Assembly: GCA_028279725.1 (NCBI GenBank)
Contig: JANQNE010000011.1
Coordinates: forward strand, 25,872 to 89,871
Length of the DNA stretch: 64,000 nt
Reading direction: 5' to 3'
DNA from: Candidatus Nanoarchaeia archaeon
GTDB lineage: Archaea > Nanobdellota > Nanobdellia > Woesearchaeales > JANQNE01
In this document: positions 1 to 64,000 of the stretch, piece after piece
Layout of the letters: every line of letters begins with the position of its first letter
How positions within the stretch are numbered: the first letter of the stretch is position 1
Program-made: the position numbers and the translations under genes
The notes under the pieces: model-generated
Told to the model about the DNA's origin: nothing
What the model saw: only the letters and a program-made list of their open reading frames with translations
Databases searched by the model: none

Positions 1-253
1 TGTAAAGGAACAGATATCCCAGAAAATTAAGGAATGCCCCGAGTAATAATACGATAACAAAGACCTTTGTAAGAGCAATATCTTGGGGATAGAAAAAAGA
101 CCAAATAACCAAAGGAATCACTCCGATAATATAACTGTAAATAAAAGCTCTAAAAGCTCCAATCTTTTCAACAAGATTTTTTGCAAGAAAATCAGAAATT
201 CCCCAGGAAAACATGGTCAAGATCCCAAAGATAATACCTGTTGAAAGTACCAT
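1..253 (-). CDS. EamA/DMT-type transporter-like membrane protein, 5' fragment (gene continues past window start)
   Basis: Minus-strand ATG at 253, open to position 1. Translation MVLSTGIIFGILTMFSWGISDFLAKNLVEKIGAFRAFIYSYIIGVIPLVIWSFFY gives hydrophobic helices with an FSWG motif typical of EamA repeats. Not in the ORF track because it is truncated. Confidence 0.5.
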   Translation of the reverse strand, partial: MVLSTGIIFGILTMFSWGISDFLAKNLVEKIGAFRAFIYSYIIGVIPLVIWSFFYPQDIALTKVFVIVLLLGAFLNFLGYLFLY

Positions 254-418
254 TATTGTTTATATTTGGATTCTATTTATATATTTAACTGAATTTTATA
301 AATCAGAAATAAGTAATTATAAAGAACCCCTTTTTAATTAAATTTGATACTGTTTCATTAAATTTGTTGTCAATACTTAAGGACAAATCTTTTAAGTAAC
401 TTACTGATCCCAAAGGAT

Positions 419-733
419 ATGCCGGAATTAGAAAAAATAGCAAAAAAAGGATGTCCCAGGAAAGGGGATTGTAATTATTTAGATACTTTATCAGAACTAC
501 TCAGCAAAGCAGACCATGAAGCTAAGTATTGCAACAATGGACATCATCCAGAATGCGAAGGGAATCTGAAGAAGACTGAAAATCAAACTCTGAATTTGGC
601 TCCTTTACCTGAAGAACAAAGTCCTTTTCCCTACGAGAGAAGAAGGGAAGGATTAAGGAATTATATCTGGAGAGGCGTTCGTAATGCAGTGGATGAGTTT
701 CAAAGGTATGGAGCTTTTTTCTTTAGTAGATAG
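419..733 (+). CDS. hypothetical small Cys/His-containing protein
   Basis: 104-aa ORF with no competing ORF on the other strand. No recognisable motif. Confidence 0.3.
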   Translation: MPELEKIAKKGCPRKGDCNYLDTLSELLSKADHEAKYCNNGHHPECEGNLKKTENQTLNLAPLPEEQSPFPYERRREGLRNYIWRGVRNAVDEFQRYGAFFFSR

Positions 734-765
734 ATTTATATATAAATTTCTTCTATAGCCGTAAT

Positions 766-1881
766 ATGAAGAGGGTTACGCTTGATAAGAGGCTATTCAG
801 GGCAGTTATCATAATAGTTGTTATAGCTGGAATAATGCCTTTCTTTTTTAGAAGCTGGGATAACCTGTTTATCCTTGAAAATCTTACAAATGAGTCTGGA
901 TTAAAGAATATTTCTGCTGGGAACAATACGTGTGAGTTTGAATGCTGTGAAAGCGGTCCTGTTATAAAATATTGTAAGGGAAACATGAAGTGTGAAGGAA
1001 ATAAATGTGTAAAGAAGAAATGTCCTTTTGAATGCTGTCCTGGAACAGATTTTATCAGAAAAGACTGCAATAAAGGATTTGCATGCGTAAACAATGTATG
1101 CAGATATGCGAAAGAGCTTTGCGGCAATGGAGAATGTGATGAAGATCATCTTGAATGTGAGTATTGTAAAGATGAATGCATGTTTGACCATCCAGATGGG
1201 ACTTCTGCTGCATTGAACTATTATTGGAACGAGACAGGAACATGCAGGCCGTATATAAATCCTGAAAATGTAGAATGGTTTATAGACCCTGATGATAAAC
1301 TAGTTGAAGTTACTGTTGACAGCAATATATTGTCACTGCCAGGGCATATGTGGAGCTATTTTGAGCTTGCACAGCAATGGGTTATAGAGAATATCGAAGA
1401 TAATGAATCTGATGTTCCTTATCCTACTCCTACAGAAACATTGGTGAAAAGGAAAGGAGGAGATAGGGAAAGAGCATTTTTGATGACATCTATGTTTTTG
1501 GATATAGTGCAGAAGGCCGGATTATTCCAGTATGAGAACTCAACAAATACAACTTATGAGATAAAAGCGATTTCTTTTCCAACTGAGGATGGAGAGCATT
1601 ATTTTGTTGTTGTCCAGTTTGACGGATTCCAGAGCATATATGATACAAATGAAGTATTTACAAAGATGGCTTATACAAATCAAGAGGTTGTCGAAGTGTG
1701 GGATGAGCTATTTATGAAGTATGGTGTTATCTCTCCAAAAGCTGAGAAACAGATGAGCCATGATTATCTTGTCTATCAGAAGAGCTATGGCGGAAAGTAT
1801 ATGCTTCCTTTTATCTACATAGGAAATCCTGTAGATATCGAGCTTACACAGCAAAGAAATTCAACTGCTGAAGAAATTTAG
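766..1881 (+). CDS. membrane-anchored cysteine-rich extracellular protein
   Basis: TATA-like tttatatataaa lies about 25 nt upstream. N-terminal hydrophobic helix AVIIIVVIAGIMPFFF. Dense Cys modules (CEFECCESGP, CPFECCPG, CGNGECDEDHLECEYCKDEC) are followed by a ~230-aa globular domain. Confidence 0.6.
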   Translation: MKRVTLDKRLFRAVIIIVVIAGIMPFFFRSWDNLFILENLTNESGLKNISAGNNTCEFECCESGPVIKYCKGNMKCEGNKCVKKKCPFECCPGTDFIRKDCNKGFACVNNVCRYAKELCGNGECDEDHLECEYCKDECMFDHPDGTSAALNYYWNETGTCRPYINPENVEWFIDPDDKLVEVTVDSNILSLPGHMWSYFELAQQWVIENIEDNESDVPYPTPTETLVKRKGGDRERAFLMTSMFLDIVQKAGLFQYENSTNTTYEIKAISFPTEDGEHYFVVVQFDGFQSIYDTNEVFTKMAYTNQEVVEVWDELFMKYGVISPKAEKQMSHDYLVYQKSYGGKYMLPFIYIGNPVDIELTQQRNSTAEEI

Positions 1882-2336
1882 AAAATATAGTCTTTTTTTC
1901 TCTTTTTGTCCCCTTTAATCGATACATGGACATTAAGGCTTCTTTGTAGTGCGTCTTTAATGATCTTTTTTGACTCTCTGAACAGTTCTGCCCTGTGGGA
2001 TTTGCTTATATCTGAGAATTTCCTGCTTAGCTTGTCTTGCAGAGCTGCAAAATCTTTTTCAAATTCCTTTTTTACTAATTTTTGCTTTTCTGCAAAGTAT
2101 TTCTTGACTTCATCCATGATCTCTTTCTTTATCTTGGATAGGTTGGCTGTCTTTTTTATGACTTCAGCCTCTTTTTTCATTGCTCTTAGCATTATTGCAA
2201 GCTCTTTCTTTGTCTCTGAGAAATTTGTGTAGTGCTTTTCAACATCCTGGCTAACTTTTTCTGCTTTATCAAATACCTTATCAACCGTCTCTTTTGTCTT
2301 CCTTAATTTGGATTGTATGTATCCTTCCTCAGTCAT
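1878..2336 (-). CDS. hypothetical Lys/Glu-rich coiled-coil protein
   Basis: The track ORF runs to 2432 and would then overlap the dapF start head-to-head. The internal Met (MTEEGYIQSK) at 2336 sits about 27 nt from a minus-strand TATA (atttaaatac, 2361-2370), so the shorter leaderless form is preferred. Confidence 0.45.
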   Translation of the reverse strand: MTEEGYIQSKLRKTKETVDKVFDKAEKVSQDVEKHYTNFSETKKELAIMLRAMKKEAEVIKKTANLSKIKKEIMDEVKKYFAEKQKLVKKEFEKDFAALQDKLSRKFSDISKSHRAELFRESKKIIKDALQRSLNVHVSIKGDKKRKKDYIF

Positions 2337-2360
2337 TTTATGGTGTTTTAAGGCAGGATG

Positions 2361-2400
2361 GTATTTAAATGTTGGTTTTTGACAGCAATCTTTATAAATA
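2361..2400. promoter_or_regulatory. divergent TATA-box promoter pair (leaderless dapF operon and minus-strand coiled-coil gene)
   Basis: tttataaata at 2391-2400 is centred about 27 nt before the dapF ATG (2422). gtatttaaat at 2361-2370 is centred about 27-30 nt before the minus-strand ATG at 2336. Confidence 0.4.
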
Positions 2401-2421
2401 GCCAGTTTTTCTGCTCTAGCT

Positions 2422-3240
2422 ATGAAATTCACGAAGATGAATGCTCTGGGAAACGATATTATAGTGATAAATGGGATAGAAGAGAAGATTGAGAAGGATT
2501 ATTCTGAGCTAGCTATAGACCTCTGCAGAAGAAAATATGGGATAGGTGGAGATGGGATAGTGATAATAGAGAAAAGCGATAAGGCTGATGTCAAGATGAG
2601 AGTGTTTAATCCTGATGGTTCTGAAGGAGGGATAAGCATCAATGGAGCCAGGTGTGCTGCAAAATATGCTTTTGATCATGGGATGGCCAATAAGAAAGGC
2701 ATGACTATAGAGGCACAGAAAAGAGTTATGAATGCAGCACTGGAAGATGAGATGGTAGTTGATGTTGGAGAGCCTATATTAGATAGGAAAGAGATACCTA
2801 TGCTTGGAGAAGGAGAGAAAGTTGTTAATGAGCAGCTAGTTTTAAGTGACAGGATAGTAAGGATCACTGCATTATCCCTGGATAACCCTCATTGCGTTAT
2901 ATTTGTAGATGATCTGGCTGAATATGCTTTTGAAGAAGAGGGAAAGATCATAGAGAATCATGAGAGTTTTCCAAAGAGGACAAATGTTGAATTTGTTCAA
3001 GTGAATAATGAAGATGAGATCACTATACGAGTCTGGGAAAGAGGAGTTGGAACAACATTGAGCTGCGGAACCGGAGCTTGTGCATCAGTTGTTGCTGGTG
3101 TTTTGAATGAAAAGACAAATAGGAATGTTACAGTCCACATGGCTGGTGGGAATGTTAAGGTTGAATGGGATGAAAAGACAAACCATATAAAGATCACTGG
3201 CTCAGTTGAATATAATTTTGAAGGAGAAGTGAAAAGATAA
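2422..3240 (+). CDS. dapF: diaminopimelate epimerase family protein (first catalytic Cys replaced by Ser)
   Basis: NALGNDIIVI, FNPDGSEGGISINGARC and GVGTTLSCGTGACA match DapF signature regions. The canonical DGSE...CGNGxRC reads SINGARC here. Confidence 0.75.
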   Translation: MKFTKMNALGNDIIVINGIEEKIEKDYSELAIDLCRRKYGIGGDGIVIIEKSDKADVKMRVFNPDGSEGGISINGARCAAKYAFDHGMANKKGMTIEAQKRVMNAALEDEMVVDVGEPILDRKEIPMLGEGEKVVNEQLVLSDRIVRITALSLDNPHCVIFVDDLAEYAFEEEGKIIENHESFPKRTNVEFVQVNNEDEITIRVWERGVGTTLSCGTGACASVVAGVLNEKTNRNVTVHMAGGNVKVEWDEKTNHIKITGSVEYNFEGEVKR

Positions 3241-4889
3241 TGGCAGAAGAAAATATCCATTGGGCAGACCAGATCGCTAAGGAAGTTAAGGAAAGGGTTG
3301 AGAAAGATCCTGTTCTTAAGAAGATTGTTGAAGAGAAGGGATTTATCGTATATGATGAGAAGACGCCATCTGGCACGATACATATAGGGTCTGGAAGAGG
3401 ATGGATAATACATGATGTTATCGCTAAGGCTATGAGAGATTTGGGGTTGAAAGCTAAGTTTATATTGAGTTCAGATGATATTGATCCTTATGACAAGCCG
3501 AACAAAGAACTGCCTAAGAGTTATGATAAATATCTAGGGATGCCTTTTAGGAATATTCCTTCACCTTTTGAAGGATATAAGAGCTTTGCAGACTATTATT
3601 TTATGCAGGTTGTTGAGAAGTTTGAAGAGATAGGCATAGAATGTGAGATACAGAGCACTGGTGAGCAGTATGAAAAGGGAACTTTTAATGCAGCGATAAA
3701 GAAAGTTTTGGATAATTCTGATACAATAAAGGAGATTTTTGAGGAAACTTATAGTAAAGAGTATAATAAGATCCCTTTTAATGTGATATGTGAGAAATGC
3801 GGAAAGATAGCAACTACAAAAGCGACAAAATGGGATAAAGAGAATGAGCTTTTGACATATAAGTGTGAGAAGAATCTTGTTGACTGGGCTGAAGGATGCG
3901 GTCATGAAGGACAGATAAGCCCTTATGATGGAAACGGGAAGCTTCCCTGGAAAGTTGAGTGGGCTGCTAAATGGCCTTCAGTCGGTGTTGTATGTGAGTT
4001 TGCCGGCAAAGATCATTTTACTGCTGGAGGTTCAAGAACTATTTCTATAGCAATAGCTGATCAGGTGTTAGATTTTCCACCACCTTATCCATCTACAAGA
4101 GAGGAGACAGGAAAAGGTTATGAGTTCTTTAATGTTGGCGGAAAGAAGATGAGCACTTCTAAAGGAAAGGGTTTTGGATTTGCTGAGATGTTCAATTATA
4201 TTCCTGCGCAGATTATTAGATATTTGTTGGTTAAGACTAGGCCGCATGCTGTGCTTGATTTTGATCCTGAAGGAAGAAATGATATGATACTTCTTTATGA
4301 AAGGTTTGATAGGGCAGAGAGGATGTATTTTGGAGAAGAGACTGATGATAACAAGAATGAAGTTGCAAACCAGAAGAGAATATATGAGTTAGCGCATGTT
4401 GGGGATATTCCTGACAGGATGCCTAAGCAGATACCATTTACTTTAGCTGCAACAGTTATACAAGTTGGATTAAGTGAGGAGAAAGCCATAGAGATATTGA
4501 AGAAAACAGGACATGTTGATGAAAATATTGAAGGGATGGATCTTCATTATGTACTGCAGAGATTAAGGGATGCAAAGAGATGGATAGAAAGGTTTGCTCC
4601 AGAGCAATATAAGTTTCAGGTGCAGGATAAATTAGCTGAAGGTATTGAGATTGATGATAAAGAGAAAGAAGTTCTTAAGAAGGTTATTGCTGAGCTTGAT
4701 AATGAGCTGGGTGAGGAAGAATTGCATAATAAATTCTGGGAATTATGCCAGGAAAATGATGTTAAACCAAAGGATTTTTTTAAAGCAGCGTATCAAGTGC
4801 TTATCAATAAAGATAGGGGACCAAAGTTAGCAGGTTTTATGCTTTCTATTGACAAAGATAAGGTTAAGAAACTTATTGAGAGTTTGTAA
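3240..4889 (+). CDS. lysS: lysyl-tRNA synthetase, class I (archaeal type)
   Basis: PSGTIHIGSGRG (HIGH-like) and KMSTSKG (KMSKS-like), 549 aa, class I LysRS layout. The start overlaps the dapF stop (TAATG). Confidence 0.9.
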   Translation: MAEENIHWADQIAKEVKERVEKDPVLKKIVEEKGFIVYDEKTPSGTIHIGSGRGWIIHDVIAKAMRDLGLKAKFILSSDDIDPYDKPNKELPKSYDKYLGMPFRNIPSPFEGYKSFADYYFMQVVEKFEEIGIECEIQSTGEQYEKGTFNAAIKKVLDNSDTIKEIFEETYSKEYNKIPFNVICEKCGKIATTKATKWDKENELLTYKCEKNLVDWAEGCGHEGQISPYDGNGKLPWKVEWAAKWPSVGVVCEFAGKDHFTAGGSRTISIAIADQVLDFPPPYPSTREETGKGYEFFNVGGKKMSTSKGKGFGFAEMFNYIPAQIIRYLLVKTRPHAVLDFDPEGRNDMILLYERFDRAERMYFGEETDDNKNEVANQKRIYELAHVGDIPDRMPKQIPFTLAATVIQVGLSEEKAIEILKKTGHVDENIEGMDLHYVLQRLRDAKRWIERFAPEQYKFQVQDKLAEGIEIDDKEKEVLKKVIAELDNELGEEELHNKFWELCQENDVKPKDFFKAAYQVLINKDRGPKLAGFMLSIDKDKVKKLIESL

Positions 4890-5294
4890 ATGACTTCTGA
4901 ATTTAGTGCTTTAGGAAAGAAGGTTGATTATAAGTATGATAAGCCAGATGCTTCTTTATTGGAAAGTTTTGATAATAAGCATCCTGAGAATAATTATGTG
5001 GTTAAGTTAGAATGCAATGAATTTACAGCAATATGTCCTGTAACTGGACAGCCTGATTTTGCTAAGATCGATATTGAATATATTCCTGATTCTAAGTTAG
5101 TTGAGAGTAAGTCACTAAAATTGTATCTTTTTTCTTTCAGAAATCATGGAGAGTTCCATGAAGACTGTGTGAACAGGATCGCTAATGATATTTGGAGTTT
5201 ATTAGAGCCAAAATGGATAAAAGTTACAGGAAATTTCAATTCTAGAGGAGGAATCGCTATAGTTCCTGTTGTAGAAAAAGGAAAAAAAGATTAA
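4890..5294 (+). CDS. queF: NADPH-dependent 7-cyano-7-deazaguanine (preQ0) reductase, unimodular QueF type
   Basis: [10 protein letters not shown] (catalytic Cys) and the QueF motif [20 protein letters not shown]. Confidence 0.85.
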
Positions 5295-5647
5295 GGCCTG
5301 TCAAATCCGAAAGAATAATATTCTCCATCTTTGGTCCTTAATTTAACTCCACCTGAATTTATCTTATATCCTTCAAGATGTTTTTCAAGAGTTCCCTGGA
5401 TCACTATCTCTTTTCCTTTTGATTCTGATTCTTTCATATAACTCAGAGCAGATGTATCTCCAAACCAAAAATCTCTCTGGACTCTTATAGGTATCTGGTT
5501 TCCATTGTCATGTAAAACAGCATTATACCAGAAGAACTTATGCGGTGTTATGTCTTTAACAACTCCTGGAACTTCAACCCTGATATCTTTCCTTATCAGG
5601 TGATCTCCTAATTCATCTATTCTGCACTCATGATACTGTTTTTTCAT
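5291..5647 (-). CDS. hypothetical protein
   Basis: 118-aa ORF with compact spacing to serA. No recognisable motif. Confidence 0.5.
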
Positions 5648-5659
5648 TTGTATTCCCCC

Positions 5660-7354
5660 TTATCTGAAGCTTACATGTTTCTGTAAATATACCTGAATAC
5701 CTTTATGGTTTAGATCTTGTTTCATCTCTTTCATCGCTTCTTCCGACAGTGGTTTGTCTGTTGAGAATGTTGCAAGAGATATTGATTTATCTTGTCTTTC
5801 TGTAATGTTCATGAACCCTATATTTACACCATATTTTTCTATTATTTTACCAACTGTAGCAACCATTCCTGGTTTGTTATCATATTCTATCAAGAATTTG
5901 TCTCCTTCGGGGATAATGTTGACCCTACTATACCCATCTATCCTCTGTATTAATGAACCTTCGTCCCCAATTGTTCCTCTGACGCTGTGTTTTTTTCTTT
6001 GACCGCCTTCTTCTTCAGTTATTATGTCAACAGTTATTGCGTTGTAATCTTTTGATTCGTATGGTTTTCTTCCTTTTACATCAATTCCTTGTTCGTCAGC
6101 AATTTCCATTGCGTTGACAGTGCTTGTCTGAGGTACTCTTGTCCTTAGGACTCCTTTTGTTATAAAGTTTCCAAATAATTCTGTGTGTTTGTTAAGTTCA
6201 TTATAGCATGTATATTCAATCGCTACAACATGCTTGTTTCCTTCTTCAACCTGCGCTATATTTGCACACAAGTAACCGATCCTATCTGCAAGATCTAAAT
6301 ATCTCGCATCTATATCATCGGGAATCCTTGCAAAGTTAACAGCGTTTTTTAATCTTCCATTTACTAATAGTTCTGCGATATTAGATGCTGTCTCTTTTGC
6401 AACTCTTTCAGAAGCTCCAGGTGTTGATGCTCCTAGATGCGGAGATAATTTTAATCTATTTAAATATTTTTTCTGTAAAAATTTATATTTTCCTTCTTCA
6501 TAGTTCTCTTCAAACTTTTTCTCCCCTTTGAATACATCTAAACAAACCCTGCTTTTTGATTTATTATCTAAGAGATACCCTATAGCTCCTTCTTCAATTA
6601 TGTCTCCTCTTGAAGTATTTATCAATGTAAGATTATCTTTTGCTCTGGAAAGCACTTCTTTGTTTATGCTGTCTTTAGTCTTGTCTGTCAAAGGAGCGTG
6701 TATAGTCATATAATCTGATTTTTCTACTAATTCATTCAAAGAAACTAGCTTGACACCCATCTTTTCTGCCATCTCTTTGCTTGCAAATGGATCATATGCA
6801 AGTATTTCCATGCCAAATGCTTTTGCTCTTGTTGCAACACCTTTTCCGATATTGCCTAAACCATATATTCCCATTGTTTTTCCATAGACTTCCGTTGGCT
6901 TTGGCTTTTCCCCAATATCTTTGTCAGTCTTTTTAGCCCAAATTCCTAATTTTGATGTATTATCATAGAAATCTAGTTCAGCAGCTGAATTTAATGTGAA
7001 AGCCATAACTCTTTCAGCAACTGATATTATATTTGCTTCTGGTGTATTACATACTGCAACCCCATGTTTCTTTGCAGCTTCTAAATCTATATTATCAACA
7101 CCAACACCACCTCTGACTATAATTTCAAGATTTTTAGATGGAGCAGCTGCTTCTATTATATCAGCAGTCACTTTTGGATTAGAACGAACTGCAAGAGCGT
7201 TAGCTCCTTTTAATTTTGATATAAGATCTTCTTTGTCGATCTTTGGGTCAACTCTTTCTACAGAGTCTCTAGAAATTCCAAGAGCTTCAAGCTCCGATTC
7301 AAATGATTTGTTGAAATCGCTTGAGATGACAACTTTATAGTTTGTTTCCATCAA
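5660..7354 (-). CDS. serA: D-3-phosphoglycerate dehydrogenase, long form with C-terminal ACT domain
   Basis: GLGNIGKGVATRAKAFGMEILAYDP (NAD fold), SPHLGAST, C-terminal PGMVATVGKIIEKYGVNI (ACT-like). 564 aa. Confidence 0.85.
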   Translation of the reverse strand: MMETNYKVVISSDFNKSFESELEALGISRDSVERVDPKIDKEDLISKLKGANALAVRSNPKVTADIIEAAAPSKNLEIIVRGGVGVDNIDLEAAKKHGVAVCNTPEANIISVAERVMAFTLNSAAELDFYDNTSKLGIWAKKTDKDIGEKPKPTEVYGKTMGIYGLGNIGKGVATRAKAFGMEILAYDPFASKEMAEKMGVKLVSLNELVEKSDYMTIHAPLTDKTKDSINKEVLSRAKDNLTLINTSRGDIIEEGAIGYLLDNKSKSRVCLDVFKGEKKFEENYEEGKYKFLQKKYLNRLKLSPHLGASTPGASERVAKETASNIAELLVNGRLKNAVNFARIPDDIDARYLDLADRIGYLCANIAQVEEGNKHVVAIEYTCYNELNKHTELFGNFITKGVLRTRVPQTSTVNAMEIADEQGIDVKGRKPYESKDYNAITVDIITEEEGGQRKKHSVRGTIGDEGSLIQRIDGYSRVNIIPEGDKFLIEYDNKPGMVATVGKIIEKYGVNIGFMNITERQDKSISLATFSTDKPLSEEAMKEMKQDLNHKGIQVYLQKHVSFR

Positions 7355-7382
7355 AATCCCCCTTTATTCTCTGAGAAAGCCC

Positions 7383-7404
7383 AGAGGTGTGTCTTATCAC
7401 CTCT
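7383..7404 (-). promoter_or_regulatory. perfect 7-bp hairpin/palindrome in the serA 5' leader
   Basis: AGAGGTG (7383-7389) and CACCTCT (7398-7404) flank an 8-nt loop. It lies between a minus-strand TATA (tttatataa) and the serA ATG. Confidence 0.3.
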
Positions 7405-7446
7405 TTGTCTGGATATTTGATGAGGTATTATATAAACCTTACCAAT

Positions 7447-7722
7447 TTACTTAGAAAGCTTTGCTTTTATGCTGTCTCTTTCTGCTTCAATCTTTTTTAG
7501 TTCTGCTTTTTTCCCTTCCAGGTATTTTATCATCTCTTCTCTTCCTTCTCTTAGCTCCTGTATCTTTAATTGAGCCTGTTCAGCAGCATCTCTTGCATCA
7601 ATAAGGAGTTCAAGCTCACTTTTTGGAGCTTTTGTAGTATCAGCTTTTATCTGAGTGGAGTCTCCACCGTAAGTCATGGAGTAAATAAAATAAGGTATGA
7701 TCAATAGATATTTTCCGTACAT
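7447..7722 (-). CDS. small secreted/membrane-anchored coiled-coil protein
   Basis: N-terminal hydrophobic segment YLLIIPYFIYSM followed by a charged helical region. In line with the upstream operon. Confidence 0.4.
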   Translation of the reverse strand: MYGKYLLIIPYFIYSMTYGGDSTQIKADTTKAPKSELELLIDARDAAEQAQLKIQELREGREEMIKYLEGKKAELKKIEAERDSIKAKLSK

Positions 7723-7747
7723 GAAAGGTAGAAAGCAAGTAAAATAT

Positions 7748-8314
7748 TTAAATCTTTTTGAGGCTTTTTAAAACCTCGGAAGGAGATTTTTCCTCGAATT
7801 CTTTTGAATATTCTTTATATTCATCTGTCTCTTTTAGGAATTGGTTTATGAGATGGAGTGCCTGTGCACTTGTATAGTTAAGACAGTTTAGGATGTGTTT
7901 CATGCAGTTCTTTTCTGTGAATTTGCAGTATTTATCTTCTGGCTCTATGAAGATCTTCAGTTCTCCGTCAATCCTTCTGAAACCAATAGGAAAGATCTTG
8001 CATATCAGTGGTCTGACTGGATAGACAATGCATTTTTTGTCTTCTAAGAAGATGCATTCTTTGTTTTCTTTGCTTTTTAGCTGGAGGACTTTTCCATTGT
8101 CACAGTATTCAAAATAAGAATGGTCGCGGTCTTCCATAACTTCTTTCTGCTCTTCTGGATCCTGGCATATCGGGCCATAGAAACAGAATTCTTCTATCTT
8201 TTTTCCAGTATGCTTTGATATCCTGTCTGCATCTCTTAGTGTAAGAAATGTCCCGTAATCTCCAATACAGCAATGTTCTTTGCATGTCTCACAAGGATGC
8301 TTATTCTGGCTCAA
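7748..8314 (-). CDS. YkgJ/UPF0153-type cysteine-cluster (Fe-S or Zn) protein
   Basis: CETCKEHCC (CxxCxxxCC) plus CIFLEDKKCIVYPVRPLICKIFP, the signature of the CxxCxxCC family. Overlaps the upstream gene by 14 nt. Confidence 0.7.
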   Translation of the reverse strand: MSQNKHPCETCKEHCCIGDYGTFLTLRDADRISKHTGKKIEEFCFYGPICQDPEEQKEVMEDRDHSYFEYCDNGKVLQLKSKENKECIFLEDKKCIVYPVRPLICKIFPIGFRRIDGELKIFIEPEDKYCKFTEKNCMKHILNCLNYTSAQALHLINQFLKETDEYKEYSKEFEEKSPSEVLKSLKKI

Positions 8315-9194
8315 AGTTGATCCACTCCCATTGTTTTGTCTCTTCTAAATTCCAAAGTTTCTTCCAGCCTGAATCACCCGACATAAAATCAATCTTTTTT
8401 GCTTTTAATTTTATTGCATTCTTTATATGTTCTGCTATAAGAAGCTTTCCTAAGTTCTTGATATCTGTGTTTGTTCCTCCGTCAAGGACATAGTAGACGT
8501 TATTGTAGAATATGGCTATTTCAGCAGCTTCTGTCTTGTTGCTGATCTTTATCGATAACATGTGAAGCATATCTTTTTCTTTTGCTGTTTCAACAAGTTT
8601 TTTCATGCTTTCTTCAAATCCATCCTGAAGATAGTTTGAATCTTCCCTAAATCTTTGTTTGTTAAGCTCTACAAGTGTCTTAAAGTCGTCTATGTTGTTC
8701 CATACTGTGCTGTAGTTCAGCTCTTCAAGATGCCTTAGGTCATATTTTATGTTTTTTCTGTGTTTTTTGCTGAAAGATGCAAAATAAGAGTCTATATCTG
8801 GAAAGTCCTCTATATTTAGTGAGAAGGATACATCGCATTCTTTTGGATCAGGAAAATATTCTTTCTCAGAATCATCTATGTATTCTATATTCATGTCTTC
8901 TGGGAATGAGTTAAGGAAATCTTTGATATGTTCTTTGTTTTTTATGAAGAATCTCCTTCTTTCAGGATAGTTTCCACCAAAGAATGCATGGAAATCATTA
9001 TCTCCTTCGTACTGTAATGGGAGCAGACCTATCTCTTTTCCTTCCTGGTAACCTACTACGAAAAAGAACTGATTAATCTTTGGATTGAAGAAGCAATGGT
9101 TGAACTCCCAAAGATCCCATAGTATCTCTTTTGGGCTGTATTTATCCCAAAGCTTCTTACAGTCTTCAAGTTTTGTGAAGGATTTAAATTCCAT
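8301..9194 (-). CDS. GNAT-fold acyl/aminoacyl-transferase, FemAB/CelD-like (Acetyltransf_6-like)
   Basis: C-terminal AEIAIFYNNVYYVLDGGTN...GKLLIAEHIKNAIKLKAKKIDFMSGDSGWKKLW resembles the CelD/BioF2-like GNAT pattern (xDFxxGxxxYKxxW). Overlaps its neighbours at both ends. Confidence 0.55.
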   Translation of the reverse strand: MEFKSFTKLEDCKKLWDKYSPKEILWDLWEFNHCFFNPKINQFFFVVGYQEGKEIGLLPLQYEGDNDFHAFFGGNYPERRRFFIKNKEHIKDFLNSFPEDMNIEYIDDSEKEYFPDPKECDVSFSLNIEDFPDIDSYFASFSKKHRKNIKYDLRHLEELNYSTVWNNIDDFKTLVELNKQRFREDSNYLQDGFEESMKKLVETAKEKDMLHMLSIKISNKTEAAEIAIFYNNVYYVLDGGTNTDIKNLGKLLIAEHIKNAIKLKAKKIDFMSGDSGWKKLWNLEETKQWEWINFEPE

Positions 9195-10107
9195 CCTTGT
9201 TTTTCCTCATTATCGAGAAAGTATATGTGTTGTATGTGCTTACTGGTTTAAATTTGTTCTTAAATTCAAGCAGGTCATCATCTGAACCGCCGAAATTGGC
9301 TTTATCGAAGCCCATCTTCTTTATCTCTATGAGGTCATATAGGTTTGTTATCTCTCCGAGTCCTTCAAATTTGTAGTTAAGCACACCTATGCCTGAATAA
9401 TATGTATTTGTGTTTGGAACTCTCCATCCTGCTGTTATCGAGCATGGAATTCCATCAACTATCAGTGTTTTTGCCATGTCACAGCCTGCGAAATCTGAAT
9501 CAACCATCCTAAAATAGCATTCTTTATAGGCAAAATCTTCTGCTCCTCTTTTATCTATCCAGTCTGTGATGATTTTCTTTAGTTCTTCTTTTGGAAGATC
9601 CAATGAATCTATTAGTTCAACTTTATGTTCTTCAAGGAATCTGTTCTTTATATTTCTTATCTTCTTCCATTTCTTTCCTTCAAGCTTATCTCCATCCCAT
9701 GTTTTCATATCATACATCGGCCATTCAAGCCTAAAGTTAAGCTGTCCTGATCTGAAGTCTGTGTTTTCAAGTTTTTCTTTCAGTTCTTTCCTGAATTTCT
9801 TGTCAACTTCTATCTGAAGCCTGTTAGCTTCGTCTTTGTTGAAAACATGATCTACAAACTTCATGAATGTTTCAAATTTCTCTTCTTTTGGAGCAAGGAC
9901 TTCAGATATCATATACCAAAGCTTGCCTGTCTTTGATTTTTGTGCAAGAACACCTTTGCTGTTATCAAAGCCTACAAATATAGGCATCTTTGCGCTTGTT
10001 GTCTGGTTCATATAGTGATGATAGTTATGTTCAGCATCATGGCCATGTATTTCAACAGCTTTTATTGCTTTTTCTTCAAATTCTTTCTTATCTGTCAATA
10101 CTTCCAA
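9184..10107 (-). CDS. standalone DUF2156 protein (MprF C-terminal aminoacyl-transferase-like), paralog 2
   Basis: GKKWKKIRNIKNRF, ITAGWRVPNTNTYYSGIG, GLGE and FGGSDDDLLEFKNKFKP match the LPG-synthase C-terminal pattern (xxFKxKFxP). No membrane domain. Confidence 0.55.
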   Translation of the reverse strand: MEVLTDKKEFEEKAIKAVEIHGHDAEHNYHHYMNQTTSAKMPIFVGFDNSKGVLAQKSKTGKLWYMISEVLAPKEEKFETFMKFVDHVFNKDEANRLQIEVDKKFRKELKEKLENTDFRSGQLNFRLEWPMYDMKTWDGDKLEGKKWKKIRNIKNRFLEEHKVELIDSLDLPKEELKKIITDWIDKRGAEDFAYKECYFRMVDSDFAGCDMAKTLIVDGIPCSITAGWRVPNTNTYYSGIGVLNYKFEGLGEITNLYDLIEIKKMGFDKANFGGSDDDLLEFKNKFKPVSTYNTYTFSIMRKNKDGI

Positions 10108-10119
10108 ACAAAAACACCC

Positions 10120-11034
10120 CTATTTCTTTGAGATTTTGAAAAAATAATACTTTTCCATACTATGTGGATTAAATTTCAGCTTGAAATTTAATAAGTTTTT
10201 CTTTTCAGAGCCTCCAAAATCGACAAAATCATATTTTTTTTCTTTTAACTGCTTTAGATCATCCACGTAAGCAACTTCTCCAAGTCCTTTGTGTTTGTAA
10301 TTGTGGATTCCTATGGATGAATAGTATGTGTTTGTATTGGGAATTCTCCATCCTGCTGTTATTGCACATGGTTCATCATTAACATAGATTATTCTTGTCA
10401 TATCACATCCTTTGAAGTCGTTCTCTACAAAGTTGAGGAATGTAGGGGCCCATGCTTTTGCTACAGTGCTTTTTCTTGTCTTTTCCCAGTCTTCGATTAC
10501 TTTTTTTATCAGTTCTTTGTCTTCTTTTTTGTATTCTTTTATCTCTATTCTGTTTTCATTGAAGAATGTGTTTTTGATGTTTCTTATCTTCTTCCAGTCT
10601 TTTCCTGGCAAAGAAGAGTCAAAATCATTCATATTGAATACTGGAGAGTCAAAGATCCTTGAAGGTTTATGGATGTTGTACTTTTCCTGGCTGATCTTGT
10701 TAAGAAATTTTCTTCTGAACTCTTTTTCTAATGTTAGGAATATCTTGTCTGATGATCTTAATGAATGTTCTATGAAGTTCAGCAGAAGGTCTAATTGTTT
10801 TTCTTTTGGAGCTAAAACATCTGAGATGATCTCATATTCATTATCATCTTCATAGTAAAGGGCGAAGACTCCATATTTTTCTTCAAAGATGAAGAAAGTC
10901 GGTATAACTCCTTCTTCTTTCATGTTATAATAATACCAGAAATTGTGTTCAGACATATTACCATAGCTGGAGATAAGCTGTTCAATAAGTTCCTTGCTTT
11001 CTAATATATTATTTATGACCCTCACGTTGATCAA
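10120..11034 (-). CDS. standalone DUF2156 protein (MprF C-terminal aminoacyl-transferase-like), paralog 1
   Basis: Shares VLAPKE, DWKKIRNIKN, GCDM, ITAGWRIPNTNTYYSSIG, GLGE and FGGS...FKLKFNP with the adjacent paralog. Confidence 0.55.
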   Translation of the reverse strand: MINVRVINNILESKELIEQLISSYGNMSEHNFWYYYNMKEEGVIPTFFIFEEKYGVFALYYEDDNEYEIISDVLAPKEKQLDLLLNFIEHSLRSSDKIFLTLEKEFRRKFLNKISQEKYNIHKPSRIFDSPVFNMNDFDSSLPGKDWKKIRNIKNTFFNENRIEIKEYKKEDKELIKKVIEDWEKTRKSTVAKAWAPTFLNFVENDFKGCDMTRIIYVNDEPCAITAGWRIPNTNTYYSSIGIHNYKHKGLGEVAYVDDLKQLKEKKYDFVDFGGSEKKNLLNFKLKFNPHSMEKYYFFKISKK

Positions 11035-11070
11035 GAAGAAGTTGTTATATTTAAATTATTAGATTCTCAA

Positions 11071-11163
11071 TGTATAACACGCTACGTTCTATTCTGGAAT
11101 GGATCTGTTTCAGATTCTAGTATTTTTATAACTCTGTCCGAGAACTTCGCTTGGTGTTATGCA
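11071..11163. ncRNA. conserved ~95-nt hairpin element, copy A (candidate structured RNA)
   Basis: Homologous to 48762-48857 and 59004-59098. 10-bp closing helix TGTATAACAC:GTGTTATGCA, inner helix GTTCT:AGAAC, conserved blocks GCTACGT, TTTCAGATTCTAGT and GAGAACTTCGCTTG. Confidence 0.6.
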
Positions 11164-11171
11164 CTTTAGGA

Positions 11172-12215
11172 TTAAGAATAACTGGTTTCTTCAGCTTTCT
11201 GCTGAGCTTCTATCAAAGGACCAAGTTTTTCTCTTAGGTTATGTCTTTCTATTGCACAATCAAGGATCTTCTGTATCATCTCATGATATTCTAATCCTAT
11301 TGACTGGGCTGCCATCGGTGTTGAGCAATCACAAGAGATTCCTGGATTTGGATTCATCTCTAAAACATAAGGGATGTTGTTTTCGCTTAATCTTATGTCA
11401 ACTCTTCCGTAATCCCTTACATCTAATAACCTGTATAGTTCTGCTGCAACTCTTTTGATCTTTGATTCTACATATTTAGGGATATCATCTGGCTGCCTGT
11501 AGTCTGCATTCTTGTATAATTCACTTTTTTCATCCCATTTAGCTTCATAAGAGAAGATTCTCATAGGGTCTGGAGTTAAGTTCTTGAAAGAAACTTCCAT
11601 AATTGGCAAGCTTATGAGGTTGCTTCCATTTCCAAGGACTCCAACATCAAGATCTCTTCCTCTGATATATTCTTCAACCAATGCAGGCTGATTGTATACT
11701 CTGTTTATGAATCCAACTCTTGACTGCAGCTCTTTTTCATTTCTTACTATTGCATCTGAGCTGATACCTATGCTGTTGTCCATCCTTGATGGCTTTACTA
11801 TCAAAGGAAAATGCAGATCAGGATCAAGTTTCTTGTTTCTTGAGTAAAATATCTGCCATTTTGGTGTTGGAATGCCATGATGCATCATTATCTCTTTTAC
11901 CCTAGCCTTATTCATACAAAGAGCCAGGCTTAAAGGACCAGAACCAGTATATGGTATATCTAACAGTTCAAGCATAGCTGCAACATGAGGCTCATGGAAC
12001 GAGTTTCCGTTGAATCTTTCGCAAACATTGAAAGCTATGTCAACATTTGCTCTTGACAGCTTACCAAATGTCTGTTCATTGACATCAAAGAACTCAACAT
12101 CATGGTTATTCTTCTTCAATGCTTCATGAACAAGGTTTCCAACCTTGAAAAGATCATTCTCAACTTCCTTATTTGAATATTCTTTAAAGATGTTAGAAAG
12201 AACAGCTACTTTCAT
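11172..12215 (-). CDS. D-alanine--D-alanine ligase family ATP-grasp enzyme
   Basis: N-terminal Rossmann-like MKVAVLSN, HEPHVAAMLELLDIPYTGSGPLSLALCMNKARVKEIM, FPLIVKPSRMDNSIGIS, EEYIRGRDLDVGVLGN, GRVDIRL...YVLEMNPNPG. Ddl-type ATP-grasp order. Confidence 0.7.
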   Translation of the reverse strand: MKVAVLSNIFKEYSNKEVENDLFKVGNLVHEALKKNNHDVEFFDVNEQTFGKLSRANVDIAFNVCERFNGNSFHEPHVAAMLELLDIPYTGSGPLSLALCMNKARVKEIMMHHGIPTPKWQIFYSRNKKLDPDLHFPLIVKPSRMDNSIGISSDAIVRNEKELQSRVGFINRVYNQPALVEEYIRGRDLDVGVLGNGSNLISLPIMEVSFKNLTPDPMRIFSYEAKWDEKSELYKNADYRQPDDIPKYVESKIKRVAAELYRLLDVRDYGRVDIRLSENNIPYVLEMNPNPGISCDCSTPMAAQSIGLEYHEMIQKILDCAIERHNLREKLGPLIEAQQKAEETSYS

Positions 12216-12428
12216 TTAGCACTGCACCCCTGTAGAAAACAACAACACACCATCTTTTTTTTGTTTTAGGTAAAAAAACATTCGGTTTATCACCAGTTTT
12301 TTATTTTTTTTATTTGTTAATGCAATTATATACTTTTTTATTTATAAATGTTATGTTTTTTGTTATTTTTTTAGAAATTTTTCTATAAAAAAGTTTTTTT
12401 AGTCTTATTCTTTTGTTTTTTATTTTGT

Positions 12429-12441
12429 TTTTTATCGTCGA
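12429..12441. promoter_or_regulatory. TTTTTATCGTCGA motif, copy 1
   Basis: One of two identical 13-mers; they are the only G/C islands in the T-rich tract. Confidence 0.3.
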
Positions 12442-12566
12442 GAAAATAACTTTTTTATGTTTTTGCTTTATTTTTTTACTTAATCTTGTTTTTTTGTTAG
12501 TTTTTGTAAAAAATTGCAAAAAAAGAAATTTTTAGTTTACTTTTTTTGGTAAAAATTTTTGTTTTA

Positions 12567-12581
12567 TTTTTATCGTCGATA
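12567..12581. promoter_or_regulatory. TTTTTATCGTCGA motif, copy 2 (perfect palindrome TATCG-T-CGATA)
   Basis: Identical 13-mer, 138 bp from copy 1. TATCGTCGATA (12571-12581) has 5-bp inverted arms. Confidence 0.3.
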
Positions 12582-12866
12582 AAAAGTTTAGGAATTTTTT
12601 AGAAAAAATTTATTTTTTTAATTTTTGTTTAATTTTTTAGATTTTGTGATTATTTTTTCATCTTTTATTTTCTTTTTATTTTTTTCAAAGAATAGTTTGA
12701 TTTTACTTATTGGATGTTGTTTTTTTGTTTGATTTCTGATGATTAGAAAACATTGGGTTTTCTAGCGTTTATTTGCTAAACTTTCAGAAAAAATTATACA
12801 TTATCAGAAAAGTTTATAAAGAGATTTAGGATATATTTCGCTATAAAACCAAAAAGGGGTATTACT

Positions 12867-13211
12867 ATGGCTGCAAAACAAAAAATAATAGGGCTTACTG
12901 AAAAAGTACTGGTCTATGGCCAGAATAAAAAGAAAAATGTTGTCGCTAGGATAGATACTGGAGCGACAAAGTCTTCTATCGATGTAAAATTAGCTGCTGA
13001 GCTGCAGTTAGGTCCTATATACAGGACTAAATTAGTCAAGTCTACCCATGGTAATACATTAAGGCCTGTTGTTGAGATGAACATAAGACTTTCTGGGGTG
13101 GAATTAAGGTCAGATTTTACGATAGCTGACAGAACTGATATGAAATATCAGATATTGGTCGGCCAGAATATATTGAAAGAGGGAAATTTTTTGGTTAATC
13201 CTAAAAAATGA
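12867..13211 (+). CDS. retropepsin-like aspartic protease domain protein (RimK-associated, DUF785/Zn_protease-like)
   Basis: ARIDTGATKSSID (D-T-G-A active-site signature). 114 aa. Overlaps the rimK-like start by 4 nt. Confidence 0.6.
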   Translation: MAAKQKIIGLTEKVLVYGQNKKKNVVARIDTGATKSSIDVKLAAELQLGPIYRTKLVKSTHGNTLRPVVEMNIRLSGVELRSDFTIADRTDMKYQILVGQNILKEGNFLVNPKK

Positions 13212-14311
13212 AAGCTGCATTAATCAGTCTAGGAAGCAAGAGCTCTCAATTTACAGCTGAAGCTATGAAGAATTACTTTGATGAAGTTGATGATCTTGAT
13301 ATAAAGAATATAGAAGTTAATTTTGGTGTTAAGGAGCTTGAACTATTATATAATGGAGAGCCTTTGAAGGATTATGACTGTGTCTATGCAAAAGGATCTT
13401 TCAGATATTCACCTTTGCTTGCGTCAATAACATCTGTATTGGCTAAGAAAGATATATATCTGCCGATAAGCGCAGATTCTTTTACTATAAGCCATGATAA
13501 GCTGCTTACACAGATAGAGCTTCAGAAGAACAAGATACCTATGCCTAAAACATATCTTTCTTCTACACCTGAAGCTGCAAGGGAGCTGTTAGAGAAGGTC
13601 AATTATCCTATAATCATGAAGTTTCCGCAGGGAACACAAGGGAAAGGGGTGATGGTCGCTGATTCTTTTGCTTCAGCATCTTCAATGCTTGATGCTTTGT
13701 CAGCTTTGAGACAGCCTTTTTTGATACAGGAATATATAGAGACAGGCGGAATCGATATAAGAGCGATAGTTGTGGGAAAGAAAGTTGTTGCAGCGATGAA
13801 AAGAAAGGCAGAAGGGGAAGAGAAGAGAGCAAATATACATGCAGGCGGTAAAGCAGAGCCTTGCCAGCTGGATGCTCACACTAAAAAGATCGCTATAGAT
13901 ACTGCAAAGGCAGTTGGTGCAGAGATATGCGGTGTTGATATATTAGAAAGTGCTAAGGGTCCTGTTGTCATTGAGGTGAATATATCTCCTGGGCTGCAGG
14001 GAATAATGGCTGCAACTAAGGTTAATGTTGCTGACAAGATAGCAAAATATCTTTATGAAGTTTCCAAGAAGAGATCTGAAGGGGATAAAAAAGAGTCAGC
14101 ATCAAAGATACTGAGCGATCTTGGTGTTGAAGAGGCAACAAAGACATCAAAAGATATAATGACGACCCTTGATTTCAGAGGAAAGAGGGTGTTGCTGCCT
14201 GAAGTTGTAACCAATCTTACTAAGTTTGATGATACGCAGGATGTTGTGATAAGTGCTGACAAAGGAAAGCTTGAGATAAAGAAGCTTATCATCGGCGCTA
14301 AGAAGAAATAA
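13208..14311 (+). CDS. rimK: RimK-family alpha-L-glutamate ligase (ATP-grasp) with a C-terminal extension of roughly 80 aa
   Basis: YPIIMKFPQGTQGKGVMV, FLIQEYIETGGIDIRAIVVG, RANIHAGG and CGVDILES..GPVVIEVNISPG follow the RimK/LysX pattern. Confidence 0.75.
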   Translation: MKAALISLGSKSSQFTAEAMKNYFDEVDDLDIKNIEVNFGVKELELLYNGEPLKDYDCVYAKGSFRYSPLLASITSVLAKKDIYLPISADSFTISHDKLLTQIELQKNKIPMPKTYLSSTPEAARELLEKVNYPIIMKFPQGTQGKGVMVADSFASASSMLDALSALRQPFLIQEYIETGGIDIRAIVVGKKVVAAMKRKAEGEEKRANIHAGGKAEPCQLDAHTKKIAIDTAKAVGAEICGVDILESAKGPVVIEVNISPGLQGIMAATKVNVADKIAKYLYEVSKKRSEGDKKESASKILSDLGVEEATKTSKDIMTTLDFRGKRVLLPEVVTNLTKFDDTQDVVISADKGKLEIKKLIIGAKKK

Positions 14312-14342
14312 CTTTTTAAATAGAGAGTTCTTGTTTTGTCCT

Positions 14343-16424
14343 ATGTGTGGGATTATAGGGATATTTAACCATAAGGATGCTAAGAAGCTAGCTAAGAAGG
14401 GGCTGTCTAAGATATTATACAGGGGAAAGGACAGTAATGGCCTCTTTAGTTCTGAGAATTGCTGTATCGGACATTGCCTGCATTCTGTAGTTAATTTTGT
14501 TGAACAGCCTTTCAAAGGAAAAGGTGTGCTGATCGTAAATTGCGAGCTGTATAATTGGGAAGAGCTTAACGATAAATATAAGTTTAAGGCAAGGAATGAT
14601 TCTGAATTACTTTTTATGTTGTTGGAGAAGAAAGGAGTTTCAAAGATCAAAGAGATATTAGATGAGCTGGATGGTGTTTATTCTTTCTGCTATTGGATTG
14701 ATGATAAAGTTTATGTTGCGAGAGATATAATCGGTGTAAAGCCATTATGGTTCTCTAAGTATGAGCATCTTGGTTTTGCTTCTGAGAAAAAGGCATTGAA
14801 AGAGATAGGAATGTTTGATGCTGAGGAACTAAATCCCAGGAAGATATTAGTTTATGATGTGAAGAAGAATAAGGTTGAATTTATCGAGAGGGATTTTTTA
14901 AAGATAACACCTGAATTGAAGTGTAAATATGAAAAGATAAAGAAAGAGCTGACTGGGCTTGTTGTTAATTCTATCTCTAAAAGGATACCTGATCAGAAGT
15001 TTGGGATATTGTTTTCCGGAGGGATTGACTCTGGTCTGATCGCACATGCATGTAAAGAATTAGGTGTTGATTTTACATGCTATACTGCTGCTTTGAAAGA
15101 AAAAGGGATGGGAGAAGCAGAAGATATGGTCTATGCTAAGAAAGTTGCTGATAAATTAGGATTCAGGCTAAAGACAAAGACAATTTCTCTTAAAGAAACT
15201 GAAAAGTATCTGAAAAAAGTAGTTCCTTTGATAGAAGATTCCAATGTTGTTAAAGTTGGAGTGGGATTGACTTTCTATGTTGCATGTGAGATGGCTAAGA
15301 AAGATGGGATCAAAGTTATATTTTCCGGACTTGGATCTGAGGAGCTGTTTGCCGGCTATGAAAGGCATAGGAAAAGTGATCTGATAAACAAAGAATGCCT
15401 TTCTGGAGTCATTAAGATATATGAAAGGGATCTTTATAGGGATGATGTTATTGCGATGGCAAACAATCTTGAGCTTAGGCTTCCTTTTCTGGATAAGAAG
15501 CTTACTAGTTATGCACTGAAGATTCCTGCTAAATACAAGATAAAAGATGGGTTGACTAAAGTTGTTCTCCGTGATGTTGCTGTTGGTCTTGGTTATGATA
15601 AAGAATTTGCATCTAGAAGGAAGAAAGCTGCGCAGTATGGAAGCAAGTTTGACAGAGCGATAGCTAAACTTGCTAAGAGAAAAGGATTTAACCTTAAATC
15701 AGAATATTTGAGGACCTTTTATCCGGAAGTTAATCTTAAGCTAGGTGTGTTGTTCAGTTCTGGGAAAGACAGCTGCTATGCGATGCATGTTATGAAAAGA
15801 CAGAATTATGAGATAAGCTGCCTGATAACATTAAAGAGCAAAAATAAAGATTCTTATATGTTTCATACGCCTGCTATCGAGCTTGCTGAAGTGCAGGCGA
15901 AGGCGATGGAATTACCTATAATAGAACAGGAGACTGCAGGTGTTAAGGAAAAAGAGCTTGCTGATCTGAAGAAGGCATTAGCTGCTGCAAAGAAAGAGCA
16001 TAAGATAGAAGGTGTTGTGACCGGAGCATTATTTTCTAAATATCAGCGTGAAAGGATAGAGAAGGTTGCTGATAGTCTTGGGTTAAAGATATTTTCTCCT
16101 TTGTGGCATATGGATCAGGAGACTGAGCTTAAAAGTTTGGTGAGAGAAGGATTTGATGTTATTATCAGCTCTATAGCTGGTTATGGCATGGAAACAAAAG
16201 ATATAGGAAAGAGGATTGATGATAAGATGATCTCGAAATTGAGAAGGTTAAAAGATAAGATCGGGTTTAATGTAGCTGGAGAAGGCGGAGAGTTTGAGAG
16301 CTTTGTCCTTGATGGGCCTATGTTTAAGAAGAGATTGGAGATTGTTGATAGCCAGAGAGCTATAGAGAATGAATGTACTGGCAGGATGCTGATCAAGAAG
16401 ATTAAATTAGTCGACAAGAAATAG
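14343..16424 (+). CDS. fusion protein: glutamine-hydrolysing asparagine synthase-like (N) + diphthine-ammonia ligase Dph6/MJ0570-like PP-loop domain (C)
   Basis: Start set at MCGIIG (Ntn Cys2), with TATA ctttttaaata about 25 nt upstream. AsnB PP-loop ILFSGGIDSG. C-terminal LGVLFSSGKDSCYAM and VAGEGGEFESFVLDGPMF are Dph6 signatures. Confidence 0.75.
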   Translation: MCGIIGIFNHKDAKKLAKKGLSKILYRGKDSNGLFSSENCCIGHCLHSVVNFVEQPFKGKGVLIVNCELYNWEELNDKYKFKARNDSELLFMLLEKKGVSKIKEILDELDGVYSFCYWIDDKVYVARDIIGVKPLWFSKYEHLGFASEKKALKEIGMFDAEELNPRKILVYDVKKNKVEFIERDFLKITPELKCKYEKIKKELTGLVVNSISKRIPDQKFGILFSGGIDSGLIAHACKELGVDFTCYTAALKEKGMGEAEDMVYAKKVADKLGFRLKTKTISLKETEKYLKKVVPLIEDSNVVKVGVGLTFYVACEMAKKDGIKVIFSGLGSEELFAGYERHRKSDLINKECLSGVIKIYERDLYRDDVIAMANNLELRLPFLDKKLTSYALKIPAKYKIKDGLTKVVLRDVAVGLGYDKEFASRRKKAAQYGSKFDRAIAKLAKRKGFNLKSEYLRTFYPEVNLKLGVLFSSGKDSCYAMHVMKRQNYEISCLITLKSKNKDSYMFHTPAIELAEVQAKAMELPIIEQETAGVKEKELADLKKALAAAKKEHKIEGVVTGALFSKYQRERIEKVADSLGLKIFSPLWHMDQETELKSLVREGFDVIISSIAGYGMETKDIGKRIDDKMISKLRRLKDKIGFNVAGEGGEFESFVLDGPMFKKRLEIVDSQRAIENECTGRMLIKKIKLVDKK

Positions 16425-16539
16425 TTACCAACTCGAGACGAAGTATACATTTCCTAGATATTATACAACAGAAACATATTTAAATAACTTGCAATTTTGT
16501 TTTTTATGGTATACATGCTAAATTTTGAGGGGGTTTTGA

Positions 16540-18120
16540 ATGGCAAAAGAGATAATCAATGATCCTTCTAGGACTTTTATGGAGTATAGATTCCTGCCAG
16601 GAGAGACTCCTCGGGATTGTACACCTGATAAGATCTCTTTAAGAACTCCACTGACAAAGTTTACTAAAGAGAGCGGTATGGAGAGTGCTAAAATCATACT
16701 TAATCTTCCTTTTATGTCTGCTGCTATGCAGTCTGTGACAGGGTCTGGACTTGCGATCGCTTTGGCCCAGAACGGTGGCATTGGTGTGCATTATTGCTCA
16801 CAGCCTGTTGAAGATGAAGCAAGAAAGGTTGCTGAAGTTAAGGGTGCTAAGGCTGGATTTGTAAAGCCAAAGACATTGTCTCCTAATGATACTGTTGAAG
16901 ATGCTTTTGAAAAAGCTGTCAAGGAAGGGTATTCGATATATCCTGTAATAGATGAGAATGGAGTATTGTTGGGTTCTGTAAATGTTAATTATCTTAAGAA
17001 CAGGATGGGAGATGAAAAGATATCTGATGTTATGAGGAAATTTATCCCGAAGGGCCTTGATGAGATAACATCTGAGATGAAAGCTAATAATGCGACAGAT
17101 GAAGAGATAATAAAGACAATAAGAGAATATATCACATTTGCTAAAGTGGGTATTGATTTAGAGGAAGCAAACAGGATCGTGGAGGAGAATAACTCTAAGT
17201 TTATCGCTATTGTCGGAGAGGATAATAAATTACATTCTTTAGTATTCAGAAAAGATATCTATAAGCATATAAGCCATCCTAAGGAGCTTATTGATGCTAA
17301 TAAGAGATATATCTGTGCAGCTGCTATCAATACACATGATTACAAAGAAAGAGTTCCTGCTTTAGTGAAAGCTGGAGTTGATATGATAGTTGTAGATTCG
17401 TCAGACGGCTATACTGAGTGGCAGAAAGAGGCTGTCCAGTTCTGCAAAGGAGAGTATCCGACAATACCTGTTATGGGAGGCAATATAATAACTGCTGAAG
17501 GATTCAGATATCTTGCAGATGCAGGTGTTGATGCTGTAAAGGTTGGAATGGGTGGCGGTTCTATATGTATAACTCAAGAACAAAAGGGGACTGGAAGAGG
17601 ACAGGCTGATGTTGTTGAAGAAGTCTGTGCTGAGAGAGATAAATATTATGAAGAAACAGGTGTTTATATTCCAATTATTTCTGATGGAGGCCATAGTTTT
17701 GCGAAAGATATGACTATGGCTTTGGCTTTTGGTGCTGATGCAATAATGTGCGGAAGGATGTTTGTTGGATGTGAGGAAAGCAATGCTCCGTTCCATCCAG
17801 AAGACAGGAAGTTCAAGCAGTATTGGGGAGAAGGACATTCAAGAGCTAAGGCCTGGAGACAGCAAAGATATGGCCAGGTAAGTTTTGATGAAGGGGTTGA
17901 TGGATTTGTTCCTTTTGTCGGAAAACTTAAGGAAAATGTTCTCGATGATATCACAAAGAAGATGATATCAACGATGGTTACGTGCGGATGCAAGAATCTG
18001 GATGAGCTTCATAAGAAAGCAAGAGTTAAGCTTATCTCTGAGCTTTCTATGAGAGAAGGCAAGCCGCATGATATCATATTACCAGAGAACATGACATATA
18101 AAGCCAGAAGGTGGGGTTGA
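16540..18120 (+). CDS. guaB: IMP dehydrogenase with CBS pair
   Basis: PFMSAAMQSVTG, VVDSSDGY, GMGGGSICITQEQKGTGRGQ (catalytic Cys loop), ISDGG. SD GAGGGGGT upstream. Confidence 0.9.
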   Translation: MAKEIINDPSRTFMEYRFLPGETPRDCTPDKISLRTPLTKFTKESGMESAKIILNLPFMSAAMQSVTGSGLAIALAQNGGIGVHYCSQPVEDEARKVAEVKGAKAGFVKPKTLSPNDTVEDAFEKAVKEGYSIYPVIDENGVLLGSVNVNYLKNRMGDEKISDVMRKFIPKGLDEITSEMKANNATDEEIIKTIREYITFAKVGIDLEEANRIVEENNSKFIAIVGEDNKLHSLVFRKDIYKHISHPKELIDANKRYICAAAINTHDYKERVPALVKAGVDMIVVDSSDGYTEWQKEAVQFCKGEYPTIPVMGGNIITAEGFRYLADAGVDAVKVGMGGGSICITQEQKGTGRGQADVVEEVCAERDKYYEETGVYIPIISDGGHSFAKDMTMALAFGADAIMCGRMFVGCEESNAPFHPEDRKFKQYWGEGHSRAKAWRQQRYGQVSFDEGVDGFVPFVGKLKENVLDDITKKMISTMVTCGCKNLDELHKKARVKLISELSMREGKPHDIILPENMTYKARRWG

Positions 18121-18124
18121 TCTT

Positions 18125-19855
18125 ATGATAACCAAAGAAGCACACCAACATATGAAGGATATCGGTGTTATTGAAGGATTAAATCGTGATATTTCTCAAG
18201 AATATGAGGTAACTTCTTTTGATGAGGCCTTGCTTCCTCTGATAGACAAGAATGATGTTTTGGTTGTAGCAGGCGGTTTTTTTGGTGATGAAGGGAAGGG
18301 AAAGATAACAGATGCTGTTGCTAATCACTCAAAGATCAAACTGATAATGAGATCAAATTCAGGAGAAAATGCAGGCCATACAGTCTATCATGATGGAGTA
18401 AAATATGTTTTCCATGTAGTTCCTTCAGGAATATTAGTTCCAGGCAAGTTAAATCTTATCGGTTCTGAGTGTGTTGTGGATCCTGTAAATCTTATGGGGG
18501 AGCTTTCCCAGCTTACTGAAAGAAATATAGATTACTCTGAAAAACTTTTTATAGCAAATCCACATATTGTCGCTCCATATCATAAGCTGATGGATCTTAT
18601 CCAGACTGCTTCAAATTCCTCCACATTAAGAGGCATATCTCCTATACATGCTTCAAAGGCGAAGAAAAGAGGGTTGAGGCTTGATGACATATACATGCCG
18701 GAAGAACATCAGAAGAAGATCATTGAGAAAGATATGGGAGATTATATCGGATTGATGGAAGTATTGGGAAAAAATCAAGAACAACTGCTGAAGTTTTGTG
18801 AAGAAGTGAATTCTGATGATAATGTTGTCATTCCGGAGCATGTAGTTGGTTTTCTTAAAGCAGATGATAAAGTAAGATATATTGTTGATCTTTTCAGAAA
18901 GACTGTTGTAGAAAATAAGCTCTTTCCTGAAAGGACGAAGAATATGGATCTAGTTGACGATACTTTGGAGAAGGGAGATAAGATGCTTGTTGAAGCAGCA
19001 CAAAGTTTTTTTCTTTCAAATAAGATAAAGACTCATTTCAGATCTGCTACTTCAGCTGATACAAGCGCAAGCGGGACTATCTCTGCAGCTAATTATAATA
19101 TTGCCAAATACAATACAGCAGTCATAAATGTAATCAAATTTGTATCTTCAAGAGTTGGCAGAGGAGAGAATCCTGTCGGTTTTGTGCCGCAGACCTTCTT
19201 TTCAGATCAGGGGATAACCACGTTAAATGAACTGAAAGGTGTGTGTGAAGATTTTGATGAGATACAAAAGCAGTTTATGGATTCTGTTGGAGAGAACGGA
19301 ATCTTGGATCCTACAACCTACAAAGATAAGGATGGAAAAGAGTATCCTATAGTTGTTGCTATGGCTATCGCTTCTTCAAAACACTATGGGGAAAGAGGAG
19401 CTACTACTAAAAAACCAAGGATTACTGGATTTATAGATTGTGTTGCTCATCACCTTGTCAATAAGAAGCAAGGTCCATATCTTTCTATATCTGCTATGGA
19501 TAGAGGAGATGACCTTGATAAAGTGGGATTGGTTATCGCTTATGTTATCTATGTTCCAGAAGGGAAGAGTAATCCTGAGTCTGAAGGAAAAGAATATAAG
19601 ACAGGAGATTTGATAAAAACAGGAGATCCTATGCCTAATGAACAGGTCTTGAAGTATGCTATCCCTATAATAAAAGTTATGAATGGGTGGAAGGACAGCC
19701 CTATTGCTGTTGATAAAAGAAGTGTGGATGACCCATTACCTAAATCAGTCCAGGATTATATTGCTGCATTAGAGCATTTTACTGGAGCTGAAGTTATATC
19801 TATTGGGAATGGAGCTGACACAAAGAACCTGATATACTTGAAAAAGAAAGCTTAA
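18125..19855 (+). CDS. purA: adenylosuccinate synthetase family protein, long and divergent (576 aa)
   Basis: GDEGKGKITD, GENAGHT, GATTKKPRITGFID and MNGWKD align to AdSS motifs. The GTYPxVTSS and TTGRxRR blocks are substituted and large insertions are present. Confidence 0.65.
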   Translation: MITKEAHQHMKDIGVIEGLNRDISQEYEVTSFDEALLPLIDKNDVLVVAGGFFGDEGKGKITDAVANHSKIKLIMRSNSGENAGHTVYHDGVKYVFHVVPSGILVPGKLNLIGSECVVDPVNLMGELSQLTERNIDYSEKLFIANPHIVAPYHKLMDLIQTASNSSTLRGISPIHASKAKKRGLRLDDIYMPEEHQKKIIEKDMGDYIGLMEVLGKNQEQLLKFCEEVNSDDNVVIPEHVVGFLKADDKVRYIVDLFRKTVVENKLFPERTKNMDLVDDTLEKGDKMLVEAAQSFFLSNKIKTHFRSATSADTSASGTISAANYNIAKYNTAVINVIKFVSSRVGRGENPVGFVPQTFFSDQGITTLNELKGVCEDFDEIQKQFMDSVGENGILDPTTYKDKDGKEYPIVVAMAIASSKHYGERGATTKKPRITGFIDCVAHHLVNKKQGPYLSISAMDRGDDLDKVGLVIAYVIYVPEGKSNPESEGKEYKTGDLIKTGDPMPNEQVLKYAIPIIKVMNGWKDSPIAVDKRSVDDPLPKSVQDYIAALEHFTGAEVISIGNGADTKNLIYLKKKA

Positions 19856-19865
19856 TGGTGAAAAG

Positions 19866-21701
19866 ATGAGTGCTGAAAAGATCCTTGTTTTAGATTTTGG
19901 AGGACAGTACACTCAGCTTATTGCCAAGATTGTGAGGCAGTGCAATGTTTTTTCTGAGATAAAGCCTCATGATTATCATTCTGAAGATATTGTAGGAGAT
20001 AATCCTAAAGGAATTATCTTATCTGGTGGGCCTGACAGTGTTTATGGTGATGGAGCTCCACAAATTGATAGGGAAATTCTTGAGTTAGGTATTCCTGTGC
20101 TAGGAATATGCTATGGCATGCAATTGATCAACTATACTCTGGGTGGTGGGATGATAAGAGGTGGAGATTCTATCAAAGAGTATGGGGAAAGTAGTGTGAT
20201 GGTGGAGAATGAGCATGATCTTTATTCTGGACTTAAAGAAAAGATAACTACCTGGATGAGCCATGGAGACAGTGTTGACGGAGGAGATCTTGCAAAAGGT
20301 TTTAGAGTTATAGGAAGGACTGACAATCATGTAGCTTCTATAGCGAATGATGATAAGAAGATTTATGGTGTACAGTTCCATCCTGAAGTTACTCATACTG
20401 TAAATGGAAAGGATATTGTCTCTAATTTTGTTCATAATATCTGCGGCTGTGGTGATGACTGGAATATGGGGAACTATATCGAGCAGTGCAAGAAATATGT
20501 CCAGAAAACAGTGGGGAAGAATGATGTAATCAATTTTGTAAGTGGTGGAGTTGATTCTACTTTTGTTGCTGCTGTTCTTTCTAAGACTGAGAACATCGGG
20601 AATGTGTATAATGTTTATATCGGAGCTTTGATGAGAAAGAATGAGAATAAAGAAGTTGTTAAAAGTATGGAGAAGGCTGGTGTGAAGAATCTTATTTTTA
20701 AAGAGTGTGAAGACAGGTTTATAGAAGCTGTCAGTAAGATGAGCGATCCTGAAGAGAAAAGGAAAGCTATAGGTGATCTTTTTGGGAAGATAATGCAGGA
20801 AGTGTGTGAAGAACTGAAATTAGATGCTGATAAGACTTTCTTAGGACAGGGGACATTGTATACAGATCAGATAGAAAGTGGCAAAGGTGTTGGTGATAAG
20901 GCTGATAATATCAAGTCTCATCATAATGTGGGATGTCCTTTTATAGAAGATATGAAGAAAAAGGGAAGGCTAGTTGAGCCGAATAATATGATATTCAAGG
21001 ATGAAGTTAGGAAGGCAGCAAAAGAGATAGGATTGCCTGAGTCGATATATGCAAGACAGCCATTTCCTGGTCCTGGAATAGGAATAAGGATTGTTGATGG
21101 TGTTGAGAATGTTGATCTGAGTGAAGTTAATGATAAAGTTAATGAAATTGCTAAGCAAGAGGGGTTGATCGGAGGAGTTGTTCCTGTGAAGACTGTTGGT
21201 GTACAGGGAGATGGAAGAACCTATACTTATCTTGCTGTCTTGAGGGGGGAGAGAAACTGGGATAAGATAAGGAAAGCTGCTAAAAGAATACCTCAGGAAG
21301 TAAGAGAAGTTAACAGGATTGTCTATGACCTGGGTAAGGAAGGAGATATTGATTTCAAAAGTACAGTTTCTACTAAAGTTAGCAGAGAGACTGTCGATCT
21401 GCTTAAGGATGTTGATCTTGAAGGAAGAAAGATAATTGATGAAAATGGTTTTAAGGATATAAGCCAGACAATATTTGTGTTGTTTGGATCTGACATGAAT
21501 AGTAAAGGGAAAAGAAGTGTTGCGTTGAGGGCTGTATCAACAGATGATTTTATGACAGTCAGACCAGTAAAAGTGGGTGATGGGTTCTTATCATGGGAAT
21601 GTCTTCAGCAGATCCATGATGTTCTATTGGATAAGTATAATGTCGGAGCGTTTGTCTATGATGTTACAGACAAGCCTCCTGCAACAACATGCTGGGAGTG
21701 A
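19866..21701 (+). CDS. guaA: GMP synthase (glutamine-hydrolysing), single fused polypeptide, 611 aa
   Basis: GATase LGICYGMQ and VQFHPEV. PP-loop FVSGGVDST. C-terminal PPATTCWE, matching the canonical PPATIEWE end. Confidence 0.9.
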   Translation: MSAEKILVLDFGGQYTQLIAKIVRQCNVFSEIKPHDYHSEDIVGDNPKGIILSGGPDSVYGDGAPQIDREILELGIPVLGICYGMQLINYTLGGGMIRGGDSIKEYGESSVMVENEHDLYSGLKEKITTWMSHGDSVDGGDLAKGFRVIGRTDNHVASIANDDKKIYGVQFHPEVTHTVNGKDIVSNFVHNICGCGDDWNMGNYIEQCKKYVQKTVGKNDVINFVSGGVDSTFVAAVLSKTENIGNVYNVYIGALMRKNENKEVVKSMEKAGVKNLIFKECEDRFIEAVSKMSDPEEKRKAIGDLFGKIMQEVCEELKLDADKTFLGQGTLYTDQIESGKGVGDKADNIKSHHNVGCPFIEDMKKKGRLVEPNNMIFKDEVRKAAKEIGLPESIYARQPFPGPGIGIRIVDGVENVDLSEVNDKVNEIAKQEGLIGGVVPVKTVGVQGDGRTYTYLAVLRGERNWDKIRKAAKRIPQEVREVNRIVYDLGKEGDIDFKSTVSTKVSRETVDLLKDVDLEGRKIIDENGFKDISQTIFVLFGSDMNSKGKRSVALRAVSTDDFMTVRPVKVGDGFLSWECLQQIHDVLLDKYNVGAFVYDVTDKPPATTCWE

Positions 21702-21703
21702 AA

Positions 21704-22183
21704 ATGGGAAAGAAAAAACTAGAATCTATGGTTAAGAGTAGTGTTAAGTATCTGATAGAAGGGGCAGTCTTGGCTGCGAAAGAAAGATATGACGGTGCGT
21801 TAGAACATAGGGCAGCTGAATATGCTGTTGAGAGAGAAGGAAAGCTGACAAAGGACCAATATGAATTCTTATTTCATTGCATACATTGGTTTCTATATTC
21901 AAGCCCTGGAGAATATGGACAAAAGAAGAGGCTTGATCGTACAGATGCAAGGAGAAGTGGTGATAAGCAGTATTGGAAATTGTTGAATCCACGTGAGTTC
22001 TTCAATAATGGCGATGGTCCTAGGAAGGATTTTGATAGGACAATGAACAGATTAGCTGAATGTGCGTATAGGCAGGAGAAAGACTGGTTTGACGGAAGAT
22101 ATGCCAGTTATATGGATAAAGGCGGAGAAATCAACAGAACAGAAAGAGTTAAATTGTTAAAATCACTCGATATCAAAGAGTAG
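21704..22183 (+). CDS. hypothetical protein embedded in the purine cluster
   Basis: Start moved to MGKKKLES, which has SD GGGAGTGA and follows the guaA stop by 2 nt. No recognisable motif. Its 3' end overlaps the convergent purM by 21 nt. Confidence 0.5.
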   Translation: MGKKKLESMVKSSVKYLIEGAVLAAKERYDGALEHRAAEYAVEREGKLTKDQYEFLFHCIHWFLYSSPGEYGQKKRLDRTDARRSGDKQYWKLLNPREFFNNGDGPRKDFDRTMNRLAECAYRQEKDWFDGRYASYMDKGGEINRTERVKLLKSLDIKE

Positions 22184-23281
22184 ATCTTCTTTATCTTTTC
22201 CTTTACTTTTTATTTTTATTTTGTTTTCTTCGATGACTTTGCCTGCAATCTGGGCTTTTATGTTGAACTTTGCTGCTTCCTGGATAACTTTTTCTGGCTC
22301 TGGTGTTATTATTGCTAAGCCTTGGCCCATGTTCCATGTCCTGTATGCTTCTTTGTCTGCTATGTTTCCTAGTTCCTGGCAATATTGCATAGCTTTGCAT
22401 GGTTCGAAAAGATTGTCTAGTTCAGCTCCATAACCTGATGGTTTTAGGACTCTGCCAAGTTTTCCTGGCAATCCGCCTCCTGTGATATGAGAGACACCAT
22501 GGATCTTACAGCATCCTTCTGTCTTGAAACCACCATGCATATGAATAACAGCTTTTGAATATATTGTTGAAGGTATGAGGACTAAATTTCCTAATTTTTC
22601 TCCTTCAAATTCAAAATTGTGCCATTCTGGACCATGTTTTTGTTCAAAAACCTTTCTTGTAAGAGATAATCCGTTTGATCTGAAGCCTTTTTCTTCAAGA
22701 ACAACAACAGAATCTCCTAGCTGAACTTCTTTTCCTGTGAAAAGCTTGTTTTTGTTTGCAAACCATGCTATGCTGGAGCACCAATTGTACTTGAACTTTC
22801 CATAACCACCAACACCATCTCCAAGTTCAGCTAATTCTCCGTTGATTACTGCAACATTTGCTGCATCAGCAGCTTTTACATAGCCTTCTGCAAGTTGTTT
22901 TAGCTGTTCTATGTGTGATTCGTTTTCTTTTCCTAAAGAATTAACGTCAAGAACACTTCCGATAAGGACTGGTTCTGCTCCTCTTACTATTGCATCATCA
23001 CAGACCATTGCAAAAAGATCAAAGGCTATTGTCTTATGGTTGTTCATCCTCTGTGCAATCTCTACTTTTGTTCCGACTCCGTCAAAACCTATGCACATAA
23101 GGCTTCCTTCAGGAAGATTTCCGATGTTAATGGCTCTGACTCCTGAGAAATCATCAAATGGAACGATGATCTCTCCGATATTGCCTTTTCTGTTATCAAA
23201 GGTAAGCTTTGCAGCTTTGTACAATATCTTTGATGCATCATCTCCAAGTTCGATGTTAACTCCTGAGTCTTTATAGTCCAT
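22163..23281 (-). CDS. purM: phosphoribosylformylglycinamidine cyclo-ligase (AIR synthetase)
   Basis: DYKDSGVNIELGD, GFDGVGTKVEIA and HITGGG match the PurM pattern. Confidence 0.9.
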   Translation of the reverse strand: MDYKDSGVNIELGDDASKILYKAAKLTFDNRKGNIGEIIVPFDDFSGVRAINIGNLPEGSLMCIGFDGVGTKVEIAQRMNNHKTIAFDLFAMVCDDAIVRGAEPVLIGSVLDVNSLGKENESHIEQLKQLAEGYVKAADAANVAVINGELAELGDGVGGYGKFKYNWCSSIAWFANKNKLFTGKEVQLGDSVVVLEEKGFRSNGLSLTRKVFEQKHGPEWHNFEFEGEKLGNLVLIPSTIYSKAVIHMHGGFKTEGCCKIHGVSHITGGGLPGKLGRVLKPSGYGAELDNLFEPCKAMQYCQELGNIADKEAYRTWNMGQGLAIITPEPEKVIQEAAKFNIKAQIAGKVIEENKIKIKSKGKDKEDLLFDIE

Positions 23282-23282
23282 A

Positions 23283-24782
23283 TTAACCTCTGTCAGCTTT
23301 CTCCAGCTTTTCTATCTTTTCTTTGTTTTTCTTTTTTATCGCTTTCTGGATCTTCTCATTTGAGAGTCCTAAGATCTGTGCTGCATGTCTTGCTGCATTA
23401 GCAGGTCTTAAGATCAATGAGTTAGAGCTTCCTGGTGGATTCTCTAAGCAAGAAAAGCAATCATCTGCATCAGGAGGACAGCTGATCACTGGGTGAACGC
23501 TGTGGAATGATACAACTCCTGAAAGAGCATCTGTTCCTCCTGCAACAGAGATAAATACAACTGGTTCTTCAGACTGGTTGTATTTGTTTATGATCTCTTC
23601 ACATCTTCTTGGTTGTTTGTGTGCTGAGCAGATTCTTATGACTGATGCCAGTCCGTATTTGTTCAACTCTTCCTGGATCTTTTTCAGATGAGGCATGTCA
23701 CTGTCTGATCCTGCTATGATAACTACTAAGCCACCTTTGATGTATCCTTCTTTTCTTAGCTTTTGGATCATATCTGTGCTTACATCTGACTGAGGGAAAT
23801 TGAACTTATTTCCTGTCAGGCTTTCATATAAACTGATATATCTGTAAGCAACTTCTATTACATCTTTGTCTTCAAGTTCTGGCGGCTTTTCTGTTGATCC
23901 GTAAGCACCATATCCTTTTTCAACAAGAACATCTCTAACGAACTGTTTTGACAGCTCTTTTATCTTTAGCTGTGGTTTTTTCTTAAGAAGTTCTGTTACA
24001 TCTTTGTATCTTCCTGTATCCATCTCTTTCTTTATTCCTGTGTATTTGTTGTATTCTTCTATTGTACAGTATCTTGATGAATCTGGTGTGTTTGCTTCGT
24101 CAATCAGGTTGATCTTTCCTTTTTCGTCGATACCAAACTCATACTTTGTGTCAATGAAGATAAATCCTTTCTGTTCTGCCAGTTTTGATGCACGCTTAAA
24201 TAGTCTTATTGAGATATCTCTGAGCTGTGTTGCCAGTTTTTTTCCAAGCTTATCTGCCATGTATTCAAAGCTTACATTAACATCATGATCTCCATCTTCT
24301 GCTTTTGTAGCTGGAGTAAATAATGGTTCTCTAAGCTTTTGGTATCTTAGCAATGAATCTGAAAGCTTTATTCCGCAGAACTCTCTTTTTCCATCTTCGT
24401 AGTCTGCAGCCATGCTTCCCCAAACATATCCTCTTACAACGAATTCGAATGCAATCTTATTCATCTTTTTCTGGACAATAACATTTCCATGAGGGCTTCT
24501 TATGACAGCGTTTGGAACAATATCTGTTGTGTTGTCAAATGCCCATTGTGCGAAGAGGTTTAATGTTAATCCTTTGAAAGGGATCTGCCTGCTAAGTACA
24601 TGGTCAAAGCAAGATATCCTATCTGATGCCACCATCACTATAGGTTTTCCAACTTTTGGTGATGTAAAATGTACTTCTCTTACTTTTCCTGATTTATGTG
24701 TTCCAAGTTCTGGGATGTATCCTGAGAACAGGGTATTGTCTAAGTTTTCTTTGATTATTTTTTTGTATTTTTGTTCTTCCAT
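23283..24782 (-). CDS. purC-purE: bifunctional SAICAR synthetase (N) + class II-like AIR carboxylase PurE (C), PAICS-like order
   Basis: N: GKVREVH...VASDRISCFD...IPFKG. C: IIAGSDSDMPH, CSAHKQP, VAGGTDALSGVV...HPVISCPP, AAQILGLSN (animal PAICS-like strings). Confidence 0.85.
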   Translation of the reverse strand: MEEQKYKKIIKENLDNTLFSGYIPELGTHKSGKVREVHFTSPKVGKPIVMVASDRISCFDHVLSRQIPFKGLTLNLFAQWAFDNTTDIVPNAVIRSPHGNVIVQKKMNKIAFEFVVRGYVWGSMAADYEDGKREFCGIKLSDSLLRYQKLREPLFTPATKAEDGDHDVNVSFEYMADKLGKKLATQLRDISIRLFKRASKLAEQKGFIFIDTKYEFGIDEKGKINLIDEANTPDSSRYCTIEEYNKYTGIKKEMDTGRYKDVTELLKKKPQLKIKELSKQFVRDVLVEKGYGAYGSTEKPPELEDKDVIEVAYRYISLYESLTGNKFNFPQSDVSTDMIQKLRKEGYIKGGLVVIIAGSDSDMPHLKKIQEELNKYGLASVIRICSAHKQPRRCEEIINKYNQSEEPVVFISVAGGTDALSGVVSFHSVHPVISCPPDADDCFSCLENPPGSSNSLILRPANAARHAAQILGLSNEKIQKAIKKKNKEKIEKLEKADRG

Positions 24783-24806
24783 TTTTTCCTCCCCTATCCC
24801 TCTTTT

Positions 24807-25421
24807 TTATTTTTTGACTATAACTTTTCTTCCTTCAACCTTTATCTTTCCTTCTCCAAAAAGCTGTATAGCTTTAGGGTAAAGCTCTTTTTCTAATGTC
24901 TGGACCTTTTCTTTCAATGAATCTACTGTCTCGTCGTTCTCTATGTCTACTGTTCCCTGCATTATTATAGGTCCTGTGTCCATTCCTTCGTCAACAAAGT
25001 GGATTGTGCATCCGCTGACCTTACATCCATAGTTAAGGATGTCTTCATGTACTGACCTGTCCATTCCTGGGAATGAAGGCAGTAGTGAAGGATGAATGTT
25101 CATTATCCTGTCTTTATATTTGTTTGCAAACCATGGGCTAAAAAGACGCATATAGCCTACAAGGACTAAAAGTTCTACTTCTTCCTGGTCTAAGATCTCT
25201 GCAACTCTTTTGTCGTAGCTTTCTCTTGTGTCTTCATCTTTTTTGTACAATTCTATTCTTGTCTTGAATCCCTGGTTTTGTGCTCTTTCGATAGCATAGC
25301 ATTCTTTGTTTGCTAGGACAATCTTTAATTCTGCATCAAGCTCTTTGTTCTTTATAGCATCCATTATAGCCTGAAGATCTGTTCCGTTTGTTGATGCCAT
25401 TACAGCTATTTTTATCGTCAT
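24807..25421 (-). CDS. purN: phosphoribosylglycinamide formyltransferase (folate-dependent)
   Basis: [53 protein letters not shown]. Confidence 0.9.
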
Positions 25422-26287
25422 TTTAGATTATTTTGCATCTTGTATGCAGTTAATGTGTTTTCTAGTAATGATGCTATTGTCATAGGGCCAACTCCACCTG
25501 GAACAGGTGTTATGTGTGAGCATTTGCCTTTTACGTTTTCAAAGTCAACATCGCCTTCAAGATGATATCCTTTTTCTGAGTCATCATCAACTCTGTTAAC
25601 TCCTACATCAATTACTACTGCTCCTTCTTTTACCATATCTGCTGTTACTAGTTTTGGTCTTCCTACTGCTGCAACTAATATATCTGCTGTCTTGCAGATC
25701 TCTGCCATATTTTGTGTTCTTGAATGGCAGATGGTTACTGTTGCGTTTTTTTGGAGTAGTAATGTCGATACTGGTTTTCCTACGATATTGCTTCTTCCTA
25801 TCACAACAGCATGTTTTCCGCTTATGTCTGTTCCAGTTGATTCTATAAGTGTTATTATCCCTTTTGGTGTGCATGAGACAAGGCTATTGTTTCCTGTGAA
25901 TAGATTTCCCATATTTACAGGATGAAATCCATCAACATCTTTCTCTGGGATTATTGTGTTTATGACTTTAGTGTCTGAGATCTGTTTTGGAACAGGCATC
26001 TGGACTAAAATTCCATTGACTGTTTCGTCGTTGTTAAGCTTTTCTATGAGTTTTAGCAGCTCTTCTTCTGGAATGTCTTTATCTAATTCATATTTGAATG
26101 ACTGAATGCCTACTTCTCTGCATTTCACTTCTTTCATGTTGACATATACTTTTGAAGCTGGATTTTCCCCTACTAAAACAACTGCTAATCCTGGCTTTTT
26201 TTCCAGTTGTGAAACTTCTTCTTTGATCTTTTCTCTTATCTCAGCTGAGATCTTGTTTCCGTCTATCAATTCCATTTTATCTATCAC
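25418..26287 (-). CDS. folD: bifunctional methylenetetrahydrofolate dehydrogenase/methenyl-THF cyclohydrolase
   Basis: [42 protein letters not shown]. Confidence 0.9.
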
Positions 26288-27445
26288 CTAAAAATGTGCA
26301 AAGCATCTTTCTGTAGTATAGACCATTGCCATATCATGATCATTTGCTGCTTCAACAACCTCTAGGTCTTTTACAGAACCTCCTGGCTGTATTATTGCAG
26401 TTATACCTTGATTTGCTATAAGGTCAACTGAATCTCTGAAAGGAAAGAATCCATCTGATGAGATGACTGCTCCTTTTAGGGGATTTTCTGACAGTTTTTC
26501 TTTTGATGCTATGACATTTAATGAATCATATTCAATATTTTCCCTATCCATTGCTTTTTGGTATGCTTTTAGGATAGCCTGCTCAACAGCTCCAACTCTT
26601 TCTTGCTGTCCTGAGCCTATTGATAGGGAAACACCATTCTTAACAATAACAACACCATTACTTCTTACACCTAGGTTGATGTACCATGATGTTAGCAGGT
26701 CTTGGAGTTCCTGTATTGAAGGCTCTCTTTTTACTGAAACTTCTTTTTCATCTGTGTTTATTGTCGGATGTGTTATAAGATCTGATGGATCTTTTATCTT
26801 GCATAAGTAAGGTTTTTGGATGATTAATCTTCCTGCACCCATTATTTTGACGTCGAAGAGTCCTGTTGTGTCATCTCCAGCAAATTTTGGAACTTTGTCT
26901 AGGTTTTCGAATGTGAGCAGTCTCATGTTTTTCTTTTCGCTCAGGATATCTTCTGCTTCTTTCTGGAATCCAGGAGCTGCAACAGCTTCAACATAGCTTG
27001 TCATTATCTCTTCTGCTGTTTCTTTGTCAACTTCTCTGTTGAAAACTACTACTGAGCCGAATGCACTTCTTGCATCAGCATCTCTTGCATTTTTGTAGAT
27101 GTCTTTCAATGAGTTGTCCTGATATTGAGTTGCAAACCCCGAAGGTATTATGTGTTTCATAACGCAAACTGAAGGATGATTGAAGAACTTCAGTATTTCC
27201 ATAGCTCTTATTACATCCATTACATTTGTTGCTGATAATCCACCTTTTCCTGATTTTAGAAGCTGAATATTTGTAAGGTCAGCTATTGTTGATCCTTTGA
27301 ACTTGTATTCTGCTCCTGGCTGATTTGGATTTTCTCCATATCTTAGATCCATCTCTTTGACTAATTCTAACGGCAGTTCATCCGGATAGTCTCCAGCATT
27401 TACTGTCTTGTACATATTTTTTAGGTCGCTTAAGTTTTCTCCCAT
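26288..27445 (-). CDS. purH: AICAR formyltransferase domain protein (C-terminal half of PurH as a separate gene)
   Basis: LRYGENPNQPG, the GSGQQERV-type block (IGSGQQERVGAV) and C-terminal ERCFAHF. Confidence 0.85.
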   Translation of the reverse strand: MGENLSDLKNMYKTVNAGDYPDELPLELVKEMDLRYGENPNQPGAEYKFKGSTIADLTNIQLLKSGKGGLSATNVMDVIRAMEILKFFNHPSVCVMKHIIPSGFATQYQDNSLKDIYKNARDADARSAFGSVVVFNREVDKETAEEIMTSYVEAVAAPGFQKEAEDILSEKKNMRLLTFENLDKVPKFAGDDTTGLFDVKIMGAGRLIIQKPYLCKIKDPSDLITHPTINTDEKEVSVKREPSIQELQDLLTSWYINLGVRSNGVVIVKNGVSLSIGSGQQERVGAVEQAILKAYQKAMDRENIEYDSLNVIASKEKLSENPLKGAVISSDGFFPFRDSVDLIANQGITAIIQPGGSVKDLEVVEAANDHDMAMVYTTERCFAHF

Positions 27446-27446
27446 T

Positions 27447-28169
27447 CTAATCCCTCTTTATTTCATAGCATTTCTCAAGATCTGCTATCTCTGTTTTTTG
27501 TATCAGCTTATTGACTGATGCCATATAATCTGTTATCATGCTTGATGCTTTTTTTGCCAAGTTAAGGCGAGTTGCAAGTGAGATCGCTCCGTTGTTTGTG
27601 TCTAGTTCTTCAATTAGTGTTTTGTATTCTGACGGATCTGTTATCAATGCAGTGCTTACTAATGCTTTTCTTGCATTATGACTCATGCTTGGCCCTCCTA
27701 CGTCTATATTTTGCCTTAGGATCTCAAAAGTTGAGTCAGGCTTTGCCATCATCTCATCCAATGGATAAAAGTTGACTATTAATGCATTGATGTAGTTGAT
27801 GTTATGTTCTTTCATGAATTCATCGTCTGATTCTGTATGATTGTGTGCTAAAAGTCCTGCATGTATAACTGGATGTAGTGATTTAACTAATCCTGTCTTC
27901 ATCTCAGGGTATTTTGTAACTTCTGAGACTTCTACAACATTAAGCCCTGCTTCTTTTACTATCTTGTATGTTCCTCCTGTTGATATGAACTGGACATCTG
28001 GGTTTTTTTCTGCTATAAAACCTAAAAGTCCGTTTTCTGGAATTCCTTCTATTATTGGTCCATCTTTTCTTTTGTTGGAAACTAATCCTTCTTTGTTTGT
28101 ACAGCTGACCAATACATGCTTTAGCTGTATAAGGTCATCAACTTTTTTTACAAATTCAATTTCAGCCAT
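27447..28169 (-). CDS. purH: IMP cyclohydrolase, MGS-like domain protein (N-terminal half of PurH as a separate gene)
   Basis: VLVSCTNKEG, FISTGGTYK, GLVKSLHPVIHAGLL, VNFYPL, NIDVGGPSM. The TAG stop is followed after 1 nt by the ATG of the AICARFT gene, in another frame. Confidence 0.8.
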   Translation of the reverse strand: MAEIEFVKKVDDLIQLKHVLVSCTNKEGLVSNKRKDGPIIEGIPENGLLGFIAEKNPDVQFISTGGTYKIVKEAGLNVVEVSEVTKYPEMKTGLVKSLHPVIHAGLLAHNHTESDDEFMKEHNINYINALIVNFYPLDEMMAKPDSTFEILRQNIDVGGPSMSHNARKALVSTALITDPSEYKTLIEELDTNNGAISLATRLNLAKKASSMITDYMASVNKLIQKTEIADLEKCYEIKRD

Positions 28170-28738
28170 TATTTACACCTTATCACTCTTTTTTCGGTAA
28201 TTATCATATCCATCGGGATGTCATAATCTTCTGTTGGTATATTTTTTGTTATCTGTTCTTCAAATGCAAGCCCTATTTTTAGGGAGTTTCTGTCTTTCAG
28301 GAATCTGTCGTAAAAACCTTTTCCGAATCCTATCCTTGCTCCGCTTTGGTCAAAAGCGATGCCTGGGACGAGGACGATGTCCAGGTTTTCTTTGTATTCC
28401 TCTTTTTTGATTGGTTCGAGTACTCCGAAGTTCCCTTCTTTTAGGTCATTGAAGTCAGATAATTTTGATATCTTTATGTTGTTTTCTTCGACAAATGGGA
28501 TGATTACTGTCTTTTGCTGCAGTTGTTCTTTGATTAATTCTATTGTGTTTACCTCACTTTTTAGTGAAAGGTAAGACATCACTATGTTTGCTTTTTTGAA
28601 CTCATCCAGATCTTTTAGATGTTGGATGATTGTCTTGCTTTTTTCTGAGATCTGTTCTTCCGGTATGTTATCTCTTATGGACCTTATGGTGTTTCTGATC
28701 TCTTGTTTGTTTATTCTGTTCATAGTGCGATTCTTCAC
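28169..28738 (-). CDS. 5-formyltetrahydrofolate cyclo-ligase
   Basis: LVPGIAFDQSGARIGFGKGFYDRFL is the MTHFS signature. Confidence 0.8.
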   Translation of the reverse strand: MKNRTMNRINKQEIRNTIRSIRDNIPEEQISEKSKTIIQHLKDLDEFKKANIVMSYLSLKSEVNTIELIKEQLQQKTVIIPFVEENNIKISKLSDFNDLKEGNFGVLEPIKKEEYKENLDIVLVPGIAFDQSGARIGFGKGFYDRFLKDRNSLKIGLAFEEQITKNIPTEDYDIPMDMIITEKRVIRCK

Positions 28739-31404
28739 TTTTGCCTATCAAGCTCTTTTTTTGCAATATCTTTTCTAAAAAACATGCCGTCGAAGTTTAT
28801 GTCATTTATTTTTGTGTATGCTGTATCGACGGCATCTTTAAGGGTTGATCCTAATGTGATTACATTTAATACTCTTCCTCCATTTGTGAGGATCTTTCCG
28901 TTATCTTTCTTTGTTCCAGCGTGAATCACCTGTGCTCCACTTATGTTATCTAAACCTTTTATCTCTTTTCCCTTTTCATATGAACCAGGATAACCTCCTG
29001 ATGCTAGTACTATGCTTACGCAGTGTTTTTCAGACCAGTCTAGTTTCATAGCTCCTAGTTTCTTGTCTATTACTGCGTTCATTACGTCAAGTATATCATT
29101 GTTTAATCTTGGAAGGATAACCTGTGTTTCCGGATCTCCAAATCTGCAGTTGAATTCTAAGATCTTTAGGCCGTCTTTTGTTTTCATAAGTCCGACGTAG
29201 AGGACTCCTTTGTATTCTATGCCTTCTGCTTTTGTTCCAGCTATGAATGGCTTAATTATCTTTTCTTCCATCTCTTTTTCAAGTCCGTCTAATATTGGTG
29301 CTGGTGAGTAAGCTCCCATCCCTCCTGTATTAGGGCCTTTGTCTCCTTCATAGATTGGTTTGTGATCCTGTGAATATACCATTGGCTTGAATGTTTCTGA
29401 GTCTACGAAGACTAAGTAGGACCCTTCTTCACCTACAAGACATTCTTCTACAACTATTGATGAAGATGCATCTCCGAATTTGTTTGCTTTTAGGCATTCT
29501 TCTGCAAACTTTACTGCTTCTTCTACTGTGTTTGCGACAAGAACTCCTTTTCCAGCAGCTAGTCCGTCTGCTTTTACGACAATTGGTGCTCCCTGCTTTT
29601 CGATGTATGCTTTTGCTTTTTCAAAATCAGTGAATTCATCAAATTCAACTGTTGGAAGATTATATTTTTTCATGAATCTTCTTGCAAATGCTTTTGATCC
29701 TTCAAACTGTGATGCTTTTTTGTTAGGGCCGAAGACTCTTATCCCTGCTTTTTCAAGTTCGTCAGCTGCTCCGTTAACTAGCGGAGCTTCTGGACCTATG
29801 ATTGCAAGATCTATCTTCTTTTCTTTTGCAAACTTGACTAAAGCTTCATTATCATTTTGGTCGATATCATGACAGCAAGCTACCTGGCCAATACCTGGAT
29901 TTCCCGGGACTGCGTATAGTTTGTTTAATCTGTCAGATTCTGTGACTTTTAATGCAATAGCATGCTCTCTTCCGCCTGAACCAACTATCATTACGTTAAG
30001 TTTGGTGTCTAATGTTGTCTGCTCTTCTGTTCTCTGGCAACCAAGGCATTGCTGCTGTGATTCTGATACTGGTTCTGGGTATTCTCCTGTTAAACATGCC
30101 ATACATACATCCCTCCTTGTAGCATTCTTGATATTATCAACTGTTGCATATACTAAATTATCTGCTTCAAGATATTCTCTTATCTGTTCTATTGATTTAT
30201 CTGAAGCTATAAGCTCTTTTTTTGTCGCCATGTCTATCCCATAGAAGCATGGGAATTTTATAGGAGGACAAGCAGAAACAAATGTAACTTTTCTAACTCC
30301 TCCATCTTTTAATGTTCTTACTATCCTTTTTGATGTTGTTCCCCTTACAATGCTGTCATCAACTACAGCAACACTCTTGTTTTCAAGTATACTTATTACA
30401 GGCCTTAGTTTTCTTCTTACTGAGTCATGCCTTGTCTTTTGTGATGACATTATGAATGTTCTTTGTATATATTTATCTTTGATCAGACCTTCCCTATATT
30501 TTACAGCAAGATCTTCACTTAATTTTATAGCAGCTGTCCTTCCTGAATCTGGAACTGGGACTACAACATCGATGTCTTTTTGGTCCATCTGCTCGCTCAT
30601 CAGTTTTCCAAGAGCTAATCTTGTCTTGTATACTGATCTGTTCTCTATCATGCTGTTCGGGCTTGCAAAATATATCCATTCAAACATACAATGAGCTTTT
30701 TTCTCCTGTTTTAGGATCTTGCTTTCTATAACCAAGTCTTTTGAGATAAAAACAGCTTCTCCTGGCTCTATATCTCTGACATAATCATGATCAATAACCT
30801 GAAATGCTACAGTTTCTGAAGCAAATATGTATGAATCTCCTCTCTTTCCGAGAACTAAAGGCCTTATGCCTCTTGGATCTCTTATCGCGAATATACCTTT
30901 GTCTGCTATCATTCCAACAATTGAGTAAGCTCCTCTTACCTTATCCATGAAGTGCTTTGCAGCTGCAAAGAAATCTCCATGCTGTTCGTAATGCTCTGCG
31001 AATATTCTTAGAAGAACTTCACCGTCAACAGAGGTTTCAAGATGTTTTCCTTTTTTTTGGAATTCTTCTTTTAGGTCGAAGTAGTTTATTGTGTTTCCGT
31101 TCTGAGCCATAGCAACTTTTGGGTTGATCTTTGTTGTAAGAGGTTGTGCGTCGCACAACATTCCTTTTCCCTGTGTTGCATATCTTGTGTGGCCGATGCC
31201 CATCTTCCCTTGTAATAGGTTTGCGTCTCTTGCCTTGAATACTCTGTGAACAGCATCCATCTCTTTTTTTGTGAAGAATTCGTCTTTTACGTTTGTTACT
31301 ATGCCGCATGCATCCTGGCCTCTATGCTGCAATGACATCAAGCTAGTTACTGCATCCTCAAAAACTTCATCATCTTTTGAAACAATACCAATAATTCCGC
31401 ACAT
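28735..31404 (-). CDS. purF-purD: fusion protein: amidophosphoribosyltransferase PurF (N) + phosphoribosylamine-glycine ligase PurD (C), 889 aa
   Basis: N: MCGIIGIV, HTRYATQG, VDDSIVRGTT, CMACLTGEYP. C: VMIVGSGGREHAIA, VVKADGLAAGKGV, EFNCRFGDPE, TNGGRVL. Confidence 0.9.
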   Translation of the reverse strand: MCGIIGIVSKDDEVFEDAVTSLMSLQHRGQDACGIVTNVKDEFFTKKEMDAVHRVFKARDANLLQGKMGIGHTRYATQGKGMLCDAQPLTTKINPKVAMAQNGNTINYFDLKEEFQKKGKHLETSVDGEVLLRIFAEHYEQHGDFFAAAKHFMDKVRGAYSIVGMIADKGIFAIRDPRGIRPLVLGKRGDSYIFASETVAFQVIDHDYVRDIEPGEAVFISKDLVIESKILKQEKKAHCMFEWIYFASPNSMIENRSVYKTRLALGKLMSEQMDQKDIDVVVPVPDSGRTAAIKLSEDLAVKYREGLIKDKYIQRTFIMSSQKTRHDSVRRKLRPVISILENKSVAVVDDSIVRGTTSKRIVRTLKDGGVRKVTFVSACPPIKFPCFYGIDMATKKELIASDKSIEQIREYLEADNLVYATVDNIKNATRRDVCMACLTGEYPEPVSESQQQCLGCQRTEEQTTLDTKLNVMIVGSGGREHAIALKVTESDRLNKLYAVPGNPGIGQVACCHDIDQNDNEALVKFAKEKKIDLAIIGPEAPLVNGAADELEKAGIRVFGPNKKASQFEGSKAFARRFMKKYNLPTVEFDEFTDFEKAKAYIEKQGAPIVVKADGLAAGKGVLVANTVEEAVKFAEECLKANKFGDASSSIVVEECLVGEEGSYLVFVDSETFKPMVYSQDHKPIYEGDKGPNTGGMGAYSPAPILDGLEKEMEEKIIKPFIAGTKAEGIEYKGVLYVGLMKTKDGLKILEFNCRFGDPETQVILPRLNNDILDVMNAVIDKKLGAMKLDWSEKHCVSIVLASGGYPGSYEKGKEIKGLDNISGAQVIHAGTKKDNGKILTNGGRVLNVITLGSTLKDAVDTAYTKINDINFDGMFFRKDIAKKELDRQK

Positions 31405-31406
31405 TT

Positions 31407-32231
31407 TTATCTATCCTTAAAATAGTCAACAGCATTCTGGAAAATCCTGAAGTTTGAGCTAATTAAATCAGGGATCTCTTTGTTTTCTCTTTTAGCGATC
31501 TCTTTTTTCAGATGGAATTCCGGCTCGCTGATTGAGTATATTGCTCTTTCTGGATGAGGCATCATTCCCATTAGCCTTCCAGTCTTGTCGCAGATAGCTG
31601 CTATATCATTTAAAGCTCCATTAGGGTTGATAGGGTAAACATTTTCTGCATCATCTCCTGCTTCATTGCAGTACGTGAAAACTATCTGGTTGTTCTTTTT
31701 TAATTCTTCAAGTGTGTTTTTATCGCATGTGAATCTTCCTTCTCCATGAGCTATAGGGAGATGTGTCTGTTCTATTCCTTTTGTGAATATACAATTAGAA
31801 TTGTTGTTTTTTATGTTTACCCATAAGCATTCATATCTGTTGCTTGTGTTTGATTCTAATGAGCTGATTCTTTTTCCGTAGTCTCCATCTGTAGCGAATA
31901 ATCCTAAATGGGTCATGACCTGGAATCCGTTGCAGACTCCGAGTATCAATTTTCCTGAGTTTATGAACTCTAAAAGATCTTCCCAAAGGTTGTTTTTTAT
32001 CTTGTTTGCAAAAGCATTTCCTGAACCTGTGTCATCTCCATACGAGAATCCTCCTGGAAACATAATTATATTGTAGTCAGACATCTTTTTCTTTTTTGAG
32101 ATAAGGTCGTTTATGTGGACAATTTCGCATTCAGCTCCTGCTTTTTCAAAAGCATGAGCACTTTCTTTCTCGCAGTTGATCCCATATCCTGACATAATCA
32201 ATACTTTTGGTATCATATTAATAGTCCTCAA
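31407..32231 (-). CDS. purQ: phosphoribosylformylglycinamidine synthase, glutaminase subunit
   Basis: FPGGFSYGDD, GVCNGFQ (catalytic Cys), MMPHPER. Confidence 0.9.
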   Translation of the reverse strand: MRTINMIPKVLIMSGYGINCEKESAHAFEKAGAECEIVHINDLISKKKKMSDYNIIMFPGGFSYGDDTGSGNAFANKIKNNLWEDLLEFINSGKLILGVCNGFQVMTHLGLFATDGDYGKRISSLESNTSNRYECLWVNIKNNNSNCIFTKGIEQTHLPIAHGEGRFTCDKNTLEELKKNNQIVFTYCNEAGDDAENVYPINPNGALNDIAAICDKTGRLMGMMPHPERAIYSISEPEFHLKKEIAKRENKEIPDLISSNFRIFQNAVDYFKDR

Positions 32232-35178
32232 ACCTTTTTTTGTATATTTTTTCTAATTTTTCAATGTCTGTCTTGATTACTTGTTCTTCTTTGTTGTTTA
32301 TTATGAACTCATTGTCTTCTTTTACTGTTCCTATCTTTGCTATGTCGAAGTCGCTCATTGCTTTTACAAATTCATCCTGGTCTTTAGGGTTGATCGTTAC
32401 GATGAATCTGGACTGTGATTCTGAATAGAATATCTTTTCTATTGGCAGGTTATCGTTTGGTGCTTTGCTTAAGTCTGTTTCCGCTCCAAGCTGTCCTGCG
32501 ATTGCCATCTTTGCTAATGTGATCAGTAGTCCGCCTTGATTGACTGGAGCACATGCACTGAACATTCCTTTTTTGTTTAACTGGAACATTGTTTCGTAAA
32601 GTTTTCTTGCTTTTTGTGCATCTACTTTTGGTGACTTTGCTCCGAACTTATCGAATGCTCTATAGAACTCGCTTCCACCACATTCGTCTTTCGTCATTCC
32701 TATGGTGTATATCAGATCTCCCGGAAGCTTGAAGTCCATCGTTATTGTATCTTTTGCATTGTCGATTATGCTTATGCTTGAGATCATCAATGTTGGAAGT
32801 ACTGAAATCTTTATTGAGTTATCTTTTTCGTCAAATCCTTTGAAATCGTTGAACATGCTGTCTTTTCCTGAGATAAATGGTGTTTTGTAGATGGTTGCAT
32901 AATCATAGCATGCTTGTGCTGCGTCTTTTAGCTGGCCCATACGTTCTGGCTCGTTTGAACTGCACCAGCAGAAGTTGTCCATGAGTGCAAGATGGTCTAT
33001 GTTTCCGCCGACAGCAACACAGTTTCTTATTGAAGTGTCTATAGCACATGCTGCCATATCATAGCAGTTTATCTCGCTTAGTCTTGGATAAAGGCATTGT
33101 GACATAACAGCTGCTTTATTGCTGCTGAACAAAGGCTTTACAACTGAAGCTGCTCCGTTGACTCTGCCTTTTCCCTGTAATGGTTTTATGACTGAGTTAT
33201 TCTGAACTTCATGATCATACTGTTTTGATATAAATTCAAAGCTGCAGTTGTTGTGATTTCCCAGGATCTTTTCGAACAGTGCTTTTTGGTTGTCTATTGT
33301 TATTTTTGGCTCTTCTGTCCTGTAAGGATAAGGTTTTGTGATAAGTTTTCTTTTTGGAAGTCCGTCATGTAAGAATTCCATGTCTAAGTTGAATATTTCT
33401 TTTCCGTTGAAATTCACTATAGCTTTTTTTGTGTCGTTGAAATTTCCAATTACTGTTGATTCAACTCCTCTGCTTTCCATAAGGTCCATGAATTCTTTTA
33501 GCTTGTTGTCTGGAACTGATAATGTCATACGTTCCTGTGATTCTGAAATCCATGTTTCCCAAGGCGGAAGTCCTGGATATTTTAGAGGAACTTTTTCTAA
33601 GTCTACTATGAAACCACCACATTCTCTTGCCATCTCTGCAACTGAACAGGATAATCCTCCTGCTCCATTGTCTGTTATGCTATTGTAAAGTTCTTTATCT
33701 CTTGCTTCTTTTACAATTGCATCCGAGAGTTTCTTTTGAGTGATCGGATCTCCTATCTGAACAGCTGTTGCTGGTGAGCCTTCATCCATCTCTTCTGATG
33801 AGAATGTTGCTCCGTGAATACCATCTTTTCCAACTCTTCCGCCGATCATGACAATGTTGTCTCCTGGCTGAGCCTGTTTGTCCTGGCTTGGATTTCCGTT
33901 AGGAAGTTTTCTTGGTAAAAGTCCTACAGTTCCTACGAATATGAGAGGTTTTCCCTTGTAGCAATCGTCGAAGTATACAAATCCTGTTGGTGTTGGAATA
34001 CCTGAGCAGTTTCCTCCTACATTTACTCCATGTATTACTCCATCCATGATCTTTCTTGGTGTTAAAGCTGGGTTTGTCTTGTTCTTTCCTCTGTAAATGA
34101 ATGTCTTGTCTTCTGGTCTTCCTAAGCAGAAGCCGTATTTGTTAACTATTGGAAGTGCGCCCATACCGAAGCCGATAGTGTCTCTGTTAACTCCTACAAT
34201 TCCAGTTATAGCTCCTCCAAATGGATCTAATGCTGAAGGACTATTATGTGTTTCAGCTTTGTCTGTGATCATCCAGTCGTCATTGAATATTATTCCTCCT
34301 GAATTGTCTTTGAATACTGATAAGCAGAAATCTTTATCTCCTAAGTCTTCTCTTACTTTTATTGTCGCTGCTTTGATGAACTTTTTGTATATTCCTTCTT
34401 TTATGTCATCTATCTCTCCTGCAAATAAAGTGTGTTTGCAGTGTTCTGACCATGTTTGTGCGATTGATTCCAGCTCAATATCAGTTGCTTTTCTTCCTTC
34501 TTTTTTGTAATAAGCCTGTATTGCGTGTAAGTAGTCTAAGTCTAAAGCTAAAGGGCCTCTTCTTGTGTTTGTTACAGGATCAGGAATTCCTTTTTTTCCA
34601 AGTTCTGTAAGAATTTCATCACTGACATTCAGATCAATTGCAATTACGTTTTGTTCTTCTTTTATGTTTACTTTTGGAACAATATAATCCATGCCGTTGT
34701 CTTCAGTGTATTGTTCTGCTGATTTGATGTGGAAACGTTCTATTAAAGTGTTGATTAGTTCTTTTGCAATTATTTCTATGTCTTCTTTCTTTAGGTTGTC
34801 TGATTTTATTAAGATCAGTTTAGAAGTGAATACTTTGTTTCTTCCAATGTTGATCTTGAATAGGTCGTTTATGATTTCTGTAGTTGTGTTTGCTACATTG
34901 TCTGTAACTCCTGGCAAGAATCCCAGTTCTAATGCCCAGCTAAACTCTTTTTTTGATGGTGAGTTGATCCTTGGAGTTTCTACGATAGGATTGTGTAATG
35001 CGTTAGCTATTGCTGTTATTTGTTCTGCTGAGAAATCATACTGGATAGTGTATACTTTGCTTACTTCAATAGAGGTTTCGAAGCCCAGCGAGAACAGCTT
35101 TTTCTCTAATATTTTGGCTTCAGAGCCCTTCTCCTTGGAATCTATAGAAATCCTAAATATCTGTCCATTTTCTTGCAT
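32218..35178 (-). CDS. purL: phosphoribosylformylglycinamidine synthase II with an N-terminal PurS-like extension (no glutaminase domain)
   Basis: Start placed at MQENGQIF, with SD AGGGGGTTGATC just upstream; the track ORF extends to 35214. ETHNSPSALDPFGGA, PurL PurM-like repeats, and an extra N-terminal domain of roughly 200 aa. Confidence 0.85.
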   Translation of the reverse strand: MQENGQIFRISIDSKEKGSEAKILEKKLFSLGFETSIEVSKVYTIQYDFSAEQITAIANALHNPIVETPRINSPSKKEFSWALELGFLPGVTDNVANTTTEIINDLFKINIGRNKVFTSKLILIKSDNLKKEDIEIIAKELINTLIERFHIKSAEQYTEDNGMDYIVPKVNIKEEQNVIAIDLNVSDEILTELGKKGIPDPVTNTRRGPLALDLDYLHAIQAYYKKEGRKATDIELESIAQTWSEHCKHTLFAGEIDDIKEGIYKKFIKAATIKVREDLGDKDFCLSVFKDNSGGIIFNDDWMITDKAETHNSPSALDPFGGAITGIVGVNRDTIGFGMGALPIVNKYGFCLGRPEDKTFIYRGKNKTNPALTPRKIMDGVIHGVNVGGNCSGIPTPTGFVYFDDCYKGKPLIFVGTVGLLPRKLPNGNPSQDKQAQPGDNIVMIGGRVGKDGIHGATFSSEEMDEGSPATAVQIGDPITQKKLSDAIVKEARDKELYNSITDNGAGGLSCSVAEMARECGGFIVDLEKVPLKYPGLPPWETWISESQERMTLSVPDNKLKEFMDLMESRGVESTVIGNFNDTKKAIVNFNGKEIFNLDMEFLHDGLPKRKLITKPYPYRTEEPKITIDNQKALFEKILGNHNNCSFEFISKQYDHEVQNNSVIKPLQGKGRVNGAASVVKPLFSSNKAAVMSQCLYPRLSEINCYDMAACAIDTSIRNCVAVGGNIDHLALMDNFCWCSSNEPERMGQLKDAAQACYDYATIYKTPFISGKDSMFNDFKGFDEKDNSIKISVLPTLMISSISIIDNAKDTITMDFKLPGDLIYTIGMTKDECGGSEFYRAFDKFGAKSPKVDAQKARKLYETMFQLNKKGMFSACAPVNQGGLLITLAKMAIAGQLGAETDLSKAPNDNLPIEKIFYSESQSRFIVTINPKDQDEFVKAMSDFDIAKIGTVKEDNEFIINNKEEQVIKTDIEKLEKIYKKRFEDY

Positions 35179-35269
35179 GATCAACCCCCTATAGTTAGCT
35201 GAAAAATGACTCATATATAAATATTATGGCTACCAGCCAGTACTAAAGATATACTCAAGAATATAGTTT

Positions 35270-35704
35270 TTACCCTCTAAGTGAAGGATGTAATGGGTAA
35301 GAAGGTGTTATGTATGTGTCTCCTCTTGATTCTACTTTTATCAATGTGTTATCAGCTACCCTAAAATCTAACGGGTCTTTGATTGCATTATCCCTGGCTT
35401 CGAATTTTCCAAGATAACATTCTTGAACTGCTTGTTTTAAGTGCGGTTCACAAGCAAAGATTTCAGCATAAGGTGTTGCTTCCATGATTGCCTTTGCAAC
35501 ATCAAGACTTGAGCTTCCTTCTTTTACAATGTTTGCCAGATCAACCATATCATAGAGCTTAATTGTTCCTGCTGGTTCTTTTTCACACTTCTTACATTCT
35601 CCATAAGGAAGATGCATAGTCTCGGTCAACCTATTTCTATCCATCGCTTTTCTAAGTGGAATGGATTTTTCCAAACCTTTTATGAATTCTCCTAAATCTG
35701 ACAT
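35270..35704 (-). CDS. hypothetical protein between purL and purB
   Basis: 144-aa ORF with CKKC and several Cys. No recognisable family. Confidence 0.5.
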   Translation of the reverse strand: MSDLGEFIKGLEKSIPLRKAMDRNRLTETMHLPYGECKKCEKEPAGTIKLYDMVDLANIVKEGSSSLDVAKAIMEATPYAEIFACEPHLKQAVQECYLGKFEARDNAIKDPLDFRVADNTLIKVESRGDTYITPSYPLHPSLRG

Positions 35705-35787
35705 AGAACAAAAGGATTACTAAGTTGTATATAAATATTATTGTTTTTGAGTATTCTAGAATGGTAACGTTACGTTAATCGTAAGAA

Positions 35788-37227
35788 CTAAACATTAATT
35801 GATGTGTTTGATTTTCCGACCAATTCTTTGTATTTTTCCAGAACTGGTTTGACTTCTTTCTGGATGAATTCTTCTGTCTGTTCTTTTGCTGCTCCTGTGA
35901 ACCTTACTGGGTTGTCTAATAGTGAGTTTAGGTAGTTTTCATCTACTGGTATTGACTGGTCTTCTGCTAATCTTTTGAATAAGTCATTCGGTTTTCCTTC
36001 TAGTTTTACTGATTTTGCTGCATCTACTGAATGTTTCTTTATTATTTCGTGCATCTCTTGTCTGTCATGTCCTTGTTTTGCCAATTCCATCAGTATAACT
36101 TCTGTTGACATGAACGGCAGTTCTGCATCAAGATGTTTTTTGATCTGAGCTGGATAGACAACCATGCCGTCTGTTATGTTTTGATATAGTTTTAAGATTG
36201 CGTTTGCTAGAAGGAAAGACTGAGGTATACTGATCCTTCTTATGGATGAATCATCTAGTGTTCTTTCAAACCACTGGTTAGCGTGAATATGTGAGAAATC
36301 TATTTGAAGATTGATGAGTTTTCTTGCCAATGCAGTCATACGTTCAGAACGCATTGGGTTCCTTTTGTATGCCATAGCTGAAGATCCTGTCTGTGATTTT
36401 GCAAATGGCTCTTCCATTATCTTAAGATTTGACATAAGTCTCATGTCAACTGCGAATTTATGCGCTGATTCTGCGATTCCTGACAGAATTTTTGCAACTA
36501 TAGTGTCGAATTTTCTTGTGTAAGTCTGTCCTGTAGTTGGATATGATTCTTCAAAACCTAATTTTTTGCTTACTAAGCTGTCTAATTGCTTAACTTTTTC
36601 ATAATTGTCGTTGAAAAGTTCTGTGTATGATGCCTGAGTTCCTACTGTTCCTTTTGCTCCTCTTGCTTTTAATTCTATCTGTTCTAATTGTTTTAGGTCT
36701 AGTAAAAGATCTTGAATGTAAAGTGTGATTCTTTTTCCTATGGTTGTCGGCTGTGCTGGCTGGTAATGTGTGTATCCTAGTGTTGCTAATGATTTGTTTT
36801 CTTCAGCAAATTTGGATAAGTTGTTTATTGTGTTTATTAATCCTGCTTTTATGATCTTCAGTGCTTCTCTTATTTGGATTAGATCTGTGTTGCAGCAGAC
36901 GAACTGAGAAGTTGCTCCTAAATGGATTATTCCTTTTGCTTTTGGGCAGTGTGTTCCGTATTCAAACACATGAGCCATGACGTCGTGTCTGATTTCTTTT
37001 TCTTTTTCTTTTGCGATGTCATAGTTGATTGTGTTCTGAGCAGCTTTTAGCTCTTCGATCATCTCTGGAGTGATCTGGGAGAGTCCTAGTTCCATCTGAG
37101 ATTCAGCTAAAGCTATCCAGCACTTTCTCCATGTTGAGAACTTGAAATTATCTGAGAATATCTGCTGCATCTCTTTGTCAGTATATCTTCCTACTAACGG
37201 ATCCTGGTAAACTTCGTGATTGCTCAT
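35788..37227 (-). CDS. purB: adenylosuccinate lyase
   Basis: GATSQFV, TGSSAMAYKRNPMRSE (fumarate-lyase signature). 479 aa. Confidence 0.9.
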   Translation of the reverse strand: MSNHEVYQDPLVGRYTDKEMQQIFSDNFKFSTWRKCWIALAESQMELGLSQITPEMIEELKAAQNTINYDIAKEKEKEIRHDVMAHVFEYGTHCPKAKGIIHLGATSQFVCCNTDLIQIREALKIIKAGLINTINNLSKFAEENKSLATLGYTHYQPAQPTTIGKRITLYIQDLLLDLKQLEQIELKARGAKGTVGTQASYTELFNDNYEKVKQLDSLVSKKLGFEESYPTTGQTYTRKFDTIVAKILSGIAESAHKFAVDMRLMSNLKIMEEPFAKSQTGSSAMAYKRNPMRSERMTALARKLINLQIDFSHIHANQWFERTLDDSSIRRISIPQSFLLANAILKLYQNITDGMVVYPAQIKKHLDAELPFMSTEVILMELAKQGHDRQEMHEIIKKHSVDAAKSVKLEGKPNDLFKRLAEDQSIPVDENYLNSLLDNPVRFTGAAKEQTEEFIQKEVKPVLEKYKELVGKSNTSINV

Positions 37228-37287
37228 TTTACCCCCTATGTCTGAAGAGTAGATGGTTGATATTTAAATGTTTTGAGAAAAATAAGG

Positions 37288-38244
37288 CTATGACACCTTA
37301 AATCTATTCTTAGTAATAGAAGTTATGTCTTCTCCAACTGCCTTATTTACAATATCTCTTAGAAAGTTTATTGACTCATCTTCCCCAATATCTTTTAATT
37401 CATTTAATATGACTCTAATCTTATTTTTTCCATATGTTTCTTCAATATATTTCCAAAAACAATATCCTGTGTAATACCAGTAAATACGTGGATTTTCAGG
37501 AGCTTTTGATAAATCTGAATAATCATGTACTCTTTTTATTTGAGGATCCCCAAAGTCTGATCCATACCACCCATCACTTCTACACTCAATTCCTATGGCT
37601 CTTCTTTCCTGCTCATCTATATAAGTTGCTATCCCTTCGTTCGCCCACCCAGGAATAATGGTATCTGAAACAAATACATGGGTCATTTCATGTAAGTTTA
37701 AACAAACTTGTTCTTCATAGATTTTCTCTTTAAAATAACCCTCATTATCAACTCGTCTTTTATAAGCTTCCATATTAAGAAAAGTCGTTACCCCACTAGA
37801 TGTAGCTCCTGAGAATGTGTTCTCATCATCTCCGACCAAAACTAGATAATAAATAAATTCAGACTTTGTAGAATTGGGCAAATCAATTCCTAATTCTTTC
37901 TTCAGGAATTTGATACAAGTTAAAGAATCTTGCAAATAATCTTCAGCTAACCACTTACCAAATTCCTTGTTGTAAACTATAGTTACATTCTCTCTAGAGA
38001 TTATATCTTCATCTTCACCAGGAACCCCTTCGCAATCTATATAACATCTTTGCCAAGTCTCTTTACCATTGCATATTCCATCACCACAAAAAGGAGGTCT
38101 TTCTTCTTTGACTTTCTCATACTCATTAATAACAGCTGGTGCTTCTTCCTCAATAATTATGATGGGGGTGTCTTTCTCCTTAGTTTCCTGATAAGCACAA
38201 CCAGTAATCAATAAAACAAAAACTATGAAAACGACTTTTATCAT
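37288..38244 (-). CDS. secreted lipoprotein, putative zinc metallopeptidase
   Basis: Lipobox LLITGC, the Cys module CGDGICNGKETWQRCYIDCEG and HExxH as LHEMTHVF. Confidence 0.6.
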   Translation of the reverse strand: MIKVVFIVFVLLITGCAYQETKEKDTPIIIIEEEAPAVINEYEKVKEERPPFCGDGICNGKETWQRCYIDCEGVPGEDEDIISRENVTIVYNKEFGKWLAEDYLQDSLTCIKFLKKELGIDLPNSTKSEFIYYLVLVGDDENTFSGATSSGVTTFLNMEAYKRRVDNEGYFKEKIYEEQVCLNLHEMTHVFVSDTIIPGWANEGIATYIDEQERRAIGIECRSDGWYGSDFGDPQIKRVHDYSDLSKAPENPRIYWYYTGYCFWKYIEETYGKNKIRVILNELKDIGEDESINFLRDIVNKAVGEDITSITKNRFKVS

Positions 38245-38317
38245 AGAGGTGGTAAAACAACTACATTATTTATATTTTTTGATAAAAAAATGAAAAAATA
38301 AAAATAAAGAACTAAGC

Positions 38318-38755
38318 TTATTCCTGTTTTGGCTCTTCCTCTGCAGGTTCTTCTGCAACTTGCTCTTCAGCTGGAGCTTCTTCTTCACCGAAGTCTTCTG
38401 TGTCTTCTGGTGCAGGTTCGTCTGCAACTGGTTCTGGCTGAACCTCAGGTTCTGCTTGTGGAGCAGGAGCTGGTGAGTCTTCGATTGGTCCTTGTGCATC
38501 GCCGATCTTGTCTGCGAATCCAACTTTCTTAAGGACTCTAGTTACTTTTACTCTGCATTCTTCTCCTTCCTTTACGCCAGGAACAAAAAGAACAAATCCT
38601 TTTACCTTTGCTATACCGTCGCCTTTTTCTCCGACAGCCTCTATCCTTACATCTATCTCTTCATCTACTTTAACTGGAGCAAAACTTCTTCTTCCGCCGA
38701 AGCCTCCTCCGCCAAATCCGCCACGGCCTCTGCCGCCGCCTTCGCCATATGTCAT
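38318..38755 (-). CDS. TRAM (OB-fold) domain protein with an N-terminal RGG/Gly-Arg box and an acidic Pro/Glu-rich tail
   Basis: GGGRGRGGFGGGGFGGRR; TRAM core GDGIAKVKGFVLFVPGVKEGEECRVKVTRV; tail PAPAPQAEPEVQPEPVADEPAPE...EEEPKQE. Confidence 0.75.
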   Translation of the reverse strand: MTYGEGGGRGRGGFGGGGFGGRRSFAPVKVDEEIDVRIEAVGEKGDGIAKVKGFVLFVPGVKEGEECRVKVTRVLKKVGFADKIGDAQGPIEDSPAPAPQAEPEVQPEPVADEPAPEDTEDFGEEEAPAEEQVAEEPAEEEPKQE

Positions 38756-38885
38756 ATTTATTTCACCTATGTACTTTATCTAAATCTTGCAGCGAGCTGC
38801 AATAACCTGCTATTTAAGAAGTTAGTATTTAAATATTGCGGAAAAAGTGCGTAGATTTATATAGGGAGCGCTTTTCTGGGATTTG

Positions 38886-40670
38886 ATGGCAAAATCTAAA
38901 AATATACTGTTTGTTTATCCAAAAACTCCTGAAACTACATACTGGAGCTATGAATATGCTATGCCATTCATAGATAAGAAAGCCACTATTTCTCCTTTAG
39001 GACCAATAACTGTTGCAGCTATGCTTCCAAAAGAGTATTCTGTCAAGCTTATCGATATGAATATTGAGGACCTTAAGGATGAAGATATAAAGAAGGCAGA
39101 TGCTGTCTTCACTTCAACTATGGTTGTTCAGAAGGATTCACTGGAAGAAGTTGTCAATCAGGTAAGAAGATTTGAAAAACCGATTGTTGCAGGAGGGCCT
39201 TTTCCCACACAATTCTATGATAAGATAGAAGGTATTGACCATTTTGTATTAGGGGAAGCGGAATCAGGAGCACTTGATGCTTTTATAAGAGATTTTGAGA
39301 ACGGCAATGCCAAGAAAGCGTATGCCAGGTTTGCTTTTAGAAAAAAAGGTGATGAAAAGGAGGCAGATGAAAGAGAATTTGAAGCACTGAAGAAATTTTT
39401 TGGAGAGAATTCAGATATACAAAAAGTAAGTTCAAGACCAGATATATCAAACAATCCTGTTCCCAGATTTGATCTTCTTAAAATGGATGAGTATGTCTCT
39501 ATTGCGATACAGTATTCCAGAGGATGTCCACATAGCTGTGATTTTTGCAGCGAATCTACATTATATGGTCATAAGATGAGATTAAAAGGATCAAAGAAGA
39601 TAATAAGTGAACTGAAAAAGATATATGATCTGGGATTTAGGGGATCTATATTTGTTGTAGATGATGATTTTATAGGCAATAAAAAACAGGTCAAGGAAGA
39701 TCTTGTAGATATAAAAAAGTTTCAGGAAGACAGAAGATATCCTTTTCCACTTTATACTGAAGCGACCATACTGCTTGCCAAAGATAAAGAACTGATGAGA
39801 AGGATGAGAGATGCTGGCTTCAATATGGTGTTTGTGGGTATAGAAACTCCGGATAAGGAAGTGTTGAAAGACATGGGCAAATCCCAGAATGTTAAGTCTG
39901 ATCTTCTGGAAGATGTTAAGGCTATCCAAAGATATGGTATGGAGGTCAGCGGAGGTTTTATCGTAGGAAATGATAATGATCCTCCTGACATATGTGATAA
40001 GGTCTTTGAGTTCTGTCAGGAAGCAGGGATCCCTACTGCAATGGTCGGATTATTAACTGCATTTAAGGGTTCTCCCCTATTGGACAGGCTGAAAGCAGAA
40101 GGAAGATTACGGAAGGATTCTGAAGGTGATAATACTCATTCTTTTGAACTTAATTTTAAGCCAGTTGAAGGAAAAAATGAAGCAAAGATAATCGGTGATT
40201 ACAAGACTCTTCTGAATAAACTTTATGACAGAACCGGGAAGAACTATTATGCAAGATGTTCTACATTATTAAATAACCTGGGATATAATCCAAAAGGTGC
40301 AAGAGATGTTAATGCCAATGAATTAAGGGCCCTTTTTAGATCAGCCAGAAGAAGTATGTTCAACCCAAACTATTCTAAGTTCATGGCTCATGCTCTTGTA
40401 AGGCATACAAGTGTTTTTCCTGAAGCTGTCAGGATGGCAATAATGGGATATCATCTAAGAAAGATCACTAAACTTTCCTTAAAGGCTGATGAGATAAGCG
40501 GAGTTCTAAAGATGTATGATAATATTGTTCATGAAGGCGGAGAGGTTATAGATTCTATAGGTAAAGTTTTATCTAAGATGAAAAGGAAGATTCAAAGGCT
40601 CCCTGAAGCTTACAGATCAAAGCCTAATGAAATTTACGGAAGAATAATGGAAAAAAATTCAAAAAGATAG
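38886..40670 (+). CDS. B12-binding-domain radical SAM protein
   Basis: N-terminal Rossmann-like B12 domain (ILFVYPK...). Radical SAM SRGCPHSCDFCSE (CxxxCxxC). ATG at 38886 preferred over the TTG at 38883. Confidence 0.75.
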   Translation: MAKSKNILFVYPKTPETTYWSYEYAMPFIDKKATISPLGPITVAAMLPKEYSVKLIDMNIEDLKDEDIKKADAVFTSTMVVQKDSLEEVVNQVRRFEKPIVAGGPFPTQFYDKIEGIDHFVLGEAESGALDAFIRDFENGNAKKAYARFAFRKKGDEKEADEREFEALKKFFGENSDIQKVSSRPDISNNPVPRFDLLKMDEYVSIAIQYSRGCPHSCDFCSESTLYGHKMRLKGSKKIISELKKIYDLGFRGSIFVVDDDFIGNKKQVKEDLVDIKKFQEDRRYPFPLYTEATILLAKDKELMRRMRDAGFNMVFVGIETPDKEVLKDMGKSQNVKSDLLEDVKAIQRYGMEVSGGFIVGNDNDPPDICDKVFEFCQEAGIPTAMVGLLTAFKGSPLLDRLKAEGRLRKDSEGDNTHSFELNFKPVEGKNEAKIIGDYKTLLNKLYDRTGKNYYARCSTLLNNLGYNPKGARDVNANELRALFRSARRSMFNPNYSKFMAHALVRHTSVFPEAVRMAIMGYHLRKITKLSLKADEISGVLKMYDNIVHEGGEVIDSIGKVLSKMKRKIQRLPEAYRSKPNEIYGRIMEKNSKR

Positions 40671-40702
40671 TTTTATATACAACCTGCTTACTAATTTTTG
40701 TC

Positions 40703-41737
40703 ATGGAAAAGAGGGATAAGCTGAGGAAATTAGTCGAGGGGAAGAAGGTTTTTCTTGCAACACACTGGGATGCTGATGGTGTTACATCTGGAGCGTTAGT
40801 GTATCATCTGATAAAGCCATTTGCAAAAGAGATCGAAACTGTCTCTAAAGGAGAGACTTTTTTGGTGAACAAAGAAGATGTTAAAGGAGATCCTGATGTT
40901 ATAATCTGTACAGATATAAAGCCTGGAGATATAGACCATAAGAAGACGATATATATCGATCATCACCCATGGGATAAAGATGGAGTTGAGGAGAACGAAT
41001 ATCTTTATTGCATCTTTGACAAAGATATGCAGTCATGCTCTTTGCTGATATGGCATGAGCTATTGCAGGACACTACAAATCCATATTACATTTTTCTGAC
41101 ATTAGTCGGTTATTTTGGAGATGGAGGAAACAGAGAAGAGATCCCTGTTGAGCTGCAGATGCTGGCTGATAAATATCTTAAGCATCAGACAAGTGTAGGT
41201 GTTCATGATCTAATGGAGAAGAAAAATTCAAGATTCAGTGAAGGCTATTATTATGAGATAGAAAGATATGTATCTGCACTAAATACAGGAAAGAGGATGC
41301 ACTGGAGCGGAGATATTCCGTTTGAGCTTCTGAAAAATATCAGCAGCTATAAGCCATATATCTATAAGATGCATCCGATAGCTCAGCAGCTTAATGATTA
41401 CAGATATCAATTAAGAAATCATTATGATATGCAGATAAAACTCTTTGATAAGAAGAAGATACAGTATGCGATGATAGAGTCTGATAAAAATATACAAGGA
41501 GTTCTTTGTGCAAGATATCTCAAAGATAAGCCGATAATTGTCCTGAACAAAAGGAATGGAAGTATCATAGCTAGCATGAGAGTTCCTGATGATGTTGAAT
41601 TTGATGCTGGAGAATTTCTTGGACAGCTTAACGGAAAGATACCTTCTTTAGTTGGAGGAGGTCATGAGAAGGCTGCTGGTGTCACATTAAAAGAAGAAGA
41701 TCTGGATAAATTCTTGGATTTTTTAGATAATAGCTGA
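40703..41737 (+). CDS. DHH/DHHA1 family phosphoesterase (NrnA/RecJ-like)
   Basis: THWDADGVTSG, YIDHHPWD (DHH motif), GGGHEKAAGV (DHHA1 GGGH). Confidence 0.7.
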   Translation: MEKRDKLRKLVEGKKVFLATHWDADGVTSGALVYHLIKPFAKEIETVSKGETFLVNKEDVKGDPDVIICTDIKPGDIDHKKTIYIDHHPWDKDGVEENEYLYCIFDKDMQSCSLLIWHELLQDTTNPYYIFLTLVGYFGDGGNREEIPVELQMLADKYLKHQTSVGVHDLMEKKNSRFSEGYYYEIERYVSALNTGKRMHWSGDIPFELLKNISSYKPYIYKMHPIAQQLNDYRYQLRNHYDMQIKLFDKKKIQYAMIESDKNIQGVLCARYLKDKPIIVLNKRNGSIIASMRVPDDVEFDAGEFLGQLNGKIPSLVGGGHEKAAGVTLKEEDLDKFLDFLDNS

Positions 41738-41909
41738 TCAAGATATTGGGTTAATCATTTCTAAGTATACAACATATTGTATTATGCAATTCTGGATTTT
41801 ATATAAATTATATATAAACTACTCAGGAGTAGCAATAAAAACGAAACTTTTATAAATGGTTGGAGCCTTATAGAGCTTGATTTAGCTAGTTTGGGGTATA
41901 AACTGAAAA

Positions 41910-44900
41910 ATGAAGGATTTAAGCAGATATCTAGATAAATTTAGAGGCGATTCTGTTAGGTTAGATAGACCTAGCCTTGATGATGATATCCGGACTATAG
42001 TATTCAATTATGAGCCTTTTGTTCTTGATTGGAAAAATTTTAGGAAACTGGAAAGAGATACTGAAAGAGAAGCAGAAGAAGTCTATAAGCAAAGAGCTCT
42101 GAATGGAGACACCTATACTGATATTGAAAAACAGTTTAAAGATGACCCAAAAGGAAGATATGATGCTACGAAAGATAGAGACTGGGTTGAAGGAAAGGTA
42201 AAAGCGTTCAGGCCGGAGATAAAAAGAGCTCTTGAGAGCAAATCAATAATAGGTATTAGACCTGACCAGGAAGATCTTGAGTCTATCTGTATGGATAGGA
42301 ACATCACTTTAGTTGGAAAAGAAGTTGTAGGTATTAATTCTGAATTTATGGTGGGAAATGACATCATACTTTTGGAGACCGAAGTATATGAAAAGGTCTG
42401 TGAGAGGCTAAAAGAAAGCGATGATAAATCAAAAGAGAATGCAGTAGCTACAATCAAGGAAGTTATTGAAGAAGAACTTACTAAAGAGAAACCAAAACTG
42501 CTGATAGTTGATAATGAAATGGGAGAAAGATTGAGGATGACTGAAATAGCTCTAAAATGCGGGTTTAGCACTCGAATAGCTGAAAATCCAGAACAGGCAT
42601 TTCAGATGCTTGAAAAAGAAAAAGACATTGGTACGATAATAACAGGTGATATATTTCCTGGAACTAATGGGCTTGATTTCATAATGGAGCTTAGAAAGAG
42701 AGGAGGAGAACAGCATGCAATACTTGTATCAGATGAGCAGTTCATAGAAAAGGAATATGAAGGAAAAAACCATAAAGAACTGCTTCAGGCAAATGTGAGA
42801 GTTATTGAGAAAGGAGGAAATACAGATCCAGAGATAAGAAGTGAATTTCTTAATGCTAAAGGTAAGATGGATCTTATGGCTGAGAAGACAGATGTACGTA
42901 TAGAGGAGAAAGATTCAAAGATACCAACCTTTGCAGATTTTGAGAATAAGATAAGAGATTACAACAGCAATTCTGGAAAGCTTATAATGCTTGATTCGAA
43001 TGATATCAATGAAGTTATTACATCATTCAAGAGCAAGTTTAAAACACCCGAAGATTATATCACACTTTCAACTTTGAATAATGAAGATATGAAATACATA
43101 TTGACTGTTCCACGTATACTTAAGATTGAAGAGAATGGTGTGGAAGATAAAGCTATCGACCATATGATGGATGTTTTGGATCCTGAGGAAAGAAATCTAG
43201 GAAATGTTCTTGGAAAATTCTATGAAAAGATAAAAGAAGGATGGACTGGAGAAGATGTACAGGAGCTGCTTCGTTCAATCCTACGAAAAGAAGATGTAGG
43301 AGAATCTATCAAGAGTATTTACAGAAATAGAAAGGGTATGGATGATGAAGTAGTCATTGAAAGGAATATGAGAGAAGGTTCTGATTTTAGAACTTCTATA
43401 TTTTTCAGCTATAAGAATGCAGGAAGAGTGGCTGAAAGATACAATCATTATAGTGAGGATAAAAGGATAAAGTATAATCTTGGAATTACAACAGAAAGAG
43501 TAAGCTGGGTTGCAAAGAACAATGCACTGCTTGCCAGGTATCTTGAGATGTTTGGTGCTGCAAAAGGGAAAGTTGAACATGACAGTCTTGTCAATATAAT
43601 AAATCAGGACAGAAAGGATGATGTTGTGAGCATCAAGGAATCAAAGATTACAGTAGATTCAAAATATCATGTTTACGAAGTTACATCAACTTATGGAGAA
43701 AATGAAAAAAGACACAGCATAGTAAAATTCATAACTAATCCAGATTCATTTGAAAGGGAAGTCTATAACTATAATTATTTCAAGAGATTTGACGGAATAA
43801 ATGATGCGAATAGTCTGGTAACTACAACAGTGGAGGATGAAGAAGGAAACAAGAATTATGTTGTTGTACTTAATTTTAAGGAAGGAGTGGAGCCTAGACA
43901 GAATCTTATGACTACTTTTGAAAATATAAGAGAGAGTATCAAGACAGGAGGAGATGATGTTAAGAAAGAGCTTAATGATAAGGCAAATAAAGTAGGGATA
44001 CAGGCTATGTCTGATGTAGGAAGAGTACATGGTGTTGCTCCTGAACTAAAAGGAGATACATACACTTCATTCTATGGTGATTTTAAAAAATACCTTCATT
44101 TCAGGATAGGAGAGTTCCAAGATAATCTTACTGACCTTGTAAAACAGCTTGCTACTGAATTTAAAGATCATATACAAAAGAACTCATCAAGAGTTAAATC
44201 AAACTCTTATTCACTTGTTGAATATCTAGCAAGCATGGATACAACTTTCTATAAGGATACTGTAACAAAGAACATGACTCCTATGGGGGAGGAAGGAGGG
44301 AAGAACTCAGGCAGGTTTGCATCAGTTGATTATGGAGAAGTCAGAAAACTTCCACTGACTTTTGATGTTGCAAATGCAGTACATACTATGTACATACCTG
44401 ATATCAGGGTTGCTGAGGAAGATGGAACAATAGATCAGATGCTGATATCCTATCTTAGTGGATATTGTGAAGGAAGAACATCGTACAATAATGAAGTTAT
44501 GAAGAAGAAAAATGTAAAAAAATATCTTGTAGATAATCTTGAAAGGATGAGAAAAGGGACAGGAAATGAAAGTGTAAGGGAGAATCTATCTGATCTTCTT
44601 AAGATAATAAAGAAGGAAGAGCCAAAACATAAGAGCAGGAAAAAGAAGATGGCATTTTATAAGGATATCATGTCTGGATTTGCTGAGTCAAGCGGATCAG
44701 ATGAGTTAAAAAGAGTTGTAGCGAATGAGATCAAATATTTTGATGAAATAGAAGATAAACCTGACCCATATTTTGGGAAGCTTAAGATCAGGACAAGCAC
44801 TGCGAAAGGAAGAAGAAACAAAAGATATGAGATCATAAGCGATAAATTAAAAGGACCAAGAGATAGGTGGTCAACTAAATTGAATGATGCGTTCGAAAGA

Positions 44901-45212
44901 TTCAAAGCAGATTTCTATGTAAGTATGGCATACAGAGGACAGGTTATAGCAAATACTGTTCCAGTCTATATATTATCAGATCATAATATCAACAAGCAGA
45001 GGAGGGATTATTTTTCATCTGTTATGGGAAATACTACTCAAGCATTAGAGATACTTAGTGAGAAATATATCGGAAAAGAAAAAGGAATGTACTTAAGGAG
45101 AGAGCTAGATGGCGATAAGCTTAATGAAGTTAAGAATGCACTTTCAGATATCAGGAATATATTTGAAAAGATAGATCCGGGGGCTGTTAAGAATGCCGAA
45201 TACAAAGCTTGA
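41910..45212 (+). CDS. 1100-aa multidomain protein: unknown N-terminus, receiver (REC) domain, possible protein-kinase-like/APH-like domain, unknown C-terminus
   Basis: REC: KLLIVDNEMGER...IGTIITGDIFPGTNGLDFIMELRK...HAILVSD. Kinase-like: HSIVKFITNPDSFEREVYNY, VVVLNFKEG, FYKDTVTKN (HxDxxxxN-like), ASVDYGE (DFG-like). Confidence 0.6.
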   Translation: MKDLSRYLDKFRGDSVRLDRPSLDDDIRTIVFNYEPFVLDWKNFRKLERDTEREAEEVYKQRALNGDTYTDIEKQFKDDPKGRYDATKDRDWVEGKVKAFRPEIKRALESKSIIGIRPDQEDLESICMDRNITLVGKEVVGINSEFMVGNDIILLETEVYEKVCERLKESDDKSKENAVATIKEVIEEELTKEKPKLLIVDNEMGERLRMTEIALKCGFSTRIAENPEQAFQMLEKEKDIGTIITGDIFPGTNGLDFIMELRKRGGEQHAILVSDEQFIEKEYEGKNHKELLQANVRVIEKGGNTDPEIRSEFLNAKGKMDLMAEKTDVRIEEKDSKIPTFADFENKIRDYNSNSGKLIMLDSNDINEVITSFKSKFKTPEDYITLSTLNNEDMKYILTVPRILKIEENGVEDKAIDHMMDVLDPEERNLGNVLGKFYEKIKEGWTGEDVQELLRSILRKEDVGESIKSIYRNRKGMDDEVVIERNMREGSDFRTSIFFSYKNAGRVAERYNHYSEDKRIKYNLGITTERVSWVAKNNALLARYLEMFGAAKGKVEHDSLVNIINQDRKDDVVSIKESKITVDSKYHVYEVTSTYGENEKRHSIVKFITNPDSFEREVYNYNYFKRFDGINDANSLVTTTVEDEEGNKNYVVVLNFKEGVEPRQNLMTTFENIRESIKTGGDDVKKELNDKANKVGIQAMSDVGRVHGVAPELKGDTYTSFYGDFKKYLHFRIGEFQDNLTDLVKQLATEFKDHIQKNSSRVKSNSYSLVEYLASMDTTFYKDTVTKNMTPMGEEGGKNSGRFASVDYGEVRKLPLTFDVANAVHTMYIPDIRVAEEDGTIDQMLISYLSGYCEGRTSYNNEVMKKKNVKKYLVDNLERMRKGTGNESVRENLSDLLKIIKKEEPKHKSRKKKMAFYKDIMSGFAESSGSDELKRVVANEIKYFDEIEDKPDPYFGKLKIRTSTAKGRRNKRYEIISDKLKGPRDRWSTKLNDAFERFKADFYVSMAYRGQVIANTVPVYILSDHNINKQRRDYFSSVMGNTTQALEILSEKYIGKEKGMYLRRELDGDKLNEVKNALSDIRNIFEKIDPGAVKNAEYKA

Positions 45213-46617
45213 TAGTCCCAGTATAGATCTTCACCTGCACAGCGGTTTTTCTGTCGATAATGAAAATATCTCTCCTGAGGAATGGGCTGAATTTATCTAT
45301 AAAGTAAAGGAGAGCAGGCTTCCTGGACTGAAAGGGATAGCCTTGACTGACCATAACAACATGGTAGGAGTTGAGCCTAATCTTGATGCACTTAGAAAGC
45401 TAGAGAGAAGGAAAGGAGTTGAGCCTTTAGAGTTTATCCCCGGTGTTGAATGCGCTCTTGAGCATGAGAATGTTTCTGCACATATAATTGCTTATTTTGT
45501 ACCTGGCGAAAATGAGAAGATAGAAGATGCACTGCACAGGGCAACGCAGATAAATCCGCTTCTTGAGATAATCAATACTGAATTTACGAGAAGAAAATAC
45601 GGAGTTCTTGCTCTGGAGACAGCTAATGCACATATGAGAAATAAGCTAGGAGATGCTTTTGAACACCCTATCACTATAAAAGAGATGGATGCTGTGATGA
45701 GAGAAGAGCTTCCTGTTTATGAGCTTGACAACTGGATATTCAAGCCAACCTATGAAGATGGAAGTATGACAAAGAACAGGATAACTGAGCTTAACCACAG
45801 GCAGCTTGAGAAGCTTCTTTGCGGGAATCATGAATCAGGAGATATAAAAAGGAATTGGGTAGATCCAAAAGAGGCTGAGATATTGGTAAAAAGAGGAGGA
45901 GTACTCTATCCTGAAAATTTTCCAGGCTACAGTGTACTCAAAGGGATAGAGCAGATACATGAAGCAGGAGCTTTTGCAAGCTTTGCGCATCCTCAGCTTA
46001 CAATAAGGAGCCTTTGTGAAAAAAAATTAGGAAATAAGATAAAAGATGAAGGAGTTAAAGGTGGTTTGAAGCTTGATAGGGTAAAAGATATACAGATTAA
46101 GTATTCAGCTCTGGATGAGACTCTTGTAGAGTTCCAGGATTTTTTAGAGAAAGAGATGATACCAAGAGGGCTGAATGCTATCGAGCTGACAAACCATTAT
46201 TCATATCTTATGGCTGAGTTTGCATATATGACTATAAGTCTTTTGATGTTTGTTGATAATTATAACAGAAGAAATCCTAACAACAGGCTGTATGTAACTG
46301 GAGGATCTGATTTTCATAAGCCGGTAGGAAACAGAAACATAGGAACAGTAAACACAATGTGTGAGAAAGGTGTCCAGCAGCTTATCGAGATATACAGCAA
46401 GATGGACAGCGGCAGCAGGCCAAGATTTGATGAAGGGACAATAAAACAGCTTCATGAGATAATCATGACAGGAACAAGAGATATCTATACAACAGATAAC
46501 AGTGCAAATGAGTTCACCAGAGTCATACCTTACTATCAGCTAACAAGGATGAAAGAGGCAGAAAAAGATCCAAAATCAGGACTTTATCTGCTTCCAGGTT
46601 CAGTCAAGAGTGAGTGA
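45193..46617 (+). CDS. PHP-domain metal-dependent phosphoesterase with large insertions
   Basis: IDLHLHSGFS, ALTDHNNM, ECALEH...AHIIAYF, SFAHPQ, ELTNHY, TGGSDFHK. Overlaps the upstream gene by 20 nt. Confidence 0.7.
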   Translation: MPNTKLDSPSIDLHLHSGFSVDNENISPEEWAEFIYKVKESRLPGLKGIALTDHNNMVGVEPNLDALRKLERRKGVEPLEFIPGVECALEHENVSAHIIAYFVPGENEKIEDALHRATQINPLLEIINTEFTRRKYGVLALETANAHMRNKLGDAFEHPITIKEMDAVMREELPVYELDNWIFKPTYEDGSMTKNRITELNHRQLEKLLCGNHESGDIKRNWVDPKEAEILVKRGGVLYPENFPGYSVLKGIEQIHEAGAFASFAHPQLTIRSLCEKKLGNKIKDEGVKGGLKLDRVKDIQIKYSALDETLVEFQDFLEKEMIPRGLNAIELTNHYSYLMAEFAYMTISLLMFVDNYNRRNPNNRLYVTGGSDFHKPVGNRNIGTVNTMCEKGVQQLIEIYSKMDSGSRPRFDEGTIKQLHEIIMTGTRDIYTTDNSANEFTRVIPYYQLTRMKEAEKDPKSGLYLLPGSVKSE

Positions 46618-47523
46618 GATCGTCGATCCCAGCACATCATTTATCCTTTGGGCGATATTTCCAAGATATTCAAGAAGGACTATCTCTTTATCGTTCTTGT
46701 TCTTGTACAGGTCTCTTATCTTTTTTTCTACTTTCTGCCTTACTTCATTTATAGCGACTAACTTATCTTTGTCTCCGCTGTAGAATGCTTTGTAGAATTC
46801 AGAGAACATTCCGTTAACATCATTGTATAGAGTAACTGCTTCTTTGCTTATCTTTGTCTTTGCATCTGCATTTTTTGACAAGAATTCTGCAAGATGGTAG
46901 TATTCATCTCCTATACTTTCGATAGACCAGACGATCACATACATGAATGTTGTCTTCTTATAATCTTTGAAGCCTTTTGTGTTAAGGATCCTTTCACAGA
47001 AGTTTGTAAGCTTGTTAACTGTTACCTCTAAAACTTTTATATCTTTTAGTTTTTCAAAATTATTATTTTTTATAGCTTCAAAGCTGCTTTCAGCCATAGA
47101 CTGTATGACCAAAAATACTCTTCTTAATGTAGGGTCAAATTCGCTTTCAAGATCCTGTGATAAGTTTCTGACTAGGCATCTGTTTCCAGACTGCTCTATG
47201 ATCGCATAGCCCATAAGACCTTCCTGGATAGTTGACTGGATTATCTCCAATATCTTAGGATCTGTGAATTTTATCTCAACTTCGTCGTAGCCGCTTTTAT
47301 GGACAGCGAACAATGACCATCTTACTAAGTGAGGATTTAGGTTAGAAACATCTAATGAGATCTTTTTCATCTCGATCCCTTTTGGAGTTGTGATAGTAAG
47401 ATTACTTCCTTCTTCCTTTATATCTAGCTCATCTCCTTTCTTTATGTTGTGTTTTTGAGCCCATTTTCTAGGCAAGGATACTAGCTGTGTACTGTCTGCG
47501 ATCTGTATAACTTTTCTTTTCAT
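46600..47523 (-). CDS. AbrB/SpoVT-domain + PhoU-domain regulator (archaeal phosphate-uptake-regulator type)
   Basis: N-terminal IQIADSTQLVSLPRKWAQKHNIKKGDELDI (AbrB swapped-hairpin) followed by a helical PhoU-like repeat region. Confidence 0.65.
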   Translation of the reverse strand: MKRKVIQIADSTQLVSLPRKWAQKHNIKKGDELDIKEEGSNLTITTPKGIEMKKISLDVSNLNPHLVRWSLFAVHKSGYDEVEIKFTDPKILEIIQSTIQEGLMGYAIIEQSGNRCLVRNLSQDLESEFDPTLRRVFLVIQSMAESSFEAIKNNNFEKLKDIKVLEVTVNKLTNFCERILNTKGFKDYKKTTFMYVIVWSIESIGDEYYHLAEFLSKNADAKTKISKEAVTLYNDVNGMFSEFYKAFYSGDKDKLVAINEVRQKVEKKIRDLYKNKNDKEIVLLEYLGNIAQRINDVLGSTISLTLD

Positions 47524-47676
47524 TTTAAAGCACCCCTCTGTTTTTGATAATTTATATGGAGGTTTTGCTACATTTATAAGTCTTTCGGTTTTATATAAAT
47601 TTTATATATTATAAGAATTAATTATAAATAGCACGGAATAACTCCAACGTTTATAAAACCTTTAAGGAGGGATAAA

Positions 47677-47826
47677 ATGGAGATACCTGATGACTGGAAT
47701 GAAGAAAATGAAGATACCATCTATTCAGAGGATGGAAGAGAAAGTTTAGTAGATAGTGAAGCTATGACACCAGAAGAAGCTGCATTTATGCAGGGTTATA
47801 GTGAAGCTGAAGAAGAGCTTGAATAA
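47677..47826 (+). CDS. small acidic protein, paralog 1 (49 aa)
   Basis: TATA tttataaaa and SD AGGAGGG upstream. MEIPDDWNEENEDTIYSEDGRESLVDSEAMTPEEAAFMQGYSEAEEELE. Below the ORF-track cutoff. Confidence 0.6.
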   Translation: MEIPDDWNEENEDTIYSEDGRESLVDSEAMTPEEAAFMQGYSEAEEELE

Positions 47827-47942
47827 GTGTTTTTTTATATAATTCTTATACGTTTTATAAAATTTAATGGGTAATTATATATATTTGCTTCTATTACTAC
47901 CTCTTATCCAAGGTTAAAATACTATAAATGGGGTGGGGTTGA

Positions 47943-48092
47943 ATGAAAATAATAAAATCAAATTGGATAGATGAGTTAGAGGGTGAGAACTTAAGCGTTT
48001 ATTCTGAAGACGGCAGAGATATGCTTGTAGACGATGATGAGATGACATTAGAGGAAGCTGGCTTTATGCAAGGCTGGGATGAAGCAGGTTAA
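47943..48092 (+). CDS. small acidic protein, paralog 2 (49 aa)
   Basis: SD GGGGTGGGG upstream. MKIIKSNWIDELEGENLSVYSEDGRDMLVDDDEMTLEEAGFMQGWDEAG. Confidence 0.6.
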   Translation: MKIIKSNWIDELEGENLSVYSEDGRDMLVDDDEMTLEEAGFMQGWDEAG

Positions 48093-48105
48093 GGGGGTGA
48101 GTGAG

Positions 48106-48225
48106 ATGAGAATAATAGATGATTGGGATGAAGAGCTTAAGGGAGCATTTTTCAAGGAGAAAGGGCTTCATGTAGATGATGAAGATGTGTGGTTTGAGGA
48201 TCTTTTTCCAGAAAAAGCTAGCTGA
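48106..48225 (+). CDS. small acidic protein, truncated/diverged paralog 3 (39 aa)
   Basis: SD GGGGGTGAGTGA upstream. MRIIDDWDEELKGAFFKEKGLHVDDEDVWFEDLFPEKAS shares the IxDDWxEE N-terminus with paralog 1. Confidence 0.4.
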   Translation: MRIIDDWDEELKGAFFKEKGLHVDDEDVWFEDLFPEKAS

Positions 48226-48270
48226 CAGCGCTTAACAAATTTTTTATAGTTTAAAATTTACTAGTTCTAG

Positions 48271-48510
48271 ATGGATAAAGAGGAAAATATGGATATTTCT
48301 GAGCATAAGAGGGTAAAGAGGTATTTTGAGGAAGAGCTGAAGAGAAGGGATAAGATAATCGATAGATTAAAGGAAGAAAAACGTGTTATTCTAGATTCTT
48401 CGTTCAAAAAAGAAGAGGAAAGGGCTAAACTTAGAGAACAGCTGGATAAACTGCATAAAAGCCATCAAAACCTCTTGAATAGGGTAAAGAAGGATAAAGA
48501 AAGGAGATAG
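48271..48510 (+). CDS. small basic coiled-coil protein
   Basis: 79 aa, K/R/E-rich heptad-like sequence (EEELKRRDKIIDRLKEEKR...). Sits inside the acidic-protein island. Confidence 0.45.
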   Translation: MDKEENMDISEHKRVKRYFEEELKRRDKIIDRLKEEKRVILDSSFKKEEERAKLREQLDKLHKSHQNLLNRVKKDKERR

Positions 48511-48585
48511 AATTCTATTTTGTTTTTGGTAAAAAGAAAGACTTAAAAATAATATAATCTTTATCGGTGCTCAGAGGGTGAAATA

Positions 48586-48759
48586 ATGAGAGATGATTAT
48601 AAGGAAGAGATTGAGGAAGAGAATGTATATAGTGAAGGCGGTAGAGAGAGCAATCTAGATGATGATGAGATATCGGGCAGTGAAGAAGCATTTATGCGTG
48701 GATATGATGATGCTGAAGAGTATGATGACGGAGATTACTCTGAAAGCGAAGAAGAATAA
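48586..48759 (+). CDS. small acidic protein, paralog 4 (57 aa)
   Basis: SD AGAGGGTGA upstream. MRDDYKEEIEEENVYSEGGRESNLDDDEISGSEEAFMRGYDDAEEYDDGDYSESEEE. Confidence 0.6.
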   Translation: MRDDYKEEIEEENVYSEGGRESNLDDDEISGSEEAFMRGYDDAEEYDDGDYSESEEE

Positions 48760-48761
48760 GA

Positions 48762-48857
48762 GTGCATATTGCGCTACGTACTAATTCTGTTTTTTGACTG
48801 ATTTCAGATTCCAGTGTCATAGATATTTACCTGAGTACTTCGCTTGCCAATATGCAC
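48762..48857. ncRNA. conserved ~95-nt hairpin element, copy B (candidate structured RNA)
   Basis: 10-bp closing helix GTGCATATTG:CAATATGCAC, inner helix GTACT:AGTAC, blocks GCTACGT, TTTCAGATTCCAGT and GAGTACTTCGCTTG. Begins 3 nt after a stop codon. Confidence 0.6.
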
Positions 48858-48904
48858 CAGAATAAACAAAAGATTTATTAAATAAATAACTAATTCTTTT
48901 AAAT

Positions 48905-49603
48905 ATGAAAATTAATATTCAAAAAGAGGTATTTGATAAGTTAGATGGATTTAGTGTAGGTGTTGTTGTTTCTAAAGGTGTTGACAATAAGGTTGAAGAG
49001 AAAAGGATCGCTAAGCTTGTTTCTGAAGTTGAGAATATGATCAGGATGGATTTTATACCTGAGGAAGTTGCTAAGCATCAGCTGATATCCCCATGGAAAG
49101 CAGCATATTTTGATTTTGATGAAAGACCGAAAGGAATGCATAGCTCTGTTGAGAAGCTTATGAAAGCTGTTCTTGATGGAAAGAATATATTAGTTGTGAA
49201 TAAGCTTAAGGATATTGCAAATTATCTTTCTCTTAAACATATCATACCTGTAAGTATCCATGATTCAAGGATGTTCAACGGAGATATTGCTATTAAGAAA
49301 GCTGCTGCAAGAGAGCATTTCAAAGTTATAGGAAAGGATGTGAAGCATCCTGCTAAAGGAGAGATTATCATCAAAGATAAACTAGAAGTCTTGTGCAGGA
49401 AGTTCGGGCTTGAGAAAGCAGAGAAGACCAGATTGAGAAAAGATACAAAAGATGTTGTTGTATTTGTGTTTGGACTTAAGCCAATATCTGGAAAGAAATT
49501 AGTTGAAGTGTGCAAGGATATGTCTGGAATGCTTGATTCATTTTGTGGTGGAGAGAGCAAGTATTACATATTGAACAAAAATAATTCTGAAGTTGATGTT
49601 TAA
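48905..49603 (+). CDS. standalone B3/B4 (PheRS-beta-like tRNA-binding) domain protein
   Basis: ISPWKAAYFDF, HSSVEKLMKAVLDGK...VVNKLKDIANYLSLKHIIPVSIHD, PAKGEIIIKD, VLCRKF. Matches the COG3382-type pattern. Confidence 0.55.
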   Translation: MKINIQKEVFDKLDGFSVGVVVSKGVDNKVEEKRIAKLVSEVENMIRMDFIPEEVAKHQLISPWKAAYFDFDERPKGMHSSVEKLMKAVLDGKNILVVNKLKDIANYLSLKHIIPVSIHDSRMFNGDIAIKKAAAREHFKVIGKDVKHPAKGEIIIKDKLEVLCRKFGLEKAEKTRLRKDTKDVVVFVFGLKPISGKKLVEVCKDMSGMLDSFCGGESKYYILNKNNSEVDV

Positions 49604-49604
49604 A

Positions 49605-51299
49605 ATGGACAAATATGAGAAAGAAGTGCTGGATCTTCTTAAGAAAGAGCTGAAAAAGGAGGTTAGTCTATCTAGACCGCCTGACAGCGCTATGGGAGAT
49701 TATGCTTTTCCGTGCTTTGTTCTTGCTAAAGACATGAAGAAAGCTCCTAATGTAATTGCTGAAGAGCTTGCTGGAAAGCTTAAAGTTTCTGGGAATATAG
49801 AGAGGATAGAATCTAAAGGGCCTTATCTGAATTTTTTTATGAAGAAAGGAAGTGTTGCTTCTGATGCATTGAAGAAGATCTTTAAAGATGGAGCAGAGTT
49901 TGGAAGAGTTTCTGGAAAGAAAAAGGTTGTTATAGAATATCCCGGACCTAATACAAATAAGCCATTGCACTTAGGGCATGTAAGGAATATGGCTTTGGGT
50001 TATTCTATGAGCAGGATACTTTCTGCTGCAGGAAATAATGTTATTACTGTGAATATCAATAATGACAGAGGGATACATATATGTAAATCTATGCTTGCTT
50101 ACAAAAAATGGGGAAAGAATGATTCTCCTGAAAAATCAAAGATGAAGAGTGATTTTTTTGTTGGAAAGTATTATGTCAAGTTTGCTGAAGAGCTTAAGAA
50201 GAATCCTGATCTTGAGAATGAAGCTTTAGAGATGCTGGAGAAGTGGGAGCAAGGTGATAAAGAAGTTGTTGCTCTCTGGAAAAAGATGAACAAATGGGCT
50301 TTTGATGGATTCAAAAAGACGTATAAAACATTTGATGTTAAGTTTGAGAAAGAATATTTTGAAAGCGAGACATATAAGAAAGGAAAAGATATTGTCATGG
50401 ATGGATTGAAGAAAGGAATCTTTGAGAAAGATGAGGATGGAGCTGTTGTAGCTGATCTTGAGAAAGAAGGGTTTGGAAAGAAAGTTTTGTTAAGGGCTAA
50501 TGGAACAACTGTTTATGTTACGCAAGATCTTTTTTTAGCTAAGCAGAAATTTGATGATTTTAAGTATGATAAGTCTATATATGTTGTTGCAACAGAGCAG
50601 AACTATCATTTTAAAGTTCTGTTTACTTTATTGAAGAAGCTTAATTTTCCTTTTGCTGATAAATGCCATCATTTTGCTTATGGAATGGTCAATCTGACTA
50701 CAGGAAAGATGAAGTCCAGAGAGGGAACAGTTGTTGATGCTGATAATCTTGTCGATGAGATGGTTGCAATTGCAAAAGAAGAGACTAAGAAAAGGCATAA
50801 GGATATTTCTGAGAAGGAGTTAGATAAGAGAGCTAAGCAGATCGCTATGGCAGCTATAAGATTTTATTTGCTTAAGAGTGATTCTATCAAAGATATACTG
50901 TTTGACCCTAAGGAATCTATATCTTTTGAAGGAGAGACTGGGCCTTATGTTCAGTATGTTCATGCAAGATGTTGTAGTGTTTTGAAGAAAGCTAAACTGG
51001 AAGTTGATGCTAAGGTTGATTTTGAGCTGTTGAAAGAAAAGCAGGAGCAAGAACTGGTCAGTATGCTGAATGAATTTCCATCAGTTGTTGCAAACAGTGC
51101 AAAGAATTATAAACCTTCATTGATTACAAGATATTTATTGGATCTTTGCCAGTCATTCAACAATTTTTATCATTGTTTTCCTGTGATACAGGATGATAAG
51201 AAATTAGAGAAAGCAAGATTACTGCTTGTTGATTGCGTAAGGTCTGTTGTTGAGAACGGCTTGGATCTTCTGGGGATAGAAGCTCCGAGAACTATGTAA
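49605..51299 (+). CDS. argS: arginyl-tRNA synthetase
   Basis: Start at MDKYEKEV, directly after the upstream stop. EYPGPNTNKPLHLGHVRN (HIGH region), the anticodon-binding C-terminus and terminal RTM. Confidence 0.9.
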   Translation: MDKYEKEVLDLLKKELKKEVSLSRPPDSAMGDYAFPCFVLAKDMKKAPNVIAEELAGKLKVSGNIERIESKGPYLNFFMKKGSVASDALKKIFKDGAEFGRVSGKKKVVIEYPGPNTNKPLHLGHVRNMALGYSMSRILSAAGNNVITVNINNDRGIHICKSMLAYKKWGKNDSPEKSKMKSDFFVGKYYVKFAEELKKNPDLENEALEMLEKWEQGDKEVVALWKKMNKWAFDGFKKTYKTFDVKFEKEYFESETYKKGKDIVMDGLKKGIFEKDEDGAVVADLEKEGFGKKVLLRANGTTVYVTQDLFLAKQKFDDFKYDKSIYVVATEQNYHFKVLFTLLKKLNFPFADKCHHFAYGMVNLTTGKMKSREGTVVDADNLVDEMVAIAKEETKKRHKDISEKELDKRAKQIAMAAIRFYLLKSDSIKDILFDPKESISFEGETGPYVQYVHARCCSVLKKAKLEVDAKVDFELLKEKQEQELVSMLNEFPSVVANSAKNYKPSLITRYLLDLCQSFNNFYHCFPVIQDDKKLEKARLLLVDCVRSVVENGLDLLGIEAPRTM

Positions 51300-51312
51300 A
51301 AAGAGGTGTAAG

Positions 51313-52539
51313 ATGTTTGATCAGATAATAGTATTGGTTATATTGATCTTACTTTCTGGATTCTTTTCTGGAGTAGAGATAGCCCTGTTTTCATTGAGTA
51401 AACTGAAGCTTAGGCATATGGTAGAGAAGAAAGTTATGAATGCGCATATCATCCAGAAGCTTAAAGATAACCCTCAGAGGTTGTTGATCACTATACTTAT
51501 AGGGAATAATGTTGTGAATATATTAGCAAGCGTTTATGCGACAACTGTTGCTATCAGCATGTCTGAAAGCAATGTAGTCGGTATTGTTACTGGAGTTATG
51601 ACTTTCCTGATATTGGTGTTTGGAGAGATAATACCAAAGAGTGTTGCAACAACACACTCACAGATAATATCGCAGATTGTTGCAAAGCCTATTTTATGGA
51701 TGCAATATCTTTTGTTTCCTCTGATAATCGTGTTTGAAGTGATCGCTAAGCTTGGAACTTTGGTTTTTGGGAAGAAGGATATCCCAATTGTTACTGAAGA
51801 AGAGGTTAAGAGCATAATTGCAGCTGGTGAAGAGGAAGGAGAGATCAAGGAAGCAGAGAAAGAGATGATAGAGAGGGTTTTTAAGTTTGATGATGTCAGT
51901 GCAGATGAGATAATGACTCCAAGGAATGATATGATTGTTGTCAGCAGGAAGGCAAGCTTAAGTGAAGCTGTGAAGAAGATGATGAGGAGCGGATTTTCAA
52001 GGCTGCCAGTATATGAAAAGACAAGAGATAAAATCGTAGGAATCGTCCATCTTAAGGATGTTGTTGATGTTATGAAGAACAAGAAGAAAAAGGTTGAGAC
52101 TATAATGAAAGAACCTGATTTTGTCCCTGAATCAAAGAAGACGGATAATCTTTTGAAGCATTTTCAGAGGAAAAAATCACATATGTCGCTTGTTGTTGAT
52201 GAGCATGGTATTGTCCAGGGGTTAGTCACTCTTGAAGATGTTTTGGAAGAGATTGTCGGTGAGATACTGGATGAAAGAGATAAGGTTGAGCCTGATCTTA
52301 CCAAGATAAAAAGGAATGAATGGCTTGTTATGGGGAAGATGGATGTTGATGATTTCTTCAAGAAGTTCAAGATAAGGAAAGTTAAAGAGCCGGATTATGA
52401 GACAGCAGGCGGTTATGTTATAAGCAGGCTTGGATTTATACCTGAGAAAGGGGATGTTTTAGACCTTAAGAATTTCAGGATAACTGTAGAAGAGATGAAG
52501 GCTCAGAGGCTGTGCAGCTTTAAGATTGTGAAGAAGTAG
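51313..52539 (+). CDS. CNNM/HlyC-CorC family membrane protein (DUF21 + CBS pair + CorC_HlyC)
   Basis: N-terminal TM helices with GEIIPKS, a CBS pair (MTPRNDMIVV...; RLPVYE...IVGIVHLKD), and HMSLVVDEHGIVQGLVTLEDVLEEIVGEI. Confidence 0.85.
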   Translation: MFDQIIVLVILILLSGFFSGVEIALFSLSKLKLRHMVEKKVMNAHIIQKLKDNPQRLLITILIGNNVVNILASVYATTVAISMSESNVVGIVTGVMTFLILVFGEIIPKSVATTHSQIISQIVAKPILWMQYLLFPLIIVFEVIAKLGTLVFGKKDIPIVTEEEVKSIIAAGEEEGEIKEAEKEMIERVFKFDDVSADEIMTPRNDMIVVSRKASLSEAVKKMMRSGFSRLPVYEKTRDKIVGIVHLKDVVDVMKNKKKKVETIMKEPDFVPESKKTDNLLKHFQRKKSHMSLVVDEHGIVQGLVTLEDVLEEIVGEILDERDKVEPDLTKIKRNEWLVMGKMDVDDFFKKFKIRKVKEPDYETAGGYVISRLGFIPEKGDVLDLKNFRITVEEMKAQRLCSFKIVKK

Positions 52540-53023
52540 CAAAACAAAGCAAAGCATAGAACCCTTCCTTGTTCTGCAATAATATATTCTCAGTTGATTG
52601 TCTTGTTGATTTTTCTCTTTTTATCTCTCTGAAATGTTTTTCCGCTATCTTTGATAGATCGTTAAATGTCTTTAGGCTTCCACTCCTTTTCTTAAAGAGC
52701 AATGCATTGGTAAGATCGTCAGGGCTGTTAAAGTCCTTTATAGTTGGACTGTTGTATTCTTCAGAGTGTATGAATTTCATATAAGGATATTCTGGGTTGG
52801 AGATGTTCGGGGTTATTCTGTTGCCTATCTTTGTAGTATGGACAAAATGCCCGTCCTTCCTGGATAAAGTCCTTATGCAGAGGTTGTTTCCTGAATCAAC
52901 CATATAAGCACAGGAGATCATACCTTCACATAATGCAGTTGCATGCGATTCAGAAGAAGAATATATGTGGAAGTGATCTGTCCTTCTATCCCTCGCCGGA
53001 AGCTTAAGTAATCTGTATCTCAT
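52520..53023 (-). CDS. hypothetical protein
   Basis: 167-aa ORF whose 3' end overlaps the convergent gene by 20 nt. No recognisable motif. Confidence 0.4.
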   Translation of the reverse strand: MRYRLLKLPARDRRTDHFHIYSSSESHATALCEGMISCAYMVDSGNNLCIRTLSRKDGHFVHTTKIGNRITPNISNPEYPYMKFIHSEEYNSPTIKDFNSPDDLTNALLFKKRSGSLKTFNDLSKIAEKHFREIKREKSTRQSTENILLQNKEGFYALLCFATSSQS

Positions 53024-53075
53024 CTTTGCTTTTAGTGTGTTTTTCTTTAAAAAAGTAACTATTTTAAAATGCTAA

Positions 53076-54496
<1,421 letters not shown>

Positions 54497-54503
54497 TTCT
54501 TGT

Positions 54504-55823
54504 TTATATAATATTTAATTGTAATCTTCTTTCTATCTCTTTACCAATCAACCTGTAATATTCTTTTAATGTAATTTCTCCATAATCTTTTCTTGCAGCC
54601 CTGTCGATGTAATAACACAGAGTGGTATTTAAGTAGTGATCATACATTCCTGTTGTTCCTAACAGGCTATCAAGTTTTCTAACACCTATATCAATCACTT
54701 CGATATAACGCGGAATTGGCATCTTATTATGCCTTACTAAGATGCTAGGGTCCTTACCATAGATATATTTCTTCATTTTCTTTGCATAAAAATCAAGCAG
54801 TTCTCTTCTGTCAACCGGAACTTTAACATTCAGATGGTGGGATTTAACACATATGCATCTTTCTTCTAATCTTTGCCCAGTCCTGTAATCATAAACATGT
54901 TTTAATGCGATAACTTCATAGTTTTTTTCTCTTTTTCTGATTGCAGCAAGTTCATCATCTGTTAGTTTTATAGCAACAGCATTAAATTTATGACCTATGG
55001 AAGCAGAAATGTTCAGTACAGCAACTCTATTTGCCTTAATATCTTCATCTGTTTCCCATTTCTTTCTGGTGGCGATCTTGTTAAATACTCTTTTATAACC
55101 TACCACCCACACAGGTGTTAATCTGGCTTTGAATTCTGCAGCTAAATCCTTTATAGGAGTTCCTGCTTTTTCTAAAGTTGATCTTAGTTCATCTATAGTT
55201 TCATCTGCATTCATCAGGCTGCCATAGCCAACCAAAGAATATGTGAAATTTCTTGGGTATTCTTCTTCAATATTTTTGGTCTCTTCTTTAGCAATCTCTG
55301 CTAATTCCTTTTCTTTTCCCAGGATTATCCCTTCTTGTCTGATGAGGGTCTCAAATTCATGAAAGTTCTTGATGAAAGAAGGGGGATTATCTAGGTGTTT
55401 TTTTAACCACCCCATCTGTTTTTGTAATACTGAAACCAGATTCCTTAGACTTTCGTGAAGGATATTAAGATCTGAATATTCCCGAAGAGTTAATTTAAAC
55501 AACTTCCTATTAGTTTTCCATCTAACCAGCAGGTCCTTTAAGATGTTTAATGCCTTACTTGAATATTTTTCCTCTGTTTTCTCATAATTTTCTTCAAGCC
55601 CAATAACCCGTAGAAGTTTCCTTGTTTCATTAAAGATGGCCTTTCCACCAAATGCAGTGATTTTACCTTTTTTCTGCTCGTCTCTACATCTTTTGATAAA
55701 AGCCAGTTTTCTCCTGTACCTGTCTTCCAAAGAATAAAATACCTTTAGCATGTCCTTTAAATTATCATCCAGTTTGTTTAACATATTAGAACTTTTTTTT
55801 GAGATGAATATGTCAAATATCAT
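54504..55823 (-). CDS. protein with a C-terminal ChaC/gamma-glutamylcyclotransferase-like domain and a helical N-terminal extension of roughly 200 aa
   Basis: LVGYGSLMN, VVGYKRVFN and IRKREKNYEV resemble ChaC blocks (YGSLxW, GxxRxF, RExxxY). Start placed at MIFDIF, 25 nt downstream of TATA ttttatata; the track ORF uses a TTG at 55877. Confidence 0.45.
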   Translation of the reverse strand: MIFDIFISKKSSNMLNKLDDNLKDMLKVFYSLEDRYRRKLAFIKRCRDEQKKGKITAFGGKAIFNETRKLLRVIGLEENYEKTEEKYSSKALNILKDLLVRWKTNRKLFKLTLREYSDLNILHESLRNLVSVLQKQMGWLKKHLDNPPSFIKNFHEFETLIRQEGIILGKEKELAEIAKEETKNIEEEYPRNFTYSLVGYGSLMNADETIDELRSTLEKAGTPIKDLAAEFKARLTPVWVVGYKRVFNKIATRKKWETDEDIKANRVAVLNISASIGHKFNAVAIKLTDDELAAIRKREKNYEVIALKHVYDYRTGQRLEERCICVKSHHLNVKVPVDRRELLDFYAKKMKKYIYGKDPSILVRHNKMPIPRYIEVIDIGVRKLDSLLGTTGMYDHYLNTTLCYYIDRAARKDYGEITLKEYYRLIGKEIERRLQLNII

Positions 55824-55917
55824 ATAGGTGGGAAATATGTGGGTGAGGTATATAAAATTTTCTACTCGTCTGATCAAAAGAAAAAATATTTAAACCCCTG
55901 TTACTTTAGCCTTATAA

Positions 55918-56928
55918 ATGGAAAAACGAAAAAGAGGAAGGAAAGACAAAAAGCTAGTTCTGTTCAGGAAGTTGAAAAAGATAGAGAGTGAGGTATTTAA
56001 TGACGGGTTTACATACCTGGTAAGCTTATTGAGATATCCAAATCACAGGAGTTTCCAGTACGGGACTTTAGAGCATATATACAAGAAAAGGAATGAGGGT
56101 TCTTTCAAGAATTTCTTTTTTGATAAGAAGTTGTATCAGCTTGTTAAGAAGGAGATTGAAATTCTTTATCCAAAATATAAAAGGATAAGGATAATCATAA
56201 CAAGGTATGGTATAATGGTGTGTGATAATTATAGGCCTAATAACTTTAATGTGTTGCTTCTGACTATCCATGCCGGAAGGTGGGCTCCTGAGAATATCGA
56301 AAAGAAGATGAGATTGACCAGGACAGGAAGGTTTAGGGAGGAAGATATCGACTCTGACAGGATATATTCTAATATTGTTCTTGAGAGAGGAGGTATATGG
56401 ATCAACTCTAAACTTTCAAGATATGTCTGTGACCTTAACAGGCCACAGAACAGGTGCATATATTTCAAGAAAGATGAGAAATGGATAGATAACGATATCT
56501 GGGATGATGATCTTACAAATAAAGAGATAACACAGATAAACAGGTGGCATCAGGATTTTTATGTTACACTACATAAAGTGTTGGAGACGTATAAGTTCAA
56601 TATAATATTTGACGGGCATACTATGAAAGACAGGCCTGGAAGACCAACGATAAGTTTTGGTACAAAGCATATATCTCCATTCTATATGCCTGTTGTGAGA
56701 GCGATGAAAAACAGGCTTAAGAAAGTGGGGTATAAAGATACTTTTTTCAACAGGCCTTATGGCGGTGGTTTCATTTTGAAATGGCTGAAGACCAAATTCC
56801 AGGATAAGTTTATATTCTCTATGGAGATAAACAAGAAAGAATATATGAATAAAGACAGGACTAAGACAAAGAAGGATAAGGTTGAAAGGTTAAGCCATGA
56901 GATAACACAGATATTTGATATAAAATGA
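55918..56928 (+). CDS. N-formylglutamate amidohydrolase (FGase) family protein
   Basis: LLLTIHAGRWAP, YVCDLNRPQN and NIIFDGHTM correspond to the HAG / DxNR / DxH(S/T) metal-site blocks of the FGase family. Confidence 0.55.
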   Translation: MEKRKRGRKDKKLVLFRKLKKIESEVFNDGFTYLVSLLRYPNHRSFQYGTLEHIYKKRNEGSFKNFFFDKKLYQLVKKEIEILYPKYKRIRIIITRYGIMVCDNYRPNNFNVLLLTIHAGRWAPENIEKKMRLTRTGRFREEDIDSDRIYSNIVLERGGIWINSKLSRYVCDLNRPQNRCIYFKKDEKWIDNDIWDDDLTNKEITQINRWHQDFYVTLHKVLETYKFNIIFDGHTMKDRPGRPTISFGTKHISPFYMPVVRAMKNRLKKVGYKDTFFNRPYGGGFILKWLKTKFQDKFIFSMEINKKEYMNKDRTKTKKDKVERLSHEITQIFDIK

Positions 56929-58325
56929 AGATAATAAACACGACAAAGAAGCAGAGCAATAAAAGGCCTTTGAAAAAGGCAAAGACCGGGCTGGAAGTAG
57001 AGATGTTTGTCATAGATAAAAAAGGAGATATGACACAGAAAGGATATTCTCTTGTGAAAAATGTCAAGAAAATAGAGGGAGAAGTTGAGATTGTAAAAGA
57101 AGTCGGAATGAATATGATCGAGTTCGGGTGTTATCCTAGTGTTAATACATACAACCCCGCGTTGGAACTGATCGAGTCTATAGAGAAGACAATAAAGATT
57201 GCAAAGAAAGATGGATTATTGCTATATCCTTTTGGAACTTATCCTGGAACCTCTGAATCAAAGCTTACTCCAGACACAAGAGGGCACTATAAGATCAAGA
57301 AGAAGATATTTGGAGATAAGAAATTTCCATTAGCAACAAAAGCGATAGGATTTCATCATCACTATGCTCTTCCTAAAGGGGTGTTTAATTACGAGAAGAA
57401 GGAATTAAAATTATTGATTGACAGTAAGTTGAAGAGAAGTTTGTTGAATTGCTATAATTTTGAGATCGCTATAGATCCTATATTGACGTTATTGACGCAA
57501 TCATCTCCATTTTTTGAAGGAGAACAGCTTGCTAAGGATTCGAGGATGCTGATATATAGGGGAGGAAAGAAACTAAAGTATAAGAAAGGGCTGTATCATA
57601 AGTTCCAGATATTAGGTGGGCTTCCTCCATATAAGCAGACTGAGACTGACCTGATAAGAAGTATCAAGAGGAGACAGCAGAAATGGAAGAGGCTTATAAG
57701 AAAGGCTGACAAGACTGTGAAGTTCAGGAAGATGTATCCGTTCAAGATGGATATAGGATGGAATCCTATAAAGATCAACAAGCATGGAACTTTGGAGGAA
57801 AGAGGGATGGACATGAACTACATGTCTATACTTCTTGGAGTCTCTGCTTTGATCAAGTTCTGTCTTAAGAAGATACAGAGAGATTTTATCGAGGTCATAC
57901 CTTCTGATATCGGGATAAAGGAGCCTTTCAAGATAAGGAAAGGTGTGATGTTTATCCCGCCGCATACACATATCAGGGAAAACTTACAGAAAGCCAGCGC
58001 TTATGAAGGATTTGATAATGATGAGCTTTACGAATATACAAAAGCATTCTATAAGCTTGCAAAGAGCTTGTCAAGAAAGATCTATTATCCTTTGTTTGAA
58101 AGGATCGAAGGGATGATAGAGAAAAGAAAGTCTGTCTCTGATGAGATCATCGATTATGCTAAGAGGAAGAAATTAATCAATGGTGATGGAAAGATATCAA
58201 ACAAGAATGCAAAAGTTCTTGCATTGTATCTGTCTAAGAAGTTTGAGAGGGACCTTAAGGAGACAAAGAAGATAGTAAAGGAGATAATGACGAAGCATAA
58301 AAGACAGATCAAGACTAAAAGATGA
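56925..58325 (+). CDS. carboxylate-amine ligase, glutamate-cysteine ligase family 2 (GCS2/YbdK-like)
   Basis: TGLEVEMFVIDKKGD, GFHHHYALP, ERGMD. Overlaps both neighbours by 4 nt. Confidence 0.6.
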   Translation: MKIINTTKKQSNKRPLKKAKTGLEVEMFVIDKKGDMTQKGYSLVKNVKKIEGEVEIVKEVGMNMIEFGCYPSVNTYNPALELIESIEKTIKIAKKDGLLLYPFGTYPGTSESKLTPDTRGHYKIKKKIFGDKKFPLATKAIGFHHHYALPKGVFNYEKKELKLLIDSKLKRSLLNCYNFEIAIDPILTLLTQSSPFFEGEQLAKDSRMLIYRGGKKLKYKKGLYHKFQILGGLPPYKQTETDLIRSIKRRQQKWKRLIRKADKTVKFRKMYPFKMDIGWNPIKINKHGTLEERGMDMNYMSILLGVSALIKFCLKKIQRDFIEVIPSDIGIKEPFKIRKGVMFIPPHTHIRENLQKASAYEGFDNDELYEYTKAFYKLAKSLSRKIYYPLFERIEGMIEKRKSVSDEIIDYAKRKKLINGDGKISNKNAKVLALYLSKKFERDLKETKKIVKEIMTKHKRQIKTKR

Positions 58326-58969
58326 TAAAGGCTATCGTATTTGATATGGACGGAGTAATAGTTGATTCTGAGAAGTTGCACTTTCAGGCCTGGAAAATTC
58401 TTTTTAAGCAGGAGAAAGGTATTGAGATCGATGAAAAATATTTTAAGAAGATGGTCGGAACTACAGATCTTTTTACAGTCAGACATTTTTTCAGGAAATA
58501 TAAGATAAGGGGAAATATCCAGGAATGGAGGATGAAGAAGAAAAGAATCATACTCAAGATGTTTAGGGAGAAAGGGAAGATCTTTCCAGGGGTTAAACAT
58601 ATTATCAGGAAGCTGAGCGCTAAGTATAAGATGGGATTAGCTACAGGAGCCTGGAGAGCATCAGCTAATGTTGTGATGAAGAAGTTTGATCTTAAGCAGT
58701 ATATCTCTAAGATGGTCACGAAAGAAGATGTCAGGAATCATAAGCCGCATCCTCAGGCTTATCAGAAGATGGCAAATCTTTTAGGGGTTGATGAGAAAGA
58801 GTGTGTTGTATTTGAGGATTCTGTGCCTGGAATATTGGCTGCAAAAAGAGCTAAATGCAAATGTATCGCTGTTACAAACAGCCATCCTGCAGCAAAGCTG
58901 AAGAAAGCTGACCTGGTTGTGAAGGATCTTAGGGATAAGAGGATAGGAAAGTTTATTAGTTCTTTATAG
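58322..58969 (+). CDS. HAD-IA hydrolase (beta-phosphoglucomutase-like phosphatase)
   Basis: IVFDMDGVIVDSE, GLATGA, HKPHPQAY, VFEDSVPGILAAKRAK. Confidence 0.8.
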   Translation: MIKAIVFDMDGVIVDSEKLHFQAWKILFKQEKGIEIDEKYFKKMVGTTDLFTVRHFFRKYKIRGNIQEWRMKKKRIILKMFREKGKIFPGVKHIIRKLSAKYKMGLATGAWRASANVVMKKFDLKQYISKMVTKEDVRNHKPHPQAYQKMANLLGVDEKECVVFEDSVPGILAAKRAKCKCIAVTNSHPAAKLKKADLVVKDLRDKRIGKFISSL

Positions 58970-59003
58970 TATACTGGTATACGTTTTTGTATATTATGTT
59001 GAT

Positions 59004-59098
59004 GGTATAGCACGCTTTGTCTGCTTCTGAAATGGCTGGAGAAGCAGATTTTAGTCAATACAGAAGCTGTATCTGAAGACTGCGCTTGGTGCTATACT
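59004..59098. ncRNA. conserved ~95-nt hairpin element, copy C (candidate structured RNA)
   Basis: Closing helix GGTATAGCAC:GTGCTATACT, inner helix GTCT:AGAC, internal hairpins TCTGCTTC:GAAGCAGA and TACAG:CTGTA, blocks CAGATTTTAGT and GAAGACTGCGCTTG. Confidence 0.6.
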
Positions 59099-59163
59099 TT
59101 ATATCCGAAATATTTAAATAAAGAATCGAGATTTCTATCGCTACAAATAACAAGAGTGATAAC

Positions 59164-59355
59164 ATGGGAAGAATAAAAACAAAACTGGTAAAAAGAATAA
59201 CAAACGAACTGATAAAACAGTACGGAGAAAACTTCAAGAAGGAGTTTGAAGAGAACAAGAAATTAGTAGAGAAATATTCCAGTGTTCCATCTGTAAAGAT
59301 GAGGAACATTATAGCTGGATATGTAACAAGACAGATGAAGAATAACGAAGAGTGA
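59164..59355 (+). CDS. rps17e: 30S ribosomal protein S17e
   Basis: MGRIKTKLVKRITNELIKQYGENF...MRNIIAGYVTR is the S17e pattern. Confidence 0.9.
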   Translation: MGRIKTKLVKRITNELIKQYGENFKKEFEENKKLVEKYSSVPSVKMRNIIAGYVTRQMKNNEE

Positions 59356-59367
59356 GGTTGAGAGAAA

Positions 59368-59649
59368 ATGGCAGAAGACAATTCAATATTTGTGGGCGGA
59401 AAGCCGTTCATGAACTATGTGACAGCAGTGGTTATGCAGTTTACGACAAAGAATGCAGACGAAGTTTTGATAAAAGCAAGAGGAAAGTTTATTTCAAGAG
59501 CTGTAGATGTAGCGGAAGTCGCTGCAAAGAGATTCTTAGACGGGCAGATCGAGCCTAAAGAGATCAGAGTAGACAGTGAAGAGTTCCAGAATAAGGAAGG
59601 AAAACAGGTCAGAGTCTCTACAATCGAAATAATACTAGGAAGGAAGTGA
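59368..59649 (+). CDS. albA: Alba DNA/RNA-binding protein
   Basis: NSIFVGGKPFMNYVTAVVMQF...VLIKARGKFISRAVDVAEV. Confidence 0.9.
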   Translation: MAEDNSIFVGGKPFMNYVTAVVMQFTTKNADEVLIKARGKFISRAVDVAEVAAKRFLDGQIEPKEIRVDSEEFQNKEGKQVRVSTIEIILGRK

Positions 59650-59654
59650 TCTAA

Positions 59655-59798
59655 TTGATAGGGATAATTTTTATTTTATTACTTTTGGCAGTCTGTACAG
59701 CTGCACCGATATATTACTATAAGAAGAAAAATGAAAAGCCGGCTGTATATGTCTGGGTTGGCGAAGGAAAGAATCCTTTGGATGAGATTTCTGAATAA
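59655..59798 (+). CDS. possible 47-aa single-pass membrane protein (TTG start)
   Basis: SD-like GGAAGTGAT 5 nt upstream of the TTG. (M)IGIIFILLLLAVCTAAPIYYYKKKNEKPAVYVWVGEGKNPLDEISE. Below the track cutoff. Confidence 0.3.
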   Translation: MIGIIFILLLLAVCTAAPIYYYKKKNEKPAVYVWVGEGKNPLDEISE

Positions 59799-59834
59799 GT
59801 AGTTTTTTATATGATTAATTTAATTCTTGTAGTT

Positions 59835-59936
59835 GGGCCTATAGTCTAATGGATAGAACAACCGGCTTCGGTAAGTGGGGTCAAAAGCTTCGCTTGTGGG
59901 TACCGGTTAGTGGGGGTTCGAATCCTCCTAGGCCCA
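59835..59936 (+). tRNA. tRNA-Arg (anticodon TCG) with a 30-nt intron at the canonical 37/38 position; no encoded CCA
   Basis: Acceptor GGGCCTA:TAGGCCC (7 bp), anticodon stem ACCGG:CCGGT, loop C-T-TCG-G-[intron 59872-59901]-A, T arm GGGGG-TTCGAAT-CCTCC, discriminator A. The mature length is 72 nt. The D stem has one mismatch. Confidence 0.8.
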
Positions 59937-60023
59937 TATTTTCTTCATTCTCCTTGTTGGGTGGATAAACCGTAAACTTTATATACTACACTTATAAAGA
60001 TTAGGTTAAAAGAGGTGATTTCA

Positions 60024-60275
60024 GTGGCTAAGAAAGCTATCAAAAAGATCAAAGAAATCTCTGAGGAAAGTTTCTTCAAAAAACACATCAGAAGATTTGG
60101 TATGGGTATTCTTGTTCTTTGTCAAGCTCTTGCATTCGGTATTGTAGGAGGAATAATATATTATGCGCTTGTATTTTACAGACTCATATTTCCAGCAGTC
60201 ATATTTGTACTGATCCTGATATATTTCGCAGGAGCATATGAGGAACTGAAGAGAGAAAAGTTGTATAAGAAATGA
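60024..60275 (+). CDS. small two-helix membrane protein
   Basis: SD AGAGGTGAT lies before the GTG at 60024. Hydrophobic GILVLCQALAFGIVGGIIYYALVFY and FPAVIFVLILIYFAG. Confidence 0.45.
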   Translation: MAKKAIKKIKEISEESFFKKHIRRFGMGILVLCQALAFGIVGGIIYYALVFYRLIFPAVIFVLILIYFAGAYEELKREKLYKK

Positions 60276-60505
60276 TCGAAGAGATAACAACAACAATCGG
60301 CTTTCAGGAGCTGAGTAAGGAAATTTTTGTTTACCAGCAAGCAACTTTGTTATTTTGCTTGCTAATCTCTGTTTCTATCTACCTGTTATTGCCTAAAAGA
60401 GTTGAGAACAGCAGAAGGATCGCTGCATCAGCATTGATCTTTATGGGCTTGTTCGGATTGTTCTCTATATTATTGAAAACATTAGTGAGAATCTTCACAA
60501 GATAA
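60272..60505 (+). CDS. small two-helix membrane protein
   Basis: Overlaps the upstream stop by 4 nt. Hydrophobic ATLLFCLLISVSIYLLL and ALIFMGLFGLFSILL. Confidence 0.45.
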   Translation: MIEEITTTIGFQELSKEIFVYQQATLLFCLLISVSIYLLLPKRVENSRRIAASALIFMGLFGLFSILLKTLVRIFTR

Positions 60506-60507
60506 GA

Positions 60508-61404
60508 TCATATCTTCTTCAATAATTCCTTGAATTGCTGATCAGATCCTGATAGGTTTCTTGGATCATTTAAAATCTCATGTAGCTGTATCTGAGCGTC
60601 AGTCCAGTCTTTAATCACCTGTCTGTCTTTTAACAGGGTTTTAGGCTCAGATTTTTTCAATCTCTCCATGCCATTCATGCTGACCACTCCTAATCCATCT
60701 ACTTTGATACTGTATCTTATCCCATTCCCATCTAATACTCTGGAGAAATAATTTATGGCACTTCCTGCAGAACCATCAGGGATAGAGAATAATCCTCCAC
60801 TAGACTGAGCATTCTTTATCAAAAGATAAGACAATGCTGGTGCTGATGAGTTAACCTCTTCAACGATCTTCTTAGTGTCAGCTCCAGTACCAGACAGATG
60901 GTTTATCCTGTTGGCTATATTGATTATCCTTTTAGTGGAAAAGCTCTCAAAATTATAAGGACTGTATCCTTCTGGAAGATCTACACTTCCATAAACTTTT
61001 ATCAATGTGTCTAAACCTTCTTTGAATGTTTCTGCTGCTTCTTTTGCGATCCCAGCACCATATTTTCCAAATGTAAGATTTGAAGCAAGACCTATGTACT
61101 TGTGGGCGTTTTCTATATCCTGTGCCTTATCAAATTTCTCTACAAAGAAATCCATATCTTTTATCCTGTCATGCATCCCTGCCCTGTATGCATAATCCAT
61201 CCCAAGAGATATGCAGCCTTCATAAGAAGGAGACTTGTCTACCTTATGCTGATAGTGTTCTGGAATACTGAAATTGCCCAACAATGAGGTATGGACTACA
61301 GAACGTAATGCTTCGTTAAATAATAGAGCTTTAGCTGATGGATCATGCTTTGCAAAACTCTCTACTGTGCTGAAATAAAGGTTATTTATTTCTCTTTCCT
61401 TCAT
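60508..61404 (-). CDS. hypothetical protein
   Basis: 298-aa ORF with normal composition. No recognisable motif. Confidence 0.55.
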   Translation of the reverse strand: MKEREINNLYFSTVESFAKHDPSAKALLFNEALRSVVHTSLLGNFSIPEHYQHKVDKSPSYEGCISLGMDYAYRAGMHDRIKDMDFFVEKFDKAQDIENAHKYIGLASNLTFGKYGAGIAKEAAETFKEGLDTLIKVYGSVDLPEGYSPYNFESFSTKRIINIANRINHLSGTGADTKKIVEEVNSSAPALSYLLIKNAQSSGGLFSIPDGSAGSAINYFSRVLDGNGIRYSIKVDGLGVVSMNGMERLKKSEPKTLLKDRQVIKDWTDAQIQLHEILNDPRNLSGSDQQFKELLKKI

Positions 61405-61515
61405 AAACTACACCCTAGAAGTAGTGAGATTTACTGATATATAAATGTTTCGTTTTTTTACCACTAATAGGGAGTAACAGCAAGGTTTATATAGAACTCG
61501 AAATTTCCAGAAAAG

Positions 61516-61839
61516 ATGAATAGAAGCTATATGCAAGAATACAAACTAGAACTGTTTGGAGATGAAGGTTATCAGTTCAGGAAGAGAGCTGAAGACAGAG
61601 GGCTTCCTGATGGTAATGTTGGAGAGGATGGATTCTATCTTCAAGGTGTTAAGAAAACCTCACTCAGAAAATTGTGGAACTATCTTAAGGATCATAACAC
61701 TAAGATAAGAGTATATGTGGGAGACGGAGTTATTGAAAGAGTCGAGAAAGCGAAGAATGGAAGCACTATAGCAAAAAATCAGGTGTTAGGTTATCTTGCT
61801 ATGTATGCTGCTATAGCTCCTGACAAGGAAAAGGTTTAA
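61516..61839 (+). CDS. hypothetical protein
   Basis: 107-aa ORF. No recognisable motif. Confidence 0.45.
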   Translation: MNRSYMQEYKLELFGDEGYQFRKRAEDRGLPDGNVGEDGFYLQGVKKTSLRKLWNYLKDHNTKIRVYVGDGVIERVEKAKNGSTIAKNQVLGYLAMYAAIAPDKEKV

Positions 61840-61844
61840 ATATA
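61835..61844 (+). promoter_or_regulatory. TATA box for leaderless proS
   Basis: tttaaatata is centred about 26 nt before the ATG at 61865. No SD in between. Confidence 0.4.
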
Positions 61845-61864
61845 GCTGTTAAATGGTGTTTTGT

Positions 61865-63301
61865 ATGGCTGAGAAAGAGGAGAACATCGGTATAACTGTG
61901 AAAAAAGAGGATGATATGCCAGAATGGTATTCTCAAGTCTGCCAGAAAGCTGAACTGGCTGATACTTCTTCGATAAAAGGATTTATGGTCATAAGGCCAA
62001 ATGGTTATGGCATATGGGAAAATATCCAGGATTATTTTAACAAAGTGATAAGAGAGAGAAAAGTAAGGAATGCTTATTTTCCACTTCTTATTCCTGAGAG
62101 TTTTTTTAAGAAAGAGGCAGAACATGCAGAAGGGTTTGCTCCTGAGCTTGCCTGGGTTGGCGGAGCTGCTGAGGAAGGAGAAGAAAGATTAGCTATAAGG
62201 CCTACATCTGAAACTATAATGTATGATTCTTATTCAAAGTGGATCAGATCATATAGGGACCTTCCTTTGAGGATAAACCAATGGTGTAATGTTCTTAGAT
62301 GGGAAGTTAAGCAGACTAAAGTTTTTTTGAGAACAAGAGAGTTTTTGTGGCAGGAAGGGCATTGTGTATATGAAACAGAGGAAGAATGTGATAAGGAAGT
62401 TTATATGTTCTTAGATGAATATAAGAGATTAGCTGAGGAGCAGCTAGCTGTTCCTGTGCTTACTGGAAAGAAAACTGAGAAAGAGAAGTTTGCTGGTGCG
62501 AAATATACTACTACAATAGAAGCTTTTATGCCGGACGGAAAAGCATTGCAGTGTGGAACTTCACATAATCTTGGGCAAGGGTTTGCTGAAGGTTTTGGAA
62601 TCAGATATATAGGAAAGGATGAGAAAGAACACATACCTTGGCAGAACAGCTGGGGATTTTCTACAAGACTGATCGGAGCTATAATCATGACCCATGGAGA
62701 TAATAAGGGAATGGTCATGCCTCCTAGAATTGCAAAAGATAAGATCGTAATTGTTCCTATATTGTTTGATAAGACAAAGAAAGAAGTTTTGAAAAAGGCT
62801 GATGAGCTTGAGAAGAAATTATCAGAGTATGGAGTTATTGTTGATGACAGAGAAGGATACAGCCCTGGATGGAAGTATAATGAATGGGAGATGAAAGGAG
62901 TTCCTTTGAGATTAGAGGTCGGCCCTAAGGATATCGAGAAAAAGCATGTAGTTGTTGTAAGAAGAGATAATGGAAAGAAGGAATTTGTGAAAGAAGCTGA
63001 TCTTATAAAGAGGATACCTAAGATAATTGATGAGATGCATGGTGATATGTTCGCTAAAGCGAAGAAACATCTTGATGAAAGTATTGTAGAAGTTAAGAGC
63101 TGGGAAGAGTTTGAAAAAGTAGTAAAGGAAAATAAGATCGCTAAAGCACCTTTCTGCGGAGAGGGGGAATGTGAAGACTGGATAAAGGATAAGTCAGGCG
63201 GAATCACTTCAAGATGTGTTGCTGAAGGCAAGCCAAAAGATAAGTGTGTCCAGTGCGGAAAGAAAGCTGAAGAGTTTGTGTATTTCTCAAAGAGTTACTG
63301 A
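61865..63301 (+). CDS. proS: prolyl-tRNA synthetase, archaeal/eukaryotic type
   Basis: WYSQVCQKAELAD, AIRPTSET, RWEVK.TKVFLRTREFLWQEGH, TSHNLGQ, and a C-terminal Zn-binding domain ending in Y. Confidence 0.9.
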   Translation: MAEKEENIGITVKKEDDMPEWYSQVCQKAELADTSSIKGFMVIRPNGYGIWENIQDYFNKVIRERKVRNAYFPLLIPESFFKKEAEHAEGFAPELAWVGGAAEEGEERLAIRPTSETIMYDSYSKWIRSYRDLPLRINQWCNVLRWEVKQTKVFLRTREFLWQEGHCVYETEEECDKEVYMFLDEYKRLAEEQLAVPVLTGKKTEKEKFAGAKYTTTIEAFMPDGKALQCGTSHNLGQGFAEGFGIRYIGKDEKEHIPWQNSWGFSTRLIGAIIMTHGDNKGMVMPPRIAKDKIVIVPILFDKTKKEVLKKADELEKKLSEYGVIVDDREGYSPGWKYNEWEMKGVPLRLEVGPKDIEKKHVVVVRRDNGKKEFVKEADLIKRIPKIIDEMHGDMFAKAKKHLDESIVEVKSWEEFEKVVKENKIAKAPFCGEGECEDWIKDKSGGITSRCVAEGKPKDKCVQCGKKAEEFVYFSKSY

Positions 63302-63981
63302 ATCAGTTTTTTTGTTTTTTTTCTATAGTCCAGAGTGATATGGTCTCCGTTATATAAGTTCTCTTCTGAAATGTATACTTTATTATCTTTGATCTTTACG
63401 TCTGTAAATTTTTCTCTGCGACATGCATCTATCCTTTTCGCTGTAAACTCATAATTTCTTAAGTCAAAAGGAAACTCAAAAACGCCGTCATATTTATTTG
63501 TCAGTTCAATAAATTTGTGCTCAAAATAATCCTCTTTTATTGTTCCGTGATTTAAGTCACTCATACATGTAGGATGTACAGATAATATCTCAACTTTGTA
63601 TTTTTTCCCCTGTTTTAGCTTGTATTTTATGATGTACTGCACTCTCTTGTCTTCCTCTTCATGGCTTGTTATATCCCTTCCAAATTTCAATAAATAACCA
63701 TCCAGCCTAACTTCTATCTTGTAGTTGCTATTTTCTCCTGTGGGTGTTCCTCTAAAAAAATGATAATGGATATTGTCCTCTAAAGCCTTGATATAAACAG
63801 TGGTTCTTTCTACCACATACATATTGTATTGTTTATCTTTTTTATTCGAGTCATAAACCATCTTGCTTAAGGTGGTCATCCCAAGCACATGATAAGGGTG
63901 CGGCCTCTGTAGATGAATAAGCTGTGAGAGCAGAGTATTCTCTGAGTCCTCTATGCCTAATATCCTTCTGAAACCATTCAT
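63295..63981 (-). CDS. hypothetical protein
   Basis: 228-aa ORF whose 3' end overlaps the convergent proS by 7 nt. No recognisable motif. Confidence 0.5.
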   Translation of the reverse strand: MNGFRRILGIEDSENTLLSQLIHLQRPHPYHVLGMTTLSKMVYDSNKKDKQYNMYVVERTTVYIKALEDNIHYHFFRGTPTGENSNYKIEVRLDGYLLKFGRDITSHEEEDKRVQYIIKYKLKQGKKYKVEILSVHPTCMSDLNHGTIKEDYFEHKFIELTNKYDGVFEFPFDLRNYEFTAKRIDACRREKFTDVKIKDNKVYISEENLYNGDHITLDYRKKTKKLIQ

Positions 63982-64000
63982 TATCTGTTCTTTAAGCAGC

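What the first reader, a model, noticed from the sequence alone, without database searches (positions are those of the whole stretch)
16540..37227. Complete folate-dependent purine supercluster in an archaeal genome, with no PurK, PurT, PurP or PurO
Within 21 kb, on two converging strands, lie guaB, purA, guaA, purM, purC-E, purN, folD, purH (two genes), a 5-formyl-THF cyclo-ligase, purF-D, purQ, purL(S) and purB. Every step to IMP, AMP and GMP is covered using formyl-THF enzymes (PurN, PurH), with FolD and MTHFS for cofactor supply. Many archaea instead use the formate/ATP enzymes PurT and PurP, and PurO. The clustering and the fused architectures suggest acquisition as a block, or a lineage-specific consolidation.
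Basis: partly seen in the sequence, partly recalled or inferred. Interest (0 to 1): 0.5.

Follow-up and report, generated by a model that had tools for sequence, protein, structure and literature searches.

The report
Purine-synthesis gene supercluster in a Woesearchaeon
A tiny-celled (DPANN, Woesearchaeota) archaeon carries every gene for making purine nucleotides from scratch in one 21-kb block; the pathway is ordinary, but two enzyme pairs are fused, and two enzymes have their closest outside relatives in protists such as trypanosomes and dinoflagellates.

Summary
Window 16540-37227 holds intact guaB-purA-guaA (+) converging on purB, PurL, purQ, purF::purD, MTHFS, IMPCH, AICARFT, folD, purN, purC::purE and purM (-). 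These cover every step from PRPP to IMP, AMP and GMP by the formyl-THF route. No PurK, PurT, PurP or PurO is present in the 64 kb.

The genome is archaeal, a DPANN Woesearchaeote. PurK looks dispensable because the PurE domain is class II-like.

"Acquired as a block" is not supported. The same operon order recurs in relatives 63-82% identical. GC and GC3 match the flanks. Archaeal TATA-like boxes (TTTAWATA) mark the four unit starts and are absent inside the cluster. "Lineage-specific consolidation" fits.

Absence of PurT is not a lineage trait: a 74%-identical relative has purT beside the same operon.

Gene ancestry is mosaic:
- PurF, PurL and PurQ group with archaea.
- PurA, GuaA and GuaB are non-classical-archaeal types.
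- The 576-aa PurA is 49% identical end-to-end to Trypanosoma ADSS. The euglenozoan clade nests inside the archaeal radiation (NJ, 98% bootstrap).
- PurC::PurE is 51% identical to a dinoflagellate/chromerid fusion.

This is an ordinary pathway in an unusual architecture and host, with an unexpected protist link.

The parts
16479..16486 (+). TATA-box-like TTTAAATA, 53 nt upstream of the guaB ATG; a GAGGGGG Shine-Dalgarno-like run lies before the ATG
   Evidence: The motif occurs 38 times against 14.3 expected, and there is no copy inside 16487-35213.
16540..18120 (+). guaB, IMP dehydrogenase with CBS domain (526 aa), PRK07107 subfamily
   Evidence: Pfam IMPDH 2e-94. NCBIfam PRK07107 518 bits. 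The best solved relative is T. foetus IMPDH 1ak5 at 412 bits, against 246 bits for the next distinct enzyme, T. maritima IMPDH.
18125..19855 (+). purA, long-form adenylosuccinate synthetase (576 aa)
   Evidence: Pfam Adenylsucc_synt 1-415/416. The GDEGKGK and NAGHT motifs are present. It is 49% identical over 581 aa to T. brucei ADSS.
19866..21701 (+). guaA, single-chain glutamine-hydrolysing GMP synthase (611 aa), not the split archaeal GuaAa/GuaAb
   Evidence: NCBIfam PRK00074 503 bits, above the 400 cut-off; PDB matches.
21689..22183 (+). ORF of 164 aa, unknown function, at the convergence point; not conserved in relatives
   Evidence: No family. No tblastn hit in loci, and absent from L090.
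22163..23281 (-). purM, AIR synthetase (372 aa)
   Evidence: AIRS and AIRS_C domains; TIGR00878 197 bits over the full length.
23283..24782 (-). purC::purE fusion (499 aa): long-type SAICAR synthetase joined to a class II-like AIR carboxylase
24807..25421 (-). purN, folate-dependent GAR formyltransferase
   Evidence: TIGR00639 195 bits, above the 150 cut-off.
25418..26287 (-). folD, methylene-THF dehydrogenase / methenyl-THF cyclohydrolase
   Evidence: Both THF_DHG_CYH domains are present; PRK10792 368 bits, above the 355 cut-off.
26288..27445 (-). purV / PurH1, stand-alone AICAR formyltransferase (385 aa)
   Evidence: AICARFT_IMPCHas positions 62-310; PRK00881 positions 194-510.
27447..28169 (-). 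purJ / PurH2, stand-alone IMP cyclohydrolase (MGS-like, 240 aa)
   Evidence: MGS domain; PRK00881 positions 27-200.
28169..28738 (-). 5-formyl-THF cyclo-ligase (MTHFS)
   Evidence: TIGR02727 170 bits, above the 85 cut-off.
28735..31404 (-). purF::purD fusion (889 aa): amidophosphoribosyltransferase (N-terminal MCG, catalytic Cys) joined to GAR synthetase
   Evidence: TIGR01134 440 bits and TIGR00877 541 bits, both above cut-off. 33 full-length fused homologue clusters. Sequence.
31407..32231 (-). purQ, FGAM synthase glutaminase subunit
   Evidence: GATase_5 1e-82; TIGR01737 206 bits, above the 178 cut-off.
32218..35214 (-). mdPurL: FGAM synthase II with a ~220-aa PurS-like N-terminal extension. 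The true start is probably Met13 at 35178, because the annotated ATG overlaps the TATA-like box.
   Evidence: TIGR01736 501 bits over residues 236-997. Weak PurS match at residues 31-83, E=6e-4. Start region.
35214..35221 (-). TATA-box-like TTTATATA at the head of the purL-to-purM unit (11 genes, gaps of -14 to +24 nt)
35270..35704 (-). ORF of 144 aa, unknown function, between purB and purL; it has its own TATA-like box at 35728-35735; not conserved in relatives
35788..37227 (-). purB, adenylosuccinate/SAICAR lyase (479 aa)
   Evidence: TIGR00928 368 bits, above the 326 cut-off.
37261..37268 (-). TATA-box-like TTTAAATA, 33 nt upstream of the purB ATG

Best explanation
This is the native de novo purine-nucleotide supercluster of a Woesearchaeal (DPANN) archaeon.

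Transcription units (inferred from motif positions, not mapped). Four TATA-box-headed units are proposed:
- guaB-purA-guaA
- purB
- a 144-aa ORF
- one ~13-kb unit running purL-purQ-purF::purD-MTHFS-purJ-purV-folD-purN-purC::purE-purM

Chemistry (inferred from family membership).
1. PRPP goes to phosphoribosylamine and then GAR on the fused PurF::PurD.
2. PurN formylates GAR using 10-formyl-THF.
3. mdPurL with PurQ makes FGAM, and PurM makes AIR.
4. The class II-like PurE domain carboxylates AIR directly with CO2, so no PurK or ATP is needed.
5. The fused long-type PurC makes SAICAR, and PurB makes AICAR.
6. Stand-alone AICARFT and IMPCH finish IMP.
7. PurA with PurB gives AMP, and GuaB with GuaA gives GMP.
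8. FolD regenerates 10-formyl-THF from methylene-THF, and MTHFS rescues 5-formyl-THF.

Role of the fusions (inferred). They plausibly hand labile intermediates (phosphoribosylamine, CAIR) between consecutive active sites.

Origin. The block was assembled and inherited within Woesearchaeales. This is shown by synteny, composition and promoters. It was assembled from genes of mixed ancestry, which is inferred from NJ trees and best-hit patterns.
For: Gene identities.

Operon packing: gaps of -21 to +24 nt from purM to purL.

Promoter-like motif: TTTAWATA occurs 38 times against 14.3 expected. There is none inside the cluster, and there is one upstream of each of the four units.

PurE class:
- It scores 89 and 81 bits to the T. 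denticola and human class II enzymes, against 58 bits or less to class I.
- The SAHK and CPP motifs are invariant across the family.

Lineage:
- Relatives at 71-75% identity are named Woesearchaeota or Nanoarchaeota.
- The window carries a Dph6_archaeal equivalog.

Synteny: conserved in L001, L086, L088 and L090, and partly in L087, L002, L007, L008, L020 and L089.

Composition: GC 0.377 against 0.368 in the flanks, and GC3 0.319 against 0.339.

Gene trees and best hits:
- PurF falls in a DPANN-dominated clade.
- PurL and PurQ have archaeal best labelled hits.

Literature:
- Kinetic evidence for phosphoribosylamine channelling between PurF and PurD, with no stable complex found (PMC10912719).
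- mdPurL and class II PurE without PurK are already known in archaea (PMC3261824).
- Split purV/purJ genes are already described (PMC6486802).
Against: - No biochemical or expression data exist for this cluster.
- The PurE 70s loop is AGGTDALSG, not the canonical class II AGRSN(G/A)L(G/S)(P/G), so the AIR carboxylase assignment is by similarity only.
- PurA, PurM, PurC, PurE, PurL and GuaB score below NCBIfam equivalog cut-offs.
- RSCU correlation between cluster and flanks is 0.87, against 0.96 between the two flank halves. This is a mild difference that may reflect expression level.
- The rest of the genome was not seen, so PurK/PurT, folate synthesis or uptake, and the C1 source (GlyA, Fhs) are unknown.
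- Trees are neighbour-joining only, and taxon labels are those given by submitters.
Confidence: 0.85

Rival explanations
1. Recent block acquisition. The 21-kb cluster is a horizontally transferred island, of bacterial or eukaryote-like origin, that landed recently in this genome.
For: - PurA, GuaA and GuaB are bacterial/eukaryote-type rather than the short or split archaeal types.
- PurB is 50% identical to a Longimicrobiales sequence, against 27% to another DPANN sequence.
- RSCU correlation is slightly lower than the flank control.
- Some Woesearchaeales clades are inferred to have expanded by HGT (PMC13473441).
Against: - The same order occurs in relatives at 63-74% PurFD identity, and the convergent guaB arm plus upstream flank synteny in one at 82% PurA identity.
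- GC and GC3 equal the flanks.
- The cluster uses the same TTTAWATA promoter motif as flanking housekeeping genes.
- PurF, PurL and PurQ group with archaea.
- Individual genes have different nearest outsiders, so there is no single donor.
Confidence: 0.05
2. Pure vertical inheritance. The whole cluster descends unchanged from the free-living DPANN ancestor, with no transfers.
For: - Reconciliation work infers de novo purine synthesis in the last DPANN common ancestor (PMC13473441).
- Looser pur/folate clusters exist in Iainarchaeota, in a DPANN MAG (L002) and in a single-cell archaeon.
- PurF falls in a DPANN clade.
Against: - Other DPANN loci carry canonical ~400-450-aa PurA, split GuaA, and unfused PurE/PurC.
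- Nearest outsiders differ by gene: Gemmatimonadota for PurB, and the T. foetus-type subfamily for GuaB.
- The purJ-purV pair is present or absent within the operon among close relatives.
Confidence: 0.15
3. Eukaryote-to-archaeon transfer. PurA and PurC::PurE were taken by Woesearchaeota from protists.
For: - End-to-end identity is 49-51% to T. brucei ADSS and to the Vitrella PurC-PurE.
- Eukaryote hits rank among the archaeal ones.
Against: - PurA: in an outgroup-rooted NJ tree, the eukaryote clade nests inside the archaeal radiation. Eukaryotes plus one Woesearchaeote exclude nine other labelled Woesearchaeota in 98/100 bootstraps, and reciprocal monophyly occurs in 0/100.
- PurC::PurE: the eukaryote and archaeal clades are each monophyletic. 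Prokaryotic lineages with DPANN-style pur clusters (L089, L084) lie around them, and the direction is unresolved.
Confidence: 0.1
4. Mis-binned or non-archaeal DNA. The window is from a CPR or other bacterium, since some homologues are labelled Patescibacteria, Bacteroidota, Elusimicrobiota or Lactobacillales.
For: Submitter labels on P0175, P0199, P0411, L003 and L026.
Against: - The window itself encodes a Dph6_archaeal equivalog at 275 bits, above the 197 cut-off.
- It also encodes class I LysRS and an archaeal-type ProRS C-terminal domain.
- It has a 102-nt tRNA match that the bacterial-mode ARAGORN run missed, possibly intron-bearing.
- It has TATA-box promoters.
- A relative's contig carries RFC subunits.
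- Most labelled relatives are Woesearchaeota or Nanoarchaeota.
Confidence: 0.02

Closest known systems
Bacillus-type pur operon (purEKBCSQLFMNHD)
   Same: One co-oriented, tightly packed block covers nearly all steps to IMP. It is folate-dependent through PurN and PurH chemistry, and it has small PurL plus PurQ. Comparable blocks were seen in the Virgibacillus, Lentibacillus, Alistipes and Actinomycetota loci.
   Different: - There is no purK and no separate purS.
- PurE is class II-like and fused to PurC.
- PurF is fused to PurD.
- purH is split in two.
- folD and MTHFS sit inside the operon.
- guaB-purA-guaA adjoin it.
- It has archaeal TATA boxes and no purine or ZTP riboswitch.
Animal PAICS (bifunctional SAICAR synthetase / AIR carboxylase)
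   Same: The domain order is the same, PurC then PurE. The PurE domain is closest to class II enzymes including human PAICS, at 81 bits. No PurK is needed.
   Different: The PurC domain is the long yeast/Mycobacterium type (3r9r, 1a48). PAICS matches only in the PurE part. The 70s loop is AGGTDALSG rather than AGRSNGLGP. This is therefore an independent, or very anciently diverged, fusion.
Treponema denticola class II PurE (3rg8) and the class II PurE of Archaeoglobi
   Same: It is the best solved-structure match, at 89 bits. It shares the SAHK, ALSG and CPP motifs. Class II PurE without PurK is already known in archaea (PMC3261824).
   Different: Here the domain is fused to PurC. The loop residues are G-T-D where class II has R-S-N.
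mdPurL of Methanomicrobiales and Methanococcus (Brown et al. 2011, PMC3261824)
   Same: It has ~200 extra N-terminal residues in place of PurS, a separate PurQ, and no purS gene found nearby.
   Different: It belongs to a different lineage. Direct relatedness to the methanogen mdPurL was not tested.
Split purH genes, purV (AICARFT) and purJ (IMPCH) (Cruz et al. 2019, PMC6486802)
   Same: Two adjacent genes encode exactly the two PurH domains.
   Different: The gene order is purJ then purV, which matches the domain order of PurH. The pair is present or absent within the operon among close relatives.
Kinetoplastid adenylosuccinate synthetase (e.g. T. brucei, ~600 aa)
   Same: It is 49% identical over 581 aa with only 2% gaps, has the same long architecture, and shares the GDEGKGK and NAGHT motifs.
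   Different: It is a eukaryotic nuclear gene used in purine salvage. Here the gene sits in an archaeal de novo cluster.
Halobacterial folate-dependent purine pathway
   Same: These are archaea that use PurN and PurH1 with tetrahydrofolate (PMC3261824).
   Different: Halobacteria have a PurN-PurH1 fusion, PurK and PurO. None of these is present here.

Membership tests
Complete de novo purine pathway (PRPP to IMP, AMP, GMP) | A gene for each of steps 1-10 plus PurA, GuaB and GuaA | tested here: met
   All were found as intact ORFs. The PurS role is assigned to the PurL N-terminal extension on a weak match only, E=6e-4.
Folate-dependent route | PurN-type GAR formyltransferase and PurH-type AICAR formyltransferase rather than PurT/PurP | tested here: met
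   PurN TIGR00639 is above cut-off. An AICARFT domain is present. No PurT or PurP was found in the window.
Folate-dependent route | The organism makes or imports tetrahydrofolate (folP/folK/folC/folA or a transporter) and has a C1 source (GlyA or Fhs) | not testable with these tools
Relatives L088 and L002 carry SHMT in the cluster.
Class II PurE (AIR carboxylase) | Greater sequence similarity to characterised class II than to class I enzymes | tested here: met
   89 and 81 bits to T. denticola and human, against 58 bits or less to class I.
Class II PurE (AIR carboxylase) | Class II signature motifs: SAHK in the 40s loop, AGRSN(G/A)L(G/S)(P/G) in the 70s loop, and CPP. The motif definitions come partly from my own knowledge and partly from the alignments. 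| tested here: inconclusive
   SAHK and CPP are present and invariant. The 70s loop is AGGTDALSG, invariant in 80 archaeal and 39 eukaryote sequences. Intermediate loops such as AGMSDALSG exist in other fusions.
Class II PurE (AIR carboxylase) | Direct CO2-dependent carboxylation of AIR without PurK/ATP | not testable with these tools
   This needs an enzyme assay or complementation.
Animal PAICS | The PurC domain is homologous to the animal short SAICAR synthetase type and fused N-terminal to PurE | tested here: not met
   The domain order is the same. However, PAICS chains match only residues 352-498, while the PurC part matches the long 3r9r/1a48 type.
mdPurL | ~200-aa N-terminal extension on small PurL, a separate PurQ, and no purS gene | tested here: met
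   PurL equivalog models align from residue 236. purQ is adjacent. Two bacterial PurS queries find nothing in the window, which is a weak test.
Bacterial pur operon regulation | Purine or ZTP riboswitch, or PurR/PurBox control | tested here: not met
   The Rfam gathering scan of the window finds only a tRNA. PurBox was not searched.
Archaeal transcription unit | TATA-box-like element ~25-55 nt upstream of the first gene, and none within the unit | tested here: met
   The TTTAWATA pattern and its enrichment, with sequence views. TSS was not mapped.
Woesearchaeota / Woesearchaeales (DPANN) | Phylogenetic placement by conserved markers | tested here: inconclusive
   Placement rests on submitter names of syntenic relatives plus archaeal hallmarks in the window. 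No marker-gene tree was built.

The most novel reading that the evidence does not exclude
Woesearchaeota-like DPANN archaea were gene donors to protists. The long-form adenylosuccinate synthetase of kinetoplastids and diplonemids (a trypanosome salvage enzyme, also carried by Bodo saltans virus) would derive from within the Woesearchaeal PurA radiation. The dinoflagellate/chromerid PurC-PurE fusion would share a recent common origin with the Woesearchaeal one. The cluster would then be a living archive of the prokaryotic source of several atypical protist purine enzymes. GuaB, which belongs to the T. foetus IMPDH subfamily, is a further lead. Separately, the natural PurF::PurD fusion would be a covalent version of the long-postulated phosphoribosylamine channelling complex.
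Probability: 0.45. Interest if true: 0.65.

Novelty: new variant of a known kind. Interest (0 to 1): 0.42.

Why it matters
- DPANN archaea are usually described as unable to make purines (PMC8091004, PMC11606122). This lineage keeps the whole pathway, plus pyrB-pyrI nearby, in one compact block. That bears on how host-dependent such Woesearchaeota really are.
- A natural PurF::PurD fusion gives a tractable protein for testing phosphoribosylamine channelling. That idea has rested on kinetics alone, because no stable PurF-PurD complex was ever found (PMC10912719).
- The PurC::PurE fusion carries an invariant AGGTDALSG loop and so widens the class I / class II PurE picture.
- The specific kinship of PurA with trypanosome ADSS, and of PurC::PurE with the dinoflagellate/chromerid enzyme, suggests archaeon-protist gene flow. 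It also offers prokaryotic models for parasite enzymes that have no solved structure.

Tried and rejected
- Exact-sequence lookup of the window's own contig failed, although the protein is listed on a 240-kb NCBI contig. The rest of the genome therefore could not be inspected.
- Cluster-member lookups gave almost no organism names.
- Rfam found no riboswitch.
- The sigma-70 promoter scan was at the chance level, 47 sites against 47.4 expected, and was ignored. Terminator-like hits were not followed.
- Literature searches found no description of a PurF-PurD fusion, of the protist PurC-PurE fusion, or of an archaeal link for kinetoplastid ADSS. Absence from this library does not prove novelty.
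- The genome-contig scan did not return the close relatives (>60% identity). It returned distant ones with fused or adjacent purF and purD in Bathyarchaeia and Iainarchaeota. Single-HSP matches suggest separate PurF-PurD fusions in Bathyarchaeia, but this was not checked ORF by ORF.
- PurS was searched only with two bacterial PurS sequences by tblastn, which is a weak test.
- The direction of the PurC::PurE archaeon-eukaryote relationship could not be resolved.
- I considered filing PurC::PurE under PAICS and rejected this.
- I considered PurZ for the odd PurA and rejected it: the score is 71 bits against a 300 cut-off.
- No structure prediction was run.

Full report

Yes. ORF listing with Pfam and NCBIfam gives the following genes.

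Plus strand:
- guaB 16540-18120
- purA 18125-19855
- guaA 19866-21701

Minus strand:
- purM 22163-23281
- a purC::purE fusion 23283-24782
- purN 24807-25421
- folD 25418-26287
- a stand-alone AICAR formyltransferase 26288-27445
- a stand-alone IMP cyclohydrolase 27447-28169
- 5-formyl-THF cyclo-ligase 28169-28738
- a purF::purD fusion 28735-31404
- purQ 31407-32231
- a 998-aa PurL 32218-35214
- purB 35788-37227

PurN, PurD, PurF, PurQ, PurB, GuaA, FolD and MTHFS pass NCBIfam equivalog cut-offs. PurA, PurM, PurC, PurE, PurL and GuaB hit the correct families over their full length but below cut-off, so they are divergent members.

Two small ORFs in the span have no family and no tblastn match in related loci. 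They are 164 aa at 21689-22183 and 144 aa at 35270-35704.

All scanned window ORFs of >=130 aa, which leaves out a few antisense overlaps, showed no PurK, PurT, PurP or PurO family. The only ATP-grasp proteins are a Ddl-like and a RimK-family ligase.

**2. Whose genome is it?**

It is archaeal, most likely a Woesearchaeote (DPANN; Nanoarchaeota/Nanobdellota). The window encodes:
- an archaeal Dph6 equivalog
- class I LysRS and an archaeal-type ProRS
- a 102-nt tRNA match, longer than the 71-position model and so possibly intron-bearing, seen by Rfam but missed by the ARAGORN run

Syntenic homologues of PurF::PurD, PurC::PurE and PurA at 50-75% identity are named Candidatus Woesearchaeota or Nanoarchaeota by their submitters. 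A few carry bacterial labels (Patescibacteria, Bacteroidota, Elusimicrobiota single-cell genome, Lactobacillales MAG). I regard these as probable mis-bins, but I did not test that.

**3. Anatomy and likely operation**

Genes from purM to purL are separated by -21 to +24 nt.

The archaeal TATA-like octamer TTTAWATA occurs 38 times in the window, against 14.3 expected; 0 of 100 shuffles reach 38. Most copies I compared with the ORF map lie just upstream of gene starts. There is no copy between 16487 and 35213.

Copies sit before four starts:
- guaB, at 16479-16486
- purB, at 37261-37268
- the 144-aa ORF, at 35728-35735
- purL, at 35214-35221

I therefore infer four transcription units, one of them an ~13-kb, 11-gene unit. 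None has been mapped.

The box at purL overlaps the annotated ATG, so the real start is probably Met13 at 35178.

The chemistry follows from family membership and is standard. 10-formyl-THF supplies C8 through PurN and C2 through AICARFT. FolD regenerates it, and MTHFS recycles 5-formyl-THF.

**4. Why no PurK?**

The PurE domain scores 89 bits to T. denticola class II PurE and 81 bits to human PAICS. Its best class I match scores 58 bits or less. It has the class II-type SAHK and CPP motifs.

Its 70s loop is AGGTDALSG rather than AGRSN(G/A)L(G/S)(P/G). That loop is invariant in 80 archaeal and 39 eukaryotic family members. Other PurC-PurE fusions show intermediate loops.

I read it as a class II-like AIR carboxylase. 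The activity is inferred, not shown. Class II PurE without PurK is already known in Archaeoglobi (PMC3261824).

**5. The fusions and the split gene**

PurF::PurD:
- It is one ORF. The N-terminus reads MCG, which places the catalytic Cys correctly. Cysteines lie where the B. subtilis Fe-S ligands are, a placement I made from memory.
- 33 homologue clusters share the architecture, down to 40% identity.
- Single-frame matches spanning both halves also occur in Bathyarchaeia at ~30% identity.
- In the PurF tree the fused groups are separated by unfused sequences. The fusion was therefore probably made or broken more than once.
- E. coli PurF and PurD show kinetic evidence of phosphoribosylamine channelling, but no stable complex was found (PMC10912719). 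A covalent fusion is a plausible natural solution. This is inference.

PurC::PurE:
- It has the PAICS domain order.
- Its PurC is the long yeast/Mycobacterium type, and PAICS matches only the PurE part. It is not a PAICS orthologue.

PurL:
- It matches the "mdPurL" described in methanogens (PMC3261824).
- It has a weak PurS-like signal in the extension.

Split purH:
- It corresponds to the published purV/purJ genes (PMC6486802).

**6. Block acquisition or lineage feature?**

It is a lineage feature.

| Locus | Identity to window | Gene order |
|---|---|---|
| L001 | 63% (PurFD) | purL-purQ-purFD-MTHFS-purJ-purV-folD-purN-purCE-purM-purB |
| L088 | 74% (PurFD), GCA_019322535.1 | same core |
| L086 | 71% (PurFD) | same core, but lacks purJ-purV |
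| L090 | 82% (PurA) | same core, but lacks purJ-purV |

L090 also reproduces the convergent guaB-purA-guaA arm. It reproduces the upstream flank too: serA, three FemAB-like genes, Ddl and RimK.

Looser purine/folate clusters occur in other DPANN loci (L002, L007, L008, L020, L089).

Composition matches. GC is 0.377 against 0.368 in the flanks, and GC3 is 0.319 against 0.339. RSCU correlation is 0.87, against 0.96 between the two flank halves.

L088 additionally carries three genes at the operon edges:
- a bona fide purT (PRK09288, 480 bits, above the 339 cut-off)
- a second PurF-like gene
- SHMT

So "no PurT" is a property of this window, not of the lineage.

**7. Where do the genes come from?**

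Ancestry is mixed.

- **PurF** falls in a DPANN-dominated clade.
- **PurL and PurQ** have archaeal best labelled hits.
- **PurB** is closest to Gemmatimonadota-group sequences, at 50%.
- **GuaA** is the single-chain form, whereas another DPANN locus has the split archaeal form.
- **GuaB** belongs to the PRK07107 subfamily. Its best solved relative by far is Tritrichomonas foetus IMPDH.

**PurA** gave the most unexpected result.
- It is 576 aa long.
- Beyond Woesearchaeota, its full-length relatives are the ~600-aa ADSS of Trypanosoma, Bodo, Neobodo, Angomonas and a probable diplonemid, plus Bodo saltans virus.
- It is 49% identical to T. brucei ADSS over 581 aa, with 2% gaps.
- In an NJ tree rooted with canonical PurA, the eukaryote clade nests within the archaeal radiation.
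- In 100 bootstraps, eukaryotes plus one labelled Woesearchaeote exclude nine other labelled Woesearchaeota 98 times. Reciprocal monophyly never appears.
- This favours transfer from archaeon to euglenozoan.

**PurC::PurE** has a large eukaryote sister group.
- Members include Vitrella, a dinoflagellate, MMETSP and EukProt transcripts, and many mRNA-sized contigs, all at ~50% identity.
- Both clades are monophyletic. Their position relative to other prokaryotic fusions is unresolved.

These trees are distance-based and rely on sparse labels. They are leads, not conclusions.

**8. Comparison with what is known, and verdict**

The pathway, class II PurE without PurK, mdPurL, split PurH and folate use in some archaea are all documented.

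Three things I did not find described:
- this particular architecture (PurF::PurD, the AGGTDALSG-type PurC::PurE, and folD plus MTHFS inside the operon)
- its presence as a conserved supercluster in Woesearchaeota
- the protist affinities of PurA and PurC::PurE

DPANN are generally reported to lack purine synthesis (PMC8091004, PMC11606122). The DPANN ancestor is, however, inferred to have had it, and some Woesearchaeales clades are inferred to have expanded by HGT (PMC13473441).

I rate the finding a new variant of a known kind.

Noticed in passing
window 18125-19855 (purA); P0504, P0466, P0497 and others: The long-form PurA is 49% identical end-to-end to Trypanosoma brucei ADSS. It is also found in Bodo, Neobodo, Angomonas, a probable diplonemid and Bodo saltans virus. 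The eukaryote clade nests inside the Woesearchaeal radiation in bootstrapped NJ trees.
   Followed up: partly
window 23283-24782 (purC::purE); P0241, P0223, P0208 and others: The fusion has a ~50%-identical eukaryote sister clade (Vitrella, a dinoflagellate, MMETSP/EukProt). Both clades share the invariant PurE loop AGGTDALSG. The direction of transfer is unresolved.
   Followed up: partly
P0178, P0186, P0188, P0200, P0201, P0242: Larger fusions exist in the same family: PurC + formyltransferase + PurE, PurC + PurE + PurQ-like GATase_5, and a tandem double PurC-PurE of 1068 aa. PurE-then-PurC orders also exist (P0273, P0299, P0308).
   Followed up: no
L088 4800-6092 (-), 2655-4103 (-), 19224-20480 (+): A 74%-identical Woesearchaeal relative has three extra genes at the edges of the same operon: a true purT, a second divergent PurF-like amidotransferase, and SHMT.
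   Followed up: partly
window 14331-16424 (+): A 697-aa ORF fuses an AsnB-like glutamine amidotransferase/asparagine synthase to an archaeal diphthine-ammonia ligase (Dph6 equivalog). It may be a glutamine-fed diphthamide synthetase. It is absent at this position in relative L090.
   Followed up: no
window 7748-12215 (-); L090 1617-5935: A conserved run holds a D-Ala-D-Ala-ligase-like ATP-grasp gene, three FemAB/LPG-synthase-C-like or GNAT genes, and a CxxCxxCC protein. This suggests peptide-bridge or cell-envelope peptide synthesis in a DPANN archaeon.
   Followed up: no
window, 38 sites: TTTAWATA is 2.7-fold enriched, and most copies sit 10-55 nt upstream of ORF starts. It serves as a usable promoter marker for this genome. 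It suggests several annotated starts are a few codons too early, for example purL 35214 and the TTG at 14331.
   Followed up: partly
window 59835-59936 (+): A 102-nt tRNA match, longer than the 71-position model and so possibly intron-bearing, is found by Rfam but not by ARAGORN.
   Followed up: no
window 53124-54496 (+): pyrB-pyrI (aspartate carbamoyltransferase catalytic and regulatory chains) is present, so at least part of de novo pyrimidine synthesis is encoded too.
   Followed up: no
window 16540-18120 (guaB): This IMPDH is far closer to Tritrichomonas foetus IMPDH (412 bits) and Listeria Lmo0132 than to the next distinct solved IMPDH (246 bits or less). This is a third possible protist link, and it was not examined phylogenetically.
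   Followed up: no
L003, L026, P0175, P0199, P0411: MAGs or single-cell genomes labelled Lactobacillales, Elusimicrobiota, Patescibacteria and Bacteroidota carry DPANN-type fused purF::purD, purC::purE or long purA. Mis-binning or real transfers would both explain this.
   Followed up: no
L012, L016-L019, L023, L027, L029, L031, L050: Bathyarchaeia and a Nitrososphaerota MAG have a single-frame PurF-PurD match of ~960 aa at ~30% identity. It forms a separate PurF clade, which suggests an independent fusion.
   Followed up: partly
window 41910-45212 (+): A 1100-aa ORF has only a weak response-regulator receiver match and is otherwise unknown.
   Followed up: no

Follow-up and report, generated by a model that had tools for sequence, protein, structure and literature searches.

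The purine operon carried by this stretch of Woesearchaeote (DPANN) DNA raises the question of whether its purCE gene, flanked by purN and purM and joining PurC and PurE in a single reading frame, is a counterpart of the animal bifunctional enzyme PAICS, and whether the PurE half of its product can work without PurK. The analysis was carried out on a window of 64 kb, which is the whole stretch of DNA considered here. The gene and its domains are the following:

23283..24782, minus strand: purCE gene, ATG start, 499 aa plus stop codon, encoding a bifunctional PurC-PurE protein
23778..24782, minus strand: PurC half, putative long-form SAICAR synthetase, residues 1-335 (Pfam PF01259)
23730..23777, minus strand: inter-domain linker TDMIQKLRKEGYIKGG, residues 336-351, short and mostly helical
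23286..23729, minus strand: PurE half, AIR carboxylase domain, class II-like and belonging to the 'GGTD' sub-clade, residues 352-499 (Pfam PF00731)

Two Pfam domains were detected in the protein, SAICAR_synt (PF01259) at residues 30-267 (E=1.6e-51; 175.7 bits, cut-off 20) and AIRC (PF00731) at residues 353-489 (E=6.2e-30; 104.1 bits, cut-off 30). PurC is therefore N-terminal and PurE C-terminal, which bears out the remark in the earlier note that the domain order is that of animal PAICS. The spacer between purN and purCE is 24 nt long and contains a Shine-Dalgarno-like motif, GGAGG. An assembly artefact, in which a frameshift would have merged two genes, could be ruled out because more than 100 full-length homologues have the same uninterrupted architecture, and purCE is thus confirmed as a genuine fusion of PurC and PurE. 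The AlphaFold2 model of the monomer (pLDDT 90.4, pTM 0.85) places a linker helix at residues 334-344, with pLDDT above 90, and starts the first PurE strand at residue 352.

The class of the PurE half can be approached through four segments that line up with PurE enzymes of both classes:

23697..23711, minus strand: P-loop GSDSD, phosphate/ribose-binding, residues 358-362, aligned with human G273-D277 and E. coli G15-D19
23610..23627, minus strand: 40s loop SAHKQP, residues 386-391, containing His388 (catalytic) and Lys389 (as in class II)
23517..23543, minus strand: 70s loop AGGTDALSG, residues 414-422, the class II loop in a form peculiar to the clade
23472..23492, minus strand: class II-type motif PVISCPP, residues 431-437 (class I enzymes have PV(L/I)(G/A)VP)

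The P-loop positions, which in human PAICS (G273-D277) belong to the active site (PMC9376930), are conserved across both PurE classes and are kept in 91 to 94 of the 94 clade members. In the 40s loop, His388 aligns with human His303, for which a catalytic role has been described (PMC9376930), and with E. coli His45; the next residue, Lys389, corresponds to human Lys304, is a lysine in 92 of the 94 members, and occupies the position of Arg46 in class I. The catalytic core shared by all PurE proteins is intact (G358, S359, S361, D362, S386, A387, H388, A414, G415 and L420). The residues that discriminate between classes were derived empirically, the class I set coming from seven class I sequences. 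On alignment, none of the class I-specific residues (E. coli R46, A74, H75, P77, A81, S103, P115 and V116) is present in the window's PurE, in agreement with the class II assignment proposed beforehand. Against the class I signature (SAHR, AAHLPG, GVP) it has K389, D418, A419, S421 and SCPP. K389, S425 and D441 match class II enzymes in general, and A419, S421 and G422 match Treponema denticola PurE (TdPurE) in particular, so that G422, the one residue that coincides with class I, is also found in TdPurE.

Database searches point in the same direction. Among PDB entries, the PurE half matched TdPurE best (3.5e-24, 88.8 bits, ca. 36% identity), followed by human PAICS (1e-21, 80.9 bits), while class I enzymes scored between 23 and 58 bits overall and that of E. 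coli 26-27 bits (6e-5). Foldseek gave a TMt of 0.85-0.88 and an rmsd of 2.1 Å to TdPurE, and a TMt of 0.72-0.77 to class I structures. The class I equivalog TIGR01162 scored 99.1 bits, below its cut-off of 149.6. The PurE half is supported as class II-like by sequence, motif and fold, and its chemistry would accordingly be expected to be that of class II, with CO2 rather than N5-CAIR as the substrate. The strings that the earlier note recognised from human PAICS are all there: SAHKQP, HPVISCPP at residues 430-437 and AAQILGLSN at residues 467-475, which align with SAHKGP, YPVISCPP and AAQIFGLSN of the human protein. The likeness of the last one to the human string is partly coincidental, however, since the clade of the protein does not conserve it, positions 467 and 470 agreeing in only about one third of the 94 members.

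The term "animal-type" used for this domain in the earlier note did not hold, in spite of its class II character, because the PurE half belongs to the GGTD sub-clade, named here after its AGGTDALSG loop, which is invariant in 94 of 94 members. In the same columns human PAICS has AGRSNGLGP, TdPurE AGRSNALSG and E. coli AGGAAHLPG. The window's loop thus departs from the canonical class II form, AGRSN(G/A)L(G/S), although its A-L-S-G part is that of TdPurE. Where human PAICS has Arg331, Ser332 and Asn333, the window's protein has Gly416, Thr417 and Asp418, three active-site positions at which it departs from every validated class II enzyme; human Arg331 is a phosphate contact (PMC9376930). It could be argued on these grounds that PurE proteins of the GGTD type are a functionally distinct third kind, differing in the handling of CO2 or bicarbonate, in having dual class I/II activity, or in phosphate binding. 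Such a reading would account for the absence of Arg331 and for the invariant clade signature that lines the active site (AGSDSD, SAHKQP, AGGTDALSG and NPPGSSN), and it would fit with the PurE tree, in which the GGTD group splits from class I and canonical class II sequences at a bootstrap of 66. We consider it improbable nonetheless, given that the shared catalytic core is intact, that T417 and D418 replace Ser and Asn conservatively, that the position of Arg331 is variable among class II-like representatives (R, K, L, M or G), and that the pathway context demands just the conversion of AIR into CAIR. No assayed enzyme from the GGTD sub-clade was found in the literature.

The genomic surroundings bear on whether PurK is needed:

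22163..23281, minus strand: purM (AIR synthetase; Pfam AIRS and AIRS_C), directly downstream of purCE, which would supply AIR
24807..37227, minus strand: upstream part of the operon, with purN, folD, purH1, purH2, 5-formyl-THF cyclo-ligase, a purF-purD fusion, purQ, purL, an orphan ORF and purB

The upstream genes, purCE and purM jointly cover all ten steps to IMP, PurK being the sole conventional enzyme missing according to Pfam. The adjacency of purCE and purM is kept in related loci, and the same gene order recurs in six of them (L002, L003, L007, L012, L014 and L021). A tblastn search of the 64-kb window, which belongs to a contig no shorter than 240 kb, with E. coli PurK gave a best E value of 2.3, and among all window ORFs of at least 150 aa the ATP-grasp proteins detected by Pfam were of the RimK type, the Ddl type, and PurD, with no PurK. 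Nor was PurK found within 10 kb on either side of about 30 loci bearing the same fusion, where the only ATP-grasp matches were PurT; weak PurK matches in two of these loci (L008 and L010) turned out to be PurT, since they carry the PurT_C domain. Two window ORFs were considered as hidden substitutes of PurK or PurS and rejected: the orphan ORF of 144 aa located in the 574-bp gap between purL and purB, which matches no family and was not found again in any of 79 related loci, and an unassigned ORF of 318 aa with a sub-threshold peptidase match only. As for RNA genes, ARAGORN detected no tRNA in the window and Rfam detected one.

The earlier note had taken the absence of purK as consistent with class II. 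The absence itself is true of the cluster and of the 64-kb window, but it is not diagnostic of class II in archaea, because in many of them a PurE resembling class I occurs in the absence of purK (Brown et al. 2011, PMC3261824). It could therefore be the case that the PurE half is a class I-type N5-CAIR mutase, supplied with N5-CAIR either by a PurK encoded outside the window or, in an anoxic habitat rich in CO2, by non-enzymatic formation. Class I PurE can run on non-enzymatically formed N5-CAIR at high CO2, and many archaea with PurE and without purK are thought to work in this way (PMC3261824); besides, the search for purK covered a 64-kb window of the genome, and the glycine at the position of human Arg331 is the class I state. 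On the other hand, every other class I-specific residue is missing, including Arg46 and His75 (E. coli numbering), TIGR01162 stays below its cut-off, and class I sequences and structures are clearly worse matches than those of class II. Relatives with a class I-type PurE, moreover, have PurK adjacent or fused, as in L029, where PurQ-PurC-PurK is followed by PurE-I, or in L059, with purC-purE-purK, in contrast to 0 of the ca. 30 fusion loci. The same enzyme is also used by aerobic marine protists, for which a high CO2 concentration cannot be assumed. A class I-type mutase is thus unlikely, and a PurK-independent class II PurE is the reading that we follow below.

Regarding the PurC half, two types can be distinguished, a long form of about 300 aa present in yeast and mycobacteria and the E. 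coli type of about 237 aa, and the window's protein fits the former, as the earlier note had suspected. Its best PDB matches were Mycobacterium abscessus 3r9r (8e-41) and yeast 1a48 (3e-36), and they include the C-terminal extension, residues 276-328 aligning with residues 241-294 of 3r9r. BLASTP gave 1.9e-45 to M. abscessus PurC versus 6.6e-7 to E. coli PurC, and Foldseek a TMt of 0.82-0.84 to 3r9r, 6yvq and 1a48. The nucleotide- and CAIR-binding motifs of the PurC family are GKVR, DRxSxFD, DTKYEFG and TPDSSR. All of them occur in the PurC half, as GKVR, DRISCFD, DTKYEFG and TPDSSR, and are invariant among 41 homologues. Scores against the NCBIfam PurC equivalogs fell below the trusted cut-offs (272.4 versus 371 for NF009251 and 239.2 versus 251 for NF010568). 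Hence, the window's PurC appears to represent a divergent lineage, for which the Pfam match, together with motifs and context, suggests a function as a SAICAR synthetase. It is 46-54% identical to the PurC proteins of five other loci (L029, L023, L031, L034 and L035), with which it forms a DPANN-centred lineage. PurC proteins of this lineage have repeatedly been fused, the partners being PurE-II, PurE-I, PurK or PurQ.

The relationship with animal PAICS was addressed by means of trees of the separate halves, all of them simple NJ/Kimura trees with bootstraps. In the PurC tree, the PurC of PAICS grouped with the short-form PurC of E. coli at a bootstrap of 100, apart from the window's PurC. In the PurE tree, the PAICS clade (bootstrap 100) did not include any GGTD-type sequence. 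The PurE-only tree (NJ, 156 columns of a domain of ca. 150 residues) has no resolution at deep nodes. Just three of its groupings were made use of, namely the clade of class I enzymes, that of PAICS and, with moderate support, the separation of the GGTD group; otherwise the analysis drew on full-length and PurC trees. Because the PurC used here is of the long form and that of PAICS groups with the short form, the fusion is independent of the animal one and built from different sub-families, a possibility that the earlier note had advanced and that the position of both halves outside the PAICS clades upholds.

A single ancient PurC-PurE fusion common to the window and animal PAICS, whether inherited or transferred, would explain the equal domain order and the class II-like PurE of both proteins, as well as the fact that the top Foldseek matches of the full-length model are PAICS structures. 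This explanation is effectively refuted. Not only do the PurC proteins belong to different sub-families and the PurE halves to different clades, but no BLASTP match was obtained between the window's PurC and that of PAICS, and the phmmer match of PAICS in the PDB is limited to the PurE half; long-form PurC proteins with other fusion partners are, by comparison, 54% identical to the window's PurC. Several other independent arrangements of PurC and PurE exist as well, including the reversed order, PurC-PurK and PurC-PurE(I), and in L026 and L046 purC and purE are separate genes, in what may be an adjacent-gene precursor or a fission state. The origin of the window's fusion is therefore distinct from that of PAICS.

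The same PurC-PurE fusion is widespread among DPANN archaea, the closest match in a scan of genome contigs being 75% identical to the window's protein. It is also encoded on a closed Woesearchaeal chromosome, CP070803.1. Its nearest eukaryotic relatives are found not in animals but in Myzozoa and diplonemids, which form a clade at a bootstrap of 98 and show about 50% identity to it. A transfer between domains linking DPANN archaea with these protists is probable. It can further be speculated that a mechanistically distinct third type of PurE was joined a single time to a prokaryotic long-form PurC and has since moved as a finished two-step module among DPANN archaea and two protist lineages unrelated to each other, Myzozoa and Diplonemea; we regard this broader scenario as unlikely. 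If it were true, dinoflagellates, perkinsids, chromerids and diplonemids would make purines with an archaeal-type enzyme, unlike the animal, fungal or plant one.

Taken together, these results are best explained, and in our view quite likely so, by a single enzyme that carries out both step 6 and step 7 of the pathway, with a PurK-independent class II PurE and a fusion arisen independently of PAICS. AIR, made by the PurM encoded downstream, would be turned into CAIR by the C-terminal PurE, most likely through direct addition of CO2 as in class II enzymes, His388 acting as the general base and neither PurK nor ATP being required. The long-form PurC at the N-terminus would then use ATP to join aspartate to CAIR, yielding SAICAR. 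Judging by all PurE structures solved and by PAICS, the protein is expected to assemble around an octameric PurE core with the PurC domains outside. A PAICS-like quaternary structure is nevertheless an assumption, because the domain packing predicted in the monomer model fails to superpose on that of PAICS 6yb8 (rmsd ca. 23 Å). The fusion would set a 1:1 stoichiometry of PurC and PurE, could permit channelling between them, a property that has been tested in PAICS with 13C-bicarbonate (PMC8988938), and would let the ATP-driven PurC step pull forward the thermodynamically weak, ATP-independent carboxylation. As to its origin, an adjacent purC-purE pair was probably fused in a prokaryotic lineage, and the same fusion would later have been exchanged with protists.

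The combination of PurC with a PurK-independent PurE, that is, the PAICS design, thus seems to have been invented more than once from different parts, and this speaks for a genuine benefit under selection of coupling a weak CO2-fixing step to the ATP-driven step that follows. The difference between PurE classes is exploited in antimicrobial design, and for this reason the determinants of class I versus class II chemistry matter; the GGTD proteins, a large, undescribed sub-family that is class II-like but has a changed loop in the active site and lacks the substrate-phosphate arginine of human PAICS, would provide a natural experiment on those determinants. AIR carboxylase has been considered almost exclusively eukaryotic (PMC4177761), a view that the window's PurE and its relatives would contradict. 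A complete and compact purine operon is in addition ascribed to a DPANN lineage that is usually called purine-auxotrophic. Finally, Myzozoa and diplonemids include parasites such as Perkinsus and Amoebophrya, whose enzyme would be unlike that of their animal hosts.

With regard to known systems, T. denticola PurE (3rg8/3rgg), the biochemically validated bacterial class II AIR carboxylase, has SAHK, xCPP and, within the 70s loop, A-L-S-G in common with the PurE half, but it stands alone as a 159-aa protein with GRSN in that loop, whereas the window's domain is fused and has GGTD. Archaeoglobus PurE, which is class II by sequence and comes from a genome without purK (Brown et al. 2011, PMC3261824), is, by its published description, standalone, eukaryote-derived and unfused to PurC (PMC3261824). 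Yeast Ade1 (1a48) and M. abscessus PurC (3r9r/6yvq) are the nearest to the PurC half in both sequence and structure, but they are monofunctional, and the window's PurC is fused to PurE. Fungal and plant Ade2 is also a fusion around the step from AIR to CAIR, in this case of PurK with a class I PurE; it differs from the PurC-PurE protein in its partners and in its ATP-dependent chemistry, with PurC kept separate. Animal PAICS (human 2h31/6yb8 and Bombyx 4ja0) has the same N-to-C order and the same two activities, class II AIR carboxylase being the activity expected here, and resembles the window's protein in its class II-like PurE, in the SAHK and xCPP motifs and, presumably, in having no need of PurK. 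It has, however, a short-form PurC and the 70s loop AGRSNGLGP, in contrast to the long-form PurC of ca. 335 aa and the AGGTDALSG loop of the window's protein. Since the PurC form, the 70s loop, the PurE clade and the domain packing all differ, the fusion described here is best regarded as convergent with PAICS, not orthologous to it.

The earlier note had proposed a fusion of PurC and PurE, and an ORF carrying both Pfam domains, each far over its curated cut-off, was confirmed at the proposed position. The three strings it had cited were also found, and align with their human PAICS counterparts.

23283-24782, minus strand: purCE, ATG start, 499 aa
Residues 30-267: SAICAR_synt domain (Pfam, E=1.6e-51)
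Residues 353-489: AIRC (PurE) domain (Pfam, E=6.2e-30)
Residues 386-391: SAHKQP (human PAICS, SAHKGP)
Residues 431-437: PVISCPP (human PAICS, YPVISCPP)
Residues 467-475: AAQILGLSN (human PAICS, AAQIFGLSN)

The gene starts 24 nt 3' of purN, a gap that contains a GGAGG motif, and purM begins 1 nt past its end, indicating tight operon packing; its GC content is ordinary with respect to the adjacent genes. The fusion is real, and a frameshift artefact can be ruled out, because more than 100 full-length homologues have the same uninterrupted two-domain architecture.

The surrounding genes include the following.

22163-37227, minus strand: pur operon (purB, purL, purQ, purF-purD fusion, 5-formyl-THF cyclo-ligase, purH2, purH1, folD, purN, purCE, purM)
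28735-31404, minus strand: PurF (amidophosphoribosyltransferase)-PurD (GAR synthetase) fusion, 889 aa, pathway steps 1 and 2
35270-35704, minus strand: orphan ORF, 144 aa, between purB and purL
16540-21701, plus strand: divergent unit (IMPDH, purA, guaA)
18125-19855, plus strand: adenylosuccinate synthetase, 576 aa
14331-16424, plus strand: Asn-synthase-like module (GATase_7 + Asn_synthase) with C-terminal Diphthami_syn_2, 697 aa
59835-59936, plus strand: tRNA, 102 nt

The closest named relatives of both ProRS and purCE are from Woesearchaeota and, together with the window's genes for a class I LysRS and for a diphthamide-synthase domain, these affinities indicate that the host is a Woesearchaeote (DPANN). 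All ten steps to IMP are encoded within ca. 15 kb, PurK being the sole conventional enzyme absent, and the whole de novo purine pathway (IMP steps plus IMPDH, guaA and purA) fits in ca. 21 kb of the genome of a DPANN archaeon, a group usually described as lacking purine synthesis. The presence of folD and 5-formyl-THF cyclo-ligase inside the operon implies folate-dependent PurN and PurH1, and purH is represented by two separate genes, purH2 and purH1. Among the related loci, PurF and PurD are fused in L003, L008, L012 and L021 and encoded by two genes in L002, L007 and L036. The 144-aa ORF rendered no Pfam match and no counterpart among the 79 related loci, and an unassigned 318-aa ORF upstream of the operon rendered no relevant family match. 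Adenylosuccinate synthetase has ca. 150 residues beyond the span of its Pfam model, a length that implies large insertions, and the combination of asparagine-synthase-like and diphthamide-synthase-family domains in the 697-aa protein is unusual. The tRNA (Rfam, 51.6 bits, against a 71-position model) was not called by ARAGORN; it may be an archaeal tRNA with an intron, which possibly explains the miss.

The PurE half had been assigned to an animal-type class II AIR carboxylase. Its best PDB matches are validated class II enzymes (T. denticola PurE, 3.5e-24; human PAICS, 1e-21; E. coli class I PurE, 6e-5), and the class I equivalog TIGR01162 (NCBI) scores 99.1 bits, under its cut-off of 149.6. 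In an alignment of 198 PurE domains, 7 sequences of class I and 10 of class II (validated or PAICS-type) served to define class-separating columns, and the window PurE has not a single residue specific to class I (E. coli R46, A74, H75, P77, A81, S103, P115, V116). The class II residues K389, S425 and D441 are present, and A419, S421 and G422 agree with T. denticola PurE. The catalytic core common to both classes is intact (GSxSD P-loop, S386-A387-H388, which includes the catalytic His, and A414-G415...L420); roles of the equivalent human PAICS residues have been described (PMC9376930). A confident AlphaFold2 model built with 41 homologues (pLDDT 90.4, pTM 0.85) has a PurE half that fits T. 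denticola PurE best (TMt 0.85-0.88, rmsd 2.1 A; class I, TMt 0.72-0.77).

The affinity to class II therefore stands in sequence and fold, but the "animal-type" label does not hold in detail. The 70s loop is AGGTDALSG in purCE, whereas it is AGRSNGLGP in human and Bombyx PAICS, AGRSNALSG in T. denticola and AGGAAHLPG in class I, so that Arg331, Ser332 and Asn333 of human PAICS correspond to Gly416, Thr417 and Asp418. In a simple NJ tree, PurEs with this loop (GGTD-type) form a group of their own, split from other PurEs with 66% bootstrap (class I and animal PAICS clades, 100% each), and AGGTDALSG, AGSDSD, SAHKQP and NPPGSSN are invariant across its 94 sequences. We found no record of an assay on any GGTD-type enzyme, so class II chemistry is a well-supported inference for purCE rather than a demonstrated fact.

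That the cluster lacks purK is borne out in the 64-kb window, where tblastn with E. coli PurK found none (best E = 2.3), the other ATP-grasp proteins are only RimK-type, Ddl-type and PurD, and purCE is the sole PurE. In a comparison of 79 related loci, no PurK was found within +-10 kb of ca. 30 loci with a GGTD-type fusion; two weak ATP-grasp matches there are PurT. Relatives with a class I-type PurE have PurK in the same cluster.

L029 (Nanoarchaeota MAG JAUYMA010000010.1), 9080-15703: PurQ-PurC-PurK mega-fusion (1021 aa), then tandem class I PurE (317 aa) and PurM-PurB fusion (873 aa)
L059: actinobacterial cluster purC-purE(I)-purK
L031: Chlamydiae MAG, PurC-PurK fusion

L029 is an alternative, PurK-dependent solution around the long-form PurC lineage to which the window PurC belongs. 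A PurC-PurE(class I) fusion of 685 aa is also found in Chlamydiae MAGs (L023).

The best explanation, which we hold to be quite probable, is a bifunctional AIR to CAIR to SAICAR enzyme, most likely carboxylating directly with CO2. AIR would be supplied by PurM and converted into CAIR by the C-terminal PurE, with His388 as base, and the N-terminal PurC would then use CAIR, ATP and aspartate to form SAICAR. Fusion would fix the stoichiometry, the ATP-driven PurC step pulling the ATP-independent carboxylation forward, and an octameric PurE core would be expected by analogy with all PurEs of solved structure. It is improbable that the PurE half is a class I-like mutase, whether it uses N5-CAIR formed non-enzymatically or relies on a purK located far away: many archaea encode PurE of a class I-like kind without purK (Brown et al. 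2011, PMC3261824), but the 79-locus comparison is more telling on this point than that archaeal background. The occurrence of the GGTD-type enzyme in aerobic marine protists argues against a need for very high CO2. There is a similarly slim chance that the distinctive loop marks a functionally distinct third type of PurE. Arg331, a contact of the substrate phosphate in human PAICS, is replaced in it; however, that position is R, K, L, M or G among other class II-like representatives, so Arg331 is not an absolute requirement in the wider family.

A fusion origin shared with PAICS is extremely improbable, being effectively refuted by the trees of both halves. The PurC half, suspected of being the microbial/yeast long form, indeed matches M. 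abscessus 3r9r (8e-41) and yeast 1a48 (3e-36), C-terminal extension included (long-form structures, TMt 0.82-0.84). PAICS is matched by purCE only across the PurE half (PDB phmmer), and BLASTP of the window PurC rendered no match to PAICS-type PurC domains, while E. coli PurC was matched no better than 6.6e-7. PAICS-type and short-form E. coli PurC group together in the PurC tree (100% bootstrap, ca. 35% identity). Since each half belongs to a sub-family other than that of PAICS, the two fusions are convergent, in agreement with the independence that the earlier note had suggested. The domain packing of the modelled purCE monomer is not superposable on PAICS (rmsd ca. 23 A).

The window PurC lineage (46-54% identity) is remarkably promiscuous in its partners: it is found standalone (L034, L035), joined to PurK (L029, L031) or to class I PurE (L023), and as part of triple fusions whose further partner is PurQ or PurN (P0079/L020, P0057, P0065/67). 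Unfused neighbouring purC and purE(GGTD) genes (L026, L046) likely represent the state before fusion or after fission. Pairs and fusions in the reversed order purE-purC (L065, L066, L068, L077, P0204, P0242) and other fusions of long PurC with canonical class II PurE (Ca. Tiddalikarchaeum, a Myxococcota MAG) are also found; from these architectures, PurC-to-PurE fusion is evidently a recurrent event.

The fusion occurs at 56-85% identity in MAGs of Woesearchaeota, Nanoarchaeota, Aenigmatarchaeota and Nanohaloarchaea, usually with the gene order of the window, and on a closed chromosome (CP070803.1). Eukaryotic homologues (P0120, P0429, P0454, P0121, P0138 and others), likewise GGTD-type long-PurC/PurE fusions and with ca. 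50% identity over the full length, are found in the Myzozoa (Vitrella, Perkinsus, many dinoflagellates, Amoebophrya, whose copy is a tandem (PurC-PurE)x2 of 1068 aa, and Selenidium, a gregarine) and in eight species of diplonemids. In a full-length NJ tree all copies from eukaryotes fall into a single clade (bootstrap 98) apart from the main DPANN groups; support is weak for where this clade stands with respect to the outgroup and to a divergent subgroup of Woesearchaeota (L022/L024). A single fusion origin, with inter-domain transfer in either direction and eukaryote-to-eukaryote transfer, is likely from this topology.

Standalone GGTD-type PurE genes (ca. 165-172 aa) lie in purine clusters of spirochaete (Spirochaetaceae L069, L071, L072, L074-L076, L078, L080), Cloacimonadota, Gemmatimonadota and deltaproteobacterial MAGs (further loci, L061, L066, L077, L079), so class II-like PurE is much commoner in prokaryotes than the literature consulted suggests; a 2014 survey (PMC4177761) held AIR carboxylase to be almost exclusively eukaryotic. 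Tandem PurE-PurE' proteins of 289-369 aa (P0134-P0136, P0139, P0142, P0150, P0151), in which copy 1 has GGTDALSG and copy 2 is degenerate, with SAHK and the 70s loop lost, are reminiscent of those of Methanobacteria (Brown et al., PMC3261824).

Database labels on these proteins are generic ('AIR carboxylase family protein', 'SAICAR synthetase'), and we found no paper on this PurC-PurE fusion of archaea and protists or on its GGTD loop. The case of purCE is solid and instructive, joining a testable enzymological question to a probable inter-domain transfer, and would not startle a specialist: bifunctional PurC-PurE enzymes are already known, as are prokaryotic class II PurEs, in Treponema and Archaeoglobus.

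Follow-up and report, generated by a model that had tools for sequence, protein, structure and literature searches.

The purine operon and the fused reading frame

The window, i.e. the whole stretch of 64,000 nucleotides that was analyzed, contains a purine operon on the minus strand (22163..37227), as delineated by NCBIfam and Pfam scans and by the junction sequences. The genes on this strand are ordered purB, an unknown ORF of 144 aa, purL, purQ and purF-purD, followed by a 5-formyl-THF cyclo-ligase gene, the genes for IMP cyclohydrolase and AICAR formyltransferase, folD, purN, purC-purE and purM. The PurH function is split over two genes, and PurL is extended at its N-terminus by about 220-235 residues, which are possibly PurS-like. 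Besides purF-purD, other fusions in the window are PurC-PurE, this extended PurL and AsnB-Dph6. The stop codon of purQ lies 2 nt from the start of purF-purD, whose own stop codon shares nucleotides with the GTG at which the next gene begins. The window contains neither another purF nor another purD, and in an Rfam scan of the window no regulatory RNA, such as a purine riboswitch, was detected near the operon.

The purF-purD ORF (28735..31404, minus strand) starts with ATG and consists of 889 codons, with no in-frame stop in the ORF list, followed by a TGA stop codon (28735-28737). It gives full-length matches to both the PurF and the PurD profiles, with E-values of 1e-132 and 1e-162, respectively, and the Pfam domains follow in the order GATase_6/7, Pribosyltran, GARS_N, GARS_A and GARS_C. 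An ORF of 889 codons in DNA of about 37% GC, together with these E-values, excludes chance by a wide margin. That both PurF and PurD are present in full in a single chain of 889 aa, as the preliminary description had it, is borne out by the full-length profile matches and by the intact catalytic and Fe-S residues. The motifs that it quoted (MCGIIG, VDDSIVRGTT and CMACLTGEYP) are all found in the ORF.

The PurF module

Residues 2-443 match the NCBIfam profile TIGR01134 (purF) over its entire length (positions 1-432 of 432), scoring 440 bits (cut-off 350). The module begins with the N-terminal nucleophile (Ntn) glutaminase domain (30700..31401, minus strand; approximately aa 2-235; Pfam GATase_6/7), in which Cys2, R74, Y75, N102, G103 and D127 align to Cys1, R73, Y74, N101, G102 and D127 of the Escherichia coli PurF (1ecb). 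In the conservation alignment A1, which comprises 32 fused homologues with identities from 100% down to 39%, the last five of these residues are invariant and Cys2 is nearly so. Cys2 is assumed to act as the nucleophile after removal of Met1.

The phosphoribosyltransferase domain follows (30076..30699, minus strand; approximately aa 236-443; Pfam Pribosyltran). Type I phosphoribosyltransferases have a PRPP loop composed of an acidic pair and a subsequent S/T-rich turn. Here the loop is VDDSIVRGTT (D349-T357), of which D349, D350, S351, I352, V353, R354 and T357 are invariant in the 32 fused homologues. Four cysteines on the minus strand, C239 (30688-30690), C386 (30247-30249), C434 (30103-30105) and C437 (30094-30096), are predicted to be [4Fe-4S] ligands. 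They align with the cluster-ligand cysteines of the Bacillus subtilis PurF (1ao0) and are invariant in A1; the module is of the Fe-S subclass (B. subtilis type).

In Foldseek comparisons, the target-normalised TM-scores of the PurF half against solved PurF structures are 0.85-0.88. The B. subtilis enzyme (1ao0, 1gph) matches the fusion in fold, with a score of about 0.85, and shares with it the Cys nucleophile, the glutaminase residues, the PRPP loop and the four cluster cysteines. The fusion differs from it in having no propeptide, as it begins with Met-Cys, and in that the chain runs on past the C-terminal tail into PurD.

The PurD module

The PurD (GAR synthetase) module occupies aa 469-889 (28738..30000, minus strand). 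Residues 469-885 match TIGR00877 (purD; positions 1-424 of 425) with 541 bits (cut-off 288). Three Pfam domains are recognized on the minus strand, namely GARS_N (29701-29997), which carries the P-loop GSGGREHA, the ATP-grasp domain GARS_A (29125-29700), and GARS_C (28756-29019). The R[LF]GDPE signature (PS00184) and the N-terminal P-loop are diagnostic of PurD (PMC3261824). The former is present as RFGDPE (R754-E759), and G475, G477, R479, E480, E750, N752 and R754-E759 are invariant in the 32 fused homologues.

The module is 50-51% identical to stand-alone PurD of the bacterial type (2yw2, 2xcl, 1gso) over the whole enzyme and keeps its P-loop, ATP-grasp and RFGDPE motifs. The target-normalised TM-score against the Aquifex aeolicus enzyme (2yw2) is 0.95. 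In contrast to stand-alone PurD, the N-terminus of the module is not free, but is covalently bonded to the C-terminal tail of PurF. No chain among the solved structures covers both the PurF and the PurD halves (Foldseek/PDB comparison).

Production of a separate PurD from an internal start was considered and rejected: M472 occurs only in the window sequence, the other fusions having Leu at this position, and the alignment of fused homologues contains no conserved internal Met at the PurD start.

The junction

About 25 aa (aa 444-468; 30001..30075, minus strand) separate the PurF profile match from that of PurD. The sequence of this spacer, EPVSESQQQCLGCQRTEEQTTLDTK, leads from the C-terminal tail of PurF straight into the first β-strand of PurD. 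In the preliminary description it was a linker of about 30 aa with a CLGC motif. The motif is present (aa 453-456; nt 30037-30048), but the length is closer to 25 aa, and the notion of a dedicated linker is not upheld, for the junction is the native C-terminal tail of the PurF subfamily. The same S-x-E-Q...L-G-x-x-R tail ends four stand-alone PurF relatives (P0034, P0036, P0041 and P0167), so that the tail after CxxC...YP is common to the fusion and to these enzymes. A metal or redox site at CLGC was rejected, because both cysteines occur in only three of the 33 fused homologues inspected.

The mean pairwise identity is lower in the junction (0.46) than in the two enzymes (0.65 and 0.72), and the fusion clades differ in the length of the junction, which ranges from about 8 to about 75 residues. 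Such variable length and lower conservation fit a tether rather than a precise channel. AlphaFold predicts a helix at residues 448-466 with a pLDDT of 62-72.

Distribution and origin of the fusion

Independent samples in the NCBI, JGI, ENA and Logan collections yielded at least 53 protein clusters with PurF and PurD in one chain. Of these, 33 clusters are related to the window protein and keep the fusion, and at least 20 more belong to other clades. One public entry (P0001) is 100% identical to the window protein, and the homologues with 71-74% identity are named Candidatus Woesearchaeota, which makes the source a probable DPANN archaeon. The named carriers are Woesearchaeota, Diapherotrites, Patescibacteria and Saccharimonadales; the fusion thus recurs in tiny-celled archaea and bacteria, in both DPANN and CPR.

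A scan of GTDB species representatives also yielded many matches that seemed to span both enzymes. These were rejected, as all 18 spanning or near-spanning cases that were examined proved to consist of neighboring purF and purD genes that are not joined. The 18 loci are left out of the fusion count. The clade of the window is absent among the matches listed, and the scan does not bear on which GTDB taxa have the fusion.

The two halves of the window protein each show about 51% identity to stand-alone enzymes, whereas their identity to the corresponding halves of the clade-B fusions is lower (42% for PurF and 34-37% for PurD). That the halves are closer to stand-alone enzymes than to other fusion clades points to several independent fusion events, and hence to recurrent fixation. 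In other genomes, purD comes immediately after purF, either with TAAATG in frame or with a GTGA or ATGA overlap, and such arrangements are likely to document the state before fusion. The window gene was quite probably produced by read-through of such a pair. In this scheme the purF stop codon would have been lost or bypassed between adjacent, translationally coupled genes, and no linker would have been inserted, the C-terminal helical tail of PurF leading into the first strand of PurD. Since the catalytic Cys of PurF requires a free α-amino group, PurF must occupy the N-terminal position.

Uncultured DPANN and CPR lineages contain further PurF fusions, viz. PurF-PurD-PurN, PurF-PurN, PurF-PurM, PurC-PurF, PurD-PurF and PurF-PfkB-PurD. 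In all of them PurF is joined to another pur enzyme, but the partners or their order differ from those in the window. An N-terminal PurF combined with consecutive pathway steps is seen only in PurF-PurD and PurF-PurD-PurN.

Comparison with known multifunctional purine enzymes

Known fused purine enzymes include the animal GART (PurD-PurM-PurN), the fungal Ade5,7 (PurD-PurM) and PAICS (PurC-PurE), as well as PurD-PurC of Francisella and PurN-PurH1 of haloarchaea (PMC8449271, PMC3261824). Like the window protein, these five place several pathway steps on one chain. However, they are without PurF, and none of them links steps 1 and 2, the pair that is separated by the unstable phosphoribosylamine (PRA). 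In GART, PurD is the N-terminal module, while in the window fusion it is C-terminal. The window chain consists of PurF and PurD only and does not match the domain compositions of GART, Ade5,7, PAICS or ATIC.

The preliminary description did not count a PurF-PurD chain among the known fusions. No natural one was found in the purine-fusion literature that was searched, though the cross-domain survey of Chua and Fraser, which lay outside this search, may list it. The architecture is not unique to this genome, as the cluster count above indicates, and it is neither widespread nor characterized. It is a new architecture of two known enzymes, real and under-annotated.

Hand-over of PRA and alternative readings

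PRA has a half-life in seconds (PMC7668255). For E. coli there is kinetic evidence of its transfer from PurF to PurD, yet no stable complex has ever been detected (PMC10912719, PMC3261824). The fusion consists of the same two enzymes and faces the same hand-over problem; their association is here covalent and obligatory.

The reading that we favor, with moderate confidence, is that of a bifunctional single-chain enzyme derived from adjacent purF and purD, with a benefit from tethered proximity. The N-terminal Fe-S-type PurF would convert PRPP and glutamine into PRA, and the C-terminal PurD would ligate glycine to PRA with ATP. The fusion would place one PRA consumer beside each PRA producer in a strict 1:1 ratio and with only a short way from one active site to the other, and this may reduce the hydrolytic loss of PRA. 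The hand-over would proceed by tethered proximity, without a sealed tunnel. Channelling between the modules is plausible as a model, but a real kinetic advantage in PRA transfer is put forward only tentatively, at somewhat below even chances. According to proximity-channelling theory, tethering alone gives little steady-state gain.

Alternatively, the fusion may be a neutral product of genome compaction, in which stop codons were lost between overlapping genes and the enzymes act independently with no channelling benefit. It would then persist in the small and tightly packed DPANN and CPR genomes only because it is harmless and re-splitting is unlikely. We regard this explanation as rather unlikely, though deserving serious consideration. 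The operon genes lie 2 nt apart or overlap, the window also encodes PurC-PurE, AsnB-Dph6 and a PurL with the possibly PurS-like extension, and elsewhere PurF is joined to PurN, PurM and PurC, none of which consumes PRA. A general bias toward fusion could therefore account for the gene without any PRA-specific benefit. The varying and less conserved junction agrees with this, as does the lack of a confident inter-domain geometry in the AlphaFold prediction. On the other hand, the architecture has been preserved in one clade whose members diverge to about 50% identity, the same consecutive pair has been fixed independently several times, and PurF-PurD-PurN covers steps 1, 2 and 3 in pathway order. 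Moreover, PurH stays as two genes in the same operon, so that compaction does not fuse everything.

Another reading is a structural channel. The fused chains would form a defined (PurF-PurD)n assembly, in all likelihood built on a tetramer of PurF, with each PurD active site docked over a phosphoribosyltransferase site of PurF and PRA sequestered from the bulk solvent. This is improbable. Precedents are the docking model of 1998, in which a PurD monomer sits on a PurF dimer, and the kinetic data indicating direct transfer in E. coli (PMC10912719). The short predicted junction helix, with about three more residues before the first strand of PurD, would limit the freedom of PurD, and the repeated fixation of the architecture also speaks for such an assembly. 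The AlphaFold monomer (pLDDT 88.7, pTM 0.58), computed from an alignment of only 32 sequences, has both halves well folded and their relative orientation not fixed; the inter-domain geometry was judged from the pTM, which for this monomer model gives a fixed interface no support. The range of junction lengths across clades is a further argument against it, and in one relative a whole PfkB domain lies between PurF and PurD. Tunnel enzymes such as tryptophan synthase and carbamoyl-phosphate synthetase have an enclosed path between their active sites and a fixed quaternary arrangement.

That one module is catalytically dead and serves the other as a regulatory or scaffolding domain is very improbable, since all known catalytic and ligand-binding residues are invariant in both modules (Cys2 nearly so), the scores of both halves exceed the equivalog cut-offs by far, and the window offers no other purF or purD to supply a missing activity. 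Judged from their sequences, both activities are very likely functional.

An artefact of assembly, sequencing or gene calling, in which two separate genes were wrongly merged, has a negligible probability and is effectively refuted: the source is evidently a metagenome-derived genome and in many other genomes purF and purD adjoin with a single stop codon between them, but the ORF is continuous through the junction (uninterrupted frame at 29850-30150), and a homologue of 89% identity from a different sample and, from independent projects, 30 further clusters (49-74% identity) all continue across the junction with homologous tails. The stop or frameshift in the linker that the preliminary description had named as a possible flaw is thus absent from the ORF, and continuity is repeated in dozens of independent assemblies. 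The fused gene is almost certainly real.

Implications

The natural and permanent 1:1 fusion makes the transfer from PurF to PurD directly testable, both by structure determination and by comparing the kinetics of fused and split enzymes. Should the docked assembly be true, it would provide the first structural picture of a hand-over that has been kinetically inferred since 1995 and never captured. It would also explain the repeated fixation of the fusion in ultra-small cells, including its extension by PurN in some lineages.

DPANN and CPR lineages are usually seen as dependent on hosts for nucleotides. The fusion lies within a complete purine operon, and this bears on the autonomy of some of these organisms. 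In the NCBI and JGI records, the fused proteins are named either 'phosphoribosylamine--glycine ligase' or 'amidophosphoribosyltransferase', i.e. by one activity only. The second activity being missed by public annotation, pathway reconstructions for DPANN and CPR may erroneously treat step 1 or step 2 as missing.

The fused reading frame and its two enzyme modules

The purF-purD gene is a single open reading frame (ORF) of 889 codons (28735..31404, minus strand), with an ATG start and zero internal stops in the ORF list, and reading through the junction DNA (29850-30150) found the frame open throughout, with no stop or frameshift. Together with full-length matches to both enzyme models, this bears out the PurF-PurD fusion proposed in the preliminary description. 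TIGR01134 (the NCBIfam purF equivalog) covers residues 2-443 with model positions 1-432 of 432 at 440 bits (cut-off 350), and TIGR00877 (NCBIfam purD) covers residues 469-885 with positions 1-424 of 425 at 541 bits (cut-off 288). The Pfam domains follow each other in the order GATase_6/7, Pribosyltran, GARS_N, GARS_A and GARS_C. The mean GC content of the window is about 37%, so that chance long ORFs are rare.

The PurF half is intact, as judged by alignment to solved PurF structures and by an alignment of the window protein with 31 other fused homologues. The Met-Cys start is the source of the N-terminal nucleophile, R74, Y75, N102, G103 and D127 align with R73, Y74, N101, G102 and D127 of E. 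coli PurF, the PRPP loop reads VDDSIVRGTT, and C239, C386, C434 and C437 fall on the [4Fe-4S] ligand positions of the B. subtilis enzyme in the alignment. The nucleophile, the glutaminase residues, the PRPP loop and the four cysteines are invariant or nearly so among the 32 fusions. The PurD half retains the GSGGREHA P-loop, the ATP-grasp lysine-glycine motif and the RFGDPE signature, all of invariant residues in this alignment; the last is the criterion by which a review of archaeal purine synthesis separates functional from decayed PurDs (PMC3261824). The best-supported reading of these features is that of a genuine bifunctional enzyme, in which the PurF module would make phosphoribosylamine (PRA) and the tethered PurD module would consume it.

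The junction comprises residues 444-468, about 25 residues rather than the roughly 30 described initially. An added spacer was rejected, as the S-x-E-Q...L-G-x-x-R tail that follows CxxC...YP also ends stand-alone PurFs of the same subfamily (P0034, P0036, P0041 and P0167); the native PurF C-terminal tail therefore enters the first strand of PurD directly. The CLGC noted in the linker is present at residues 453-456, but because only 3 of the 33 fusions have both cysteines it was rejected as a functional motif. The mean pairwise identity is 0.46 in the tail, against 0.65 in PurF and 0.72 in PurD, and junction length across the fusions varies between about 8 residues (P0121) and about 75 (P0025). 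M472 at the start of PurD is Leu in all aligned relatives, and there is thus no conserved internal start for PurD.

An inter-domain channel had been suggested as a subject for structure modelling. In the AlphaFold2 model from the 32-sequence alignment, each half is confidently predicted (mean pLDDT 88.7), but the mutual arrangement of the halves carries no confidence (pTM 0.58). The junction is modelled as a single helix (448-466, pLDDT 62-72), and the lowest-confidence stretches, at about residues 300-330 (PurF) and 683-686 (PurD), are probably mobile active-site loops. The target-normalised TM-score is 0.95 for the PurD half on A. aeolicus PurD, and 0.85-0.88 for the PurF half on E. coli, Arabidopsis and B. 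subtilis PurF. Fold and sequence searches found no PDB chain covering both halves.

Distribution and origin of the fusion

A 5.8-billion-protein collection contained the identical protein and 32 further full-length fusion clusters (89% to 40% identity). The 33 clusters derive from NCBI, JGI, ENA and Logan data, and the sole name attached to them is 'phosphoribosylamine--glycine ligase [Candidatus Woesearchaeota archaeon]'. When 1.84 billion representatives at 50% identity were searched exhaustively with HMMER, 7,718 proteins matched at E <= 1e-30; only five fusion representatives are among the best 150 of the 7,718, which indicates that the fused architecture is rare. Two of the five then served as seeds for searches that gave about 20 additional clusters, among which Candidatus Diapherotrites archaeon, Patescibacteria group bacterium and Candidatus Saccharimonadales bacterium are named, the chain of the last being reversed (PurD-PurF). 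Altogether, at least 53 clusters (90% identity) combine PurF and PurD in a single chain.

Three single chains of 1101-1212 aa (P0171, P0270 and P0299) are PurF-PurD-PurN, with steps 1, 2 and 3 in pathway order; locus L081, where purN immediately follows the purF-purD gene, plausibly represents the precursor state. Other PurF fusions of uncultured lineages (P0271-P0287, P0288, P0289, P0291, P0310 and P0333) include PurF-PurN (about 20 clusters), PurF-PurM, PurC-PurF, the reversed PurD-PurF, and one PurF-PfkB-PurD chain, in which a whole kinase domain separates the two enzymes. In N-terminal nucleophile amidotransferases the catalytic cysteine needs a free alpha-amino group, and PurF must therefore be the N-terminal partner, which fits the predominant order. 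In a C-terminal PurF this cysteine would need proteolytic exposure, so that the fusion would be severed; the rare PurD-PurF and PurC-PurF chains are puzzling unless cleaved.

A 916-aa PurF-PurD fusion with a propeptide-type N-terminus (P0032; locus L082, 5001-7751) is GC-rich and bacterial-looking. Its PurD half shares 54% identity with stand-alone bacterial PurDs, and its neighbours, which include DUF1491 and cytochrome b, are not pur genes. As it sits on one 9.6-kb contig, either an independent bacterial fusion or a chimeric assembly is possible.

The window halves share about 51% identity with stand-alone PurF and PurD, compared with 42% (PurF half) and 34-37% (PurD half) with those of a second fusion clade, whose PurF halves each resemble different stand-alone PurFs (up to 60% identity) more closely than they resemble each other. 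A rough neighbour-joining tree concurs. The fusion therefore has several independent origins. Among the matches listed in a GTDB scan, many genomes (Bathyarchaeia, Iainarchaeia, an Elusimicrobiota bacterium and a single-cell archaeon among them) have purF followed by purD as adjacent separate genes, some pairs with an in-frame TAAATG or with GTGA/ATGA overlaps. One substitution or a one-base indel could fuse such a pair, and fusion of directly adjacent genes is the likely route of origin. At least one Woesearchaeota genome (L002) has a stand-alone PurF, 56% identical.

The purine operon

The purF-purD gene belongs to a compact purine operon on the minus strand, in the order purB, a 144-aa ORF, extended purL, purQ, purF-purD, the 5-formyl-THF cyclo-ligase gene, IMP cyclohydrolase, AICAR formyltransferase, folD, purN, a purC-purE fusion and purM. 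The purQ stop and the purF-purD start are 2 nt apart, the purF-purD stop overlaps the GTG with which the following gene starts, and there is no second purF or purD within the window. Just upstream, on the opposite strand, are IMP dehydrogenase, purA and guaA. All steps from PRPP to AMP and GMP (PRPP synthetase being outside this tally) are thus encoded in about 21 kb (16540-37227), with IMPDH, PurA and GuaA on the plus strand and the operon, with FolD and 5-formyl-THF cyclo-ligase, on the minus strand; the gene content predicts a complete, folate-dependent de novo purine pathway. The host lineage is often described as lacking nucleotide synthesis.

The PurC-PurE fusion (499 aa, 23283-24782, minus strand; SAICAR synthetase at residues 30-267, AIR carboxylase at 353-489) has the domain order of eukaryotic PAICS, the host being a probable archaeon. 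PurH is split into two neighbouring genes separated by 1 nt (26288-27445 and 27447-28169, minus strand), with the 240-aa IMP cyclohydrolase gene upstream of the 385-aa AICAR formyltransferase gene, matching the domain order of fused PurH. PurH is also split in the distant L081. One operon thus has PurF-PurD fused yet PurH split. PurL (998 aa, 32218-35214, minus strand) carries a probably PurS-like N-terminal extension of about 220-235 residues before the FGAR-AT linker domain, judging from a faint PurS match in the L081 homologue. With purQ a separate gene beside it, this PurL is intermediate between the three-subunit and the large single-chain forms. The 144-aa ORF between purL and purB (35270-35704, minus strand) has no Pfam or NCBIfam match, and a 318-aa ORF (37288-38244, minus strand) has no Pfam match.

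Possible channelling and alternative explanations

The half-life of PRA is measured in seconds (PMC7668255). Kinetics in E. coli suggested direct PurF-to-PurD transfer; a PurF/PurD complex was never found there by gel filtration, cross-linking or affinity methods, and the A. aeolicus enzymes showed poor coupling in vitro (PMC10912719, PMC3261824). A covalent tether would supply each producer with one consumer a short distance away, and could matter more where cells are very small and enzyme copies few.

A serious, if rather unlikely, rival is that compact genomes tend generally to fuse neighbouring genes. Retention of PurF-PurD over deep divergence, repeated fixation of this consecutive pair (and, in pathway order, of the PurF-PurD-PurN triple), and the still split PurH argue against it, whereas it would accommodate the joining of PurF to PurN, PurM and PurC in related uncultured lineages, the PurC-PurE, extended PurL and AsnB-diphthamide-synthase fusions in the same window, the variable junction, the intervening kinase domain of one relative and the low pTM. 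On the latter set of observations, a sealed channel between the two active sites is no more than hypothetical. Because the catalytic residues are invariant, a dead domain in the bifunctional enzyme can be excluded so far as the sequence shows. An artefact is excluded, since many independent assemblies carry the fusion.

The multifunctional purine enzymes given in the reviews and surveys covered are PurD-PurM-PurN, PurD-PurM, PurC-PurE, Francisella PurD-PurC, haloarchaeal PurN-PurH1 and PurE-PurE', and PurF-PurD is absent from them (PMC8449271, PMC3261824). In full-text searches, PurF-PurD, PurFD and related terms appeared only as operon shorthand or in unrelated senses, and searches on Woesearchaeota with the enzyme name or purine biosynthesis found no account of the fusion. 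Two well-known enzymes thus occur in an undescribed, recurrent architecture, of which a prior mention is possible, coverage of purine-fusion surveys being incomplete. The sequences are already public under single-enzyme names, and these fusions show the annotation of DPANN and CPR genomes to be systematically incomplete on this point. A fusion of consecutive enzymes is in itself unsurprising; it is this pair that makes a thirty-year-old channelling question experimentally tractable.

Other features of the window

A further unusual fusion is a 697-aa chain (14331-16424, plus strand) joining an asparagine-synthase-like amidotransferase (GATase_7 and Asn_synthase) to a Dph6-type diphthamide synthase domain (residues 470-692), the latter being consistent with an archaeal host. 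The sole Pfam match of a 1100-aa ORF (41910-45212, plus strand) is a weak, sub-threshold one to a response-regulator receiver. A 102-nt tRNA at 59835-59936 (plus strand; Rfam, 51.6 bits), which ARAGORN did not report, may be an intron-containing archaeal tRNA.
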